Shown here in pieces: positions 1-64,000 of a stretch of DNA of 64,000 nucleotides (position 1 is the stretch's first letter; each line of letters begins with the position of its first letter). The stretch covers positions 11,306 through 75,305 of the forward strand of contig JAWBBK010000006.1 in assembly GCA_038824665.1 (NCBI GenBank). The letters are read 5' to 3'. The notes beneath the pieces are model-generated. The model had not been told where the DNA came from, did no database searches, and worked only from the letters and a program-made list of their open reading frames with translations. The translations under genes were made by a program, and so were the position numbers. The DNA comes from Acidilobaceae archaeon (GTDB taxonomy: Archaea; Thermoproteota; Thermoprotei_A; Sulfolobales; Acidilobaceae).

Positions 1-1188
1 TCCATCTTTAAGCTTGTAGTTCTCTCCAACTCTCTGCTTTGTCTTAGCGTTCACAGCGTAAAGGAAAGATTCTCCTAGGTCTGTGTGGATCTTATAGGCT
101 AGTTCTCTAGCTGTTGTTCCATCGGGCACTAGAAGCACGTCTGGTAATACTCTTCCTGATCTATCCGTTAGCTTGAGAGGATCCTCTACAGGATAGACCG
201 TTATCATTTTCAGCTGTCCGAAAACCAAAACATTTATAGCCTCCTGAACTCCTGTAGACCCCCACTTCTTTAAAACGCTTTCTCGAATGGTTTCAAGCAC
301 TCTGAGACTCTTAGCGTCAACTGGTCCCATTACTTCGAAGTCTGGTTCTCCAGGTACGTATTTCACTACCCCTTTGGCTACAGCCTTTCTAAGAATGAGC
401 TCTGCTATAGCGCTAGTGGGGATTACAGGAACTTCTTTAAACGTCTCCTTTAACCTCTTTAGGTTCTCCTCGGCTTCTGGGATGTCTGCTTTGTTAGCTA
501 CGATAACTAAAGGCTTCGAGAGCTTCCTCAGCTCTACTACGAATCGTTTCAGGTCTTCAGAACTCCAGCTTGACAACTTCTTGTTCGCTAGTCCCGAAGC
601 TTCAAGAGCTTCAGCAACATGTCTCTTAGTTACGCTCAGCCCAGAAAGCCTTTGAGCTAAAGAGCCAGCTACATCTATTGCACCAGCAACATCGATATGT
701 CTAGCCAGTCTTTCCCAGTCTTTCGATATTATGCCGTAGATCCATTCATCGATCTCTCTGATCATAGCTGAAACCTCCTCAACAGGATCGTAGCGTCCTG
801 GACCAACAAACCTTCCTTCCTCGTCTGTAGAACCGCTGGCGTCAACCACTAGAAGAAGACCGTCAGCTCTTCTGAGATGGTCTAAAAACATGTTACCTAA
901 ACCTCTGCCTTTGTGAGCTCCTGGAACCAAGCCGGCTACGTCTACAACTTTAACAGGGATCATTCTCCATCCGTTTAAACAAACGCTGTTCAAAGCGTTA
1001 CAAAAGGGGAGACCGAGCTCGATATGAGCACATCTCTTTTTAGCGTAAGCTACTCCAACGTTAGGATCTATAGTTACGAAAGGTCTGTTCTCTATAGGTA
1101 CCTCTATGAGTGTCGCCGCTGAGAAAAACGTGGACTTGCCTACATTAGTTTTACCCACTATCCCTAAGAGCGCACTAGTAGCCTCCAA
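1..1188 (-). CDS. ychF: Obg-family redox-regulated ATPase YchF (3' end runs off the window; absent from the ORF track)
   Basis: Manual minus-strand translation from TTG at 1188: GIVGKTNVGKSTFF, RPFVTIDPNVG, DVAGLVPGAHKGRGLGNMFL, IVANKAD and C-terminal TGS-like NAKTKQRVGENYKLKDG. Confidence 0.92.
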   Translation of the reverse strand, partial: MEATSALLGIVGKTNVGKSTFFSAATLIEVPIENRPFVTIDPNVGVAYAKKRCAHIELGLPFCNALNSVCLNGWRMIPVKVVDVAGLVPGAHKGRGLGNMFLDHLRRADGLLLVVDASGSTDEEGRFVGPGRYDPVEEVSAMIREIDEWIYGIISKDWERLARHIDVAGAIDVAGSLAQRLSGLSVTKRHVAEALEASGLANKKLSSWSSEDLKRFVVELRKLSKPLVIVANKADIPEAEENLKRLKETFKEVPVIPTSAIAELILRKAVAKGVVKYVPGEPDFEVMGPVDAKSLRVLETIRESVLKKWGSTGVQEAINVLVFGQLKMITVYPVEDPLKLTDRSGRVLPDVLLVPDGTTARELAYKIHTDLGESFLYAVNAKTKQRVGENYKLKDG

Positions 1189-1279
1189 GAGGTTCCCCTT
1201 CAGCTCTGTTCGCTCCAATGACTTCTCTTTTCATGGAGTATTTATGTGTTGATATATCGATCTGAGATATCAGCTTGTT

Positions 1280-1951
1280 TTAAAATTTATAGAAGCGAGA
1301 AACATTGATAAAAGCTCTCTCAACTACTCTAGCTCCTGCTGAAGAAATCCAAGTTCTGGCTATAGCCTCAGGAACCCCTAAAGCAACTAACAACCCTACT
1401 ATGTGATATGGGCTCCACATCTCCCACACATCTCTGCTATCGCTCGAAACGATCACCTCTAATCCAGATCTGAGAGCTCTCGTTATAGCTACATAAAGAT
1501 AATCAAGCTTGTTTTCAACTAATACAGGTCTAAGTACGAGCTCTACAGCTCCCCAGCCTCGTTGAGCAAAAAGACGAACTTGAGATCTGTCTATAAACCT
1601 CTCAGCTCCTGGCTCTACTCTCGTCAGAACAACCTCCTTACATGTGGCTGAGTATCTTAAGGCATCGAGATCTTTCGCGCTCACAGCTAAAAGGAAGAAG
1701 TCTTTTTTCAAAGACTTCTTCACCTGGTCTATCTTGACTCTTACCTCTTTTCTAGTTCTTCCCTCTACTGTGACTCTTAAACAGAGTCTCAACCCAAGGT
1801 CTTCGCTCAGCTTGGACACTATTCCGTAGTCTATGGAGTCACTTGCCTCTAAACAGACAAGCTTATAGCCTAAAGATCTAGCTAGTCTAAGCATCTCAAC
1901 AGCTGTCTCGGTATCTTTAGGTTTTAAACTGAGGTCTGCGAAGCTTTTTAT
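1280..1951 (-). CDS. rnp3: RNase P protein component 3 (Rpp30); true start probably non-canonical (ATA 1951 or ACG 1954), upstream of the ORF-track ATG at 1894
   Basis: PHP-like fold motifs KSFADLSLKP...ARSLGY and VSSDSRDVWEMWSP; lies in the conserved rpl15e / RNA-binding protein / rpp30 cluster. Confidence 0.8.
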   Translation of the reverse strand: MKSFADLSLKPKDTETAVEMLRLARSLGYKLVCLEASDSIDYGIVSKLSEDLGLRLCLRVTVEGRTRKEVRVKIDQVKKSLKKDFFLLAVSAKDLDALRYSATCKEVVLTRVEPGAERFIDRSQVRLFAQRGWGAVELVLRPVLVENKLDYLYVAITRALRSGLEVIVSSDSRDVWEMWSPYHIVGLLVALGVPEAIARTWISSAGARVVERAFINVSRFYKF

Positions 1952-2382
1952 CGTGAGAGCACCTCTTCGAGGAACTTAACTATCTCTCTCCTCTTACCTG
2001 CTATATGAAAAGAGACCTTGATCACATCATCGCCTTCGCTTAGCTCAAGTGAGCCTTTATAAGAACTTTGCTTGTCGATCCTGATGAAAAACGAACCGTT
2101 TTCATCTACGCGCTCGTCTAAGGTGGCTAAAAGTAGCCGTCTATCATGCTCTTTAAGTGAAGTTAGTATGTAAAGAAGAACTTCTGTAGAGAGCTGAGGA
2201 TCTCTTATCTCTATCGAAAGAACTTCTATTCTGTTTCCATAATGTCCTTCGTAAACTTCGCTTTTGACCTCTGTTGAGTTCCGAAGAGATGGAGGTAGAA
2301 CGTTTTTGAGAGCTTCTAGTACTTTTTCTCTGTCCTCGGTAGCGTGAACATGAGTTCTGAGCACGACTGAGGTGATAAACAT
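1948..2382 (-). CDS. Predicted RNA-binding protein of the exosome/RNase P neighbourhood (COG1325 type)
   Basis: HVHATEDREKV, EGHYGNRI, FFIRIDKQ and GDDVIKV motifs. Confidence 0.88.
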   Translation of the reverse strand: MFITSVVLRTHVHATEDREKVLEALKNVLPPSLRNSTEVKSEVYEGHYGNRIEVLSIEIRDPQLSTEVLLYILTSLKEHDRRLLLATLDERVDENGSFFIRIDKQSSYKGSLELSEGDDVIKVSFHIAGKRREIVKFLEEVLSR

Positions 2383-2415
2383 AGTCTAAAGCTCCCTATC
2401 TTTGCGGTCTCAACG

Positions 2416-3063
2416 CTACTTTTCGCTTGGCTTTATGAGTCTAGCTCCCCTACTTGCTTCGTGTCTCTTTCTGAGTTCTCTCTCTTTAGCTTTCTTCTTC
2501 CATTTATACTTATGAGTTCCTTTGAGTCCTCTCGACTTTAAAAGTCCTCTCATCTTCCTACCGGCACTAGTCAGACCTCTGAAAGGTCTGCCTTTATGTT
2601 TGCCTGAACAAACCCAGTTGAGCTCAGGATCGCTTTTAATAGCTGGACAGTGAGGATCTACCAGTATTACCTCATACCACTTGTATCTACCGTCCTCGCC
2701 AACGTAGTAGCTGTTGAGAACCACTAGGTTCCTGTACTTTGCTTGAGCTCTTTCTTCAGCTATTAGTCTTAAGCTTTTAGCTGGAGCAAATCCGTAGACG
2801 CCCAGCCTCTTAGGCCTTCTGCCTTTGTTGGGTCTAGCTTTTCTTCTGCCCCCCTTTCTAACTCGTACTCTGACGACTATCACGCCCTGTTTGTCTTTGT
2901 AGCCTAGCTCTCGAGCTCTACCAAGTCTTGTAGGCTTGTCTACTCTGACTACTACTGGCTCTTTCCTCCACTCTATAAGCCTTAATCTCATTATCTGTGC
3001 GTGCTCTCCCTCATAGGGCTTCTTCCACCACTCCTCCATATATTGGTACGCTGATTTGGCCAT
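2416..3063 (-). CDS. rpl15e: 50S ribosomal protein L15e
   Basis: [53 protein letters not shown]. Confidence 0.98.
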
Positions 3064-3114
3064 ATCCTTACACCACACCTTAGAGCAGTCCTACTCACAC
3101 TCTAGAATCTGACC

Positions 3115-4650
3115 TTAAATAGCGACTAAAACTCTTTGGGGGTCTCTGCTCATCAAAACGTCTAGGTAACCGTATAGCTCTCTTCGTAAAGCTTCGGGGT
3201 CTGTATAGTTATCTTCAATCAGTTTAGACCACGGAGGCTCTTCTGCGGGGTCCCAGTCTTCTAACGCTCTCGCAGACCGCTCTCTAAGAGATGTCAAAAG
3301 GTTTCTGTAACCGCCGCCTCGCAAAGCAACGTCTAGAAGGACCTCGGATGCAGATACGTCAGCTCTTCCAAGAGCTATTTGAAGTTCTGCATAGTCTAGA
3401 GGATAGACTTCTATTTCGAACCCCTGCTTCCTGAGTGATTTAGCAAGCGTCACAGCTTTCTCAGCTCTTCTCTTTTTGAAGCCAAACCATTGAAGTGGGG
3501 TTGAAGGTTTAGGTATGAAAGGATTCAGAGACACTCTGACCCTAGCGTTTAAAGGTTGGAGGACTTTCCTTATTTCAAGCATCATGTCTAGAGTCTCTTT
3601 TAAGTCTTCGGCGCTCTCTCCAGGAAACCCTGCCATTAGATAAACCTTGACCTGTCTGATACCAGCTGAAGCCAGAATCTCTGAGGCTCTGATAGCTCCC
3701 ATCTTTCCTGTAAGCTTCATGATAGCCCGAGCTATAGTAAAGCTCCCCGTCTCTGGAGCTATGGAGACAGTCTTCTGACCCCCTTCAACTAAGAGTTCTG
3801 CTCTCTTTTCTGTCAACGTCTCTGCTCTCAAGCTCGGAAGAGAGACCTCAAGACCTAGAGATACGGCATGTTCTAACAGAGTCTCTCCCCAAGGGCTATC
3901 GAAGAAAGACAAACTATACATAGAGACCTTGTTGACTTTATTATAAGAAGTTCCTAGCTCTAGGAGTTCTTTAAGCTTTTGGAGACTTCTGTCTCTTCTA
4001 GGCTTAAAAATACAACCCTCCATACAGAACCGACATCTTCTAAGACAACCTCTGCTAACCTCTAGAATGAAAGCTCTGCCCCATATAGGTTCAACGTCTT
4101 CTGAGACCTCCTGAACTATGGGGTACCATGACTTATCGAGGTCTTTTACGTAAACTCTCTTGACTTTATGCGAAGTGTAATCTGGAACGAGTACTCCTTC
4201 TATCTCAGATAGAGTTCTAAGACGAGAGTGTCGAGAAGGCTTAGATAAAGCGTTGACCAAATCTTCAGCTATCTCTTCAAACTCTCCTATTACAATTGCA
4301 TCGGCTATCTCCCATATGGGAAGAGGGTTGCCTATAACAGCTGGACCTCCTACTATCACTATCGGGTCTTCCTCAGACCTCACTCTTCTAGCAACAGGGA
4401 CCCTCATTTCATGAAGCATTTTGACTAAGTCTAGATACAGAAGTTCAAAGGGAAGGCTGGCTAATAAGGCTGTGTTTGATTTGGGACTCTCTCTATATCT
4501 AACTTTTTGTTTTACCTCACCACTCTCGAAAAAATACCTGCGTACCCCCACCTTGAGGTCTTCAAGAAGTCCTCCAATTAAGTGATATGCAAGACTTGAT
4601 AGCGCTACTCGCTCTTCGCTTGGATAAACGAGGCCTATCGTGACCAGCAG
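3115..4650 (-). CDS. Radical SAM protein with B12-binding-like N-domain (YgiQ/COG1032 type); start probably non-canonical CTG (4650 or 4647)
   Basis: EVSRGCLRRCRFC (CxxxCxxC), SLPSLRAE, SIAPETGS, YLMAGFPGE, NPFIPKPSTPLQW; the open frame upstream of GTG 4551 encodes IGLVYPSEERVALSSLAY. Confidence 0.85.
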   Translation of the reverse strand: MLVTIGLVYPSEERVALSSLAYHLIGGLLEDLKVGVRRYFFESGEVKQKVRYRESPKSNTALLASLPFELLYLDLVKMLHEMRVPVARRVRSEEDPIVIVGGPAVIGNPLPIWEIADAIVIGEFEEIAEDLVNALSKPSRHSRLRTLSEIEGVLVPDYTSHKVKRVYVKDLDKSWYPIVQEVSEDVEPIWGRAFILEVSRGCLRRCRFCMEGCIFKPRRDRSLQKLKELLELGTSYNKVNKVSMYSLSFFDSPWGETLLEHAVSLGLEVSLPSLRAETLTEKRAELLVEGGQKTVSIAPETGSFTIARAIMKLTGKMGAIRASEILASAGIRQVKVYLMAGFPGESAEDLKETLDMMLEIRKVLQPLNARVRVSLNPFIPKPSTPLQWFGFKKRRAEKAVTLAKSLRKQGFEIEVYPLDYAELQIALGRADVSASEVLLDVALRGGGYRNLLTSLRERSARALEDWDPAEEPPWSKLIEDNYTDPEALRRELYGYLDVLMSRDPQRVLVAI

Positions 4651-5873
4651 TTGAACACCTCGCCGCTATCCACATCTCTAAAGACGACACAGCCTGGATA
4701 TACGACTGCATATGACCCTATCTTGACTCCTGGCATTATAGAGACGTTTATCCCTATTTTAGCGTAGCCTCCAATCACTGAACCAAGCTTCTTGAGTCCC
4801 GTTTTTACTCTTACTCCCTTAACGGTCATCTCTACCGTCTGTTCGTTGAATCTCAAGTTGGCTATCTTAGACCCAGCTCCTAAGTTTACGTGCTCTCCGA
4901 TTACGCTGTCGCCAACGTAATTCATGTGAGGTAATCTAGCTCTTTCGAGCAATACTGAAGACTTGACCTGAGAGAAGGGACCTACAAAGGATTCTTCACA
5001 AACAACTGTATTTCCTCTTACATGGGCTAGAGGACCTATAACTGCTCCTCGGCCTATGTAGGCTGGTCCTTCAACAACAGTATAGGGTTTAATAGAACTG
5101 TTTGACTCTACCACTATAGGTCCTGAGAGTTCAGCTCTTTCGCTTACGTCTCCTTTAATCACCTGTCCCTTTATCTCAGAGAGAGCTATGATATTGGCCT
5201 TGAGAAAGTCCCATGGTCTTCCTATGTCTATCCAAGAACCTTTGGGTATCGGAAACGTCTTGACCTCATACTGTTTAGAAAGGTCATTTAGTGCGTCCGT
5301 AGCCTCAAACTCTCCTCTAGGAGACGGCTTGAGGTTCTTGAAGAAGCTTAGATGCTCATAGCTTATTTTTAGAATTCCTGCGAAAACTAAAGATGGGCCG
5401 GTGATGTTTTGAGGTTTTTCAGTAATGCTTTTAAGAAAACCTTCAGAATCTATCTCAACCACTCCGTAGTTTCCAGCTTCTTCCACTTCAGTTACAAAAA
5501 CGCTTGGTGTAGTCGCTCTGGCTATAAGCTCGTAGACCTCAGACTTAATAAAAACATCACCATATATCACTGTATAGTCGCCTGGACCACCTGTCTCTAT
5601 AGCTTTAGCTATGGCATCTCCTGTTCCTAACTCTCCTTTCTGATATACCAGCTCAACATCAACACCACATTTCTCAAGTTCCTTAATTACTAGGTCTGCT
5701 CCATAAGAGATTACGACAGCTATCTTATCATAACTACCTGTGGATGAAGCCTTCTTAATGTGTTTACATAACAACGACTCTCCAGCTACAGGAAGTACAA
5801 CTTTAGGTCTGGTATCGGTTAAAGGTTTCAGTCTCTCTCCTTTGCCAGCAGCTAGCAAAACCAAATGCTTCAC
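4635..5873 (-). CDS. glmU: Bifunctional sugar-1-phosphate nucleotidyltransferase/acetyltransferase (archaeal GlmU type)
   Basis: LAAGKGERLKPLTDTRPK, WIDIGRPWD, hexapeptide repeats, HMNYVGDSVIGEHVNLGAG. Confidence 0.88.
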   Translation of the reverse strand: MKHLVLLAAGKGERLKPLTDTRPKVVLPVAGESLLCKHIKKASSTGSYDKIAVVISYGADLVIKELEKCGVDVELVYQKGELGTGDAIAKAIETGGPGDYTVIYGDVFIKSEVYELIARATTPSVFVTEVEEAGNYGVVEIDSEGFLKSITEKPQNITGPSLVFAGILKISYEHLSFFKNLKPSPRGEFEATDALNDLSKQYEVKTFPIPKGSWIDIGRPWDFLKANIIALSEIKGQVIKGDVSERAELSGPIVVESNSSIKPYTVVEGPAYIGRGAVIGPLAHVRGNTVVCEESFVGPFSQVKSSVLLERARLPHMNYVGDSVIGEHVNLGAGSKIANLRFNEQTVEMTVKGVRVKTGLKKLGSVIGGYAKIGINVSIMPGVKIGSYAVVYPGCVVFRDVDSGEVFNCWSR

Positions 5874-6342
5874 TCTTCTTCCCCACTGTTTGACATCCGC
5901 TCAACCAAGATATAGAGTGTTTAACTTAAGAAGAAAAGAAGCTAAATAGAAAAGGTGTATAAATATAAAGGTCGGCTTCTCAGTAGCCGATAGCTCACAG
6001 ATCTTCACGTTTTAGAAGTCTAGCCTCTTAGCCATCTGTTTCTTGGCGATCTTCATGAACTCCTCATTATAGAAGCTTCTGACAACCGCCGGCTACTCAG
6101 CTTTCTGTGAAGTCTCGGAAAGTCAGAAAACAAATCAGCTATAGGAGGCTCTGAAGGTTAAAGGTCTTGAGCAGAACTTGGTGAGATGTGTCAAGATAGA
6201 AGAGTGTGAACGACTACAAAACACATAAGCAAACTGAATGTGTATCGAAAAGAGAAAACAGCTTCAAGGTCTAATGTTAGCTACTAATTAAAATGTGAAG
6301 TCCTTGATGTCTAGATCCTCAAAAAAGCCAAAAACTACCTAG

Positions 6343-6996
6343 CTACCTAGCTTCTTTTTTGAGTTGAACAGGAGACACGACAACGGCTCTAATGGGACCC
6401 TCAGGTCCGGGTACCCAGAGCAGTTTAGATTTGATTACCTCTACTTTTCTTAGAGGATATATCTTTCTTGCCTGAGCTTCTATTAGCTGAGCTAGGCTGT
6501 TTTCTTTATCACTGAATATCATCGCATTTATCAGCTCGTCTAACGCGTGCTCTTTGGCATAGCTTTCAACGACTTCTTTCATCCTCTTCCTTATCTCCCT
6601 CTTCTGACTGGTATTGCACCTGTATCGCGTCCACACAACACATGTAAGTCTTAAACCATAGCCATCTTTTGTCCAGACGTCAAATATTCCTACGACCTTT
6701 GAGGTCTTTCTTTTAGTAAGGCTTCTTACATAATCTCTTAGATGCTCGTGTCCTTTAAATCGGGTGTAAGCAGTGGTGCCGTCTACTTTGACGATCTGAA
6801 ACTTGAGCTTTATGTGAACATAAGTTATGTCGCCTGTGAGATCAAAGAGTGTCACCTCCATAGTCCTACCTATTAGCTTGTCTGGGTCGTCAGCTGGAGT
6901 AGTACCTAAAACAGTCTCTCCGAAGAGAGAAGGAGCTAACACAGTATACCACTTCTTAAGCTTCCACTTATCTCTTACTGAGACCCTTTTAGACAA
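6343..6996 (-). CDS. rps3ae: 30S ribosomal protein S3Ae
   Basis: RDKWKLKKWYTVLAP, LIGRTMEVTLFDLTGD, KIYPLRKVEVIKSK. Confidence 0.98.
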   Translation of the reverse strand: MSKRVSVRDKWKLKKWYTVLAPSLFGETVLGTTPADDPDKLIGRTMEVTLFDLTGDITYVHIKLKFQIVKVDGTTAYTRFKGHEHLRDYVRSLTKRKTSKVVGIFDVWTKDGYGLRLTCVVWTRYRCNTSQKREIRKRMKEVVESYAKEHALDELINAMIFSDKENSLAQLIEAQARKIYPLRKVEVIKSKLLWVPGPEGPIRAVVVSPVQLKKEAR

Positions 6997-7033
6997 CCCT
7001 CTACCCCTAAGCCCCCTCGGATTCAGGACTTAA

Positions 7034-7318
7034 TTAAGCTTTATTGCTTGAATCCTCTAAATACTTCAGCGCTTCTGTTGCACTCTTTAAAGACATGAGC
7101 ATATCGTCTAAAGTGTTTCTTAAGCTTAACATCCTCTGGGGCTCACAGTCTTCGATCTCGACACTACAAATAAGCTTAGCCTCTCTGGCTTCACACTTAA
7201 CTTTAAGCCAGGAGGGAGCTGAAACGTTATCAGGTTCAAGAGCTTTCTCAAGAGCTAATGCGTAAGCGCTCTCTACCTCTAGATGTGCTTCACATCGAGG
7301 GCTCTCTTCTCTATCCAA
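7034..7318 (-). CDS. pcc1: KEOPS complex subunit Pcc1
   Basis: ALEPDN and SLRNTLDDML motifs; conserved rps15-DHH-pcc1-rps3ae order. Confidence 0.85.
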   Translation of the reverse strand: MDREESPRCEAHLEVESAYALALEKALEPDNVSAPSWLKVKCEAREAKLICSVEIEDCEPQRMLSLRNTLDDMLMSLKSATEALKYLEDSSNKA

Positions 7319-8595
7319 ACCTTCTCACCGTCGAATTTAATTAAATTGGCTCTGTTGAGTTCATTCAAAGCCCCATAGCCCAAAGCTTCCTCTATCTGGA
7401 TTGGTGAAGCTAGAAACTCGTCACCTTCTTCGACTACAAGGATCGAATCGCTCTCTATAAAGCCATGGACTTTCAAAGCTCTCCAGAGGAGCGTCAAGGG
7501 TGCTCCAGGTTTAGCGCCTACAGAATAGACCTTGAAGCGTTGGGTGCTTCCGACCTTAGTTATCGAGCCTTCTGCAACTATGTTGGAAAGCACTTTAGCG
7601 CTAGATTCCAGTTGTGACTCAGCTAGAGGGATCTCTATCGAAAAGTCTAGCAGAGTAGCCACGACTCTCGCTAAGCTTCTTTCAGAGTCAGACGCGTAGA
7701 TCAGAGCATCACAGGCCTCTCGATAGTCTTGAATAGGAGCCTCTCTGCTCTTAGAGACCAACATGCCCGCTACCATGTCTTTAGCTGATATCTTTGATCT
7801 GAAGTTAAGATGCATAAAATTTATGACTTGTTTCGCCAAGTACTCTATCTCCTTAGCATCTGTAATGCTAGAAAGAGGTTTACCTGCAACGCTTCTGTAT
7901 TTTTCGATACCTAGAACCTCTTGACAACGCCAGGGATCACCAGCTAATCCCAGATAAAGAGGATAGGCAGTCGTGGATATGGCTTCACAAAACTCTAGCA
8001 CGTGAGGCTTGTATACCTTGATAGTGGTAACTATATCGAGCCCGGGCAGACTAGAGGAGAGCTTCTCGACGAGAACTCTGTCAAGACCTGACAGCTTGCC
8101 TACAGAGTCTACATAATTGCCAGCATGTATGCCTAAGAGAGTCATCGACGCTAAATCGATGCCTATGTTGTTCGTTCCTCCAGTGACTACTAGCGTCGCT
8201 ATAGCTACGTTGCTCCCCTGTCCTCCAACGAAAGTAGTTCCGTGAACGGGAATTGACTCTACAGAGCCAGACGCTATAGCGAGCATAGGACTAGTTACGT
8301 TAGATGGATGGTAGTCCACTCTGTTGTACCCCAAAAGGACCGTAGGCTCATCAATTATAGGAGGAGGGTTGAGAGAGACCTTGATAGATACTTCAGCACC
8401 AACTCGAAGAACTCTAGACGCTACTATGACTCCAGCTACGATAGGGTCTAAGTTTGGATACACCCTAATGACTAGTCTATCTCTCGAAGACGAAGCCTCG
8501 AGAATCTGATAAAACGCTCTATACGCTGCCTCAAGAGCTCTCTCAAGATCTCTAGCTGTTGGCAATAAAGCAAGTTTCAGCAAGAGGCGTCCCAA
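7279..8595 (-). CDS. Degenerate DHH/RecJ-like (Cdc45/GAN-related) protein
   Basis: Position between rps15 and pcc1; eroded motif I (YPNLDPIVAG); ISTTAYPLYLGLAGD segment typical of archaeal RecJ-like proteins; no DHH triad visible. Confidence 0.65.
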   Translation of the reverse strand: MGRLLLKLALLPTARDLERALEAAYRAFYQILEASSSRDRLVIRVYPNLDPIVAGVIVASRVLRVGAEVSIKVSLNPPPIIDEPTVLLGYNRVDYHPSNVTSPMLAIASGSVESIPVHGTTFVGGQGSNVAIATLVVTGGTNNIGIDLASMTLLGIHAGNYVDSVGKLSGLDRVLVEKLSSSLPGLDIVTTIKVYKPHVLEFCEAISTTAYPLYLGLAGDPWRCQEVLGIEKYRSVAGKPLSSITDAKEIEYLAKQVINFMHLNFRSKISAKDMVAGMLVSKSREAPIQDYREACDALIYASDSERSLARVVATLLDFSIEIPLAESQLESSAKVLSNIVAEGSITKVGSTQRFKVYSVGAKPGAPLTLLWRALKVHGFIESDSILVVEEGDEFLASPIQIEEALGYGALNELNRANLIKFDGEKVWIEKRALDVKHI

Positions 8596-8673
8596 CTACT
8601 CTAGAGATCCAGGAGACTAAAAACGTCCCGACCCTCAAGATAGCGTAGAGGTTTTGAAAAGTAACATTATAGA

Positions 8674-9135
8674 TTAAAGACCTGCGCCAGCGACTAGGAG
8701 TTCTGCTTTCTGTGGGTCATAGCTCCAATCTGCTGGAAGCTTTCCCACTCGCTTGTAATATTTCACCAGCCTGTGTATCTTAGACTCTATATCGATGAGC
8801 CCTCTCTTGGCGTGAGTGTCCTTAGGATGTTCTTGTAGATGTCTTCTTAAATTAACTGCTTTCTTTATGAGATAAAATAGGTCTTCGGGAACCTTAGGAG
8901 CTAAACCCTTCTCTTCTAAGATTTCAGTTATGGACTTGCCCAGTATGGGCTTTACCAAGGGAACGCCGAACTGATCTCTCAATATCAATCCTATCATGCT
9001 AGGACCATATCCTTTTTTAGCCAGCTCTTCTATGACCAGCTCTATCTCTTCAGGAGTATAAGTCAGCCACGTCGGCGGCGTAGGTCTTGCTGGTCTCATA
9101 GAGCCAGAGCTTCCCTTCTTCTTTCGTTTATTCAT
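8674..9135 (-). CDS. rps15: 30S ribosomal protein S15 (S13e family)
   Basis: [45 protein letters not shown]. Confidence 0.98.
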
Positions 9136-9222
9136 CTTCTGTCTCCCTAGCTTCGCTCTAAGAGTTAGCTTATAAACATTATTTTAGCCTAGCTCCCTTC
9201 AAAAAGCCAAAGGGCTAGAAGC

Positions 9223-10338
9223 TTGGACATAGAGACGAGAATGAAGACGATAGTTAGAAACGCTGTCGAAATAGTCACGCTAGAAGAGCTGAGGTCTAAG
9301 CTAGAAAGCGGAGAGAAGCTCAAAGGATATATAGGCTATGAGCCTAGCGGTCTTGTTCATGTGGGTTGGCTAGTCTGGTTCTTCAAGGTCTGGGACTTGG
9401 TAGAGGCTGGAGTAGACTTTACAGTGCTAGAAGCCACATGGCATGCCTTCATAAACGACAAGCTCGGAGGAGATATGGACCTGATAAGAAAGGCTAGCAG
9501 ACTCACGCGCGAAGTTATGGAAGCTCTTGGGATCCCTGTAGACAAGATCAGGTTCGTAGATGCAGAAGAGCTAACCTCTGACCCGAACTACTGGGCTTTA
9601 GTTCTCGAGGTTATGAAAAACAACAGTCTAGCTAGGATTAAACGAAGCTTAACTATTATGGGTAGAAGAGTTGAAGAGGCTGAACTTGACGCCTCTAAGC
9701 TAGTTTATCCAGCTATGCAAGTCTCCGATATATATTATTTAGACTTAGACATAGCTTTAGGAGGAATGGATCAAAGAAAAGCACATATGCTAGCTAGAGA
9801 CACTGCTGAGAAGAAGAGACTTCAAGAGTTCTACGAACGTATTAGAGGCAAGAAGTTGAAGAAGCCTATAGCTATACATACACCTATAATAACGAGTCTT
9901 CAAGGACCTGGTTCAAGAATGGACGTATCTGAAACTGAGATAGACGAGATCTATTCAAGCGTTAAGATGAGTAAGTCGAAGCCCGACTCCGCGATCTTCG
10001 TTCATGACTCACCGGAAGCCATAGTTGAAAAGCTGAGAAAAGCCTACTGTCCTCCCAGACAGCTAGAATACAACCCAGTGATTGAGATAGCCAGTCACGT
10101 TCTAGGCGCACGAGGTCAACTAACGCTTAGGATAGAAAGACCTTCTAAATATGGAGGACCTTTAGAGATAACTAGCGTAGAGGAGCTGAAAGATGTCTAC
10201 TCGAGAGGTGAAATACATCCGCTAGATCTTAAGAACGCTGTATCTGAAGCTCTCATCAAGCTTCTCGAACCAGCTAGAAAGCTCCTAAAAAGCAGAGAGG
10301 ACTTAATCAGAGAAGTTGAGAGTCGCGTAACTAGATGA
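9223..10338 (+). CDS. tyrS: Tyrosine-tRNA ligase
   Basis: YIGYEPSGLVHVGW (HIGH), YPAMQVSD, GGMDQRKAHMLARD, KMSKS. Confidence 0.97.
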   Translation: MDIETRMKTIVRNAVEIVTLEELRSKLESGEKLKGYIGYEPSGLVHVGWLVWFFKVWDLVEAGVDFTVLEATWHAFINDKLGGDMDLIRKASRLTREVMEALGIPVDKIRFVDAEELTSDPNYWALVLEVMKNNSLARIKRSLTIMGRRVEEAELDASKLVYPAMQVSDIYYLDLDIALGGMDQRKAHMLARDTAEKKRLQEFYERIRGKKLKKPIAIHTPIITSLQGPGSRMDVSETEIDEIYSSVKMSKSKPDSAIFVHDSPEAIVEKLRKAYCPPRQLEYNPVIEIASHVLGARGQLTLRIERPSKYGGPLEITSVEELKDVYSRGEIHPLDLKNAVSEALIKLLEPARKLLKSREDLIREVESRVTR

Positions 10339-10384
10339 GTTCTGGAAGCGGTTTCTAAAACATATCCTCCTTAGGTGTAACGTT

Positions 10385-11536
10385 GTGAGATTCTCTGAGA
10401 TATATAGAGAGATCTCTCCCATTGCTTTAGTGCTCTTCATAAATGAAGTAGCGACAGCAACTTACTTCTTTAGCTCAAGAGCTTTCATACGAGTTCTCAT
10501 GGGTGAAGATGTCTACAGATACGTGATCCTTCTTATAAGCTTTGAGAGCATCGCTAACCTTTTTGCTCTTTTAGGAGGAGTTCTAGGAGATCTTTACGGT
10601 CGTAGAATCATAGCGTTGCTTTCAGGTCTCAGAGCTCTCACATACTTCTCTATACCTTTAGCTATTACGTATGACCTAAAGCTAACTTTCGCTTTATTTT
10701 TTGTGAGCAAAGTCTTTGATGGATTGTTCTTCTCAAATGCGTTGGGAACTCTTCTATCCAGGTCTAAAGGTTCAGGAAGACTTTATGCTACGTCTTCTAC
10801 AATCTTTCCTATTGCTTGGAGCATCGGGTCTCTGGTTCCAGGACTCTTAGAACCTCGAGGAGGTTATACTCTCATCTTTACTTTCATAGGGGTCGCTACC
10901 TTATTCGCATCGTTGTTTTTAGCTGTAGTAGGTAAAGAGAGCAAGAGAGCCAAACACGAAGACCTTGTTAAAGCCTTCTCTATGTTGCCTAGGACTTTCT
11001 TAATGGGCGTTATTATAGCAGAAGCTGGATTAGTGCTTTATTGGAACCTCCTCTCAATAAAACTTTACGAAACTACAGGAAGTTTGCTTCTCTTCGGTCT
11101 CATAGGAGGCACATTGACCACTATGGCTTCTGTCTTGGTTTATCCTCTAGCTGGAATCATAGTCGATAAGATCCATCCGTCGAGATTCTTAGGAGTAGTA
11201 TACATCGCTTACCTGACCTATGGATTAATGATGTACTTTTTCAGCGGTCTTCTATTCGCGATCTTGTGGGTCCTGCCCCTCTATCCCTTCAAAGTCGTAG
11301 CGTTGACTGTGACTCTTAGCAGAACTCTTCCAAAGACATTTCAGAACACAGCCGCTGGCATCACATCTCTAATCTACGGTCTCTCTGGCCTCATTTATTC
11401 TTTGTTTTATTTTGTTGACCTTGACCTTTTTGAAGTGCTTTCTTTATATGTATTTGCGCTGACTATTGGAGCCTTAGCAATTATAAAGGCTAACTTTAGA
11501 ATGTTGTCACCTAAAGCTGAAGAGACTAGCTACTAG
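10385..11536 (+). CDS. MFS transporter
   Basis: About 12 hydrophobic segments; motif A GVLGDLYGRR and repeat GIIVDKI. Confidence 0.85.
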   Translation: MRFSEIYREISPIALVLFINEVATATYFFSSRAFIRVLMGEDVYRYVILLISFESIANLFALLGGVLGDLYGRRIIALLSGLRALTYFSIPLAITYDLKLTFALFFVSKVFDGLFFSNALGTLLSRSKGSGRLYATSSTIFPIAWSIGSLVPGLLEPRGGYTLIFTFIGVATLFASLFLAVVGKESKRAKHEDLVKAFSMLPRTFLMGVIIAEAGLVLYWNLLSIKLYETTGSLLLFGLIGGTLTTMASVLVYPLAGIIVDKIHPSRFLGVVYIAYLTYGLMMYFFSGLLFAILWVLPLYPFKVVALTVTLSRTLPKTFQNTAAGITSLIYGLSGLIYSLFYFVDLDLFEVLSLYVFALTIGALAIIKANFRMLSPKAEETSY

Positions 11537-12644
11537 AAGTTAGTCTTCTATATTTTTCTTCAGCATCACGCACAAGGTCTTCATTAGAAAGTCCACCATA
11601 CCTAGACAGCTCGTAGTCTAATGTCAGGTCTCTAAAAGCCTGAGCTTTCTCTCTTAAGTCTTTCTCTGTGATCAATAAAAACTCTCTATGTGTCATGCTG
11701 TCTTCCATAATCCTATTTGTCCTCTTTTCTACAAAGTCTACAGCTTTCCAGTAAAGCCCCATCACCCCGCCCTGTTTAGACGCAATCGACTTCCAAGATC
11801 GTTCGATTCTCTGTGTCTCCAACGTTGTCACACCGCTTAACAATACTTTCAAAAGCGGATAGCTGAAGACCAACAGAGCGCTAGCAAAAAGAAGAGGTGC
11901 AATAACGCCAAGAGAGGGAAGTTGAGTCAACATATCGAAACTGATACCGGCTTGAGGTAGTTGTGGACTCGGTAGACCCAACGGTTTTTCTGAAGTGTCG
12001 ACTAGACTCCAGTTTTCCGTAGCGGTGAGAGAGTTATACAAGAGTTCTTTCGCCATCTGTACGAGCGTTTTGGCTTGCTCTGACGAGATTTCATTAAGTA
12101 GAGAGCTGTATCCAGCGTTCTCTGCGTATCTTTTAAGAACCTCTAGCACGAGCTGATAGTCAGTGATCTTAAGTTTATCCTCATAAAAGGATTGACGAGC
12201 TTGTTCTAAAAGGTTCTTTAGCTTTAAGATATCGAGAACACCTTCAAAATTGATCTCTTTTAAGATCTCAGCCCACTCTTTATTCTCTATAGAGTTTATA
12301 AGGTCTTCAATAGAAGCCTCAGATAAATGTGAATAGCTTAGATTGTATTGCGCTAAAAGCTCTTCTAAAGCTATTCTAGCCTTGGGGTCTTCAGCTAGGC
12401 ACTCTACGGAGCTACAGTTTTCATGAACAAGCTCTAGGAATCTCTTTAAGTCCTCTTCGCTCCAACCTTTCCCTTGATTTTGTAAAATATCATTAAGATA
12501 ATAGAGTAGAGCCTCTAAGTAGTTTATCTTTTGAGGAAAACCGAGAGTGTGTAGCTTCGTAGCTATCAGACCTTCTTCACTAGCCAAGACTACTTGAGCT
12601 AAAAAAGCAATAGTTATGATGATTATAATTATGAGTTTTCTCAT
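11526..12644 (-). CDS. Signal-peptide/membrane protein with C-terminal DUF4129-like domain
   Basis: N-terminal signal MRKLIIIIIITIAFLAQVVLA, one internal TM, C-terminal SMTHREF...LTLDYELSRYG. Confidence 0.75.
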   Translation of the reverse strand: MRKLIIIIIITIAFLAQVVLASEEGLIATKLHTLGFPQKINYLEALLYYLNDILQNQGKGWSEEDLKRFLELVHENCSSVECLAEDPKARIALEELLAQYNLSYSHLSEASIEDLINSIENKEWAEILKEINFEGVLDILKLKNLLEQARQSFYEDKLKITDYQLVLEVLKRYAENAGYSSLLNEISSEQAKTLVQMAKELLYNSLTATENWSLVDTSEKPLGLPSPQLPQAGISFDMLTQLPSLGVIAPLLFASALLVFSYPLLKVLLSGVTTLETQRIERSWKSIASKQGGVMGLYWKAVDFVEKRTNRIMEDSMTHREFLLITEKDLREKAQAFRDLTLDYELSRYGGLSNEDLVRDAEEKYRRLTSSS

Positions 12645-13762
12645 GGAACTGCACCTATTACTTTCAAGATTCCTTCAATTAATCTAAAGAAGAAAGAATA
12701 GTCGTCTATAACTTTTCTCAGAACATCGTTCAGCCTCGATAGCTCCAAAAAACCTGAGCTAGGGTCCCAATATCCTATAAAGTATGCAACTACATAAAAC
12801 GATAGGATCAAAGCGAGTCCCGCTAACACCATAAAGAGAGAAGGCTCTTCGTTCCAGCTCATTTTTAATATCTGAGAAGTTAAAAGCCAGAACAAAGAGA
12901 AGGTAGCGTATGCAATTACCATCGATACTAAGAACTGAGAGAAAGGACTCAACTCTAAGGTCTGCACTTTTTCAAACAAGAGCTTGTTAAACAGGAGATA
13001 GAATGGAGGAGTCAAAAGTAAAGCCGCCATAGCGCTTCTCAGCGAAGCTAGAGGGGGTCTTAGTTGTACTTCTTCGCCTGACTTTTCCAAGAACAACAAG
13101 GAGAGCATCCTCGAAGGTTTGATGAAAAGAGCTAAAACCTCTATCACTCTGAACGTTGCAATATATGTAAGGACTAAGAAAACGCTTATAGTGATCAACC
13201 TGAAAAGAGGATTAATCGATGCAAACTCAATTAGTGGAGTCAGAGACGGCTCAGCTATCGACTCTGTCGCTCTCTCTAGAACGAGAGTCGCTCTCCATAA
13301 AAATGTACCCAGAAGTATCGATAAACATATGAACACTAAAACAAGCATAACAAACGAAACTATGAAAGAAACCTGTTTATGTATTTTTAAAGATTTGTAA
13401 AAACCAGGTCTCCAAGAGGTCTCAAGAGAACTAAAGATGCTAATAATCGGTAAAGGAGCTATTGTTATCAAAGACAAATCGAGGTCAGAAGCTACAGTGA
13501 GAACAACAGAAAAGGCGTGTAGCAGAGGATTTAGAAAAGCCAAAGCCAGAAGTACAAGAGTCAGAGAAACTAATGGGATCGTCTTGATTACAACATTAAA
13601 AAGTAATCCCACATCGTTATTTAAAACTGCATTGTAGACCTCATTGAAAACAGTAAGAGAAGGAGCTTCGGATACGAGTTTTAGTAAGAAGTCTATTGAA
13701 ATGATTGTTGCAGCTAGTCTGAAGAATATTTTGAGCTTTAAGTCAGCTGCCACTCTAGACAC
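12641..13762 (-). CDS. Polytopic membrane protein of the MoxR operon, function unknown
   Basis: Many hydrophobic helices; overlaps both neighbouring genes. Confidence 0.7.
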   Translation of the reverse strand: MSRVAADLKLKIFFRLAATIISIDFLLKLVSEAPSLTVFNEVYNAVLNNDVGLLFNVVIKTIPLVSLTLVLLALAFLNPLLHAFSVVLTVASDLDLSLITIAPLPIISIFSSLETSWRPGFYKSLKIHKQVSFIVSFVMLVLVFICLSILLGTFLWRATLVLERATESIAEPSLTPLIEFASINPLFRLITISVFLVLTYIATFRVIEVLALFIKPSRMLSLLFLEKSGEEVQLRPPLASLRSAMAALLLTPPFYLLFNKLLFEKVQTLELSPFSQFLVSMVIAYATFSLFWLLTSQILKMSWNEEPSLFMVLAGLALILSFYVVAYFIGYWDPSSGFLELSRLNDVLRKVIDDYSFFFRLIEGILKVIGAVP

Positions 13763-15104
13763 CTCTTTGTGCTTCTAACTTCATTAAGATCTTTGTGGCC
13801 ATGTCTCGAGGCGTTACTACGACCGCTCTAAACCCTCTTTTTCTGAGGTCCTTCGTTTTAGAGAACGCTTCCCGTATCTCCTGGTAGGTTCTCACTCTAT
13901 AGACTGCTCTTTCGAACTCCGATAGCTCTTCTACGCCATACAGATGAGGAAGAAATACAAAAAAGTTTAGAGAGACCCCCCGAATGTTAGATAGACCTTT
14001 GAGAGCTTCTGCTGCTACGTCTGCTATTCTTGCTGTAGTCACTACTATAACGTTAACCTTATCTCTGGGTAGGATTTTCGACAACCTCTTCTCTAAAGCA
14101 AAAAGTCGCGAACGGAGCTGTTCTGAAGATTCTCGAATCTTGAAGTCTTGAAAGTCTATTTCAGAGAGCAACCGCATTAGTTCAACAAAGCCTTTTCTCC
14201 CAGGATAGAAGTTTGAAACCATTTCTCTTTTGGGAGTAGATACGGCTAAGGCAATATTGTCGTTATTGTTAGCCAGATGTCTGACTATAGAGCCCAACAC
14301 ACGCATCGAGTGTTCGAGAGGGGTATTGAGATATGGGCCGTAGATCATGTCTTCACATGTTATAAGCACGAAGAGAGCATACAGACTTGACTCTCTTTCA
14401 TATTCTTTTACTATAAGTTTTCCTTTAGTCAGAGCGTGCCAAAGGATCCTTCTAAGTTCATCTCCTGGAGAATAGTTTCTTACAGAATAAAACTCAACAC
14501 CTTCTCCAGGACGTCTAGTTCTGGTCAGACCTGTACTTCTTGAAGTAGAGAGAACGACTTTTGAGATCTTTTGTTCAATGCGAGGAGTTATCTTAATGAC
14601 TATGGGGTCTCCGAGAGTTATTTCAGAACTTCTAAAGAATCCGAACGGATCTCTATAAGTTGCTCTCAAAGGACCTAAGACGTGTGAGCCGGGCCTGCTC
14701 TCGAATTCTGCTTTGTACTCAAAACATCCTCTCGGCGAGATCACGGACAACCCTCCAGGAGCCCCTTTTATAGATAAATGTTCTGGATATGAAAGCGAGA
14801 ACTCGACTAAGGCTATAGGTAAGAGTGAACCGTTACACACTAAATAGTTTAATCGTAAAGGTTTTCCTTCTTCGCTTCCCTCGGCTCTAACAGAAACTTT
14901 ACAACTAGCAAGCATTAAAGCAGCGATAAGACTGTAAGCTCTTAGGACTAAAACAAAGACTACTATCGAAAAGCCCACCCACCCTAAAGACGATATTTTA
15001 AAGACATCAAGCACTATAAAGTATGAGGCTATAATCAAAGGCGCTAACACTCTGTTAGTAGAGAAGACTACAGCCTCGTTACTGCTCGGTAGAGTTGTGT
15101 TCAT
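13755..15104 (-). CDS. DUF58 domain protein (MoxR partner, vWA-like)
   Basis: DPFGFF and GEGVEFYSVRNYSPGDELRRILW...KLIVKEYERE; two N-terminal TM helices. Confidence 0.88.
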   Translation of the reverse strand: MNTTLPSSNEAVVFSTNRVLAPLIIASYFIVLDVFKISSLGWVGFSIVVFVLVLRAYSLIAALMLASCKVSVRAEGSEEGKPLRLNYLVCNGSLLPIALVEFSLSYPEHLSIKGAPGGLSVISPRGCFEYKAEFESRPGSHVLGPLRATYRDPFGFFRSSEITLGDPIVIKITPRIEQKISKVVLSTSRSTGLTRTRRPGEGVEFYSVRNYSPGDELRRILWHALTKGKLIVKEYERESSLYALFVLITCEDMIYGPYLNTPLEHSMRVLGSIVRHLANNNDNIALAVSTPKREMVSNFYPGRKGFVELMRLLSEIDFQDFKIRESSEQLRSRLFALEKRLSKILPRDKVNVIVVTTARIADVAAEALKGLSNIRGVSLNFFVFLPHLYGVEELSEFERAVYRVRTYQEIREAFSKTKDLRKRGFRAVVVTPRDMATKILMKLEAQRGV

Positions 15105-16471
15105 AGACGTCTCTCCTCTAAGCCTTCAAGCTTCTTTAACGACGTTCCGAGAACTTTGAGAACTTCTTCACTTTGGGCGAGCGCCTTCTTAACAATTCTT
15201 CCCCAAAGTACTACGGGTGGCCAAAACCTCCTGCCCCTTGCTCTATCGTAGTATCTATTCATGAACTCCCAATAGCTTTTAGCGTAGTTTCTCTCTACTC
15301 CATGGGATTCGAGAACAGAAATAGCCTCTAGAGATGTCAGAGACGTTCCAGTAACGGATTTTAAAACAGAATCCACTATTGTATAGAGCTGAATAAAATC
15401 CTCTTTGTCCAAGCTTTTCTCTCGTATTGTCTTCCTAAACACTTCATAACCGTACCACTTGACCTCTCTAACGTCTTTAAGTGGCTCGTCTCTGACCTTC
15501 TCTTCGTAGAGAGCTAAGATTAGCGCAAACCCTAACGACAAGCCTACTAGAAAGAGAGTTCTCATGAAATCCAAGCTGAATAGCGTAACAATAACTCTAT
15601 CTATAAAGTTTAAAAGAGGTGGAAGCCATGTTGATGGATGTAAAACTATCGAGATCAGAGATATCATCAAGTTGAGTGGATCAAACAACTGAATCATTTC
15701 TAAGAAACTTTCGTCTTCTTGAGCCAAGGCAGACAAAATGCTTAACGGATTTACCTGCTGATATTTTGATGCCTCTAAAAGCACTATGCAATCTCTTTCA
15801 CAAAGGCCCTCTACTGTTGCTCTAGCAAAGCCGATATACACATCAGAATGATTAGACCTAAAAACCTGATTAAGGAATATCGAGCCGTCTCCTATCACGA
15901 AAGCTGAAACCCTTCCTTTATCCTCATATGCATAGAACGTATCATTCTCTATCTTAGAAAATACCTTTGAGGGATTGTCGAGAATTAACGTTCCTTTCCA
16001 GCCCCAAGGAGTCTCGATGTAAACAGGTACGTGATCCTGGATTATGGATCCCTCAATTCTGACCGCTAGTCCGAAAGTCTCAAGTACCGCATTAGTGTTT
16101 CCCGTTTCATCAGCTATGAGAAGAGCCAGTTTTTGACATCTATCGAAAAACTTCCTTACGTGAAACAATTCGCTTTCGCTGTAGCTTAGCTCAGGAGACA
16201 CTATTACTATCAGAACTTTATCGCATTTATCCACGATGTCTGCGATCATTTTCCAATCATATACGAGAAAGACTTGACGATCTTCAGACAACAATTTATA
16301 GAAATCACTAAGACCTAAAGGACCTTCGTTTAGAGGATGAGCACCTGGAGCTAAAGGAAGTATATAGGGTCCTTTCTCAAGTAATGCTATTAGGGTTATG
16401 AGTAGGAGAGCTAAAAGTAGCTTTGTGGAAAGAAGAGAAAAAGTTGGAAGTGCTATTTTATCTTTACTCGT
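15101..16471 (-). CDS. DUF4350-like membrane-anchored protein; start probably non-canonical (ACG 16471 or ATA 16456)
   Basis: Open frame upstream of TTG 16294 encodes TM LLSTKLLLALLLITLIALL and HPLNEGPLGLSDF; internal LLIADETGNTN and IGDGSIFLNQ. Confidence 0.72.
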   Translation of the reverse strand, partial: TSKDKIALPTFSLLSTKLLLALLLITLIALLEKGPYILPLAPGAHPLNEGPLGLSDFYKLLSEDRQVFLVYDWKMIADIVDKCDKVLIVIVSPELSYSESELFHVRKFFDRCQKLALLIADETGNTNAVLETFGLAVRIEGSIIQDHVPVYIETPWGWKGTLILDNPSKVFSKIENDTFYAYEDKGRVSAFVIGDGSIFLNQVFRSNHSDVYIGFARATVEGLCERDCIVLLEASKYQQVNPLSILSALAQEDESFLEMIQLFDPLNLMISLISIVLHPSTWLPPLLNFIDRVIVTLFSLDFMRTLFLVGLSLGFALILALYEEKVRDEPLKDVREVKWYGYEVFRKTIREKSLDKEDFIQLYTIVDSVLKSVTGTSLTSLEAISVLESHGVERNYAKSYWEFMNRYYDRARGRRFWPPVVLWGRIVKKALAQSEEVLKVLGTSLKKLEGLEERRL

Positions 16472-16754
16472 AGTCCCACCTCAACTCTTGGTCTTCTTCT
16501 TTTCCTCCATCTTCACTCTTCAAAGAAGCTCCATAGATGTATGCTGAAAGCCTCAAGACATAAAGCGCTCCTGAAAACAGAGTGAAACCTGTTATTGCAG
16601 AAAGTAAAGAAGTCGCTACGTATCCTCGCTCCATGTAGCTCAAAGACCAGAGTAAAAATATAAGTGAGACAACGAGAAGAGCTAGCCCCAAACCCAGGTA
16701 TATGGCCCATCTGAGCGATTCTCTCCTGAATTCGCGCACGATCACCGCCCTCAC
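16464..16754 (-). CDS. Small two-TM membrane protein of the MoxR operon
   Basis: Two hydrophobic helices; overlaps the moxR stop. Confidence 0.7.
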   Translation of the reverse strand: MRAVIVREFRRESLRWAIYLGLGLALLVVSLIFLLWSLSYMERGYVATSLLSAITGFTLFSGALYVLRLSAYIYGASLKSEDGGKEEDQELRWDYE

Positions 16755-17680
16755 GGTCTAGGTAAAGGAACTTTCGCTAAGATGTCCTTGACTACAGACT
16801 CTGCGCGAATTCCCTCTAGCTCGTACTCTGGTTTAAGCACTATCCTATGCGATAACGTTGAAATCGCTACTGCTTTCACGTCGTCAGGTATGACATAAGA
16901 CCTACCCTCTAGGTAGGCCCAAGCTCTAGCTAGCTTGAGCGTGGCTATACCTGCTCGGGGAGAACCTCCCAACTTTACAGCCGGATGTTTTCTGCTCTCC
17001 TCTACGATTCGTGATATGTACTCTAGTATTGAATCGTCAACTCTGATCGCCGAGACCTCTTTCATTGCTTCAAGTATGAAGTCTCTGCTTATGATAGGTC
17101 TAATGTTTTTGATACCTTCCTCTATCTCATCTATTCTTTTCATGATCTCTATGAACCCTTTAGTGGATGGATAGTCTATATAGATTCTAGCCATGAATCT
17201 GTCTAACTGAGCTTCGGGAAGTGGGAAAACGCCTTCAAATTCTATCGGGTTCTGTGTAGCTATCACCATGAAAGGTTCAGGAAGGGGGAAACTCACACCT
17301 TCTATGGTTACCTGTCTTTCTTGCATGGCCTCTAAAAGAGCCGATTGAGTTCTCGGAGACGCTCTATTGATTTCATCCACAAGAACTACGTTAGTGAATA
17401 TAGGACCAAGCCTTAGTTTGAACTCTCCGCTCTTCTGGTCATAGATGTAACCTCCAATTATATCATACGGAAGGAGGTCAGGAGTCATTTGAATTCGTCT
17501 AAAGTCTAGGTCTAGAAGTCTCGTTACAACCTTGGCAGTCGCTGTCTTCGCTATTCCTGGAACTCCTTCTAGCAGAACGTGTCCTCTCGCTAGAAGAGTA
17601 GCAACAATGAATTTTATCTCGTTTTCTCTCTCGATGAGAACCTTTGTGGCTTCACGCATAATTGACTCAAGAACTTTCAA
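16751..17680 (-). CDS. moxR: MoxR-family AAA+ ATPase
   Basis: GHVLLEGVPGIAKT, RIQMTPDLLPYD, DEINRASPRTQSALLEAMQE, ATQNPIE, PLPEAQLDRF; TTG 17680 preferred over the ORF-track start. Confidence 0.95.
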   Translation of the reverse strand: MKVLESIMREATKVLIERENEIKFIVATLLARGHVLLEGVPGIAKTATAKVVTRLLDLDFRRIQMTPDLLPYDIIGGYIYDQKSGEFKLRLGPIFTNVVLVDEINRASPRTQSALLEAMQERQVTIEGVSFPLPEPFMVIATQNPIEFEGVFPLPEAQLDRFMARIYIDYPSTKGFIEIMKRIDEIEEGIKNIRPIISRDFILEAMKEVSAIRVDDSILEYISRIVEESRKHPAVKLGGSPRAGIATLKLARAWAYLEGRSYVIPDDVKAVAISTLSHRIVLKPEYELEGIRAESVVKDILAKVPLPRP

Positions 17681-17856
17681 TAGAGAGTTCCCAAACATAG
17701 AAGAAAATAGGAGGAGTTTTAAATGTAGTAGCGGAAGGCTCATAAGAGACTTTATACTAGATATTTTATACTCCTTGTAGCTCAATAAACAAAGAGCGAA
17801 GGTCTCTTCAAACCCTAATGGTCTAATATAAGAGCAATGAAACAAAAAGTAATGAA

Positions 17857-18342
17857 TTACTTCCTCTCTGCAAGCATTCTATCGAGCATCAGAAGTCCCG
17901 CTATATTGTTTCCAATCATTTCAGCCTTAGCTAACAACTCCATAGCTTGCTTCTCTTCCTCTACCTGCTCGTTGATGAACCACTGTAAAAAAGTCTCTGT
18001 AGCTTTGTCACCTACGCTTCTTGCTAAGTCAACTAGCCTCCATATTCTTTGAGTGTTGCTGACCTCAGCCTCATAAAAATCTTTGATAGCCTCTAAAACG
18101 CTGTTCCAGTTTTTCTTCTCCAGAATAACGTCGTATAGTTCGACCTTTTGGCCTCTATCTATAACGTGTTCATATATTTTGAGAGCGTGCTCTAGCTCTT
18201 CTTTAGCCTGCATTTTAAAATAATGAGCAAAGCCGCTGAGCGAAATGCTATCAAAGTATGCTGCCATCGATAAGTATAGATACGCATTACGTAGCTCTTG
18301 ATTTAGCTGTTTATTGAGAGCACTTAGAAGCTCAACGTTCAA
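17857..18342 (-). CDS. ftnA: Non-heme ferritin
   Basis: QLNQELRNAYLYLSMAAYF, EELEHALK, FLQWFINEQVEEE ferroxidase motifs. Confidence 0.95.
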   Translation of the reverse strand: MNVELLSALNKQLNQELRNAYLYLSMAAYFDSISLSGFAHYFKMQAKEELEHALKIYEHVIDRGQKVELYDVILEKKNWNSVLEAIKDFYEAEVSNTQRIWRLVDLARSVGDKATETFLQWFINEQVEEEKQAMELLAKAEMIGNNIAGLLMLDRMLAERK

Positions 18343-18454
18343 AGTCTACACCATACTCTACGTTAAACTTCTCCAGAGAATATATAGGAAAGGAATTTTT
18401 CTAAAGAAGTGAATAAAACGCATTAGAAAAGACAGTCTTTGTTCTAGTTCAGGT

Positions 18455-19699
18455 TCAGGAAAGTCTGAAGAGCTGCACATTAAGACCTGCAAGTTCTCCA
18501 GCCAGCGAGACTTCATCAACCACGTTTGAAAATACAACTACGTAGTGACCTTCAATAGGATCTTCTCTAATCTCTTTAATCGCTTGAGGAGACACATGAA
18601 ATCTAACTTGAGTTCTACACTTCTTACCGCTAAACGATCTTCTTGAAACCCGAGCCTCTATGACTCTCCAAAGAGAACGCAAGGGGTCGTAAGAAACTAT
18701 GGTCGCTGGTAGACCCTCTTCTACAACACCTTCTATGGAAGTCGCTTTTCCTGACTCAAAATGTGTTGTCAGTCTGTACGATTTCACAACGCTTCTAGAT
18801 ACTACGCAGTGAGAAAGTTCAACCTCATCTTCCTGTAGTCCCGAAACGTTCCCAATCCACGGATCTAAGCCTGAGATCTCTTTTAACAACTTCATAACTA
18901 TAGATGATGAGACGTCTGCTTCACAACTGGCAATCACGCCCTCTCTTATCAGCTCTGCAACTGCTATACAACCTGTGTTGTTTAAGTCTTTAAGTAAATC
19001 GAAACATCCAATGGCTACTACTTTAGCGCTCTTCGTCTCGACCACACGCCTGATTGCCAAGTATATAGAAACTGATGTTAACAAATCATGATAGCTTATC
19101 TCAGAACTCTCAGCTCCCGCTAATAGCTCAGTAGCTTTAACCTCGCTCTCGCGAGGATCAGCGTTCGGAAGCTCTTTATAAACCGAGTCAAGCCCTAAGA
19201 CCTCTAGCTCTATCCCGAAGTGTGACCTGATAGCGTTGACTAGACCCTTTTTGATCAGACGAAGTGGGAGAGACCCCACCACTAAAATCTTTGAGCCGTA
19301 GACTTTGTTTAGCCCAGAGATTGATCTTCTAAGCGTAGAAGCAACTTTCTCGAACTCCCCCAGACTGTAAAGCTTTACGAACTTGTTCTCAGATTTCAAC
19401 ATCGAGGCAAGATTTAGGGCTGAAGCCAAAGAATTGTGTTCTTCATGATATATCAAGTAAACTCTTTCGCTTTCAGAAAAGAGGTCAAAACCTAGACTTG
19501 AGGTGCCTCCAGTTGCAATAAACACCATCGCGTTTTTAACTCTCAAAGGTTCTTTTCGAGTAGACAAAGACCCTATGTAGTAATCCTCTAGACCTGCCTC
19601 TTTTATAATATGTTCAAACTTTTCTATGTAACTCTTAACGCTCTTGTACTCATGAAGCCCACTGTATAAACTCGCTAGCTTAATTAGAGAGTAACTCAT
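18455..19699 (-). CDS. L-fucose/L-arabinose isomerase-like protein
   Basis: IATGGTS, HNSLASAL, IGCFDL, SCEADV, LSHC, THFESG and CRTQ motifs of FucI-related proteins; ATG 19699 follows GTGGGG. Confidence 0.75.
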   Translation of the reverse strand: MSYSLIKLASLYSGLHEYKSVKSYIEKFEHIIKEAGLEDYYIGSLSTRKEPLRVKNAMVFIATGGTSSLGFDLFSESERVYLIYHEEHNSLASALNLASMLKSENKFVKLYSLGEFEKVASTLRRSISGLNKVYGSKILVVGSLPLRLIKKGLVNAIRSHFGIELEVLGLDSVYKELPNADPRESEVKATELLAGAESSEISYHDLLTSVSIYLAIRRVVETKSAKVVAIGCFDLLKDLNNTGCIAVAELIREGVIASCEADVSSSIVMKLLKEISGLDPWIGNVSGLQEDEVELSHCVVSRSVVKSYRLTTHFESGKATSIEGVVEEGLPATIVSYDPLRSLWRVIEARVSRRSFSGKKCRTQVRFHVSPQAIKEIREDPIEGHYVVVFSNVVDEVSLAGELAGLNVQLFRLS

Positions 19700-19727
19700 A
19701 AAGTCTTGCCCCACTGATTTTCCTAAG

Positions 19728-19789
19728 TCTCTTGCTAAAGGTAATATAGAAGAGTTCATCTCTTGCTAAAGGTAATATAGAAGAGTTCA
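19728..19789. repeat. Perfect 31-bp tandem duplication (2 copies) next to the tRNA-His 3' end
   Basis: TCTCTTGCTAAAGGTAATATAGAAGAGTTCA at 19728-19758 and 19759-19789. Confidence 0.95.
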
Positions 19790-19796
19790 AAGATTG

Positions 19797-19874
19797 TGGG
19801 GCCCGGGCCGGGATTTGAACCCGGGACCTCCGGGTCCACAGCCCGGCGCTCTATCCAGCTGAGCTACCCGGGCC
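19797..19874 (-). tRNA. tRNA-His(GUG) with encoded G-1 and CCA, no intron
   Basis: G-GCCCGGG TA GCTC...GAGC G CCGGG CT GTG GA CCCGG AGGTC CCGGG TTCAAAT CCCGG CCCGGGC C CCA. Confidence 0.97.
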
Positions 19875-20002
19875 ACCATCCTCTAAACTAAACGTTTCCC
19901 CGAGTCTTATTTATTTAGTTACTGATGTCACCATATTAACGAAAAGTCATCACTTATGCTTTATTTAAAGTTTAAGTCTAGCATTTTATAGTGGTGACAT
20001 CT

Positions 20003-20968
20003 ATGAATAGCAGTAGAAAAACCTTCACGTTAATCGTAGCCTTAGCGATATTGGTTCTGCTCTTATCGTTCTTGTTTATAGCTACTACGACTTTGCTTTT
20101 AGGGAGTCTAGTAGAACACAAAAGGGATTATGTAGCTTTAATAAAGCTTATGGGATCCATAGACTACAGCTCTGGAGGACTGTTCCATCAGTCCGGTATA
20201 ACTCCGGACCACGTTAAGAGCTATGTAGAGCAAGTCCTCTCCGACCCTTACGCTAAGGCTGTAGTCATAGAGGTCAACAGTCCTGGAGGAACTACTGCTG
20301 CTTTTGAAGTTTATGAGTTGATAGCCAAGCTAAGTGAAGAGAGAGTGGTAGTTGTATACATAACAGGTTACGGAACTTCAGGAGGCTATTTAATATCTCT
20401 TCCAGCTCATGCCATAGTAGCACATCCAACGGCTCTTGTAGGGTCAGTTGGAGCAATATCCGTTCTAATAAGCTTCTCAGGGCTCATGAACAATCTGGGA
20501 ATAAATGTAGAGATAATAGCCAGCGGCGACTTAAAAGATGTGGCGTCTCCTTTCAGAAATATAACGAGTAAAGACATAGAATTCCTGTCCCGTATCGTAA
20601 ATGATGTAGCCTTGTATTTCTCCTCTCTGGTTAAAGAGAGGAGAGGAGACAAAATAATCTATTGGAACGAAGTTCTAAGAGGTGGAGCCTACTTAGCTAC
20701 TGAAGCCAAGAGGTTAGGCCTTGTAGATTACGTGGGTACTCTAGATGACGCCATAGAGATTGCGAAGGAGTTAGCTGGATTGCCCAAAGATGCTCCAGTA
20801 AGAGAGTTCAGGAAACCCCTTTCGCTTTTAGAGCTGTTCTTAGGGTCTTCGCATTCTAATTTCATGAGTTCTAAAAACAATATTAAGAGTTTTGAAGTTT
20901 TGGTAATGTGGCCTCTTTCGATAGAGATACCTGAGGCAGTTATTATAACACAGTTCCCACAAACCTAA
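20003..20968 (+). CDS. sppA: Signal peptide peptidase SppA (S49)
   Basis: N-terminal TM, VNSPGG, GTSGGYLIS (catalytic Ser), GSVGAI, SGDLKD (Lys), LGLVDYVG. Confidence 0.93.
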   Translation: MNSSRKTFTLIVALAILVLLLSFLFIATTTLLLGSLVEHKRDYVALIKLMGSIDYSSGGLFHQSGITPDHVKSYVEQVLSDPYAKAVVIEVNSPGGTTAAFEVYELIAKLSEERVVVVYITGYGTSGGYLISLPAHAIVAHPTALVGSVGAISVLISFSGLMNNLGINVEIIASGDLKDVASPFRNITSKDIEFLSRIVNDVALYFSSLVKERRGDKIIYWNEVLRGGAYLATEAKRLGLVDYVGTLDDAIEIAKELAGLPKDAPVREFRKPLSLLELFLGSSHSNFMSSKNNIKSFEVLVMWPLSIEIPEAVIITQFPQT

Positions 20969-22158
20969 TGCAACAAATCTAAGATGATAACGTGAGCTAT
21001 GAAGAAGCCTTCTGACTCAGAGATATGCGGATAGAGTCTGCATACGTCTGGTCTTGAAGAGTAATAGCCTGGCTTACAGAGTGGTGAGCGAGGAGGTTTG
21101 AACTCAACTCTGTAGACTCCCGCTATGCTCTTCATATGAGCTTCTCCTTCATCGGGCATTATCGAGCAGACGGCGTAGATAAACTCTTTAGTTTGTCCTA
21201 GAATATTCAATAAAATCTCGCGTTGTATCTTAGCATAATACTCTACTTTTCCGCGCGTGAGCGTCAGTCTAAGGCCTGGGTCTTTAGATAAAGCTCCAGA
21301 GTTGGAACAAGGAGCATCGATCAAAGACTTAGTAGCGCTTTCCACTTTGATTTTTCTCGCGTCTGCATGTTTTATCTCTATAGAGTTCTCAGGAACCTTG
21401 AGCTTTCTCATGAGACTACGCATGATCTGAAGCCTTCTATAGCTTATGTCTACAGCTATGACTTTAGCCTTCCCTTCTGTCAACATAGAAATGAGAGAGG
21501 ACTTGATCCCAGGAGCTGCACAAGCGTCTAAGATAACGTCTCCAGGCTGGGGTTCAAGTTCTTCAACGACCACAGCAGAAGCTATATCGTGTGGAATAGC
21601 TTTAAACTCTCTCACAGGCTTAAGCGACCTCACTGGTTTAGGAGTCTTCAAGATCTTTATCATATAAGGATAGTGTTTATTGACCTCGAGTTCTACTCCT
21701 TCACGCTCTAAACTTGAGACCACATTCTCCAAGCTTGCTTTAAAGAGGTTCACTCTTAGCCACCACACACGTTTATCCATAGCTTGAAAGAGTCTGATCG
21801 CCTCATCAGTCCCAATAATCGAGGAAATGCTCTCGAAGAACCACTTCCTAACCGAAGCCTTGCAATGAGGTTCTCTTAGGTACTCTTTGTCAATAAGACC
21901 TCCTTTTGAAAGCCATAGCTCAGCGAGTTCACGAGGCTTGCTTTTTGAGTTAGAAGTACATAAGAGCGAGTTGTAGTCCCTTACGAACCTCCAAGCTAGC
22001 TCGTACAAGACCTCTCTTTCGTCGGAACTCTTCGCACAAACCCCTTTACAAACTCTTTTGAACGCTACATCAATAGAAACTCTGTGTCTCAATATTTCAT
22101 GGACTACTGCCGCTAAGAGCTTAGCTCTTAAGTCTTCGCTATCTACTCTCTTGAACAA
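20965..22158 (-). CDS. RsmB/NOP2-family RNA m5C methyltransferase
   Basis: LDACAAPGIKS, IDAPCSNSG, YAVCSI, SEGFFIA. Confidence 0.9.
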   Translation of the reverse strand: MFKRVDSEDLRAKLLAAVVHEILRHRVSIDVAFKRVCKGVCAKSSDEREVLYELAWRFVRDYNSLLCTSNSKSKPRELAELWLSKGGLIDKEYLREPHCKASVRKWFFESISSIIGTDEAIRLFQAMDKRVWWLRVNLFKASLENVVSSLEREGVELEVNKHYPYMIKILKTPKPVRSLKPVREFKAIPHDIASAVVVEELEPQPGDVILDACAAPGIKSSLISMLTEGKAKVIAVDISYRRLQIMRSLMRKLKVPENSIEIKHADARKIKVESATKSLIDAPCSNSGALSKDPGLRLTLTRGKVEYYAKIQREILLNILGQTKEFIYAVCSIMPDEGEAHMKSIAGVYRVEFKPPRSPLCKPGYYSSRPDVCRLYPHISESEGFFIAHVIILDLLH

Positions 22159-22235
22159 CTAAACGCCCGCTAACACAAACTTAGAGAGTAAGCCTATAAT
22201 CCAACTATTAAAACCTCTTCATCCTCTATTTACTT

Positions 22236-22297
22236 GGGATGAAGACCGATGGGCAGTCAGAGCCGGTAGCGATGAAGAGCTACTGCAAATCCGACCC
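22236..22297 (+). ncRNA. Box C/D methylation-guide sRNA (putative)
   Basis: GGG-ATGAAGA-12 nt-CAGA-9 nt-GATGAAGA-12 nt-CCGA-CCC; TATA-like TATTAAAA at 22206-22213. Confidence 0.75.
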
Positions 22298-22777
22298 TGT
22301 AGCTATATTGGCTATCTTGTTCAGAGCTTTGTTAAAGCTAGCGGTGATAGATAGTATCACTGCATATCCTATCACTTTTGGATCAGCATTGCTGAAGCCC
22401 TCGTTCCATCCAAGCATGTCAGCAAAAAGCGCTACATCCTCTATAGACAGCTCGTCGAGTCCCTTAACAGCGGCAAGAGACTTTCTGAACAATCTGGCCA
22501 AGTTCTGCCACCCTAAAGCTTCTATTACCTCAAATATGTCCATTAAAGGATAGTTTATCAGTTTTATAGCCTCACTGTAGAGAGGTCCTCCAACTAGTTC
22601 TAGGATAGAGTCTAGATTTCTAGCCGCCACATCCATATATTTTAGTTGTTCTTCTAGTGAGGAGGTCTTAGACGCCATGTATAAGCTAAAAGCAAACATC
22701 TCAGCCTCTTCCCATTCAACAAGATGTTGGCTAGATCTGAAGCCTGTCTCTTCGAAGGAAAGAGAATCGATACTCAT
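22280..22777 (-). CDS. Hypothetical protein
   Basis: ORF with GGTG 6 nt before ATG 22777; no recognised family. Confidence 0.65.
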   Translation of the reverse strand: MSIDSLSFEETGFRSSQHLVEWEEAEMFAFSLYMASKTSSLEEQLKYMDVAARNLDSILELVGGPLYSEAIKLINYPLMDIFEVIEALGWQNLARLFRKSLAAVKGLDELSIEDVALFADMLGWNEGFSNADPKVIGYAVILSITASFNKALNKIANIATGSDLQ

Positions 22778-22802
22778 GAAATGCACCAATTAAAAGATGT
22801 TG

Positions 22803-22857
22803 GAGCTAGGGGGTAAGCTGCTCTCCCCGTGAGACGGGTTCTCCCCCTATTAAGCTC
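22803..22857. ncRNA. GC-rich intergenic stem-loop (sRNA or structured 5' leader)
   Basis: Nested pairings GAGCT/AGCTC, AGGGGG/CCCCCT and CCCGT/ACGGG in an AT-rich background. Confidence 0.5.
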
Positions 22858-22925
22858 TTCAGCTCTTCTTGTCAACTTGTTTAAGTTTTAAGCTACAGAG
22901 CAGAACAGCTGAGAGGGTGTAGCGC

Positions 22926-23306
22926 TTGAAAAAAGTGATAGAGGTCGATCTAGGTAAGTACAAGAGTGTTGAGTTAACGGTTGAAGAAGCCGAAAAGCTT
23001 CTAAAAGAGATCGTATCAACGCTAGGAGGAGAGTCTCAAGACCTAGAAGAGACGTATAGAGTCCTCAGAAACTACGATATGTTCTACGAGTTGGCTAAGA
23101 AAAAGTACAAAGACTATATAGTTCCCTCCAAAAGCCTTAACGATATGATAAAGGGCACAGTTGTGATAGATAGGATCAAGCTGATCAAAGAGGGAGAGAC
23201 GAAGAAGGTCGTGTTAACCTTCGATAGGCGGGTCAAAGAGGAAGCAATAGTGGCTACCCTTCAGAAGTTAGGCTATTTGGTTGAAGTTGTTAGAATAAAC
23301 AAATAG
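22926..23306 (+). CDS. Hypothetical protein
   Basis: 126-aa ORF, GGGTG 6 nt before TTG. Confidence 0.7.
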   Translation: MKKVIEVDLGKYKSVELTVEEAEKLLKEIVSTLGGESQDLEETYRVLRNYDMFYELAKKKYKDYIVPSKSLNDMIKGTVVIDRIKLIKEGETKKVVLTFDRRVKEEAIVATLQKLGYLVEVVRINK

Positions 23307-23332
23307 GTTCTAAGGGCTGGAAGTCTTAAGAG

Positions 23333-23749
23333 ATGGGGACGGCTTTGAGTGAGCCGAGAGGAGAGCTGGAAGAGGTAGCAGGAGTTAAGGAAGAGGAAAA
23401 AGAAACTCTGCCTACAGCAGACGAAGAAAGCGCGTTGACGGTTGAGACAGAAGCAATAATGTCTTCAGCTGAAGAAACACCTATATATGATGTAAGCAAG
23501 CCAGAACTTCTTGAAGTAATGGTAACTGCCTCGGAAATATTAGAGAAAGCGGCTTCAGGAATGATCACAATCGAAGATGCTAAAAAACTTTATGTAAAAG
23601 CCGTGTTGGAACAAATGAAGAAGTTCGTAGGAGAAGGTGTGATAGTTAAGATCAAAAAGAGAAAGAAGAAAGCCAAGGAAAGAACGAAGAAGAGAGAAAA
23701 GAAAACTAAGAAACAAGGAAAGAAGACTAAAAAAGAAAAGGCTGGTTGA
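23333..23749 (+). CDS. rpo13: Probable RNA polymerase subunit Rpo13
   Basis: Acidic N-terminus, helical core LEVMVTASEILEKAASGMITIEDAKKLY and lysine-rich tail KKTKKEKAG, as in Sulfolobales Rpo13. Confidence 0.65.
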   Translation: MGTALSEPRGELEEVAGVKEEEKETLPTADEESALTVETEAIMSSAEETPIYDVSKPELLEVMVTASEILEKAASGMITIEDAKKLYVKAVLEQMKKFVGEGVIVKIKKRKKKAKERTKKREKKTKKQGKKTKKEKAG

Positions 23750-23774
23750 AAAGAAGAGGGCAAGGATAGCTGTC

Positions 23775-25226
23775 ATGATAATAGAGAAGCTGTGGGAGTT
23801 CGGTCCGAGCTTTGCGCCTGAATGGGGTTCTGGCGGAATTTTTGGGTTAAAGTATCACAAAGGCGTTCTTTACTTCACCCTAGCCTTCGATGGAAAGTCT
23901 TTCTTCATATCTGATAGCAGAGAGTTCATATACAATTTTGAACAACTAGGTGCAGGTCCTAGCTCAGGAGGCGATACTTACAACGCTGTTGACGTAAGAG
24001 ATCACGAGATATTTTTCGGAGGCTGGGTTCATAAGCCGGTTAGATGGATAGAGAAAAGCAGAAGGAGAGTTATAGACTTCTCAAAAAAGTTCAGTCACAT
24101 CCATGTATTCAACATAAGAGAATGGAGCGTTCAACTTCTTTGGAACGAGAGCCTAAACGATCCTGAAAAGTGGTGTGGAGAAGTCACAGATATAATATAC
24201 AATCCTGTAAGGGACTCTCTTCTAATAGCTAGAGGTGACGGTTTTGAAAGACTAGGAGTGTATGAGCTAGACCTTTCGTCTAAGAAGATGTTAGCGCTGT
24301 CCAATAAGACAGCAGTAAAAGGAGCTACGGTAGGAGATACGGTTTGTTTCGACGTGAGTGGAGGCTTAGATGAAGGGGTTCTGGGTATTCAGTGTTTTGA
24401 TGTGAACAACCTGAAGAAAACCTTCGAGATCGAACTAGATGATTTCAGCAAAATATCTGTCGATGGAGGTAATGTGAGGAGGAGGGGCTCAGGTTACGCT
24501 GTATCAGCGTATTCACATTATCTACACTTCGTCAGAGGAGGTCTGCTTATAGCTAATCCTGAATGTGAAGAAATTCACTTCGTTCGTCTGCTAGACTTTG
24601 GGAACGCTAGATATTCTCAACCTACTCCTCAGAGATCTAGTGCTGTGATCGTAGGAGGAGGGGTTCTAGCTCCCTTTAGCTCCTACTCACATTCCGATAT
24701 AGCTAACCCTCTTCCATCTCTTGCCCCTTCTTTGCTCCTTTACTTAGCTCCCCCCTTAGTCAAAATCTCTGGAATTCTAGGAGCGAGAATAACATCAGGT
24801 ACGAAGTTCGGAGAAAGAATCCTTCTAGGCTACTCTACTCATCCAAACACTGTAGGTCCTCAAGCCACTTTGTTGGAATCTGGCAGACGAGGTATTCTAG
24901 CTTTACATGAAGAAAGTCTAGTCTTAGGAGGCTCTCCCCCTACGGTATTGAGATTTCGTGGTGTCGATATAGAAAAAGAGCATTTTGGAGGAGTGCCTCT
25001 CATAGGATTTAAGAAAAGACTTCTCAAGATCTCAGCAAAGAAGTTAAACAAGCTAACCATATACGAATATGATGTTGGAGTCCCCCCTCAGCTGATTTCT
25101 ATTGAATCTTATTCAATAAAGAATGATGGAAAAGAAGAAATAGACTTGAGCGGATTCGGTCCTGTAGTATCCTTCAAGCTAGAAGCTGAAGACCAGAGGC
25201 TCTCTATTCACCTGATTCTTGAGTGA
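23775..25226 (+). CDS. DUF2139-family conserved protein
   Basis: FAPEWGSGGIFGLKYHKGVLYFTLAF, SGGDTYNAV, FFGGWVH. Confidence 0.8.
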   Translation: MIIEKLWEFGPSFAPEWGSGGIFGLKYHKGVLYFTLAFDGKSFFISDSREFIYNFEQLGAGPSSGGDTYNAVDVRDHEIFFGGWVHKPVRWIEKSRRRVIDFSKKFSHIHVFNIREWSVQLLWNESLNDPEKWCGEVTDIIYNPVRDSLLIARGDGFERLGVYELDLSSKKMLALSNKTAVKGATVGDTVCFDVSGGLDEGVLGIQCFDVNNLKKTFEIELDDFSKISVDGGNVRRRGSGYAVSAYSHYLHFVRGGLLIANPECEEIHFVRLLDFGNARYSQPTPQRSSAVIVGGGVLAPFSSYSHSDIANPLPSLAPSLLLYLAPPLVKISGILGARITSGTKFGERILLGYSTHPNTVGPQATLLESGRRGILALHEESLVLGGSPPTVLRFRGVDIEKEHFGGVPLIGFKKRLLKISAKKLNKLTIYEYDVGVPPQLISIESYSIKNDGKEEIDLSGFGPVVSFKLEAEDQRLSIHLILE

Positions 25227-25282
25227 CCTTAGCACAATAGGTCTTTAACCTCCAACTCATTTCGTAAAATGGGGGTTAACAA

Positions 25283-25903
25283 ATGGTCGAATTAGAAGAG
25301 TTCTTCAAAGCCACAGCATTAGGATTAAGGGTTAAAGGCGGTGTCGTTTTAGCCACAGATAAAAGACTCACCCTAGGAGACTTTGTCGTAAGCCGCAACG
25401 CTACTAAGGTCTTCGCTATCAGAGACAACATAGCCGTAGCTTTCGCTGGGCTCTACGGAGACATAGCGGGGTTAGTTAGGATACTAGAGAACGACATCAA
25501 AGCTTACGAGGTTATAGCGGGCTCTTCTCTTTCTATAAAAGCTGTAGCTAAAAGACTCTCGACCTTACTCTATTCTTATAAAATGCTTCCCTTCATAATA
25601 GAAGCGCTTGTAGGAGGCTTAGAGAAAACAGGAGAGCCCAGGCTCTTCTCGCTGGACTCCTTGGGATCTCTCCTTGAAGAAGATTATGTGGCAATAGGCT
25701 CTGGAGCAGCGACTGCTCTCGGCCTACTTGAAAGAGAATACAGAAATGATCTAACTTTAGAAGAAGCAGAGAAGCTAGCTATAGCTGCCGTTAGAACTGC
25801 CATAAGTAGAGACGCCGGTAGCGGAGATGGCATTGATGTAGTCACCATAACCCCTCAAGGAGTTAAGAGGAGGAGTCTGACCTTGAGGCTCGTCGAGTCT
25901 TGA
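25283..25903 (+). CDS. psmB: Proteasome beta subunit (probably non-catalytic type)
   Basis: GVVLATDKRLT, AGLYGD, AIGSGA, ISRDAGSGDGIDV; N-terminal KATALG instead of GTTTVG. Confidence 0.92.
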   Translation: MVELEEFFKATALGLRVKGGVVLATDKRLTLGDFVVSRNATKVFAIRDNIAVAFAGLYGDIAGLVRILENDIKAYEVIAGSSLSIKAVAKRLSTLLYSYKMLPFIIEALVGGLEKTGEPRLFSLDSLGSLLEEDYVAIGSGAATALGLLEREYRNDLTLEEAEKLAIAAVRTAISRDAGSGDGIDVVTITPQGVKRRSLTLRLVES

Positions 25904-26625
25904 TAGCATGCGAGCATATAGTCTCTCGGTTTAGACGCGATATAGCTATAAAAGCTCAAACTCTATTGGCTTCAAGAGTTGTTCTTGAAGACCATATAGG
26001 CGATATAAGAGAAGTTGCAGGACTAGACGTCGCTTATGTGAAGCTAGAAAACGTAGAACTTGGAATAGGAGTAGCATCTCTTATAGACTGGGTTAGCTTA
26101 GAACATAAAGCCAGTTTTTACGTTATAAAGCCTATTTGCGTTCCCTACATCCCTGGTCTTCTAGCTTTTAGAGAAATGGAGGTGCTAACTCCTCTATTGC
26201 TTGAAATCGAGAATAGAGCTGACCTATTCGTAGTCGATGGTCATGGAATTGCGCACCCAAGATTTTTTGGAATAGCTTCTCACTTAGGATTGGTGTTTGA
26301 TAAACCGAGTATAGGTGTAGCTAAGCACAAGCTTGTGGGGTTAGTTAAAGAACAGGGAGATAAGAAGGTTCTCATTTATGAAGGTAAAATCGTTGCTGAG
26401 ATCTTGGACAAAGATGGAATTACTCTTTTCGTGAGTCCTGGTCATAAAGTCTCTCTAGAAACGGCTACAAAGCTGATCAAGAGGATGAATCTTAGCCCTG
26501 GTGAATTACCGGAGCCCACGCGTTTAGCTGACGCACTTTCTAAACAGATTAAGGCGAGAATTCAGAGAAACAAAGCACTTGACCAATTGACCCTAAACAA
26601 AATCATTAAGATCAAGACTCTTTAA
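25900..26625 (+). CDS. nfi: Endonuclease V
   Basis: GLDVAY, PYIPGLLAFRE, VDGHGIAHPRFFGIASH, PSIGVAK, FVSPGH, PEPTRLAD. Confidence 0.95.
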   Translation: MIACEHIVSRFRRDIAIKAQTLLASRVVLEDHIGDIREVAGLDVAYVKLENVELGIGVASLIDWVSLEHKASFYVIKPICVPYIPGLLAFREMEVLTPLLLEIENRADLFVVDGHGIAHPRFFGIASHLGLVFDKPSIGVAKHKLVGLVKEQGDKKVLIYEGKIVAEILDKDGITLFVSPGHKVSLETATKLIKRMNLSPGELPEPTRLADALSKQIKARIQRNKALDQLTLNKIIKIKTL

Positions 26626-26640
26626 TAAACCAGTATCGAA

Positions 26641-26666
26641 CTATATATTTTAAATAAAGTGTATAG
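26641..26666. promoter_or_regulatory. Imperfect inverted repeat upstream of pstS (candidate operator)
   Basis: CTATATATTTT-aaat-AAAGTGTATAG, 9 of 11 positions complementary. Confidence 0.35.
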
Positions 26667-26725
26667 AGATTTCTTAACATGTCTTTTCTTCAAATATGTG
26701 AAAATATAATAGGAAACGTGGTCTC

Positions 26726-27907
26726 ATGGGAAGCGGTGCCAGGACAGTGAATAAAAAACTGATACTAGCCTCTATACTGACCTTTATAGTTATAATAGGA
26801 GCTATTGTCAGTATATTCAAATGGAGTGGAGATCAAGAATCGATACAGGAACCAACAGACGAACAGAAGAATCAAACAGAACAACAGGAAGTGATAGCTG
26901 GCGGAAGAAGCGTAAGTCTTATCGGAGCAGGAGCTAGTTTTCTTCATCCTCAGATAGACTACTGGGCCAAGAAGTTCTCCGAGAAACACAAAAACGTGAA
27001 GATCGATTACTCCCCAGTAGGTAGCGGAGCCGGACAACGCCAATTTTTAGACAAACTAGTTGACTACGCTGGAAGCGATCCTCCACTGACTGGCGAAGCT
27101 TTGAGACGTGCTCGCGAAGACTCTAGAGGACTCATCCAGATGCCCATAGTCGCTGGAGCGGTGGTTGTAGTCTATAACATACCGGGTTTAGAGGGCAGAC
27201 TTAGGCTAACGGGCGAAGTTATAGCCTTGATATACTTGGGAGAAATAGAGCGTTGGGACGATCCTCGAATTAGAGAATTAAACCCTGATCTCAGATTGCC
27301 TGCTCAGCCAATAGTAGCTGTCTACAGATCTGACGCCAGCGGAACCACCAACATATTTACCCAATTCTTATTAAAATCGTCGAACAACCTTTGGCCTAAA
27401 GAGCTAGTGGGGCTCAGTGTAGATTGGCCTGTTGCCAAAAAAGGACGAGCTCTAGGAGGTAAAGGCAATGCTGGAGTAGCCGAAATCATAGCTAAAACTC
27501 CGTACTCTATAGGCTATGTTGAATACTCTCACGCAGTCATAGCTGGACTGCCCTGGGCTCTTATAAAGAACAGAGACGGAGTTTTCGTAGACGCCACTCC
27601 TGAAACGATCTCTGCTGCCATTGCGGTCGCCTCTCCACAGTTCCCAACCTCTCCTGATGAAGATTTCTCAGAAGCGTGGAAAGCTGTGATCTACGCTCCC
27701 GGTAAAAACTCGTATCCTATAGCTTCCTTCTCTTTCCTCATCCTATACAAAGTCTACCCGGACCCCGATAAGGCAGAGGCCATTAAGGCCTTCGTGAAAT
27801 GGATATTAACCGAAGGTCATAAACACATGGTCCAAGGTTATGTAGCATTACCTCAAGAGGTCAGAGAGTACAACTTAAGAGCCTTAGACTCAATTAGGAC
27901 GAACTAG
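26726..27907 (+). CDS. pstS: Phosphate ABC transporter substrate-binding protein
   Basis: GAGASF, GSGAGQ, YAGSD, YRSDASGTT, SIGYVE, YPIASFS; N-terminal TM anchor. Confidence 0.96.
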   Translation: MGSGARTVNKKLILASILTFIVIIGAIVSIFKWSGDQESIQEPTDEQKNQTEQQEVIAGGRSVSLIGAGASFLHPQIDYWAKKFSEKHKNVKIDYSPVGSGAGQRQFLDKLVDYAGSDPPLTGEALRRAREDSRGLIQMPIVAGAVVVVYNIPGLEGRLRLTGEVIALIYLGEIERWDDPRIRELNPDLRLPAQPIVAVYRSDASGTTNIFTQFLLKSSNNLWPKELVGLSVDWPVAKKGRALGGKGNAGVAEIIAKTPYSIGYVEYSHAVIAGLPWALIKNRDGVFVDATPETISAAIAVASPQFPTSPDEDFSEAWKAVIYAPGKNSYPIASFSFLILYKVYPDPDKAEAIKAFVKWILTEGHKHMVQGYVALPQEVREYNLRALDSIRTN

Positions 27908-27917
27908 GTTATGTTCT

Positions 27918-28901
27918 GTGAGCAAAGGGGAAAACAAACAGCCTCTTCACGATAAGATTTTATTCCTCTCCTTAGCTGTACCTACCTTGTTGATTTCTAG
28001 TGTGTTAGTTCTTTTGTTTCTCGCTATGCTCTTTGAAAGCATGCCTATACTTCGTTTACAAGGTCTATCAACTTTTACATCGATAGGTTGGAAGCCTTCT
28101 GAAGAAGAGGCGCCTCCTTCAGTTGGGCTCTTTAGAATCCTCTTTGAGCCTCCTGTAGAGGCCAAATCTTGGTATGGGTTACTCCCACCGCTCGTCGGTA
28201 CCGTTTTGACTTCTCTAACAGCTGTTTTTGTGGCTCTACCCCTTTCGCTTTCATTGGTTATCTTCATAGAGGAGGTCTTGCCTAAGAGGTTCAGAGATCT
28301 CATATCAATACCTATTGACATCATGGCAGGGATGCCCACGATACTTTTCGGCATTTGGGGACTGAGCTTTTTAGGACCCTTCCTCCATAAGCATGTAGCT
28401 CCGTTACTTCATAACTATCTGGGCTTCTTGCCCTTCTTTTCATGTGCTCCGCTTTCTGGATATAACGCTTTAACGGCTGGAGTGCTCCTCGGGATAATGA
28501 TAGTTCCATTCATGACAGCAATAATTCAAGAATCCTACGAGTCCATACCTTATACCTATAGAGAGGCCGCTTGGAGTATCGGCCTCTCTCACTTCGAATA
28601 CGTTCGTCTGAACCTCTCAATGATATCTCCCGCTGTGCTCTCAGCTATACTTTTAGGTCTCGGTAGAGCAATGAGTGAAACAGCTGCAGTCGCTCTCGTC
28701 GTAGGTAATGTCTACACTTTCTCCGTTTGCCTCTTAAGTCCTTTCTTCACTATAACTTCTTTAATAGCTAACAAGTTTGCTGAAGCCGCTATATATCCTT
28801 ATCTCTCTAACGCTCTTTTCGCTGGCGGGCTTCTGTTGTTAATCATAGGTCTGTTCATTAACACCCTAGGTCTTTTGTATATGAGAAGGGTCAGATTCTG
28901 A
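27918..28901 (+). CDS. pstC: Phosphate ABC transporter permease PstC
   Basis: AGMPTILFGIWG, YREAAWSIG, LGLGRAMSETAAV. Confidence 0.95.
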   Translation: MSKGENKQPLHDKILFLSLAVPTLLISSVLVLLFLAMLFESMPILRLQGLSTFTSIGWKPSEEEAPPSVGLFRILFEPPVEAKSWYGLLPPLVGTVLTSLTAVFVALPLSLSLVIFIEEVLPKRFRDLISIPIDIMAGMPTILFGIWGLSFLGPFLHKHVAPLLHNYLGFLPFFSCAPLSGYNALTAGVLLGIMIVPFMTAIIQESYESIPYTYREAAWSIGLSHFEYVRLNLSMISPAVLSAILLGLGRAMSETAAVALVVGNVYTFSVCLLSPFFTITSLIANKFAEAAIYPYLSNALFAGGLLLLIIGLFINTLGLLYMRRVRF

Positions 28902-28914
28902 GGTTGAAGGTTTT

Positions 28915-29757
28915 ATGAACTTTAGAAAGCTTGTTGACAAAATATTTGCGATCGTTGTCACCTTATTGGCTTTGTTAGCTCTGATTCCCGTGGTCCATAT
29001 AACTTTCTACATAGTTTACAAAGGTCTCCCCACAGTCCTTGAAGAAGGATGGAAGTTCTTTGTATCGGTGCCCGCTCCTGCTACATCGCCTGAACCCGGC
29101 GGAATAGGTCCTGCGCTAGCCGGAACCATAACTATGGCTACCTTAGCCACATTGATTGCCGTACCGATATCTATAGCCGCAGCAATATTCGCTACTGAGC
29201 TACCTTCTAGCTTTTTGGCTAGAGCCGTAAGGGCTACAGCTAGATCGCTCATAGAGATTCCTACGATACTCATAGGCATGTTAGTCTTCGTTCTTCTAGT
29301 CGTTCCGCTAGGACACTATATAGGACTAGCTGGAGCTATAGCTTTAGCTATAGTGATGGTTCCATACGTTTACACTTATACAGAACAGGCTCTTCAACAA
29401 GTCCCAAAGACATATATAGAAGCCGGCTATAGCATAGGACTTAAAAGGCTCGAAGTTATATGGCTGATCACGTTGAGAATGTCGTCTAGAGGTATAGCGA
29501 GAGGCATTACAATAGGGGTTTCCAAAGCTATAGGTGAGACAGCTCCTTTGATCTTCACTGTTCTAGGAGTTAGAAGCGCTATCAACTTCAATCCGTTAGA
29601 GCCTATGGATGCCACACCTCTTATGATCTTCCACTTCATACAAACACCGTTTCCTAGCTGGCAAAAGCTAGCATGGGGAGGAGCCTTTGTACTGTTGGTG
29701 CTTTATCTCTCTGTGTTCATCCTATCTAGGATGGTAGTTAAAGAAGTCAGACGCTGA
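28915..29757 (+). CDS. pstA: Phosphate ABC transporter permease PstA
   Basis: GGIGPALAGT, EIPTILIG, KAIGETAPLIFT, LAWGGAFVL. Confidence 0.95.
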   Translation: MNFRKLVDKIFAIVVTLLALLALIPVVHITFYIVYKGLPTVLEEGWKFFVSVPAPATSPEPGGIGPALAGTITMATLATLIAVPISIAAAIFATELPSSFLARAVRATARSLIEIPTILIGMLVFVLLVVPLGHYIGLAGAIALAIVMVPYVYTYTEQALQQVPKTYIEAGYSIGLKRLEVIWLITLRMSSRGIARGITIGVSKAIGETAPLIFTVLGVRSAINFNPLEPMDATPLMIFHFIQTPFPSWQKLAWGGAFVLLVLYLSVFILSRMVVKEVRR

Positions 29758-29795
29758 GAATCTCTTTTTTATAAAAAACTCAATTTTAGCTAGCC

Positions 29796-30512
29796 TCAAG
29801 AGCTTTCTGTTAACTTAGCTAGAGTTTTACACGCCTCACGTAGTATATCTGAGCTACTTCTAAGTCCTTCTGAAAAGCTCTCTTTAGCTGGATATCTTAT
29901 GATTAGAGGACTATAACCCAACCTCTCTTCAGCTTTCTTAGATAGCTCTAGCTCATTAAACAGTTGGTCGGGACCTAAGAGAATTACATGAGGTTTTATC
30001 ATCTCTACAGGTTTCATCATATCGTGTTCGTCGCCTAGGATTGCTTCGTAAACGTATTTGATAGAGGAAACAAGTCTCAGTCTAGAACCCTCATCGAGTA
30101 CAGGTCTTCTGCCTTTAAGTCTCACAACTGTAGCGTCGCGAGCCACCACAACATAAACTTTGCCAAGCGTGGAAGCGTATCGTAAGAGTTCTATGTGACC
30201 TGGGTGTAATATATCGAAAGTGCCACCAACCATAACTTTTTTCTCTTCTATAAGAGAAGAAGGCCATTTTAATTCGAGAACGCCAAGATATCTTAATGCG
30301 TCGAGAAGACCTTCAGCATACGATATTGCAACCAGCGCTGTCTCCTCGTCTCCTATTTTTAAATAGTATTGAGCATCATGAGTATACCTTTTAGCCGAGT
30401 CAAAGAGTCTCTCTAAATCCTCTTTCTTTAAGGTTCTTGTCATAACCGAATCCAATTTAATCGATTCCAAAACCCTCAATACGTTGTAAATGTATTTTTC
30501 GGCTCTCCTCAA
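29796..30512 (-). CDS. ribL: DUF357 / FAD synthetase (RibL-type cytidyltransferase) fusion
   Basis: N-part AKRYTHDAQYYL...ISYAEGLLDA; C-part GGTFDILHPGH, VVVARD, LGPDQ, SSSDI. Confidence 0.82.
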   Translation of the reverse strand: MRRAEKYIYNVLRVLESIKLDSVMTRTLKKEDLERLFDSAKRYTHDAQYYLKIGDEETALVAISYAEGLLDALRYLGVLELKWPSSLIEEKKVMVGGTFDILHPGHIELLRYASTLGKVYVVVARDATVVRLKGRRPVLDEGSRLRLVSSIKYVYEAILGDEHDMMKPVEMIKPHVILLGPDQLFNELELSKKAEERLGYSPLIIRYPAKESFSEGLRSSSDILREACKTLAKLTESS

Positions 30513-30584
30513 ACTCTCTCCCTATCGTTTTAGGTAAAGATTAAACTCTTTACTGAAAACATTCTAACGGCAGGTTTGAGAACC

Positions 30585-32429
30585 TTGTGTGGAATCATCG
30601 GAGTAGCGTTGACTAACAACAAAGCAGGAACGTATATAGCGAAAGGGCTAAAGAGATTAGAATATAGAGGATACGATAGTGTTGGATCAGTCATAATCAC
30701 GTCAGACGGAAGAGTCTTAATCAAAAAGCAAAAAGGAGATGTAGACGCGTTTTTATCAAGATTTAAAATAGAAGATATCGATGGAAGCGTTGGGATCGGG
30801 CATACTAGATGGGCTACACATGGAGAGCCTTCAGACATCAACGCCCATCCTCATACCGATTGTAAAAAAACCATCTTCATAGTTCACAACGGAGTTGTCA
30901 GAAACTATTCCAGTTTACGTGAAGAGCTTATGAACAAAAAGCATGAGTTGATAAGCGTTACTGATACAGAGCTGATAGCCCATGTGATAGAAGAAGAGCT
31001 AGAAAGATCGAAGACCTTCTTAGAGGCTTTAGCTAAGGCCGTAAAGAGAGTCTCTGGAGCGTACGCACTAGCGATTATATACTCTAAAGAGCCCGATAGA
31101 GTCTATTTCGTCAAAAAAGGAAACCCTTTGGTTATAGGAATTTCAAATATAGGAATGTTCATAGCTAGCGATATTCCAGCTCTTCTCGAGTTCGCACGAA
31201 ATGTTGTAGTGATAGAAGACAATGAAATTGGCTGGATCACCAACAACGACTACAAAGTATTCAGATTGGAAGAAGGTTTTGAAGAGATCGTTTTAATCCC
31301 TGTCTCAAAGACCCCTATAGTCGTGGAATGGACTCTCGAAGAAGCCGAGAAGGGAGGACATCCTCACTTTATGATCAAGGAGATCGAAGAACAACCTCAC
31401 GTGCTAGCGTCAACATACAACGGGCTGGTAGAAGACCCAAAGACTCTAATTGTCTCAGAGATGATCGCATCAGCAGAGAAGGTCCTGATCGTTGGAGCTG
31501 GGAGTAGTTTTAACGCTGGACTTGTGATAGCTTATTACTTAACTGAGCTGGCTAAAGTGCTACCTCACTTAGCGGTTTCCTCAGAGTTCAAAGTCTATAA
31601 AAACGTAGTAGATAAGAACACTTTGGTAATCGCTATTAGTCAAAGCGGAGAGACTTATGACACTCTTGTCGCTATCCGGGAGTTCAAAAAACTAGGAGCG
31701 CGAATAATAGGGATCAGTAACGTAATCGGTTCGGCTCTCTATAGAGACTCAGATATTTGTGTTTTAATGAGAGCTGGACCAGAGATCGGAGTTGCAGCTA
31801 CGAAGACCTATCTTTCACAAGTGCTTGTAGGAGAGATCATAGCTATCAAAGCTGCTCGAGCAGCTGGACGGCTTGGGATCTCAGAAGAAAAAGAACAACT
31901 AAATAGCCTGAGCCTAGCGCCTTCAATAACTAAACGGTCTATAGAGATATCGCATAAGAGCGCAGACCCTTCTTTGTTGTCTTCTGAGCACAAGAGTTCA
32001 TATATATTAGGCAAAGGACTTGGTGGTCTCTTAGCTAGAGAAGCAGCCCTCAAGATTAAGGAGATATCTTACATACATGCCGAAGCTTATCCAGCAGGAG
32101 AAAGCAAACATGGACCTATAGCCTTAGTGGAGCGAAGCTTTCCGGTATTCTTCATAGCTACTAGCGATGCTGAAGAAATCGGAGGCAATATAGCGGAGAT
32201 GGCTGCTCGAAAAGCCAAGACAGTTGTAGTAAAGCCTAAGAACTTAAATTTGCAACTATCGAGAGACCTCAGCGAGTTGGTGATTGAAATGCCCGCCGCA
32301 CTTAACATCTTGCTAGAGCCTTACTCTCTAATTCCCTTCTTCCAAATACTAGCTTACAGAACGGCTGTAGTTAGAGGCTACAACCCAGACAAGCCCAGAA
32401 ACTTAGCCAAAACAGTAACGGTAGAGTAG
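30585..32429 (+). CDS. glmS: Glutamine-fructose-6-phosphate transaminase (canonical)
   Basis: MCGIIG (Cys1), EYRGYDS, GHTRWATHG, NAHPH, HNG, SQSGET, VAATKT, ESKHGP, PRNLAKTVTVE. Confidence 0.97.
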   Translation: MCGIIGVALTNNKAGTYIAKGLKRLEYRGYDSVGSVIITSDGRVLIKKQKGDVDAFLSRFKIEDIDGSVGIGHTRWATHGEPSDINAHPHTDCKKTIFIVHNGVVRNYSSLREELMNKKHELISVTDTELIAHVIEEELERSKTFLEALAKAVKRVSGAYALAIIYSKEPDRVYFVKKGNPLVIGISNIGMFIASDIPALLEFARNVVVIEDNEIGWITNNDYKVFRLEEGFEEIVLIPVSKTPIVVEWTLEEAEKGGHPHFMIKEIEEQPHVLASTYNGLVEDPKTLIVSEMIASAEKVLIVGAGSSFNAGLVIAYYLTELAKVLPHLAVSSEFKVYKNVVDKNTLVIAISQSGETYDTLVAIREFKKLGARIIGISNVIGSALYRDSDICVLMRAGPEIGVAATKTYLSQVLVGEIIAIKAARAAGRLGISEEKEQLNSLSLAPSITKRSIEISHKSADPSLLSSEHKSSYILGKGLGGLLAREAALKIKEISYIHAEAYPAGESKHGPIALVERSFPVFFIATSDAEEIGGNIAEMAARKAKTVVVKPKNLNLQLSRDLSELVIEMPAALNILLEPYSLIPFFQILAYRTAVVRGYNPDKPRNLAKTVTVE

Positions 32430-32440
32430 GTAAAAATGCG

Positions 32441-32509
32441 ACCTCAGAGCTTTGGCCCCACATCACCTCTCAGACAGCCCTCTTGGAAGAGGGCCTTCTC
32501 TTCACTGGT
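32441..32509 (-). ncRNA. Box C/D sRNA (putative) with a hairpin inside the D' guide
   Basis: ACC-A-GTGAAGA-gaagGCCCTCTTccAAGAGGGCtgt-CTGA-gag-GTGATGT-ggggccaaagct-CTGA-GGT. Confidence 0.75.
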
Positions 32510-32527
32510 TGGAAGCTAAAGGTTTCC

Positions 32528-32779
32528 TCAACCTCTTTTTGAAGTCTTCAGCTTAATAATTCTTTCATCTTTTGTGCTAAGTTGAACTACGATATAGTTT
32601 TCCTTTTCTAATATCATGAGCGATCTAGTTAGGTCTGTTGGAGAGATCTCAATTTTCTCTTTTTCAAAAAGATAAGACTTAAGAGTTGACTCAAGTACTA
32701 CCCCGTCGTCTCCGGCAAGCTTCTTAATGGTCTCTAGTATTATATGAGTTAGAGGCAATCGAGTCCAAGTAGTTGACAA
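32528..32779 (-). CDS. Small winged-helix-like protein downstream of cdc48
   Basis: 83 aa, helix-turn-helix-like EISPTDLTRSLMILEKENYIVV followed by a wing. Confidence 0.7.
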   Translation of the reverse strand: MSTTWTRLPLTHIILETIKKLAGDDGVVLESTLKSYLFEKEKIEISPTDLTRSLMILEKENYIVVQLSTKDERIIKLKTSKRG

Positions 32780-32793
32780 AGAGATCGCCTCTA

Positions 32794-35028
<2,235 letters not shown>

Positions 35029-35156
35029 AGTTGCTCCTTAATAGATTGTGACCTACTTGAGAGTTATAAGTCTGTCCTCTTAGATTAAATGTCACCACCT
35101 AATTACCGAAGCTTTAAGTATATATGAGAGTGTTTATAGACCACTCTACTACTTAA

Positions 35157-35474
35157 TTAAGAGTTTTGTATTGACTTCTTACATCGCTCGCTTCTTTTCT
35201 TCACATAGCTCTCCACTATCTTTCTTAAAACCGAAATTGGATCTTCGATTACTGCCAAGAGTTCATTCTCTGTTTTGATTATTCTGATGAAGCCCAGTTT
35301 GGAGAGTCTCTTGAGAGAGTTCTTAGAGGCTTTTCTGCTCATACATAGTTCTTTCTCAAGAACTGCTAGAACCAAACCTATATTAACTTTGTTTCCTAAG
35401 CCAAAGCTGTCTACAAGTTTTAAAGCACACGCTATTTCTCTTTTGCTTAGCCTCACTCTACTGCTCCCCCACAA
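35157..35474 (-). CDS. Hypothetical winged-helix-like protein
   Basis: LEKELCMSRKASKNSLKRLSKLGFIRI pattern; real start may be the GTG of VRLSKRE. Confidence 0.6.
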   Translation of the reverse strand: MWGSSRVRLSKREIACALKLVDSFGLGNKVNIGLVLAVLEKELCMSRKASKNSLKRLSKLGFIRIIKTENELLAVIEDPISVLRKIVESYVKKRSERCKKSIQNS

Positions 35475-36028
35475 GCTGAAGCCAGGCTTGCCATCAAGAA
35501 AACTCTAACGTATGCAGACCCCTTCAGTAACGTGATTTCGTAACCTCTTTCGTTCTTAATTACTACTGGCGTGCTGTTTATTACTGCCACTACACCCGGC
35601 TTTTCCTTAGAAACTTCAGCTAAAACATACAACCCTCGTAGACCGTTGATTGAAAGAGCTACAGGATCCCTTATGTCGACAGCCTTAGCGACCCCCTCTA
35701 TCTCAACCGTATTAGGACTCTCTATCACCGTAACCCTCGGTACTCCAGAAACTACGCATCCTTCAACCCAACTTGGAGAAGCTATCTGAAATGTTATTGA
35801 CCTAGAGAAAGGAGGTTCTCCTCTAAAAATAATGCTTCCAACACCTAAAACCAGACTAATAGACTCATCGGTTTTTGTCTTAACGGTAACGATTGAAGGA
35901 TAAGTTATTAGTAATGCCCTCTCTTTAATAGCCCATTCTATGAAATCTTTAGCGTTTAACTCTCTCAATATTTTTTCTAGGTTCGGTAACAAATCCAGAA
36001 CGTAGAGTCCTACATCTACTCGAGGCAA
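35453..36028 (-). CDS. Hypothetical protein
   Basis: 191-aa ORF, beta-rich C-terminal part, no recognised family. Confidence 0.65.
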   Translation of the reverse strand: MPRVDVGLYVLDLLPNLEKILRELNAKDFIEWAIKERALLITYPSIVTVKTKTDESISLVLGVGSIIFRGEPPFSRSITFQIASPSWVEGCVVSGVPRVTVIESPNTVEIEGVAKAVDIRDPVALSINGLRGLYVLAEVSKEKPGVVAVINSTPVVIKNERGYEITLLKGSAYVRVFLMASLASACGGAVE

Positions 36029-36109
36029 CTTTGATCTCCGATACTGTCGTCAAAGCCGAATTCATAACGTTTATTAGGAGTAAGTGTAGGAGAAGCTCGG
36101 GTGTAGATA

Positions 36110-36319
36110 ATGAGTAAAGTTGAAAGTAAAGACATCCCAATACATGATACTGTGAATCCCCCTCTCTGCAATAGCTGTGGTAAGCCCATAAGCGTCGAGA
36201 ATCCCGGTCTTTACTTTGCATGTCCTAACTGTGGTCTTGTTATAATATGGAGATGTAATAAATGTCGTGTTCAGGGAAACCTCTATAAATGTCCTCATTG
36301 TGGATTTGAAGGTCCTTGA
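36110..36319 (+). CDS. Zn-ribbon RNA-binding protein (DUF1610/COG2888)
   Basis: Four CxxC pairs ending CPHCGFEGP; conserved position before EF-1beta. Confidence 0.93.
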   Translation: MSKVESKDIPIHDTVNPPLCNSCGKPISVENPGLYFACPNCGLVIIWRCNKCRVQGNLYKCPHCGFEGP

Positions 36320-36330
36320 GGTGACTTAAA

Positions 36331-36606
36331 GTGGCAAAGATCGCAGTAGGCGTTAGGGTGTTCCCTTCCGATATAAACCTAAGTCTTGAAGAGCTACTCA
36401 AGCGTATAGAAAAGTCGCTTCCTCCTGAGTACAGCGTAGCTACCTACATGGAGATACCGATAGCCTTTGGATATAAAGTCTTAAGAGTGATAGTATTGAT
36501 GCCAGAAAACGTTGAAGGCGGCACTGATCAGCTTGAGACGTTGCTCTCTAGCGTAGAGGGAGTAGATCAAATAGAAGTAGAATTCGTACATAGAGTGTCA
36601 GAATAA
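36331..36606 (+). CDS. ef1b: Elongation factor 1-beta
   Basis: RVFPSD, EIPIAFGYK, EGGTDQLE, VEGVDQIEV. Confidence 0.95.
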   Translation: MAKIAVGVRVFPSDINLSLEELLKRIEKSLPPEYSVATYMEIPIAFGYKVLRVIVLMPENVEGGTDQLETLLSSVEGVDQIEVEFVHRVSE

Positions 36607-36676
36607 CTAGGTCCATACCAAACCCTAGATTCTCGCTTTTCTCCTCTAGCACTTCACTTATCTAAGGGAGCAAAAC

Positions 36677-37678
36677 GTGTCTCTCAGAATACCTCTATCG
36701 AGAGAAAGAGAAAGAGTAAAAACGGAAGAGATAGAGCGTTTTGACGTAGCGATAGTAGGGGGTGGTCCTGCTGGAGTTGCTGCCGCAATCTATGCATCAA
36801 GACTGCTTTTGAAGCCGATAGTTCTCACGAAATTCTTTGGGGGGTTACTTAACGAGACTGAATGGGTCGATGATTATCCTGGACTGTTGAAGATCAAGTC
36901 TTCAGAACTCATAGAGCTCTTCAGAAGACATTTGGAACTTTTCAATATCGATGTTAAGACAGGGTTTGAGGTCGAAAGGATAGAGAGACATGGAGAAATC
37001 TTTAGGCTAGTGGGAACGGGGGGGAGAGAAGTAGAAGCTAAAGCTGTGATCATCTGTATAGGTCTGAAAAGAAGAAGGCTCAACGTACCTGGCGAGACTG
37101 AGTTTATCGGACGAGGGGTTAGTTACTGCGCTGTTTGTGATGCACCTCTGTTCAAGGGGAAGAAGAGCGTAGCTGTTGTAGGAGGAGGCGATGCTGCTGT
37201 AGAAGGGGCTATGATTTTGAGTGGCTATGTCAACAAGGTTTACTTAATCCACAGAAGAAGAGAATTTAGAGCAAAACCAGCTCTTGTAAAAGAAGCTCTA
37301 ACCAGAGAAAACTTAGAGTTCGTCTTAGAGTCCACAGTAACCGAGATCTTAGGAGACAACGCTGTAAGAGCAGTGAAAGTTAAGAACCTAGCTACAGGCG
37401 AAGAGAGAATAATCGAAGTTGATGGAGTGTTTATCGAGATAGGTTTCGAGCCTCCAATAGACTTTCTGAAGAGACTTGGATTAGATTTAGATGCTGAGGG
37501 CTACGTTAAAGTCGATGAGTGGATGAGAACAAACATCCCAGGGGTTTTTGCTGCTGGAGACGTTATATCTTTGTGGAAGGGGTTCAAACAAATAATCAAC
37601 GCTGCCGCTACAGGAGCTGTAGCTGCATATAGCGCCTACCAGTACCTGATAGAGAGGGGGATGTTAGAAAGATTATGA
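36677..37678 (+). CDS. trxB: Thioredoxin reductase
   Basis: GGGPAG, GVSYCAVCD, VVGGGDAAVEGA, TNIPGVFAAGD. Confidence 0.94.
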   Translation: MSLRIPLSRERERVKTEEIERFDVAIVGGGPAGVAAAIYASRLLLKPIVLTKFFGGLLNETEWVDDYPGLLKIKSSELIELFRRHLELFNIDVKTGFEVERIERHGEIFRLVGTGGREVEAKAVIICIGLKRRRLNVPGETEFIGRGVSYCAVCDAPLFKGKKSVAVVGGGDAAVEGAMILSGYVNKVYLIHRRREFRAKPALVKEALTRENLEFVLESTVTEILGDNAVRAVKVKNLATGEERIIEVDGVFIEIGFEPPIDFLKRLGLDLDAEGYVKVDEWMRTNIPGVFAAGDVISLWKGFKQIINAAATGAVAAYSAYQYLIERGMLERL

Positions 37679-38748
37679 AAGTCAAGAGAGGCTTAGGTCT
37701 AATACCGAAAGGGCTACCAGATAAGTGGACGCCTCTGGTAGAGAGGTTAGTAAAGCAAGGCTACCACTTCGCTGGTCGTCACTCTTTAGTTAAGAAGTGC
37801 TATTGGACTCATACAGCTATAGTCGAGAGGAGGTTTTGTTATAAGTGTAAGTTCTATGGGATAGCCAGCCACAGAGACATCCAAATGACTCCCTCAGCTT
37901 TCTGGTGCTGGAATGCATGTATCCACTGTTGGAGGATTCGACCTTCAGACTTAGGGATCGAAATGGATGAGACTAGAATCCCCTCAGAGCTTCTAGACGA
38001 CCCGAAAGCTGTCTTAGACTCAGCTATTCGAGAACAGAAAAGAATAATAAGTGGATATAAAGGACACCCCAGAGCCGATCCAAAGCTAGTAGAAGAAGCT
38101 ATGAATCCTGTACACGTCACTCTAAGCTTGACGGGAGAGCCTACCCTTTATCCCATGTTAGACGAACTCCTCAGAGAGATCCATAAAAGAGGAATGACTA
38201 GCTTTCTCGTCACTCGAGGAGTAAGGCCTGACGTCTTAAGCGAACTTCAAGAAGAACCCAGTCAGCTCTACATAAGCATTGAGGCATGGGATAAACAAAG
38301 TTATGAGAGATTAAGCAATCCGCTAGTGCCGCGCGCTTGGGAGCTGACGCTTGAGACGTTATCTATCTTGCCTAGCTTCAGCTCTCCTACTGTTTTAAGA
38401 ATAACGTTGATAAAAGGACTTAACGACACCGAAGAGGCTTTGCGCGGGTTCTCTAAGCTTATAGAGTTAGCTCAACCCACTTATGTCGAAATCAAGGCAT
38501 ACATGTGGCTAGGAGCAAGCAAAAACAGATTACACAACACTGCAATGCCAGAACACGAAGATGTAAAGAAGGTAGCGGAAAAGCTCGCTTTAGCTACTGG
38601 CTACTCCCTACTAGGAGAGAGCAAAGCTAGCAGAGTTGTGCTTTTGAGCAAACTGAGCAAACCAATAAGAATTGGAGAAGGATGTCCCGAAGGTCTGGCT
38701 ACTAACGAGTCCGAAAAAGGTGAATATGACGATATAGAAGATTATTAG
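37675..38748 (+). CDS. taw1: 4-demethylwyosine synthase Taw1/TYW1
   Basis: HSLVKKCYW, CYKCKFYGI, CWNACIHCWR, SLTGEPTLYP, YVEIKAYMWLGAS. Confidence 0.93.
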   Translation: MKVKRGLGLIPKGLPDKWTPLVERLVKQGYHFAGRHSLVKKCYWTHTAIVERRFCYKCKFYGIASHRDIQMTPSAFWCWNACIHCWRIRPSDLGIEMDETRIPSELLDDPKAVLDSAIREQKRIISGYKGHPRADPKLVEEAMNPVHVTLSLTGEPTLYPMLDELLREIHKRGMTSFLVTRGVRPDVLSELQEEPSQLYISIEAWDKQSYERLSNPLVPRAWELTLETLSILPSFSSPTVLRITLIKGLNDTEEALRGFSKLIELAQPTYVEIKAYMWLGASKNRLHNTAMPEHEDVKKVAEKLALATGYSLLGESKASRVVLLSKLSKPIRIGEGCPEGLATNESEKGEYDDIEDY

Positions 38749-38792
38749 AAGAGCGTTAAGTTAAATTAAAGAGAGTTCTGTCGAGATGTTCT

Positions 38793-39242
38793 TCATTTTT
38801 TAAGCGTTTTGCGAATTTTCTTTAATATGAGTTCTAGAACTGGATCGCCATCTTTCAGCTCTTCATAACTGCGAGGGGGTAGCCATCCAGGAATAATTCT
38901 TCTTAGCTCTTCAAGGCTTACTTTGACGTAGTACTCTGTTGGTCTTTTCACCCAAATGGCTGCAACCCTCCAAGGTCCCTTTACGTACTTCCAGACGTCT
39001 GGCTTCACTCCTGTATGCGGTCCAGCAACGAGAGCCCAGATCTTTTCAGGAGTTCCAACGTCAACCCTTTCAACTTCGAACTCGCCCACTATCTTCTGAA
39101 CGTCTCCGCTTGCATACATAACCATAATTGCTCCTGAAGGAGGAGGCTTTTGCCCTCTCAATCTCCTTAGTTCAACTTTTTTCTCGCCTGTAAGGATCGC
39201 TTTAGCGTACTTAGGTTTTATGCTTAGGATATACATAGTCAT
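38793..39242 (-). CDS. ASCH-domain protein
   Basis: LSIKPKYAKAILTGEKKVELRR, YASGDVQKIVGEF, PPRSY. Confidence 0.88.
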   Translation of the reverse strand: MTMYILSIKPKYAKAILTGEKKVELRRLRGQKPPPSGAIMVMYASGDVQKIVGEFEVERVDVGTPEKIWALVAGPHTGVKPDVWKYVKGPWRVAAIWVKRPTEYYVKVSLEELRRIIPGWLPPRSYEELKDGDPVLELILKKIRKTLKK

Positions 39243-39266
39243 CTCTGCTTCGTCTCGATAGTTAAT

Positions 39267-40319
39267 CTAGACCTCAACACTTAGTCTAGACATAAAGTCT
39301 GCAGGTTTTACGTCATATGTTTTAGATGATAAGATAAGAAGCACGTCTTCTACTTCGAGTCTGAGTAAAACCAAAGGAGCTATAATGAAAGCTGGTCTGT
39401 AGGGATCTCCTATCATTATCTTGTTGGCTATCTTTCGTAGAACTCTGCCTCCTCCTATTAAAGCCCCGCTCAACACTTCATCTAAGGACTCTCCTACAAC
39501 TTTAATATCGAGTGTCTTCCCGAGGTCTTCAGCGAGGTCCTTGAAATGTATAGCTCTACTGTAGACCTCAAGTAGAAATGGAATGTCAAAACCGCATATG
39601 CTGATCGGTCTGAGGATCGTATCCAAAACTTCCAGAGGGACTCCATAAACTTTGCTATGAACCAAACCGGCAAAGAGAAGAGGCTTGAGCCTTGGACATA
39701 GAAGCACCTCGAGATCCTTCAAATCTATAGGACTAAGAGGCTCTAATGTCTCACTATAAATCCTTACTGTATAAGGAGCCGAAAAGACGTAAAGAGGAAC
39801 CTCTAATCTATGCTCCTCTACGAGAGATAGCGCTTCAGAGAGATACGCATGGACCCAAGTGTCCTTAAGCGCTGTCATCATAGACTCTAGGGAAAGCAAC
39901 TTTTCCGGTTCTCTTATTAAGGAATAGACTAGGGTGTCGTAATGCATAGAAGGAAGCCTTTCGTGTAGTGGAGCTTTCAGTTTAACCTTCTGAGCTATTA
40001 TCATTAAATCTTTGAGTTCCTCTTCTCTAGCGAATAGCAAAACCACGTCTTTCAGATATGAAGGGCAAACCTCAGCTAGCTTAAAGACGCTTCTAAAATA
40101 TCCGCGCCATACTGCTGTTTCTGCTTGAAATAAGTTCTTAGCTTCCCTGACTTCGGGATAAAGCGATTCGCCGAGAACAGACACAGCTTTCTCGAAGTCT
40201 TTAGCTAGAGATATTTCTTTGATCACTTCCGGTCTCAGAAGGCGAGTCTTCAGAACTCTCGCTATGACTATAGGCTTAGCATAGTCCAGCGGGGCTATCC
40301 AAGGTAGCTGGATTCTCAA
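39267..40319 (-). CDS. A/V-type ATP synthase subunit C (V0D/AC39-like)
   Basis: DYAKPIVIARVLKTRLL, LGESLY, C-terminal LLRLEVEDVLLIL; 350-aa size fits. Confidence 0.65.
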   Translation of the reverse strand: MRIQLPWIAPLDYAKPIVIARVLKTRLLRPEVIKEISLAKDFEKAVSVLGESLYPEVREAKNLFQAETAVWRGYFRSVFKLAEVCPSYLKDVVLLFAREEELKDLMIIAQKVKLKAPLHERLPSMHYDTLVYSLIREPEKLLSLESMMTALKDTWVHAYLSEALSLVEEHRLEVPLYVFSAPYTVRIYSETLEPLSPIDLKDLEVLLCPRLKPLLFAGLVHSKVYGVPLEVLDTILRPISICGFDIPFLLEVYSRAIHFKDLAEDLGKTLDIKVVGESLDEVLSGALIGGGRVLRKIANKIMIGDPYRPAFIIAPLVLLRLEVEDVLLILSSKTYDVKPADFMSRLSVEV

Positions 40320-40325
40320 TAGAAG

Positions 40326-40667
40326 CTACACCTCTCTTAAAAGTCTCTTAACTTCTTCAAAAGCTACCTCTACGGCTTTATTGAAGTTTTTATTAAATAG
40401 CTCCTCTAACTCTTTGATTTTTCTTTCTGAAGAAACTTCGTGTTCTTCTACGAGCCTCTCAGAGGCTCTTTCAGCCTCTTTGCGGAGCTCTTCTACTACT
40501 TCTTTTAAAACTAGCTCGAGATCTCTCCTCAGGTCTCTTATGTTCTCTTCTGTATATCTCATAATGTCGTTCGCTCTCGTAAGGCTATGCTCGTGAAGAG
40601 CCTTAAGTTGCTCCTCAAACCATATTACAGCCTCAGCTAGCTTTGAAACGCTCACTCTTATCACCAA
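40326..40667 (-). CDS. Coiled-coil protein, likely ATP synthase peripheral-stalk subunit H/G
   Basis: 113-aa E/K/R-rich helix ending NKNFNKAVEVAFEEV, directly before the subunit C-like gene. Confidence 0.55.
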   Translation of the reverse strand: MVIRVSVSKLAEAVIWFEEQLKALHEHSLTRANDIMRYTEENIRDLRRDLELVLKEVVEELRKEAERASERLVEEHEVSSERKIKELEELFNKNFNKAVEVAFEEVKRLLREV

Positions 40668-40713
40668 ACTCCAGAGAGTTTGAAAAGCATAAAGCCTATT
40701 AAGCTAAAAAGTT

Positions 40714-41809
40714 CTAGGACGTCTCTGGCTCTTCAGTTGAACTCTTAGCTGACCGACTTCTTTTCCACATCCTGGGATAAATGCCAGGCTCTAATACCAC
40801 TCTCTCAGGCTCTACCGCTATTCCACGCTCTAGTGATAACATAGCTTCGGCGCTCATAACGGCTCTTCCTAAAGCCACAAGCTCTCCTTTGAGAGTCAAG
40901 AGAGCTACGATATCTCCTCTTCTCACCCTATCGCTAACCATCGCTATTCCGGGCACAGCGAGCCTCGCTCCGTTAACTATGCTCTCTACAGCAGAATCTC
41001 TCAACACGACCTTAGGGAGCGAACACACTAAGTACTCTGCTGGATAAACAACTTTTCTAATAGCGTCTTCCCTATTTTCGGTCTTCCAGAGGTAAACGGC
41101 TTCAGAGAGGTCTTGAAGCTTTACGAGACCTAAGTCCTCTTTAATGGGTCCTGTTCTAGTTCTCCTGAGTTCTCTCATATGTGCGCCTACGCCTAACACT
41201 AAGCCTATGTCCCAACAGAGCTTCCTTATGTACGTTCCGGGGTCCGAAGTTACTCTGAAGACTACATACTTGCCTCTCTTCTCTAAGACCTCTAGCTCGT
41301 AGATCGTCTTAACTCTTATAGCTCTCTTAACGCTACTTCTTAAAGGCGGTCTCTGATATATCCTGCCTCGAAACTCGTTAAAGGCCTTTTTCAGCTCGTC
41401 TTCGCTAACGTCTTCATGAAGTTGCATAACGCAAACGTACTCCTTTGATGAGTGCATGAGAAGTCCTATTATCTTCGTGGCTCTCTCTAGAGCTATTGGT
41501 AATACTCCAGTGACCTTGGGGTGTCCCCGCTCCTTCCAGGAGCTCTAGGGTCCCCCCATGACCTGCCTTCTTCACGCCTAGCAATCTCTTAATCCAAGCC
41601 ACGACCTCATGACTAGTTGGACCCGGAGGTTTGTCTAGAGGTATCATTCCATACTCTATGTACTTGTTTATAGGTCTTTGTGTTGGAAGCCATCCAAATC
41701 TTTCATCAGTCTGCTCTTCTATCTTGACTTCTAACTTCTCTTCAAAACCGCAAGTCTTCGAAAGACTCTTTATGAACTCTAGGCCCGCCTTCGTTAGATC
41801 CATATCCAC
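40714..41809 (-). CDS. cbf5: H/ACA pseudouridine synthase Cbf5, two exons (41809-41545 and 41522-40714)
   Basis: [11 protein letters not shown]...GHGGTL then, after removing 22 nt, DPKVTGVLP; [22 protein letters not shown] domain; spliced length 1074 nt is in frame. Confidence 0.96.
41523..41544 (-). other. 22-nt bulge-helix-bulge pre-mRNA intron in cbf5
   Basis: CCCU AG|A GCUCCU gga AGGAGC GGGG AC|A CCCC; excision restores the catalytic Asp codon G+AC. Confidence 0.93.
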
Positions 41810-41872
41810 CCCTCTAAATCGCTATCTGTAGCAACAATTAGGGTTCAAAACCGTAAAGATCGAGATGAAGGT

Positions 41873-42172
41873 CTACCTTATCTTCATTAAAGGCTTTAGT
41901 CTTTCTTTCATGAACTCGAGAAGGCCTGCTGCTTTAAGAGCTCTCTCTACCTCTTCATCGCTAGCTCCTTTCGATATGTCTATCTTTTTATCTAAAGGTT
42001 CTATGTGACTTATGTTACATCTTTTCCTCTTAACGCCTGAGACGCTCTTAGGGCCCGTAACTAAAACGAAGTTGTTGTCTATTATATCGATTATAACGCA
42101 CTTTCTCCCTGCCTCTCTACCTCTAGTTTTTACACAGATTCGACCGACCTCTATTAGAGGCACTCTATTCAC
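41873..42172 (-). CDS. rpl14e: 50S ribosomal protein L14e
   Basis: [40 protein letters not shown]. Confidence 0.97.
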
Positions 42173-42183
42173 CTCTGTAGCTT

Positions 42184-42807
42184 CTAGCTCTGAGCACCAC
42201 TCTTATAAGAGTTGTTCTCGTTCTTTAGTTTTGTTTGCTTATTGAGCTTTGCGCTAACCAACCAACGTATTATATGATATGCCTCATCTATAGTGAGTTC
42301 AGATGTATCGAGCACTATATCGAAGTGCGACATATCGATTATGTCGACCCCATAGTACTTTAGAAACCGTCTCCAATGACTTTCCTCTCTAGATATTATC
42401 TCCTCTAGCGCTTCTTCCAGCTTTTTGTTATCTCTAGAAGCTACTCTTCTAGCTCTCACTATTGGATCTGCCTTTACGTAAACAACTACGTCAGCTATGT
42501 GCTTGAGAAGCCATGCTGCCAGATGACTGTCTATCACCACACCTCCTTTACATGCTTCTCGTAGAGTTCTTCTCTCGATCTCGTAATCTATTCTGGGCTC
42601 TCTTTCAGCTAGTTTGTTGAACTCAACTAAGCTCAAGCCTAGTTCCGACGCTAAAGTTCTAAAGACCTCGCCCGTAGTAAAGTGTCTTAGACCAAGGTCG
42701 TTAGCGAGCCTTTCAGCGTAAGTTGATTTGCCTGAACCTGGAGGACCTGTGATAACTATGACTGGACCTGTTTTATTACACTCGCCGCTATCAGCTCCGC
42801 TAGACAT
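42184..42807 (-). CDS. cmk: Cytidylate kinase (archaeal type); start uncertain
   Basis: [37 protein letters not shown]. Confidence 0.92.
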
Positions 42808-43034
42808 GTCGAGCACAAGACACCACCGTATGGTCTATTTGGTCTCTTTTTGCTCTTGCTAAGCCCTTTCAGTTCTGATGGTCTGAGTCTAGGTACCCCG
42901 CCTAACGGTTTTTTGCACCTGCTACACACTGCATATCCAGGCTTTCTTTTCTCATAATGAGTTGTCGTCGAGCCTCCAGGCGTTCTCCTCATGACTCTTC
43001 TGAAGCTTCTAGACCTGAGCTTAGGTCTGACCAT
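42756..43034 (-). CDS. rpl34e: 50S ribosomal protein L34e
   Basis: [29 protein letters not shown]. Confidence 0.97.
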
Positions 43035-43126
43035 TACTGAAGCCCTCTCGTTGCAAAGATATCTACGGCTTAAAAAGATAAAGATGAGTAGAGGTTTAGA
43101 GAACGAGGTCGGAGAATTCTGAGTCG

Positions 43127-43561
43127 CTAGCTGTAAGAGGTCTCGCTGAAGACTAGTATTGCCAACATGAATACGAAGAAGTGGATTAACACAACGCTTA
43201 TTTGAGGACCTTTTTCTGTGTTTACGGTCAAAAAAGGTATATCAAAGGGAGCTGGTACCAGGGGTTCTAAGAATAGGGTATAGGCGAAAAGAAGACTAGT
43301 ATAAACGATAGTCACTATAAGAAGTTTAGCTAAAAGAGCTTTGCGTAATAGAGAGACAGCGCTAGAGTATTCTAAAGACCTATTCTTTATGCGTCTTAGA
43401 GACCTCTTGTCTCTAGGAGCTTCTTCTGTTCCCTTGTAACTAGCTACGATCAGACGGGCTTGAGCTACTTTATGTGGTGGAAACAGCTTAGAGTAGATAA
43501 CTAGAGAGATCAAGATAGTGAAAGAAGAACAAACAGTCACAATAAGTGCTGAAAGTCCCAC
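43127..43561 (-). CDS. Three-TM membrane protein, probable DUF106 (EMC3/TMCO1-like) by position
   Basis: TM / basic helix / TM / TM layout between adk and rpl34e. Confidence 0.55.
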
Positions 43562-43563
43562 TC

Positions 43564-44193
43564 TTAGATACCCTTAAGTATTTGAAGAACGCTCTTTGCG
43601 GCTTCTTCTGGCAGACCTTCTTTATTGTAGACAATAGCTACTGTAGAAGCTAAAAGAGTCGCGCTGGAAAAAGCTGAAACTCTAGCGTATTCCATTAGTC
43701 TCTTTATGTCCTCTACCCCACCTATGTCCGATCTGTGTCTACTCTTATCTCTTATTTGACGAGCTAAGACCTCTTCTGGATCTGCTTCGATAAGCACTAT
43801 TGCATCAGGCTTCAATATGTTGATAACATGATAAGGTAGGCCAGGCAAAAATCCTTGTGGAGTCTTTATCAGAGCGTGAGTGTCGACTAGAAGCACTGAG
43901 TCTTGTCCTAGATCTTTCTCGGCGTCATTAATTATCTCTTGAGCGGCTATCGCTTGAAGCTCTAATTGTTTTCTGAGAGGTAGCTTTCTTAGCTCATCTC
44001 TGTTGTTGACGATCTTCTTCTCAATAGCTCTCGAGACCATATAGTCTCCGAAGTTGACTATCTTCAGTCTAACTCCAGAACTCTCGGCAAGCTTAGAGAG
44101 ATGTGCTAAGACTGTTGACTTCCCTACACCAGGAACTCCAACAACAACAACTACCTTGAATTTGTTTCTGCTAGGACCGGAACCTCCCATCAC
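43564..44193 (-). CDS. adkA: Adenylate kinase (archaeal type)
   Basis: GVPGVGKST, VNFGDYM, RDELRKL, VDTHA, GFLPGLP. Confidence 0.96.
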   Translation of the reverse strand: MMGGSGPSRNKFKVVVVVGVPGVGKSTVLAHLSKLAESSGVRLKIVNFGDYMVSRAIEKKIVNNRDELRKLPLRKQLELQAIAAQEIINDAEKDLGQDSVLLVDTHALIKTPQGFLPGLPYHVINILKPDAIVLIEADPEEVLARQIRDKSRHRSDIGGVEDIKRLMEYARVSAFSSATLLASTVAIVYNKEGLPEEAAKSVLQILKGI

Positions 44194-45563
44194 TCCTCAC
44201 CCAAAAGCTTTCTGAGAGCTGGATACATTTCTAGAGTTCTATCTCGCACGATTATTGCATAGTATTGCTGAACTATACCGACGGAAAGAAGTAGGCCTGT
44301 TGCAGAACCGTAACAACCTAACGTGTCGCCTATGATGACTATTGAAACCACTATGAGGCTAGAGAGCAACGTTAATGGATATATGTATTCAGCTAGGAGG
44401 TCTTCTAAGATCTTCACGTTCCTCCTCATTCCAGGTATCTCTAGGCCACTTTTTATTATGTTTTCAGCCTGTCCTCTCGGATTGAGATCTGAAACCGTTA
44501 TCCACATAAAACCGAGAATTACTGCCATGATCGTCCAACTTACTGCAAAGGTGATAACCCTAATTGGGTCTGCTACAGCGGAAACGATTCCATGAGGTGG
44601 GCTCATATAGTATACCAAAGTCCTGAGAGCCTCAGAGACTGCGCTCTCAGGCCTGAAACTACTCACTATGCTTTCTATGAGTTGAAGGTCTGCAACTATT
44701 ATACCTACTAAAAGAATGGGTATATTAGTCACGTAAATCAGTTGTAAAGGAACTCTGCTCTTAAGACCAGCGAACCTACCGATAGCTACAGGGATCTCTA
44801 TCTTAGACCCCTGGAGGTATATTAATGTTACAATCAAAAACATTGTAGTAAAGAATCCTGTGACATCGGGATATCCTTCTGGTCTCGCGAGTATAATTGC
44901 ATCCCTTTCAGCTATCAAAGCTGGAATCAGACCATAGTATATTGTGCCCCTATCTGTCGTTATGAAGCCAAAGATCTGCCACAACAGAGTGTGTGCAACT
45001 CCAGCTAATATGAACAGACTTATGGCACTGCCAACCCCCCACCCTTTTTGAAGAGTTTCGTCGAAAAGTATCACAAGAAAAGCCCCAAGAACCAGCTGAA
45101 CCACAACCAAAGCCATTTGTGGATAGCTTGGAACGATGCCTGTATTCGCCCAATAGTATTTGCTCGCCACAATGCCTATAGCTTGAACTATTGCTATGAA
45201 TAAGGCGAGAGTCTTCATAGCTCCCGTGAACTTCTTTCTATCCTCAGGTTTCGTCATATCCAGATTAAGTAGTTTTGCGCCGACGAGGATCTGGAGTATG
45301 AGACCTGCTGTAACGATAGGACCGATGCCTAACTCCATAAGAGTTCCTTGCGAGCTGGCGAAAATGATCCTTAAGAGGTGGATCTGTTGTACCGCTTCCT
45401 CTTCTCTCGGTATTCCATAAAGAGGTATATTGGCCAGAATAAAGTATATGACCAATATGATGCCTGTCATAGCCAGTCTCTTATCTAGAGTGGGTCTTTG
45501 TTTTGGTTTTTCTACAGACGGTAGGAGTTCGCTCAACTTGGTTATTACATCGAATATGCCCAA
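44190..45563 (-). CDS. secY: Preprotein translocase subunit SecY
   Basis: GTLMELGIGPIVTAGLILQ, GWGVGSAISLFI, YVTNIPI, IPGMRRN, GSATGLLLSVGI. Confidence 0.97.
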   Translation of the reverse strand: MGIFDVITKLSELLPSVEKPKQRPTLDKRLAMTGIILVIYFILANIPLYGIPREEEAVQQIHLLRIIFASSQGTLMELGIGPIVTAGLILQILVGAKLLNLDMTKPEDRKKFTGAMKTLALFIAIVQAIGIVASKYYWANTGIVPSYPQMALVVVQLVLGAFLVILFDETLQKGWGVGSAISLFILAGVAHTLLWQIFGFITTDRGTIYYGLIPALIAERDAIILARPEGYPDVTGFFTTMFLIVTLIYLQGSKIEIPVAIGRFAGLKSRVPLQLIYVTNIPILLVGIIVADLQLIESIVSSFRPESAVSEALRTLVYYMSPPHGIVSAVADPIRVITFAVSWTIMAVILGFMWITVSDLNPRGQAENIIKSGLEIPGMRRNVKILEDLLAEYIYPLTLLSSLIVVSIVIIGDTLGCYGSATGLLLSVGIVQQYYAIIVRDRTLEMYPALRKLLGEE

Positions 45564-45650
45564 ACTCCTCCACCAAGCCCGATAAGTTGAAGCTTTAGGT
45601 CTAGAATCTAAAAGCCTTATTTAGCCCGACAACTCTCCTTGAACTAAGGT

Positions 45651-45738
45651 GCGGGGGTGCCCGAGCCTGGTCAAAGGGGTCGGGCTTAGGACCCGATGGC
45701 GTAGGCCTGCGTGGGTTCAAATCCCACCCCCCGCACCA
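45651..45738 (+). tRNA. tRNA-Leu(UAG), long variable arm, encoded CCA
   Basis: GCGGGGG TG CCC GAGCCTGGTCAAA GGG G TCGGG CT TAG GA CCCGA TGGCGTAGGCCTGC GTGGG TTCAAAT CCCAC CCCCCGC A CCA. Confidence 0.97.
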
Positions 45739-45745
45739 TGTGTAT

Positions 45746-46888
45746 TTACAGGCTTTCTACAGGCTCTCTGAACATAACTCTGAAGATCCTTGGAGAGGCT
45801 AGCGTAAGCACGAGTATTGCAAGAAGAGGAACAACCCCATATTTTGTCATTATGTATGGAGTTATTACGGTAAAAACCATGGATATTAAGGAAGCGATAG
45901 AAAGACTTCTTAAAGCCTCCCGCGGCTTTCTGTTCAAGACGAAGTCTATCATGGATAGCTGAGCTAGCATCATGCTGGTTCCCCCGAGGGCCAGCTGAGC
46001 CAGTAGGTAAAGCTGGGATTGATGCTCCAGATACCTGAGCAAAAGCGCTGTCGAAACTAAGAGGTTCGCCAAAACGAAACCGGCTTTAATTAAAGACAGA
46101 ATTGCTCCTGCTAAAGACCCTATAGAGAAGAAGGCAAGCACAAGACTTCTATCATCTGCTGAGAAGCTCGATAGCAATGTAATTCTCAAAGAAGCCGCTA
46201 TAGCTATAACTATCGAAAATCTAAGCATCTCTAAACAGAACAGCCTATTGTTCAGGATTTCAGTCTCACCACTGAAGAGCGCTTCTTCTAGCCTTTCTAC
46301 TAAGATCGACACCGATTTGATGTTGCTAAAAGGTATTGGTGGAGAAAAAATCAACCTTAGCGACGTAAGGAGCAATAGCGAACAAAAAAGTGAAAACATC
46401 ATAACAGAGACCGGTAACGATAAAGGAGCTGAGATCAGAACTAATATCACAACTCCTATCTGAGTTGAGGCATAGAACGTAGCGATAGCCTTGACCCATT
46501 CGTCAAAGTCCACGCTTTCTAGCACTGAAACTATTAAAGCGGGTATGATTAAAGCCTGCGCTATCGATGAAATAGCGTAAAGAAAGAAGATGGTGGTTTC
46601 ATCTATAGACTTTTTCGTAATCACTAGCCATAATGAGAATAAAGCTAGAAGAAGCAGAAAAGTAGATGTAGCCGCTACCGCTCTAGTCCTGCTTCCTCTC
46701 GACAAGAAGTAACGAAGAACGATAAACTTAGCTAAACCCAGCCCGACCAAGCTAAGCGCAGAAAGCGCGCTAAAGCCTGCGCTCCAACCTATTAACCGAC
46801 TAGAATGAAAATACAATACTTCGAATTCTAAGTACATCCAAAGACTCGTCGCTAAAGATGAAGCGATAACGAGTCTTAACCACCACAT
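45746..46888 (-). CDS. Polytopic membrane protein, MFS-like topology
   Basis: About 12 hydrophobic segments in two halves separated by a polar linker. Confidence 0.65.
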   Translation of the reverse strand: MWWLRLVIASSLATSLWMYLEFEVLYFHSSRLIGWSAGFSALSALSLVGLGLAKFIVLRYFLSRGSRTRAVAATSTFLLLLALFSLWLVITKKSIDETTIFFLYAISSIAQALIIPALIVSVLESVDFDEWVKAIATFYASTQIGVVILVLISAPLSLPVSVMMFSLFCSLLLLTSLRLIFSPPIPFSNIKSVSILVERLEEALFSGETEILNNRLFCLEMLRFSIVIAIAASLRITLLSSFSADDRSLVLAFFSIGSLAGAILSLIKAGFVLANLLVSTALLLRYLEHQSQLYLLAQLALGGTSMMLAQLSMIDFVLNRKPREALRSLSIASLISMVFTVITPYIMTKYGVVPLLAILVLTLASPRIFRVMFREPVESL

Positions 46889-47076
46889 GCTTATCCCCTT
46901 TTTAAGCTTTGTACACGCTAAAACAGCCCTATCATCTATAGCATCTTCAAGAATCAGAGGAATGTGACGCCTATAAGAATGCTACAGATAGTTTGTTTTT
47001 GTAAAAGAGAAGAAGTAAAAGCCTTCATAAACCAGATAAGCCTCCACAGAACATAATCAAATCAAAATGGTGCTAC

Positions 47077-47256
47077 TTGTTGAGTTTAGATAAATCGATC
47101 TACGAGAGAGTTCTGTCCTCTTTCAAAAAGAAGGCTGAGGAAAGCCTTAATATAAGACGAGCTAAGGTCAGAGAGAGGTATAAGCAGTACGTTCAAGAAC
47201 TCGAAGAGAAATTTAACAACATAGCGGAGACTTTTTCTTCAATGTTGAGAGAATAA
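47077..47256 (+). CDS. 59-aa helical protein below the ORF-track cutoff, possibly A-type ATPase epsilon-like
   Basis: GGTG before TTG TTG; MLSLDKSIYERVLSSFKKKAEESLNIRRAKVRERYKQYVQELEEKFNNIAETFSSMLRE*. Confidence 0.65.
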   Translation: MLSLDKSIYERVLSSFKKKAEESLNIRRAKVRERYKQYVQELEEKFNNIAETFSSMLRE

Positions 47257-47300
47257 ATTCTAAGCGTTCTTAAAGAGGCTTTCATCTCTTAAGACATATC

Positions 47301-47540
47301 TCAGCTTTTAGTTAACAGATAGTATATGACCATTAAAACGAGAGCTAAGGCTATAAGCACTACAGCTATAGCGGGCGACGTAGCCACCACTATAGGAATG
47401 GGGCCTATCATAATTACTCCTCCGCCTTCAAGCTTTTCTGAATAGCCCTTACCCAATACCGACATAAAGATCCCGATGAACACCAAAGCCATTCCTAAAA
47501 ATATTAAGATCACGCCTAAGATCGCTAGCTTCTCCCACAT
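47301..47540 (-). CDS. DUF131/TIGR00304-family small membrane protein
   Basis: MWEKLAILG...EGGGVIMIGPIPIV; the longer ORF-track call runs into the SRP RNA. Confidence 0.85.
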   Translation of the reverse strand: MWEKLAILGVILIFLGMALVFIGIFMSVLGKGYSEKLEGGGVIMIGPIPIVVATSPAIAVVLIALALVLMVIYYLLTKS

Positions 47541-47610
47541 TCCGACCTCTGCCCCTATCCTATATCGTTTAGAGTCTTTTGGTTTAAATACCGCAGGCCT
47601 AAAGAGCTGA

Positions 47611-47933
47611 GGCGCACGGACTCCGACCGCCTTACAAGAGTTCCCGGGGTCCTCCAAGGTGACCGTCAGCCCGCTGACCCCGTGAACGTCTGCGTCTGGG
47701 GATAGGTTGCTCCCTTCCGGGCCTGGCCAGGTTTCCCCAGCTAAGGCTGTAGTCGCGGCTCTCCAGCCGCGACCCAGCCTCCACAGACCCCACGGGACGG
47801 GCTTCATTCAGCTCCCCCCTAGAGGTTCCTCGGGAACTCCTGTAAGGCGGTCGGATTACTGGCCCCTGCCTTACGCCTTCAGGCGGCCTTTAAAGCCGGG
47901 GGATCGGCGAACCCCCAGCCCTTCCCGTGCGCC
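47611..47933 (-). ncRNA. ffs: Signal recognition particle (7S) RNA
   Basis: Helix 8 motif GGCCAGGCCCGGAAGGGAGCAACC, helix 6 GGAG-loop hairpin, terminal helix GGCGCACGG/CCGUGCGCC, long helix 5; 323 nt. Confidence 0.95.
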
Positions 47934-48049
47934 ACTATATCACGTCTTCATAGGGAGTTAAGTGTTTTTACTACACATCCTCTCGAGCATTCTTTATCAA
48001 ATTTTTATTTTTAGTCTTCTTATTAAGAACACTTAGTTTGGAGAAAAAG

Positions 48050-49846
48050 ATGAGTGGTATTTTCGGACTTCTCTGTAAAGAGCCGATAAAAGGTGAGCTA
48101 GTTTACGAATGTCTCAGGAGATTGTTTTACAGAGGAGTTGACGGTTGCGGCGTAGCTTTTGAAGATGACTCTTCTTCTATCGTAATTCGGAAAAAAGCTC
48201 TGAGCATAGATAAGGCTAGAGACTTTTTCAGACTAGATAATGTCTGGACCAAAAGAGCTATAGGCCATGTGCTACACGTTATAAGAGGGATGCCTGTAGA
48301 CGTCAACACTCAGCCTCATCAAGACTGTAGCTTGAACCTCTCAGTAGTCTCTGATGGATTGATAAAGAACTATGAAGAGTTGAAGCTCCTGCTCCAAGAG
48401 AAAAACCACGTGTTTAAAACAACTACTGATGTTGAGGTGCTACCGCATATGCTAGAAGAAGAACTAGAAGCTGGAACAGATTTCTTAGAAGCGTTACGAA
48501 GGATAGCGCTTAAGGCTTATGGAATGTATTCTGCAATATTCATGATAAAAGGAGAGTCTTCGCTGGGGTTTATAGCCAGAGGTCTACCTATAGTCATGGG
48601 AATTAGTAGCAAGTGTTTCTTCCTTTCTAGCGATGTACCGAGCCTCTATGGGGTAGCTGAGGAGGCTATAATCATAGAGGAAGATGTTGTAGGAGCAGTT
48701 ACCCAAGAAGGATTTAGCGTTTTCAGCTTAGATGCATGGAAAGAGCTGAAATCTTTCGTACGCAAAACGCTGAAAAGGACATACGAATATCCAGAAAAAG
48801 GCGGATATCCCCACTTTATGATTAAGGAGATCCGTGAGACTCCAGAAGCATTAAGAAGAACTACATTATCGCTTATGGAGAAATATCTGAGATTGGCCTC
48901 TATGATAATAGTCAACTCAAGAGGGGTCGTGATCACGGGTAGCGGTTCGAGCTATCACGCTGGTCTCTTAGGACAGCACTATTTATCTGAACTAGCCCAA
49001 GTGAGCGCTTCCGTCGTTAACGCTTCTGAGTTCCCTTACTATGCTGTAGGTGGGATATCAACAGGCACTGTAGTCATAGCGATCAGTCAGAGCGGTGAAA
49101 CATCAGATGTAATAAAAAGCATTAGATTAGCTAAGCTAAGAGGCGCTGTAATCATAGGTATAACCAACACATTAGGTTCTAGACTTGTTCTTCACTCCAA
49201 TGTCTACCTTCCTATAGGAGCTGGACCGGAGTTTGTGATACCTGCGACTAAAACGTTCTCGTCAACTGTGGCTTCTCTCCTGATCCTCTCTGCCCATGTG
49301 GGAGCCTACAAAGGTCTTCTTTCCGAAACCGACGTAAAGAGAGTCTATAACGAGATCGAAGTCTTATCCCACGATATAGAGAAAAGTTTAGATGAGATCG
49401 AGGTAACAGCCGAAAGAATAGCGAAAGAGGTTAAAGACTCTCCTCTAATCTATGTGGTGGGAAGCGGAGCTCTCTATCCTATAGCTCTTGAAGGCGTTCT
49501 AAAGCTCAAAGAAGCCTCTCTCACACACGCTGTAGGATTACAACTCGGAGAGCTGAGACACGGTCATATAGCTGTCTTAAAAGAGAGTGTTCCAGTGATT
49601 CTGCTTGAACCTCTAGAGAGAGAGGTCAGAGAACTCTATGAGAACATCCTCGAGGTCTTGAGGATTCGTGGAACTAAAGTAATCGAAGTTGGAAAAAGTG
49701 GAGATCTCTTAGTTCCTTCTTCAGGAAAGCTGACTGCACCTATTGCTTATGCTGTAGCGCTTCAAATGTTTGCCTATAAGCTAGGAGTCATTAAAGGTGT
49801 TTCCATAGACTCGCCTCCAGGACTCGCTAAAGCCGTCACTACTTAA
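48050..49846 (+). CDS. GlmS paralog with degenerate glutaminase domain and conserved SIS isomerase domains
   Basis: MSGIFG (no Cys1), GHVLH, SDG; retains SQSGET, PATKT, ELRHG, PPGLAKAVTT. Confidence 0.88.
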   Translation: MSGIFGLLCKEPIKGELVYECLRRLFYRGVDGCGVAFEDDSSSIVIRKKALSIDKARDFFRLDNVWTKRAIGHVLHVIRGMPVDVNTQPHQDCSLNLSVVSDGLIKNYEELKLLLQEKNHVFKTTTDVEVLPHMLEEELEAGTDFLEALRRIALKAYGMYSAIFMIKGESSLGFIARGLPIVMGISSKCFFLSSDVPSLYGVAEEAIIIEEDVVGAVTQEGFSVFSLDAWKELKSFVRKTLKRTYEYPEKGGYPHFMIKEIRETPEALRRTTLSLMEKYLRLASMIIVNSRGVVITGSGSSYHAGLLGQHYLSELAQVSASVVNASEFPYYAVGGISTGTVVIAISQSGETSDVIKSIRLAKLRGAVIIGITNTLGSRLVLHSNVYLPIGAGPEFVIPATKTFSSTVASLLILSAHVGAYKGLLSETDVKRVYNEIEVLSHDIEKSLDEIEVTAERIAKEVKDSPLIYVVGSGALYPIALEGVLKLKEASLTHAVGLQLGELRHGHIAVLKESVPVILLEPLEREVRELYENILEVLRIRGTKVIEVGKSGDLLVPSSGKLTAPIAYAVALQMFAYKLGVIKGVSIDSPPGLAKAVTT

Positions 49847-49858
49847 GTAGGCGAGTCT

Positions 49859-50548
49859 ATGATGAAGATCTTGGCCGTCAGCGATATACATAGCCCTCTT
49901 TACTTAGCCCTCTTTAGACAGGCTCTCGATCGAGTGAAGAACGAAGACCTCTGTGCTTTCGTGCTAGCCGGAGATATAATTGATAGAGGCAAGGTAGACA
50001 TGGCGATCCCGGTAGTGAAAGAAATTCGACGGATCTGGAGAGAAGCTCCAATAATTGCTGTTTTCGGTAATGAAGAATATATAGATTCAAGACACCTCTT
50101 GATAAAAAACCTTAATGATGTGATCTGGCTTGACGACAGCTACGTTACATTGAAATGTTATGAGAAAAAGATAGGTGTGGTGGGAACTCAAGGAGCTTTA
50201 GATAGACTGACAAAGTGGCAAACCAAAAACTTCCCTCAGCTTTCTGAGATCTATATGAAGAGGTCTAGCTTTATTGAAAATACGGTCAGAACTCTCAGAT
50301 CGATTGTTGATAGAGTTATTGTTGTTTCACACTACGCTCTAGCCAAAGACAATCTTATAGGCGAAAACCCAGCCTTCTGGTCAGAGATGTACTCTAGTAA
50401 AATGGAAGAAGCTATTAGGAGAAGCAGACCAGACGTGGCTATCCACGGACACGCTCACAGAGGAACTAGGTTCACATCGCTAGAAGGCGTTCCTGTCTTC
50501 AACGTGTCTCTGCCTCTGATAAAGAGAATAGAAGTCATAAGCTTGTAG
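49859..50548 (+). CDS. Calcineurin-like metallophosphoesterase
   Basis: SDIH, AGDIIDRG, FGNEE, VSHY, HGHAH. Confidence 0.9.
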   Translation: MMKILAVSDIHSPLYLALFRQALDRVKNEDLCAFVLAGDIIDRGKVDMAIPVVKEIRRIWREAPIIAVFGNEEYIDSRHLLIKNLNDVIWLDDSYVTLKCYEKKIGVVGTQGALDRLTKWQTKNFPQLSEIYMKRSSFIENTVRTLRSIVDRVIVVSHYALAKDNLIGENPAFWSEMYSSKMEEAIRRSRPDVAIHGHAHRGTRFTSLEGVPVFNVSLPLIKRIEVISL

Positions 50549-50759
50549 CCTGAAGTGTGCTCCCACTGTTTAGGAAACAGAATATATTCACAACTGCTTA
50601 AAAAGACCTCTATCCATTATGAAGTAGAAGCGTGGTGATTGGAAATAAAAACAACCAGCTCGAACTCAAGTAACGATATTGTGAACTCTTGCGTTGGGTC
50701 TGAGCAAAGAGCGTTAGAGAAGCTGAAGCTGTCGCGTTAATCTAAGAGGTGTTGTTTTT

Positions 50760-52037
50760 ATGATTGAGTTGGTTGAAAGATATAGAACTCTCTATCTTTT
50801 CGTTGTCTCCTTTGCAATTATCGGCGGTCTTTCTAGCTCTATTCTGGCTCCTTACGTGCGAAACGCTGGTTTCGATGCCGCCCACTACGGACTTTTTGCT
50901 GCGAGTATAGCCATGGGGTCTCTAATAGGAGGCTTTTTAGGAGGCTTTCTCAGCGACTTTATAAATCCTACTAAGCTCGTAGTGCTTTCCGCTCTCTTCT
51001 CTGCTTCGGGATACGTTACGATCTCTATCAACGGCTCAGAGAGTCTAGTAACGGCTGCGCTACTTTTGGGTCTTGCTGGAGGAGTAAGGGGTATCGCCTT
51101 CTTTATGTTAGTATTGACGTTGCAGAGCGAAAAAGAGGGAGGCCTCGAAAAGCCTATAGTAGCTTTTCAGGCTATATCGCTAATCGCTACGAGTGTCGGC
51201 ATGTTCTTAGGATGGGTGCCTGTGATAATATCCTCGCTTACGGAAGCCAACATAGTTTCAGTATATAGAGACGCTTTAGTGTTGTGTGGAGTCGCAGACA
51301 TAGTTTCGGCAACTGCTTTGATGTTCAAATTATCGGGTTCCACGACTCGAGCTACACGTAGAGCAGAAGCTTATGTAGGAGATTTAGACAAGGTCGAGTG
51401 GAACTCCATAGCTAAGCTGGTCGTAGTCGGAGCAGTCATAAGCTTTGGAGCAGGGTTGTCGGTTCATATAATTGACTTTTATTTCACGAAGAAGTTTGGT
51501 TTTGACAGCGGTAGACTAGGAACAGTGATGAGCGTACAGAACTTGCTTATGGGGTTAGGGATGTTAGCTGCTCAGAGCATCTCAAGAGAGTTAGGAAATC
51601 CCCTCAAAACTTACATAGTGATATCTTCTATGAGCGTACCTCTCTTAGTATCTATGACTTTCATAAACTCAGCTCTTCTCTCTTCAATCATATACACTAC
51701 CAGAACGTTATTCGTGAATATAGCAAATCCCCTATATCAGGCTTTCGAGTTGTCGCTAGTCCCAGAGAGATATCGTGGTAGATTTCTAGCCCTCATGAAC
51801 GTAGTTAATGTAGTTCCAGCTGCAGTGGGAAGAGCTGTAGGAGGATGGTTGATGACCTATGATCTAGAGCTACCGCTTAGACTCACTGCCCTTATTTACA
51901 CTATAGCCTTTCTCCTTCTAGCTATATGGTTCCAGAAATCAGCTCCTAGATCGGCAGATCTTCGTAAAATAGGCTCTATTGTAGCTAGAACGCTGATACC
52001 ATTTGTTAGACTTTACTCTAAAACTTTAGGTCTTTAA
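50760..52037 (+). CDS. MFS transporter
   Basis: About 12 TM, GGFLSDFI, LVPERYRGRFLA, RAVGGWL. Confidence 0.87.
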   Translation: MIELVERYRTLYLFVVSFAIIGGLSSSILAPYVRNAGFDAAHYGLFAASIAMGSLIGGFLGGFLSDFINPTKLVVLSALFSASGYVTISINGSESLVTAALLLGLAGGVRGIAFFMLVLTLQSEKEGGLEKPIVAFQAISLIATSVGMFLGWVPVIISSLTEANIVSVYRDALVLCGVADIVSATALMFKLSGSTTRATRRAEAYVGDLDKVEWNSIAKLVVVGAVISFGAGLSVHIIDFYFTKKFGFDSGRLGTVMSVQNLLMGLGMLAAQSISRELGNPLKTYIVISSMSVPLLVSMTFINSALLSSIIYTTRTLFVNIANPLYQAFELSLVPERYRGRFLALMNVVNVVPAAVGRAVGGWLMTYDLELPLRLTALIYTIAFLLLAIWFQKSAPRSADLRKIGSIVARTLIPFVRLYSKTLGL

Positions 52038-52088
52038 CTTCCAGTATTAATAAGGTCTAGAACTTCAATTGAAAAAGGGGATTGAAGT

Positions 52089-52406
52089 ATGAGTGTAACA
52101 TCTTCTAAGCACGGAGTTTACATCAAGATCTCTGAAATCTCTAAAGACGAAGAGTCAGGGCTCTATACAGCTATCCTTAAGCTTTCCTACGAGGATAAAA
52201 GCTATGACATCAAGATCTTGAACCTTATAAGAGCACCTCATAGAGTTCGAGCCAGATTAGAAGAAGAGTATCTTATAGTCTCTCTAGACGATAACGAAGG
52301 AAAGCCTCTATCTACTTGTTGTATCAACATGAAACATATAGAGTGTGGCTGTATGGACTGTAAGAGCTTACTGACACCTCCATGTCCTCGTGAAAGAGAG
52401 AAATAA
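52089..52406 (+). CDS. Hypothetical protein with Cys-rich C-terminus
   Basis: STCCINMKHIECGCMDCKSLLTPPC. Confidence 0.7.
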   Translation: MSVTSSKHGVYIKISEISKDEESGLYTAILKLSYEDKSYDIKILNLIRAPHRVRARLEEEYLIVSLDDNEGKPLSTCCINMKHIECGCMDCKSLLTPPCPREREK

Positions 52407-52462
52407 GACCATAAGTAGAGTTTTACTCTGAAATCGGAAGAGAGATTTGTTGTTCAGAAAGA

Positions 52463-52485
52463 TTTAAACATATAAAATGTTTAAA
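52463..52485. promoter_or_regulatory. Perfect 9-5-9 inverted repeat over the TATA region of the downstream gene (candidate operator)
   Basis: TTTAAACAT-ataaa-ATGTTTAAA. Confidence 0.55.
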
Positions 52486-52536
52486 GTCTTCGTTGCTTAT
52501 ATGATGAAAACCTGATCCACAAGAGGCGAGACCAGC

Positions 52537-53520
52537 ATGGACAAAAAGTTCATCGGGTTGATCTTGATCATTGTGCTAGCTATTGCCTTGATAGCCGGAG
52601 CGGCTTATTATTATCTGAGCAGAGCACCGAAAACAGAGCCCACAACGCCTGAAGCAGAGTTCATCACATTGAGGGTAGGGGTTCTGCCTGTCATAGATGC
52701 TCTTACTTATCACATAGCTTCTGAGGAGGGTCTTGATAGAACGAATAAGATAAAGCTAGAGATCTTGAACTTCAGATCCGCCAAAGAGAGAGACGATGCG
52801 TTTGTGGCTGGACAGCTAGATGTCATCATGACCGACATGATAGGACTTCTAGTGTTAAGAGATAGAGGCTTTAATGTAACTGTGCTACTGTCAGCACAGG
52901 CTACGTTCTATTTAGTTGTCTCTCCAGCACTAGCTGGTCAAATCGAAAAGGTTGAAGATATTTCTGGACGCGTGAGAACCATTGCAATATCTAGAGCCAC
53001 TGTAATAGATTTTGCTCTTTTCAAAATATTAAAAGATCATAATCTAGACCCTAATGCATTTGAAATAGTGGAGATCAGACCTATTGTTGATAGATTCACA
53101 GCTCTAATCGACAACAGAGTTGATGCAGCTGTTCTACCAGAGCCCTGGGCTCCTCTAGCTCAAACCAAAGGAGCAAAGATAGTCTGTTCTGTAACTATGC
53201 CCATAGTGGTCCATGTCATACACTCAGCTAGACTTGACGCTAAAGTAGCGAAGGGTTTCTCTGAAGCTCTCTTAGAAGCATCCAAGCTCTATAAGGAAAA
53301 TCCTGAGCGATACAGATACATTTTAGAAGACAGAACTAGAATAGGGGTTCCCAAAGAGTTTGTAGGTTGGTGGGTTCCGAGGGACTTGCTGAGACCCAAC
53401 TACCTATTCCGAGGAGTAGACTCAGGGCTATTTGAAGAAGTCGCCAGATGGGTCTACGAGAGAGGATATACGAAGAAAATCTATACAGTAGACGAAGTCG
53501 TTTATAGGTGGACGTCCTGA
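52537..53520 (+). CDS. ABC substrate-binding protein, NitT/TauT (SsuA/THI5-like) family, no adjacent permease
   Basis: N-terminal TM, LRVGVLPVIDAL, FRSAKERDDAFVAGQLD, VDAAVLPEP. Confidence 0.85.
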   Translation: MDKKFIGLILIIVLAIALIAGAAYYYLSRAPKTEPTTPEAEFITLRVGVLPVIDALTYHIASEEGLDRTNKIKLEILNFRSAKERDDAFVAGQLDVIMTDMIGLLVLRDRGFNVTVLLSAQATFYLVVSPALAGQIEKVEDISGRVRTIAISRATVIDFALFKILKDHNLDPNAFEIVEIRPIVDRFTALIDNRVDAAVLPEPWAPLAQTKGAKIVCSVTMPIVVHVIHSARLDAKVAKGFSEALLEASKLYKENPERYRYILEDRTRIGVPKEFVGWWVPRDLLRPNYLFRGVDSGLFEEVARWVYERGYTKKIYTVDEVVYRWTS

Positions 53521-53563
53521 ACGTCCTCTATACTTTTCTAGCCTCTATAACTGAAGGAGCGCT

Positions 53564-53851
53564 CTAGGTCTTAGTTTTTAGTGTTCCATTCTTCTCTCTC
53601 TTTTTCTTTGTATTCTCATCTCCCAAAGAAGCGAACCTGCGTAGCACTTCTGCGTCTGGCTCTAGTCTTGGTCTCTGAGTCAATCTCTTAGTCTTAAATG
53701 GTAACGTACATCTCAGGTTCTCACTCAGCTCTTCTAAAGCTATTCCACAAAACGCACAGACGTTAAGAACCGTTCTCTTACTCGAACAAGGATAGGTTTT
53801 TGTAACGCGACCACACACATCACATTTAGCCCACGCTATTATGTTTCTCAC
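53564..53851 (-). CDS. Small Zn-finger protein
   Basis: CDVC...C...CAFC motifs and a basic tail. Confidence 0.6.
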   Translation of the reverse strand: MRNIIAWAKCDVCGRVTKTYPCSSKRTVLNVCAFCGIALEELSENLRCTLPFKTKRLTQRPRLEPDAEVLRRFASLGDENTKKKREKNGTLKTKT

Positions 53852-54517
53852 TTATTGTCTCCCCATGAATTTGCTTAGGAGGTGGGCTAAAGGAGGTAGA
53901 GACCTCGATTGAATCCAAACCCGACCTGGTCCTGAGACCTCTACGACTACTCCTTCACCTCCAAAGAAGGCGGTCTTAAGGCCGCCTAGAAGCTTCACGT
54001 TCCATTTAATCGAGCCGTCCAACGCTACGAAGTGTCCGTTATCTACAGTAACGCTCTCTCCAAAACCTAGCTTGAGCTCTTCTATAGCTCCATAGCTGTT
54101 AAGAAAGACAGTTCCAGTTCCTTCTGCTTTAAGCCACACAAGCTCTCCTTGAGCTACTAGTCCTTTAAAGCCTCTCCATCCAACGCTTAGCTTGATGTCT
54201 CCTGTATGAGCTAAGTAACAATAGTCTTGAATGTAGATCGAGCCTCCGCTCATGTTCACCGCTACTATGTCTCCAGGCACATGAGGAGCTATCCAGACTT
54301 CGCTAGGAGACCTGGCTCTAAACGTGTTCAGAAAGAATGTCTCTCCTCCAAAAAGAGCTCTAGCTATGCCAGACAGAACTCCGCCGCTCGTTGTTGAAAC
54401 CTCGACATCTCCTTTATGAAGAATGTAAGAGCCAGGCTCTACCGTAATGCTCTCTCGGGGTTCTAGTCTAGCTTTAAGTATGGAAAAAGAAGGAGAGTGT
54501 TCCACAACGTACTCCAT
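53852..54517 (-). CDS. AIM24/TIGR00266-family protein
   Basis: RALFGGETFFLN, PGDIV, GTVFLNSYG, VDNGHFVA, FFGGEG, GPGRVWIQSR. Confidence 0.92.
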   Translation of the reverse strand: MEYVVEHSPSFSILKARLEPRESITVEPGSYILHKGDVEVSTTSGGVLSGIARALFGGETFFLNTFRARSPSEVWIAPHVPGDIVAVNMSGGSIYIQDYCYLAHTGDIKLSVGWRGFKGLVAQGELVWLKAEGTGTVFLNSYGAIEELKLGFGESVTVDNGHFVALDGSIKWNVKLLGGLKTAFFGGEGVVVEVSGPGRVWIQSRSLPPLAHLLSKFMGRQ

Positions 54518-54533
54518 ATGAGTCTCCTCAAAG

Positions 54534-55235
54534 TTAGTAGACTCCAAGCCTAAAATCGAACTCATAAGCGCTTCCTGGAGAAAGAACTACAACCTTAGAT
54601 GGGAGACACCTCTCTTCTACGAGCTTTACGAACTCTTCTGGAGCGCCTTCTAGAACAGGAAAGGTCTTGTAGTGCATAGGTATGACTACTTTAGGTCTTA
54701 TCAGCTCCACTGCCTTAGCTGCTTCCAATGGACCCATGGTGAAGTGTCCGCCTATTGGAAGTAATGCTATGTCAGGCTTGTAGAGCTCTCCCACAAGTCT
54801 CATGTTCATAGTGACTCCTGTATCTCCAGCGTGATATACTCTGGCCTCTTGAGCAAGCACTACGACCCCTGCAGGACTTCCGTAGCCGCTGCTATGAAGA
54901 GCTTCTGTAAATACTACTTTAATGTCACCTAGCTTCACAGAACCTCCTATGTTGACGGGGACTACTCGATTCTCTCCAACTCTTCTGGCTATATACATTG
55001 CCAGTTCGTAGATCGCTACCAGCTTCACCTTCTCGTTTAAGGTCATGATCTCTTCGGTATCTCCTAAATGGTCGCTATGAGAGTGCGTTACCAATATGTA
55101 ATCAACGTCTTTAGTTACTTCTTGAACGCTCTTTACAGGAGATATAGGGTTTGTGATCCAAGGGTCGATCAGGAGTTTAACGTAGTCTAGCTCTAAAAGA
55201 AAAGCTGAGTGTCCATAGTAAGTGATCCTGCCCAC
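54534..55235 (-). CDS. UPF0173 metallo-beta-lactamase-fold hydrolase
   Basis: YYGHSAF, IDPW, THSHSDH, HAGDT, LPIGGHFTM, IPMHY. Confidence 0.92.
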   Translation of the reverse strand: MGRITYYGHSAFLLELDYVKLLIDPWITNPISPVKSVQEVTKDVDYILVTHSHSDHLGDTEEIMTLNEKVKLVAIYELAMYIARRVGENRVVPVNIGGSVKLGDIKVVFTEALHSSGYGSPAGVVVLAQEARVYHAGDTGVTMNMRLVGELYKPDIALLPIGGHFTMGPLEAAKAVELIRPKVVIPMHYKTFPVLEGAPEEFVKLVEERCLPSKVVVLSPGSAYEFDFRLGVY

Positions 55236-55296
55236 AGCAAACACCGAGCACAGTTATAGAGCTTCTCGCTTTTATCGGCTGTAAAAGGGGTATTTC

Positions 55297-56199
55297 GTGG
55301 AGCTAGACGTTTCCAAGTTGAAACAAGCCGGTAGCGTAGCTGCTAGCGTAAGGAGGTATGCAGAGAAGTTAGTCAAACCTGGAGCTAAAGCATCACATAT
55401 CTGTGAGGAACTCGAACGCATGATAGTCGAACTCGGAGGATTACCGGCATTTCCTTGTAATATCTCAGTCAATGAGATAGCGGCTCACTACACTCCCAGC
55501 ATAGGAGACGATGTTGTAATAGGGGAGAAAGATCTGGTCAAAATAGATATCGGGGTACATGTAGATGGATACATAGCCGATACTGCAACTACTATAGACC
55601 TCGGAGGAGAGTGCGAAGACCTTATAGAGGCCTCTCAGAGAGCTCTAGAAGTTGCTATATCTGTCATTAAGCCCTACGTTTCTGTCTATGAGATAGGGAA
55701 GGCTATAGAAAACGAGATCAAAAAGAGAGGTTTCAGACCTATAAAAAATCTTTCCGGTCACACCATAGAGAGGTTCGTTCTGCACGCCGGCATTTCTATT
55801 CCTAATCATGCTGATAGGACTCTCTTCGGGATGAGATTGACGCCAGGAACTTTAGTTGCTATAGAGCCTTTCGCAACTAATGGAAGAGGGCTAGTCGTAG
55901 AGAAGAGTACGATCAACATATACTCCTACGTCAGTAAGAAGAAAGTCGCTCTAAGCGATGAGGAAGAGAAGGTTCTAACGGTTGTCGCTAATAGGTATAG
56001 AGCGCTACCTTTTACGCTCAGATGGTTGTTAGACCTAAACATTGAGCCAGCTCGACTCAAGAAAATAGTTGAAAGTCTTTACATCAAAGGGGTTTTGAAA
56101 GGCTATCCTGTCCTAGCGGAAGCAGGAGGAGGTCTGGTGTCTCAAGCTGAACATACAGTTCTAATAGGTGAAGATGACGTTCTAGTCACAACCAAGTAA
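55297..56199 (+). CDS. map: Methionine aminopeptidase type II
   Basis: AFPCNIS, AAHYTP, KIDIGVHVDGYIADTA, NLSGH, AIEPF, SQAEHT. Confidence 0.97.
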   Translation: MELDVSKLKQAGSVAASVRRYAEKLVKPGAKASHICEELERMIVELGGLPAFPCNISVNEIAAHYTPSIGDDVVIGEKDLVKIDIGVHVDGYIADTATTIDLGGECEDLIEASQRALEVAISVIKPYVSVYEIGKAIENEIKKRGFRPIKNLSGHTIERFVLHAGISIPNHADRTLFGMRLTPGTLVAIEPFATNGRGLVVEKSTINIYSYVSKKKVALSDEEEKVLTVVANRYRALPFTLRWLLDLNIEPARLKKIVESLYIKGVLKGYPVLAEAGGGLVSQAEHTVLIGEDDVLVTTK

Positions 56200-56235
56200 A
56201 AAATCCTTCTCTGCTTTCAAGCAGAGGGGGGCTTT

Positions 56236-58050
56236 TTGAAGACCAGACTAGCGGTGATAGATCGAGACCTTTGCAAACCGAAGAAGTGTAGTTACGAATG
56301 TATTAATGTGTGTCCCGTAAACAGAAGTGGAAGAGGTATAGCGATAGAAGCTGATAGAGCTTCTCGTTCTCAGCCCGTAGTCCATGAAGACGTTTGTATA
56401 GGTTGTGGTATATGTGTTAAAGCGTGTCCCTTCAAGGCTTTAGCTATAGTCAACTTGCCTCGCGAACTCGAAGAAAAGCTTGTACACAGATATGGAACAA
56501 ACGGCTTCAAGCTCTACGGGCTTCCCATTCCAAAAGAAGGAATGGTTGTAGGAGTAGTTGGAAGAAACGGAGCCGGTAAGTCTACTGCTGCTCGTATTCT
56601 TTCAGGAGAACTCAAGCCTAACCTGGGAAACGTAAATGTAGAAGCAGACTTCAGTGAAGTCATCAAAAAGTTTAAAGGAACAGAGCTTCAAGCATACTTC
56701 AAGCTTCTCAGCGAGGGTAAAATAAGAGCTTCCTATAAGGTACAGCACGTAGACGTAGTTCCTCGCTACGTCAAGGGCTCAGTAGGAGAACTCTTAAAGA
56801 GAGCCGATGAGAGAGGAGTTCATAAAGAGTTGGCTGAAAGCCTAGGCCTTGTAAAGCTCTGGGATAGAGACGTGAGATATCTGAGCGGAGGAGAGCTTCA
56901 GAAACTAGTTATAGCCGCTGTGGCGTGCAAGGATTCAACTCTCTACGTCTTCGATGAGCCAAGTAGCTTTCTGGATGTCAGAGAGAGGATGAGAGTAGCT
57001 AAGATTATAAGAAGTCTAGCTAAGCCTAACCGTTTTGTGATCGTAATCGAACACGATCTAGCTGTTTTGGACTATGTTAGCGACGTAGTTCATGCGATCT
57101 ACGGAGAGCCAGGCGTATACGGCGTAGTCTCTGAACCCTATGGGGTTAGAGAGGGTATAAACGCATATCTTGATGGATATCTTCCTGCAGAAAACGTTTT
57201 GATTAGAAAAGAGCCAATAAAGTTCAGGTTACATGAAGCCCAAGAGTTAAGAAGAGAGAGAGCTTGGCAGACTAAAGTCGTAGAATGGAGCAAGCTCGAG
57301 ATCTCCCTCAACGGCTTTAGCCTATCGGTAGAGCCTGGAGAAGCTTATGAAGGTGAAGTGATCGGAATAGTCGGACCTAACGGAATAGGTAAAACAACTT
57401 TTGTGAAAACTCTAGCCGGTGAGGTGAAGCCTAAAGTCGGCTCTATATCGTGGAGTTCCAACAAGGAATTCACCGTAAGCTATAAGCCACAGTACGTGAG
57501 TTCTGAGTCCTTTCAAGAAAACACAGTGCTTGAGGTCTTAATGAGGTCTAATCCTGAATCCGTAGCCCCTGGCTCATGGTTATATCTAGAACTAACAAAG
57601 AAGTTAGGTCTCGACAAGCTCATAGACAGAAGCCCTAAAGAGCTCAGCGGTGGAGAGCTTCAGAAATTAGCCATAGCTTCTGCTCTAGCTAAAGAAGCAG
57701 AGGTGTATTTGCTTGACGAGCCTTCTGCCTATCTCGACGTTGAGGAGAGAATAGCTGTATCGAAAGTGATCAGAAGGTTAGCGGAGCTAAGAAAGTCGTT
57801 AGTGTTCGTAGTCGAACACGATGTAATGATAGCCGACTACGTATCTGACGTAATTATGATGTTCTCGGGAGAGCCTGGAGCGAGAGGCGTCGCTAGTCGG
57901 CCTCTTTCAGTAAAGCAGGGAATGAACTCTCTGCTTAAAGAGCTAGAAGTCACGATGAGGAAAGACCCTTCGACAGGAAGGCCTAGGATAAACAAAGAAG
58001 GAAGTTATCTGGATAGGCTTCAAAAATCTCAGAACCAACATTACTGGTGA
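56236..58050 (+). CDS. Ribosome recycling ATPase ABCE1/RLI
   Basis: N-terminal FeS domain CKPKKCSYECINVCP / CIGCGICVKACP, two ABC domains, TMRKDPSTGRPRINK. Confidence 0.97.
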   Translation: MKTRLAVIDRDLCKPKKCSYECINVCPVNRSGRGIAIEADRASRSQPVVHEDVCIGCGICVKACPFKALAIVNLPRELEEKLVHRYGTNGFKLYGLPIPKEGMVVGVVGRNGAGKSTAARILSGELKPNLGNVNVEADFSEVIKKFKGTELQAYFKLLSEGKIRASYKVQHVDVVPRYVKGSVGELLKRADERGVHKELAESLGLVKLWDRDVRYLSGGELQKLVIAAVACKDSTLYVFDEPSSFLDVRERMRVAKIIRSLAKPNRFVIVIEHDLAVLDYVSDVVHAIYGEPGVYGVVSEPYGVREGINAYLDGYLPAENVLIRKEPIKFRLHEAQELRRERAWQTKVVEWSKLEISLNGFSLSVEPGEAYEGEVIGIVGPNGIGKTTFVKTLAGEVKPKVGSISWSSNKEFTVSYKPQYVSSESFQENTVLEVLMRSNPESVAPGSWLYLELTKKLGLDKLIDRSPKELSGGELQKLAIASALAKEAEVYLLDEPSAYLDVEERIAVSKVIRRLAELRKSLVFVVEHDVMIADYVSDVIMMFSGEPGARGVASRPLSVKQGMNSLLKELEVTMRKDPSTGRPRINKEGSYLDRLQKSQNQHYW

Positions 58051-58111
58051 GGCATTAAGCGCGCTTCAGAAATAAAGGCTTTGGAGAGCTTTTGGTCTTT
58101 GGCTGGTAGAC

Positions 58112-59263
58112 ATGTCTGACAAGAAAACCACGATCAGCGTTATAAAAGCTGACATCGGGAGCTTAGCTGGTCATCACAGAGTTCATCCAGATTGTATCCT
58201 AGCTGCCAGCAGAGTTCTTGCAGAAGCCAAGAGAAATGGTATAATAAAAAGCTTCTATGTAACCTATGTTGGTGATGATCTACAGTTGATAATGACTCAC
58301 TTCAAAGGCACTGACAGCTTTGAAGTACATGAAGTAGCGTGGAACGCTTTTAAAGAAGCAGCTAAGGTAGCGAAAGACTTAGGTCTCTACGCTGCCGGTC
58401 AGGACCTTCTTAGTGACGCTTTCAGCGGCAACGTTAAAGGCCTAGGTCCTGGAGTAGCTGAAATGGAGATAACTGAAAGACCGTCGGAGCCCATAGTGGT
58501 GTTCATGGCAGACAAGACTGAGCCAGGAGCTTTCAACCTCCCGCTCTACAAGATCTTCGCAGATCCCTTTAATACAGCAGGTCTCGTAATAGACCCAAGA
58601 TTGCACAACGGCTTCGTCTTCGAGGTACTCGATGTATATGAGAGTAAGTCCGTTAGACTCAAGACTCCCGAAGAATCTTATGACCTTCTGGCTCTGATAG
58701 GTACGACAGGAAGATATGTGATCAAGAGGGTCTACAGAAAAGATGGAGAGATAGCTGCTGTTGCGAGTAGTGAAAAATTGAGCCTCATAGCTGGAAGATA
58801 TGTAGGTAAGGACGACCCCGTTATGATCGTACGAACTCAGTCAGGCTTCCCAGCTGTCGGCGAAGTCCTAGAACCTTTCGCGTTCCCTCATCTCGTAGCC
58901 GGCTGGATGCGAGGAAGTCACTACGGTCCTCTTATGCCAGTTAGCATCAGAGACGCAAAGCCTACACGCTTTGACGGACCTCCAAGAGTAGCGGCTCTAG
59001 GCTTTCAAATCAAAAACGGAGAGCTCATAGGTCCAGCTGACCTCTTTGACGACCCAGCTTTTGACGAAGCCCGAAGACAAGCTCAAATGATAGCCGACTA
59101 CATACGTAGACACGGTCCGTTTATGCCACATAGATTAGGTCCTGAAGAGATGGAGTACACAACCCTACCCGAAGTGCTTTCAAGACTTGCCAACAGATTT
59201 GAAAAGTATGAAATGGGCTACAAGCCTATTGTAAAACATGAGAAGACCGAGACTCATGAGTGA
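58112..59263 (+). CDS. fbp: Bifunctional fructose-1,6-bisphosphate aldolase/phosphatase (class V)
   Basis: IKADIGSLAGH, YAAGQDLL, DKTEPGAFN, YVGKDDP, GWMRGSH, RFDGPPR. Confidence 0.98.
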   Translation: MSDKKTTISVIKADIGSLAGHHRVHPDCILAASRVLAEAKRNGIIKSFYVTYVGDDLQLIMTHFKGTDSFEVHEVAWNAFKEAAKVAKDLGLYAAGQDLLSDAFSGNVKGLGPGVAEMEITERPSEPIVVFMADKTEPGAFNLPLYKIFADPFNTAGLVIDPRLHNGFVFEVLDVYESKSVRLKTPEESYDLLALIGTTGRYVIKRVYRKDGEIAAVASSEKLSLIAGRYVGKDDPVMIVRTQSGFPAVGEVLEPFAFPHLVAGWMRGSHYGPLMPVSIRDAKPTRFDGPPRVAALGFQIKNGELIGPADLFDDPAFDEARRQAQMIADYIRRHGPFMPHRLGPEEMEYTTLPEVLSRLANRFEKYEMGYKPIVKHEKTETHE

Positions 59264-59308
59264 GCTTTCTAACGTTTATAGAACCCCTCTTGTCTTTTTT
59301 AATTAGAG

Positions 59309-59384
59309 GGGCCCGTAGCTCAGCCAGGACTAGAGCGTCGGCCTGCGGAGCCGGAGGTCCCGGGTTCAAATCCCGGCGGGCCCG
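59309..59384 (+). tRNA. tRNA-Arg(GCG), CCA not encoded
   Basis: GGGCCCG TA GCTC AGCCAGGACTA GAGC G TCGGC CT GCG GA GCCGG AGGTC CCGGG TTCAAAT CCCGG CGGGCCC G. Confidence 0.97.
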
Positions 59385-59561
59385 CTATTTTTCGAAAAGC
59401 TGTTGGGAACTTCTCTAAACTTTCTTTCTAAACAGCATGTTTATAAAACAACAGAAGTCGATTATTAGAAGTTCGCCTTTAAGCATATAGACTAACGGAA
59501 TGATTATAAAAGCCTTTAACTAGAAGCTTACGATATCGATAAGCTCTCTTAAAAGTCTTCA

Positions 59562-60239
59562 TCAAAGAGCGTTAGCTATAGCTTCTACAAACTCTCTTAG
59601 CTTCAAGCTCGGATTAGAACTCTTCATGATCGCGCTAGCGACCAGCACTCCCGCAGCTCCTAATTCGACAGCTCTTACTACATCTTGTGGAGAGCTTATC
59701 CCAGCTCCTGCAAGCACAGGCATCTCTGGACTCACTCTCCTTACTGCCTCGATCGCTCTTGTGATCACCTCAGGCTTTGCTTTAGACACAGCTATCCCAG
59801 TGCCTATGAGTTCAGGCGGTTCGACAGCTACGAAAGATGGTTTGAGTAACGCTACGGCTGCAGACTCTTCGGGAGTGTCCGCACAAGCTAAGGTTTCAAG
59901 GCCTAAAGTTCGTGCTTTTTCTATTATTTTCTGTACCTCTCTATAGGTCAGCTTATGCTCGCTGTGATTTACTATAGTTCCTCTGATCCCTTCGATCTTG
60001 AGAGCCTCTATAGGCGTGAACCCAGTATGAGCTCCCATATCTATAGCATCAACATGTTGAACAAATATATCGTCGTAGACCTGGAGGAGCTTGAGTGCCA
60101 TAAGAACAGGAGCTCCTAATATAATCCTAAGGTTGTTGTAGTTTGAAGACAATATTGAGGCTTCTTTAGCTAGCTCAAGAGCAGAACGACCGAACGCTGT
60201 CTCGTAAGCTTTCATGTTGATAGCCAATATAAGCTTCAC
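59562..60239 (-). CDS. tpiA: Triosephosphate isomerase (archaeal type)
   Basis: [43 protein letters not shown]; GAGGTG 7 nt before GTG 60239. Confidence 0.96.
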
Positions 60240-61087
60240 TAGTCTGCACCTCGACCTTTCTCTAACCAACATCTATATATCATTTTAGGTATTGTAACTG
60301 CGAGAGTTCCTGCTAAAAAGTAGGAGATTATCGCTACTAGCGAGCTTTCAGTTGCGAAAGCCAAAACCACAACAGTAGCTGCTAAAACGCTACCTAGAGC
60401 TCCTAGAAGAGGTCCAGCTCTTTCTACTCTAATTCTCTGTCTTTCTAAAAACAACTCCGCAAACGAAAAGCCTATCATCACAGCTGGAGGCTCGAGAGCT
60501 CCGTAGCCGACTGAAAAAAGAGCAAGTCCAACTACTCCTAAAGCTAAGGATAGCGCTGTTAGACTTTGAGTCTCTAGTCTTCTTGTGAGTAAGTGAGAGA
60601 CTATAGCGAGAGAGAAGCCTAAGACAAGACCACCAACGACATCTCGAGGATAATGTTCTCCTAAGACTATTCTACTGATAGATACAAGACCTGCTATTGA
60701 TAAAAAAGTCAGAGCTAGAGGACTTGAAGGACTTTTGAGAGCAAGAAACCCCCAGAAAGCGGTCGATCCTGAGGCATGACCGCTAGGAAATCCATAGCCT
60801 TCGCTGAGAGCTTCAGGAGGTCTCGGCATCTTCAATAAGTCTTTAGTCACACCGACTAGAGTGCCCGTTAAAAGTAATGAGAAAGCTAGACCTACAGCTT
60901 CACGTCTATACAGAGAGTGATATACAATAGGAAGAACTGCAACATAGAACTCTATAGAGCCTAGAAAAGAAACCGTTTTCCAAAGGGTCTCTACATGAAC
61001 CTCCAACAGTACGGTAAGCGCAACTGCTATACATAAAGCTACGATCAATAATGAAAAACGCTTCTCAAGACTCTCCTGTGATAACAA
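60239..61087 (-). CDS. PAP2-family membrane phosphatase
   Basis: [28 protein letters not shown]. Confidence 0.92.
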
Positions 61088-61239
61088 AGTTAGACCCAGG
61101 AGGAAAGTCGTCTAGCCGAAGAGATATAAAATATTGAGCGCCGCTCTAAGCTCAGAGACTCTACACCCACGTGCAGAACTCCAACGCTCTGAACCCTGTG
61201 GAGTTCTTGCCTGAGATAGGCATCACTAACGCCCTGGGT

Positions 61240-64000
<2,761 letters not shown>

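Follow-up and report, generated by a model that had tools for sequence, protein, structure and literature searches.

Near-cognate codons behind Shine-Dalgarno sequences as probable start sites in an Acidilobaceae archaeon

Three gene junctions in the window

The window analysed here is a stretch of 64,000 nucleotides from a hot-spring archaeon of the Acidilobaceae (assembly GCA_038824665.1, contig JAWBBK010000006.1). Its own genome (10 contigs, 83% complete) is referred to as G000, and was compared with G001, the complete genome of a sister species in the same genus; the two are not independent. ATG, GTG and TTG were treated as canonical starts, and CTG, ACG, ATT, ATA and ATC as near-cognate ones. 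Three minus-strand genes in the window, encoding Rpp30 (RNase P subunit p30), a radical-SAM protein and a DUF4350-like membrane protein, each overlap or abut their upstream neighbour, lying in frames -1, -1 and +1 relative to it. The initial annotation held that no ATG, GTG or TTG precedes their family-typical N-termini; this was borne out, and the N-termini are conserved in orthologues. As it also described, each junction has a GAGGTG Shine-Dalgarno (SD) motif inside the upstream gene, followed after 5 nt by an in-frame ACG, CTG and ACG, respectively, and in the window sequence each has an in-frame ACG just ahead of the upstream stop. No ATG, GTG or TTG was found in any frame 0-12 nt after the three SDs.

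The Rpp30 open frame spans 1280..1975 (-), and its match to PF01876 (E 1.8e-13) starts at residue 18 of the frame. The SD (1960..1965, -), also present in G001 and in G007, lies in the last codons of a gene for a PF01877 RNA-binding protein (1948..2382, -; E 6.5e-38). Read along the minus strand, GAGGTG (1965-1960) is followed by ctctc, ACG (1954-1952), ATA (1951-1949) and the upstream stop TAA (1950-1948). The most likely start on these sequence data is the ATA (1949..1951, -), 8 nt after GGTG and joined to the stop in a -4 overlap, ATAA, which would give a coding sequence of 223 aa (1280..1951, -). In the orthologue alignment this position is ATA in G001 too and ATT in G007. The ACG favoured by the initial annotation (1952..1954, -) is less likely, because it is not conserved in G001, which has GAG, and because a spacing of 5 nt is uncommon (11 of 236 canonical starts). 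The first canonical codon in the frame, ATG (1892..1894, -), is residue 28 and lies past the conserved F-x-D-L-S motif, which a start there would remove. Among 29 Rpp30 loci, five lack a canonical start ahead of the motif and show an SD-led near-cognate codon (ATA at 8 nt in G000 and G001, ATT at 8 nt in G007, ACG 7 nt after GGTGAT in G023 and G013); 23 are canonical and that of G006 is equivocal.

The radical-SAM open frame spans 3115..4665 (-). Its SD (4656..4661, -), kept in G001, lies in the 3' end of a gene for a nucleotidyl transferase with hexapeptide repeats (4635..5873, -). On the minus strand, GAGGTG (4661-4656) is followed by ttcaa and two successive CTG codons (4650-4648 and 4647-4645), and then by GTC, ACG (4641-4639), ATA (4638-4636) and the upstream stop TAG (4637-4635). 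The CTG pair (4645..4650, -), at 5 and 8 nt after GGTG, is most likely the start, with the first CTG, the second CTG and the ACG all candidates. Redrawn from the pair, the coding sequence (3115..4650, -) would encode 511 or 510 aa with Radical_SAM_N2 (PF19864) and Radical_SAM (PF04055) domains. Both CTGs are kept in G001, and where the window reads CAA CTG at the first of them, two other genera (G004 and G021) read CAA GTG. The first canonical codon in the frame is a GTG at residue 39 (4549..4551, -).

The DUF4350-like gene belongs to a MoxR / DUF58 / DUF4129 gene row; its PF14258 match scores 20.8 bits, under the cut-off of 30.4. Its open frame spans 15101..16480 (-). On the minus strand the order is GAGGTG (16482-16477; SD 16477..16482), ggact, ACG (16471-16469) and the upstream stop TAA (16466-16464). 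The ACG (16469..16471, -) is the sole near-cognate codon behind this SD and most likely the start, at the uncommon spacing of 5 nt after GGTG, and would yield a protein of 456 aa (15101..16471, -). An ATA (16454..16456, -) is an alternative, 20 nt after the SD and with no SD of its own (an SD run of only 3). The G001 orthologue begins MKADRRK against (ACG)SKDK in the window, its ATG lying two codons further upstream in the alignment. A start at the first canonical codon, TTG (16292..16294, -; residue 63), would cost the N-terminal membrane helix and the LEKGP..GAHPLN block present in orthologues. The upstream gene encodes a small membrane protein (16464..16754, -) for which no Pfam match was found, and its 3' end varies between strains: a 1-nt deletion in three of four assemblies shifts its stop and leaves the SD and ACG unchanged. 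The ACG just before the upstream stop is thus a feature of this junction in the window and not one that holds between strains.

In all three genes the first canonical codon lies past conserved N-terminal sequence. Standard gene callers would truncate them, as expected in the initial annotation; ACG is absent from the start list of NCBI table 11.

Recurrence across the genome and between sister species

Scanned genome-wide, an SD followed by a near-cognate codon recurs far beyond the three cases and above chance. Near-cognate codons about 7 nt behind an SD are the apparent starts of about 16-20 of 1043 orthologous genes (CTG, ACG, ATT, ATA and ATC), and at least a dozen genes besides the three share the habit in G000 and its sister species. 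Canonical SD-led starts in G000 (ATG 91, TTG 78, GTG 67) agree with the earlier statement that they mostly lie 6-8 nt after GGTG: the 236 fall mostly at 6-7 nt, with 11 at 5 nt, 70 at 6 nt, 60 at 7 nt, 31 at 8 nt and 24 at 9 nt. An ACG 5 nt after GAGGTG is not what unites the junctions: the ACG at the Rpp30 junction is GAG in G001, the position of the first radical-SAM CTG is GTG in two other genera, and the genome-wide peak is at 7 nt.

An ortholog-based test considered genes in which conserved sequence extends at least 8 codons upstream of the first canonical start (115 of 1043 pairs in G000), and scored codons with an SD run of at least 5 at 5-10 nt upstream. In-frame near-cognate codons stood behind such an SD in 15 of 90 cases, against 45 of 1017 for other in-frame codons (odds ratio 4.3, p 3.7e-5) and 1 of 131 for near-cognate triplets out of frame (p 7e-6). 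The corresponding counts for G001 were 12/83, 45/1192 and 4/140. As the non-start-codon background in G000 is 4.4%, some 3-4 of the 15-16 near-cognate matches could be chance.

A second, orthology-free scan (strong SD 6-mer, spacing of 5-9 nt, reading frames of at least 100 codons) returned 92 canonical and 51 other sites in G000. Near-cognates made up 16 of the 51 (CTG 5, ACG 5, ATA 3, ATC 2, ATT 1) against a codon share of 8.1% (binomial p 1.6e-6), and their spacing peaked at 7 nt (9/16), as for canonical starts. In G001 they made up 11 of 67 (p 0.004).

The 20 high-confidence genes of G000 (CTG 7, ACG 6, ATT 3, ATA 3, ATC 1) include LeuRS, HisG, an ABC ATPase, an aminotransferase, an aldo-keto reductase, a flavin reductase and MnhE. 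In HisG an ATT stands 7 nt behind a perfect 10-nt SD, and 85 codons pass without a canonical start. About four of the 20 are weak: the NuoL-like gene has a GTG directly after its ATA, the KH and S24e genes have canonical starts just 6-9 codons downstream, still ahead of the Pfam domain, and PALP has one 8 codons further downstream. In the conserved LeuA-like and PriL-like genes no start-like codon of any kind was found, so near-cognate initiation does not explain every case.

Aligned between the sister genomes, a near-cognate codon in G000 faces a canonical one in G001 as CTG for TTG (twice), ATA for ATG (ATAA for ATGA) and ACG for GTG, and the reverse holds for CTG facing TTG (twice) and ACG facing TTG (twice). 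One position is ACG in G000 and CTG in G001, and near-cognates are kept in both at two ATT, one ATC, three CTG and one ACG. By this comparison, the putative start codon of SD-led genes drifts in this genus between ATG/GTG/TTG and CTG/ACG/ATT/ATA/ATC.

Layout, conservation, enrichment and codon exchange together make near-cognate initiation behind an SD the best reading. The three genes are probably translated from near-cognate starts, Rpp30 from AUA, the radical-SAM protein from CUG and the DUF4350-like protein from ACG; the codons actually used and the N-terminal residues are predictions from sequence.

Alternative readings of the junctions

The initial annotation favoured termination-reinitiation: the junction geometry, rather than the SD, might permit the weak codon, with ribosomes that end the upstream gene restarting on the spot. 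All three junctions are overlapping or abutting, all three ATA starts in the high-confidence list form -4 overlaps, including ATAA at Rpp30 and at MnhE (ATGA in G001), and the -4 overlap is described as a classic re-initiation geometry (PMC10666635). However, near-cognate starts fall at junctions no more often than canonical SD-led ones do (11/20 against 116/219 within -60 to +30 nt of an upstream same-strand stop), and a special link to termination-reinitiation is therefore not supported. For at least five of the high-confidence genes, the closest upstream stop in the list is over 100 nt away (HisG at 173 nt, the aldo-keto reductase at 105 nt, C1:192608, C1:32204 and C1:83711), the radical-SAM CTGs sit 8-13 nt ahead of their neighbour's stop, and at the DUF4350-like gene the stop differs between strains while the SD and ACG are constant. 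We regard this explanation as unlikely.

C-to-U editing of the mRNA could turn ACG and CTG starts into AUG and UUG, as at plant-organelle ACG starts, and 13 of the 20 high-confidence starts (CTG or ACG) would be one such change from canonical. Ordinary T-to-C transitions of TTG and ATG, however, give the same codon spectrum, and the ATA, ATT and ATC starts (7/20, Rpp30 among them) are beyond C-to-U repair. mRNA editing is not known in archaea, which also counts against this reading, and we consider it very improbable.

Equally improbable is that programmed frameshifting or stop read-through fuses the neighbouring products, or that the true products are shortened proteins begun at the first canonical codon. 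The -1, -1 and +1 frames would suit a fusion, and in three of four assemblies the gene upstream of the DUF4350-like one is in frame with it, with a TGA alone between. Against this, the overlaps have no X_XXY_YYZ slippery heptamer and no homopolymer run of at least 5, and the orthologues are separate genes in most genera, where a canonical codon opens the homologous N-terminus. Truncation would take away Pfam-covered or conserved N-terminal segments, and the radical-SAM GTG at 4551 is GCG in one strain (run X3, 4550 A>G).

Sequencing or assembly error, which the fragmented and incomplete state of G000 might invite, is effectively refuted: the letters of the Rpp30 and radical-SAM junctions are identical in contigs from four metagenome runs and three studies, the SD and ACG of the third are unchanged, and the same non-canonical state recurs in the complete G001, which shares the first two junctions, and in other genera.

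A proposed mechanism and its relation to known systems

For near-cognate initiation behind an SD, we propose that a 5-10 nt SD match to the 16S 3' end (GGAGGTGATC-type) would anchor the 30S pre-initiation complex on the polycistronic mRNA and put its P site about 7 (5-10) nt downstream. There the ordinary initiator Met-tRNA (anticodon CAU) would pair with two of the three bases of the near-cognate codon, the strong SD offsetting the mismatch, so that the protein would still begin with Met. Initiation of this kind is probably weaker than at AUG, GUG or UUG. The machinery shows nothing unusual: aIF1 is present, and the initiator tRNA carries the anticodon CAT and an A1:U72 pair.

Eukaryotic near-cognate initiation (CUG, ACG, AUU and others) is controlled by eIF1 and eIF2, with CUG and ACG ahead of AUH. 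The present case resembles it in its homologous initiation factors (here aIF1) and in the lead of CUG and ACG over AUH. It differs in that an SD at a fixed distance, not scanning, would set the start, and in that the main protein would have no start other than the near-cognate codon, which would serve neither a uORF nor an alternative isoform. Counting against near-cognate initiation, aIF1 of S. solfataricus is described as rejecting AUU in vitro (PMC4705826).

Bacterial rare starts behind an SD, as described in PMC2830850, include AUU of infC and ATC and CTG of Deinococcus dnaA and rpsL. There as here, a conserved housekeeping gene apparently has no start other than the near-cognate codon, which is conserved among relatives and was recognised since starting at the canonical codon would remove conserved N-terminal sequence. 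The present set, in contrast, belongs to an archaeon, where aIF1/aIF2 take the place of IF3; it comprises 16-20 of 1043 genes against the handful in that account, includes ACG, and swaps freely with canonical codons between sister species. The -4 overlap coupling described in PMC10666635 uses ATGA or GTGA and shares its 4-nt start/stop overlap with the ATAA of Rpp30 and MnhE; an overlap on a TAA or TAG stop, as here, is possible only with an ATA start, and overlaps account for a minority of the near-cognate starts here.

Among archaea, ribosome profiling of Haloferax volcanii found about 30% of putative alternative initiation sites to be near-cognate (PMC7261190). In that account these are alternative sites, set aside by its authors, whereas the candidates here, from comparative genomics only, would be the main starts of conserved genes. 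Aeropyrum pernix, with 52% TTG, 28% ATG and 20% GTG (Yamazaki 2006, quoted in PMC5911459), likewise has SD-led genes of a hyperthermophilic crenarchaeon with relaxed first-base reading. The figures quoted there cover ATG, GTG and TTG only, whereas the present genus appears to add second-base (ACG) and third-base (ATA/ATT/ATC) mismatches and CTG. Near-cognate initiation is probably a property of this lineage and not peculiar to the three junctions.

Probable start sites of the Rpp30, radical SAM and DUF4350-like genes

The window corresponds to G000:C6:11306-75305 of a genome (G000) of 1.10 Mb in 10 contigs, 83% complete and with 43% G+C, and the metagenome runs that contain its DNA are labelled as hot springs, with no RNA run among those listed for window 1800-4800. 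The Rpp30 and radical SAM junctions lie in a single minus-strand row, which runs from a nucleotidyl transferase (4635..5873) through the radical SAM gene (open frame 3115..4665), ribosomal protein L15e and a PF01877 RNA-binding protein (1948..2382) to Rpp30 (open frame 1280..1975). The DUF4350-like gene stands third in a row of its own, after a MoxR ATPase and a small membrane protein and ahead of DUF58, a protein of unknown identity and a DUF4129-like protein. Elsewhere in the window, positions 60001-64000 have a G+C content of 0.60 (vs ~0.43 for the rest) and hold ORF pairs 88-98% identical to the complete genome of a sister species of the same genus (G001), a composition and identity that fit an rRNA operon. 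At ~9745-9884, in the plus-strand gene 9223..10338, high-depth contigs (depth 10-57 vs ~4-10 for this organism) match only ~65 nt, beyond which they either diverge or leave out 48 nt and carry 12 different letters in between; they look like copies, from other organisms, of a conserved stretch of this gene and not like a variant of G000.

The initial annotation proposed that the three genes initiate at non-canonical codons at the ends of their upstream genes. The layout it described is present in the sequence in every case. A stop closes each downstream frame on its upstream side, and ATG, GTG and TTG are absent for 27 (Rpp30), 38 (radical SAM) and 62 (DUF4350-like) codons, the first canonical start being residue 28, 39 or 63. 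In each case, a GAGGTG Shine-Dalgarno (SD) motif among the final codons of the gene upstream is followed 5 nt later (counted after GGTG) by an in-frame ACG, CTG and ACG, respectively. At 0-12 nt behind the three SDs, all frames are free of canonical starts. In-frame one-mismatch codons stand at 8 nt (ATA, Rpp30), at 5 and 8 nt (CTG, radical SAM) and at 5 nt (ACG, DUF4350-like), distances that fall in the canonical range of 5-10 nt, which peaks at 6-7 nt. In relatives, these putative starts are either kept or give way to a canonical codon at that position. Logan contigs of four metagenome runs from three studies differ in no letter at the Rpp30 and radical SAM junctions and share the SD and ACG of the DUF4350-like gene, which excludes sequencing or assembly error at the start codons. 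The observation itself was thus confirmed, while its interpretation was supported in part, as set out below.

Rpp30 matches PF01876 with 50.9 bits (cut-off 35), residues 18-211 covering profile positions 6-212, so that the Pfam model begins at residue 18 of the open frame and ATG 1894 is residue 28. An F/Y-x-D-L/M-S/x motif is found at the N-terminus in 29/29 recovered orthologous Rpp30 loci. As the re-drawn protein gave no match to PDB sequences at E up to 0.01, the description of its N-terminus as family-typical is based on Pfam and the orthologues. At this junction G001 reads GAGGTGctctcgagATAG, with GAG instead of ACG and the ATA kept at 8 nt, still overlapping the stop. Among other relatives, G007 (GAGGTGcttagaggATT) has ATT at 8 nt, without a stop overlap in that frame, and G023 and G013 (GGTGATacacaACG) have ACG at 7 nt. 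Based on these codons, and on the lack of a canonical start before the Rpp30 motif in all four genomes, ATA is our best call for the putative Rpp30 start in the window.

The radical SAM protein matches PF19864 (Radical_SAM_N2; 74.3 bits, cut-off 29) and PF04055 (61.8 bits, cut-off 29.5). Orthologues from other genera start with GTG, ATG or TTG 2-5 residues ahead of an [IV]G[IL]xYP block; in the window GTG 4551 follows 28 residues downstream of this block, and it reads GCG in one of the four runs (4550 A>G in X3). G001 keeps GAGGTGctcaaCTGCTG, with GTA replacing ATA. Since relatives G004 and G021 carry CAA GTG at the exact position of CAA CTG in the window, the predicted start is CTG, homology favouring the first CTG (5 nt) and spacing the second (8 nt). 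In G038, a genome from another family, the first 36 codons of the radical SAM orthologue (L056) hold no canonical start, and its second codon is an ATA behind GGGGGT. For the neighbouring L15e gene (window 3061-3078, minus strand), the longest canonical ORF begins at GTG 3078. Because the family-typical N-terminus MAKSAYQY.. begins at ATG 3063 and a 5-nt deletion occurs at 3070 in 3/4 assemblies, ATG 3063 is probably the real start.

The DUF4350 match (PF14258) scores 20.8 bits, below the cut-off of 30.4, and 'DUF4350-like' denotes resemblance only. A hydrophobic N-terminal helix and an LEKGP..GAHPLN block are present in the orthologues, and both would be lost if the gene began at TTG 16294. 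ACG is the sole near-cognate codon behind the SD; the alternative, ATA 16456, has no SD. G001 has an ATG start here, and its N-terminus MKADRRKAR is a basic stretch comparable to (M)SKDKIA in the window. Just upstream, at 16494, one letter is missing in three runs and changed (T>A) in one, and 16508 is C>T in 4/4 runs. With the deletion, the small upstream ORF ends at TGA 16483-16481 inside TTGAGGTG, in frame with the DUF4350-like gene. An in-frame ACG just before each upstream stop, also claimed initially, is found at all three junctions in the window; given the deletion, the 'ACG AGT AA' overlap at this one is strain-specific.

Near-cognate codons behind Shine-Dalgarno motifs genome-wide

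The genome-wide comparison covers one pair of species, G000 and G001. Stop-to-stop ORFs of at least 60 aa were paired with the complete G001 contig (1,159,524 nt) by best BLASTP hit, and the best-scoring of overlapping ORFs was retained, giving 1138 pairs. Removal of pairs with at least 90% identity, at most 100 bits or no upstream stop left 1043 genes in G000 and 1047 in G001. A margin of 5 residues upstream of the first canonical start flagged 193/1138 pairs; because most of these were conserved UTR or overlapping-gene sequence, the margin was set to at least 8 codons and an SD test was added. The near-cognate set comprised CTG, ACG, ATT, ATA and ATC; AAG and AGG were excluded as being purine-rich like the SD and showing no clear excess (5/40 and 2/30).

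For canonical SD-led starts, the usual distance from GGTG is 6-7 nt. The ortholog-based test used the 115 G000 genes in which the conserved alignment reaches at least 8 codons upstream of the first canonical start. Within their N-terminal windows, an SD run of at least 5 was found 5-10 nt before in-frame near-cognates in 15/90 cases, compared with 45/1017 for other in-frame codons (odds ratio 4.3, p 3.7e-5) and 1/131 for the same triplets out of frame (p 7e-6). The same test in G001 gave 12/83, 45/1192 and 4/140, respectively.

The orthology-free scan suggested in the initial annotation bore this out. It required a strong SD 6-mer at 5-9 nt, an ORF of at least 100 codons preceded in frame by a stop at most 40 codons away, and the absence of a canonical start nearby. 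G000 yielded 92 canonical sites and 51 others, 16 of which were near-cognates (CTG 5, ACG 5, ATA 3, ATC 2, ATT 1; p 1.6e-6 against the 8.1% codon share of the five) with a spacing peak of 7 nt; in G001 the figure was 11/67 (p 0.004). Extending the ortholog-based search up to 12 codons past the onset of conservation gave a wider list of 20 G000 genes (CTG 7, ACG 6, ATT 3, ATA 3, ATC 1), our three junction genes included. Since about four of these are weak (a NuoL-like gene has GTG directly after ATA, and KH, S24e and PALP have canonical starts only 6-9 codons further on), we take 16/1043 G000 genes as the safe count, or ~8% relative to the 219 canonical SD-led starts under the same SD criterion.

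Unusual gene starts or breaks of other kinds were also seen. A 332-aa protein at G000:C1:355956-356951 (plus strand; L231 457..1455) has an N-terminus, (K/R)DTPFLSDPE, that is conserved in G001 and starts immediately past an in-frame TGA and 17 nt behind GGAGGTGA; the motif ending in this TGA also closes the upstream gene. This N-terminus has neither a canonical nor a near-cognate codon in G000 or G001, the first canonical starts coming at codons 57 and 26. An isopropylmalate/homocitrate-synthase-like gene (..VLDTTLRDGEQ..) at G000:C5:54477-56006 (minus strand; L230 78..1607) has no canonical start for 52 codons, and its G001 counterpart has none for 42 codons and lacks near-cognates ahead of the motif. 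A leader common to the two species, ..GTGCGTGGTGGTyTAG AAA TCC.., has in-frame GTG GTG just before the TAG and is possibly a conserved leader element or a site of read-through. The pseudouridine synthase gene cbf5 is split at window ~41522-41543 (minus strand; open frames 41414..41821 and 40714..41544), where 'AGHGGTL' and the following 17-letter protein segment are ~22 nt apart. The insert shifts the frame, holds an in-frame stop and folds into a GCUCC/GGAGC hairpin with G/C helices on either side (MFE -28.6 kcal/mol, z -1.9). The break is also present in G001, and the insert fits the bulge-helix-bulge pre-mRNA intron of crenarchaeal cbf5.

Start-codon exchange and the mode of initiation

Canonical and near-cognate codons replace each other between the two species at identical aligned positions, with an SD at 6-7 nt in each. 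CTG in G000 corresponds to TTG in G001 for an ABC ATPase and a 78-aa protein, and ACG corresponds to GTG for a flavin reductase and to CTG for an aldo-keto reductase. In MnhE, ATA stands against ATG (ATAA vs ATGA), a single G-to-A altering start codon and upstream stop alike. In the other direction, G001 has ACG for TTG in two genes and CTG for TTG in two, one of them the window gene 7034..7318 (minus strand, 94 aa), where TTG lies behind GGTGAG and the G001 CTG, at the same position, behind GGTGAT. Both species use the same near-cognate in LeuRS and HisG (ATT), in a 189-aa protein that matches no Pfam family at E up to 1e-4 (ATC), in three genes with CTG and in one with ACG. Since a single transition separates CTG from TTG, and ACG and ATA from ATG, the pattern would fit start codons drifting under weak constraint.

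HisG has a canonical start in all other genera checked, making its ATT start genus-specific. For LeuRS, neither G007 nor G025 (the latter from another family) has a canonical start, and both carry ATT behind an SD.

Near-cognate starts resemble canonical SD-led starts in spacing and context. The special link to coupled junctions drawn in the initial annotation was not supported: an upstream same-strand stop is found at a distance of -60..+30 nt for 11/20 near-cognate and 116/219 canonical SD-led starts (distances are upper bounds, the gene set being limited to genes with a G001 orthologue), which argues for the SD, not the junction, as the common factor. Against a range of ~-8..+6 for coupling, the start lies at -4 for Rpp30, at -13 or -16 for the radical SAM gene and at -8 for the DUF4350-like gene in the window; in 3/4 assemblies the ACG of this gene begins 9 nt after the upstream stop. 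Overlaps of -4 are described in PMC10666635.

In the most economical model, the SD would anchor P-site placement and 'local scanning' (a term used in PMC6237735) would accept a single mismatch. Loss of aIF1 or an odd initiator tRNA was rejected as a cause, aIF1 being present at a normal score (79.5 bits; relatives 72-91) and the initiator tRNA being ordinary (anticodon CAT, A1:U72 pair, G:C-rich anticodon stem). Initiation efficiency, and any role in tuning stoichiometry, we only infer. C-to-U editing of the start codons could act on CTG and ACG only: it would turn 13/20 listed starts canonical but could not repair the other seven (ATA, ATT, ATC), Rpp30 included. Truncated products from the first canonical start are unlikely, as conserved segments would be lost. 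Frameshift fusion of each protein to its upstream neighbour, also raised initially, is not supported: the three overlaps hold no slippery X_XXY_YYZ heptamer for a programmed -1 frameshift, and the orthologues are separate genes.

Taking SD-led near-cognate initiation as the preferred reading, we give roughly even chances to a lineage-wide, relaxed and eukaryote-like start rule. Under such a rule, a strong SD with CUG or ACG, less often AUU, AUA or AUC, would be the sole start of ~8-15% of SD-led genes (no less than 1.5% of all genes, LeuRS, HisG and Rpp30 among them), with near-neutral drift between canonical and near-cognate codons. It would apply to the genus and, judging from Rpp30 and LeuRS, to several genera and no fewer than two families of the order.

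Implications for annotation and start selection

In reviews, archaeal start selection by the eukaryote-type factors aIF1 and aIF2 is held to accept AUG, GUG and UUG only, and S. solfataricus aIF1 rejects AUU in vitro (PMC4705826). TTG is the most used start in A. pernix (Yamazaki 2006, as quoted in PMC5911459). In H. volcanii ~30% of putative alternative initiation sites were near-cognate and were set aside by the authors (PMC7261190), and rare starts have bacterial precedents in infC, dnaA and rpsL (PMC2830850). We found no published report of routine CUG/ACG/AUH main starts genome-wide in Thermoproteota, most subscription journals being outside the search. Near-cognate initiation as such is known; what would be new is its predicted use in an archaeon at many genes, ACG included.

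Gene callers restricted to ATG, GTG and TTG would cut 19-62 codons from the three junction genes and shorten at least a dozen further genes, LeuRS and HisG among them, and callers on NCBI table 11 would still miss ACG. If the reading is true, ACG is a regular prokaryotic start codon outside that table, and annotations of these archaea are systematically truncated at such genes. The swapping of canonical and near-cognate codons at identical positions between sister species suggests that, with a strong SD, the start codon may be weakly constrained or used to tune expression. A lineage with routine CUG/ACG/AUH main starts would be a test bed for SD strength versus codon-anticodon fidelity, and could address whether the eukaryotic near-cognate hierarchy predates scanning.
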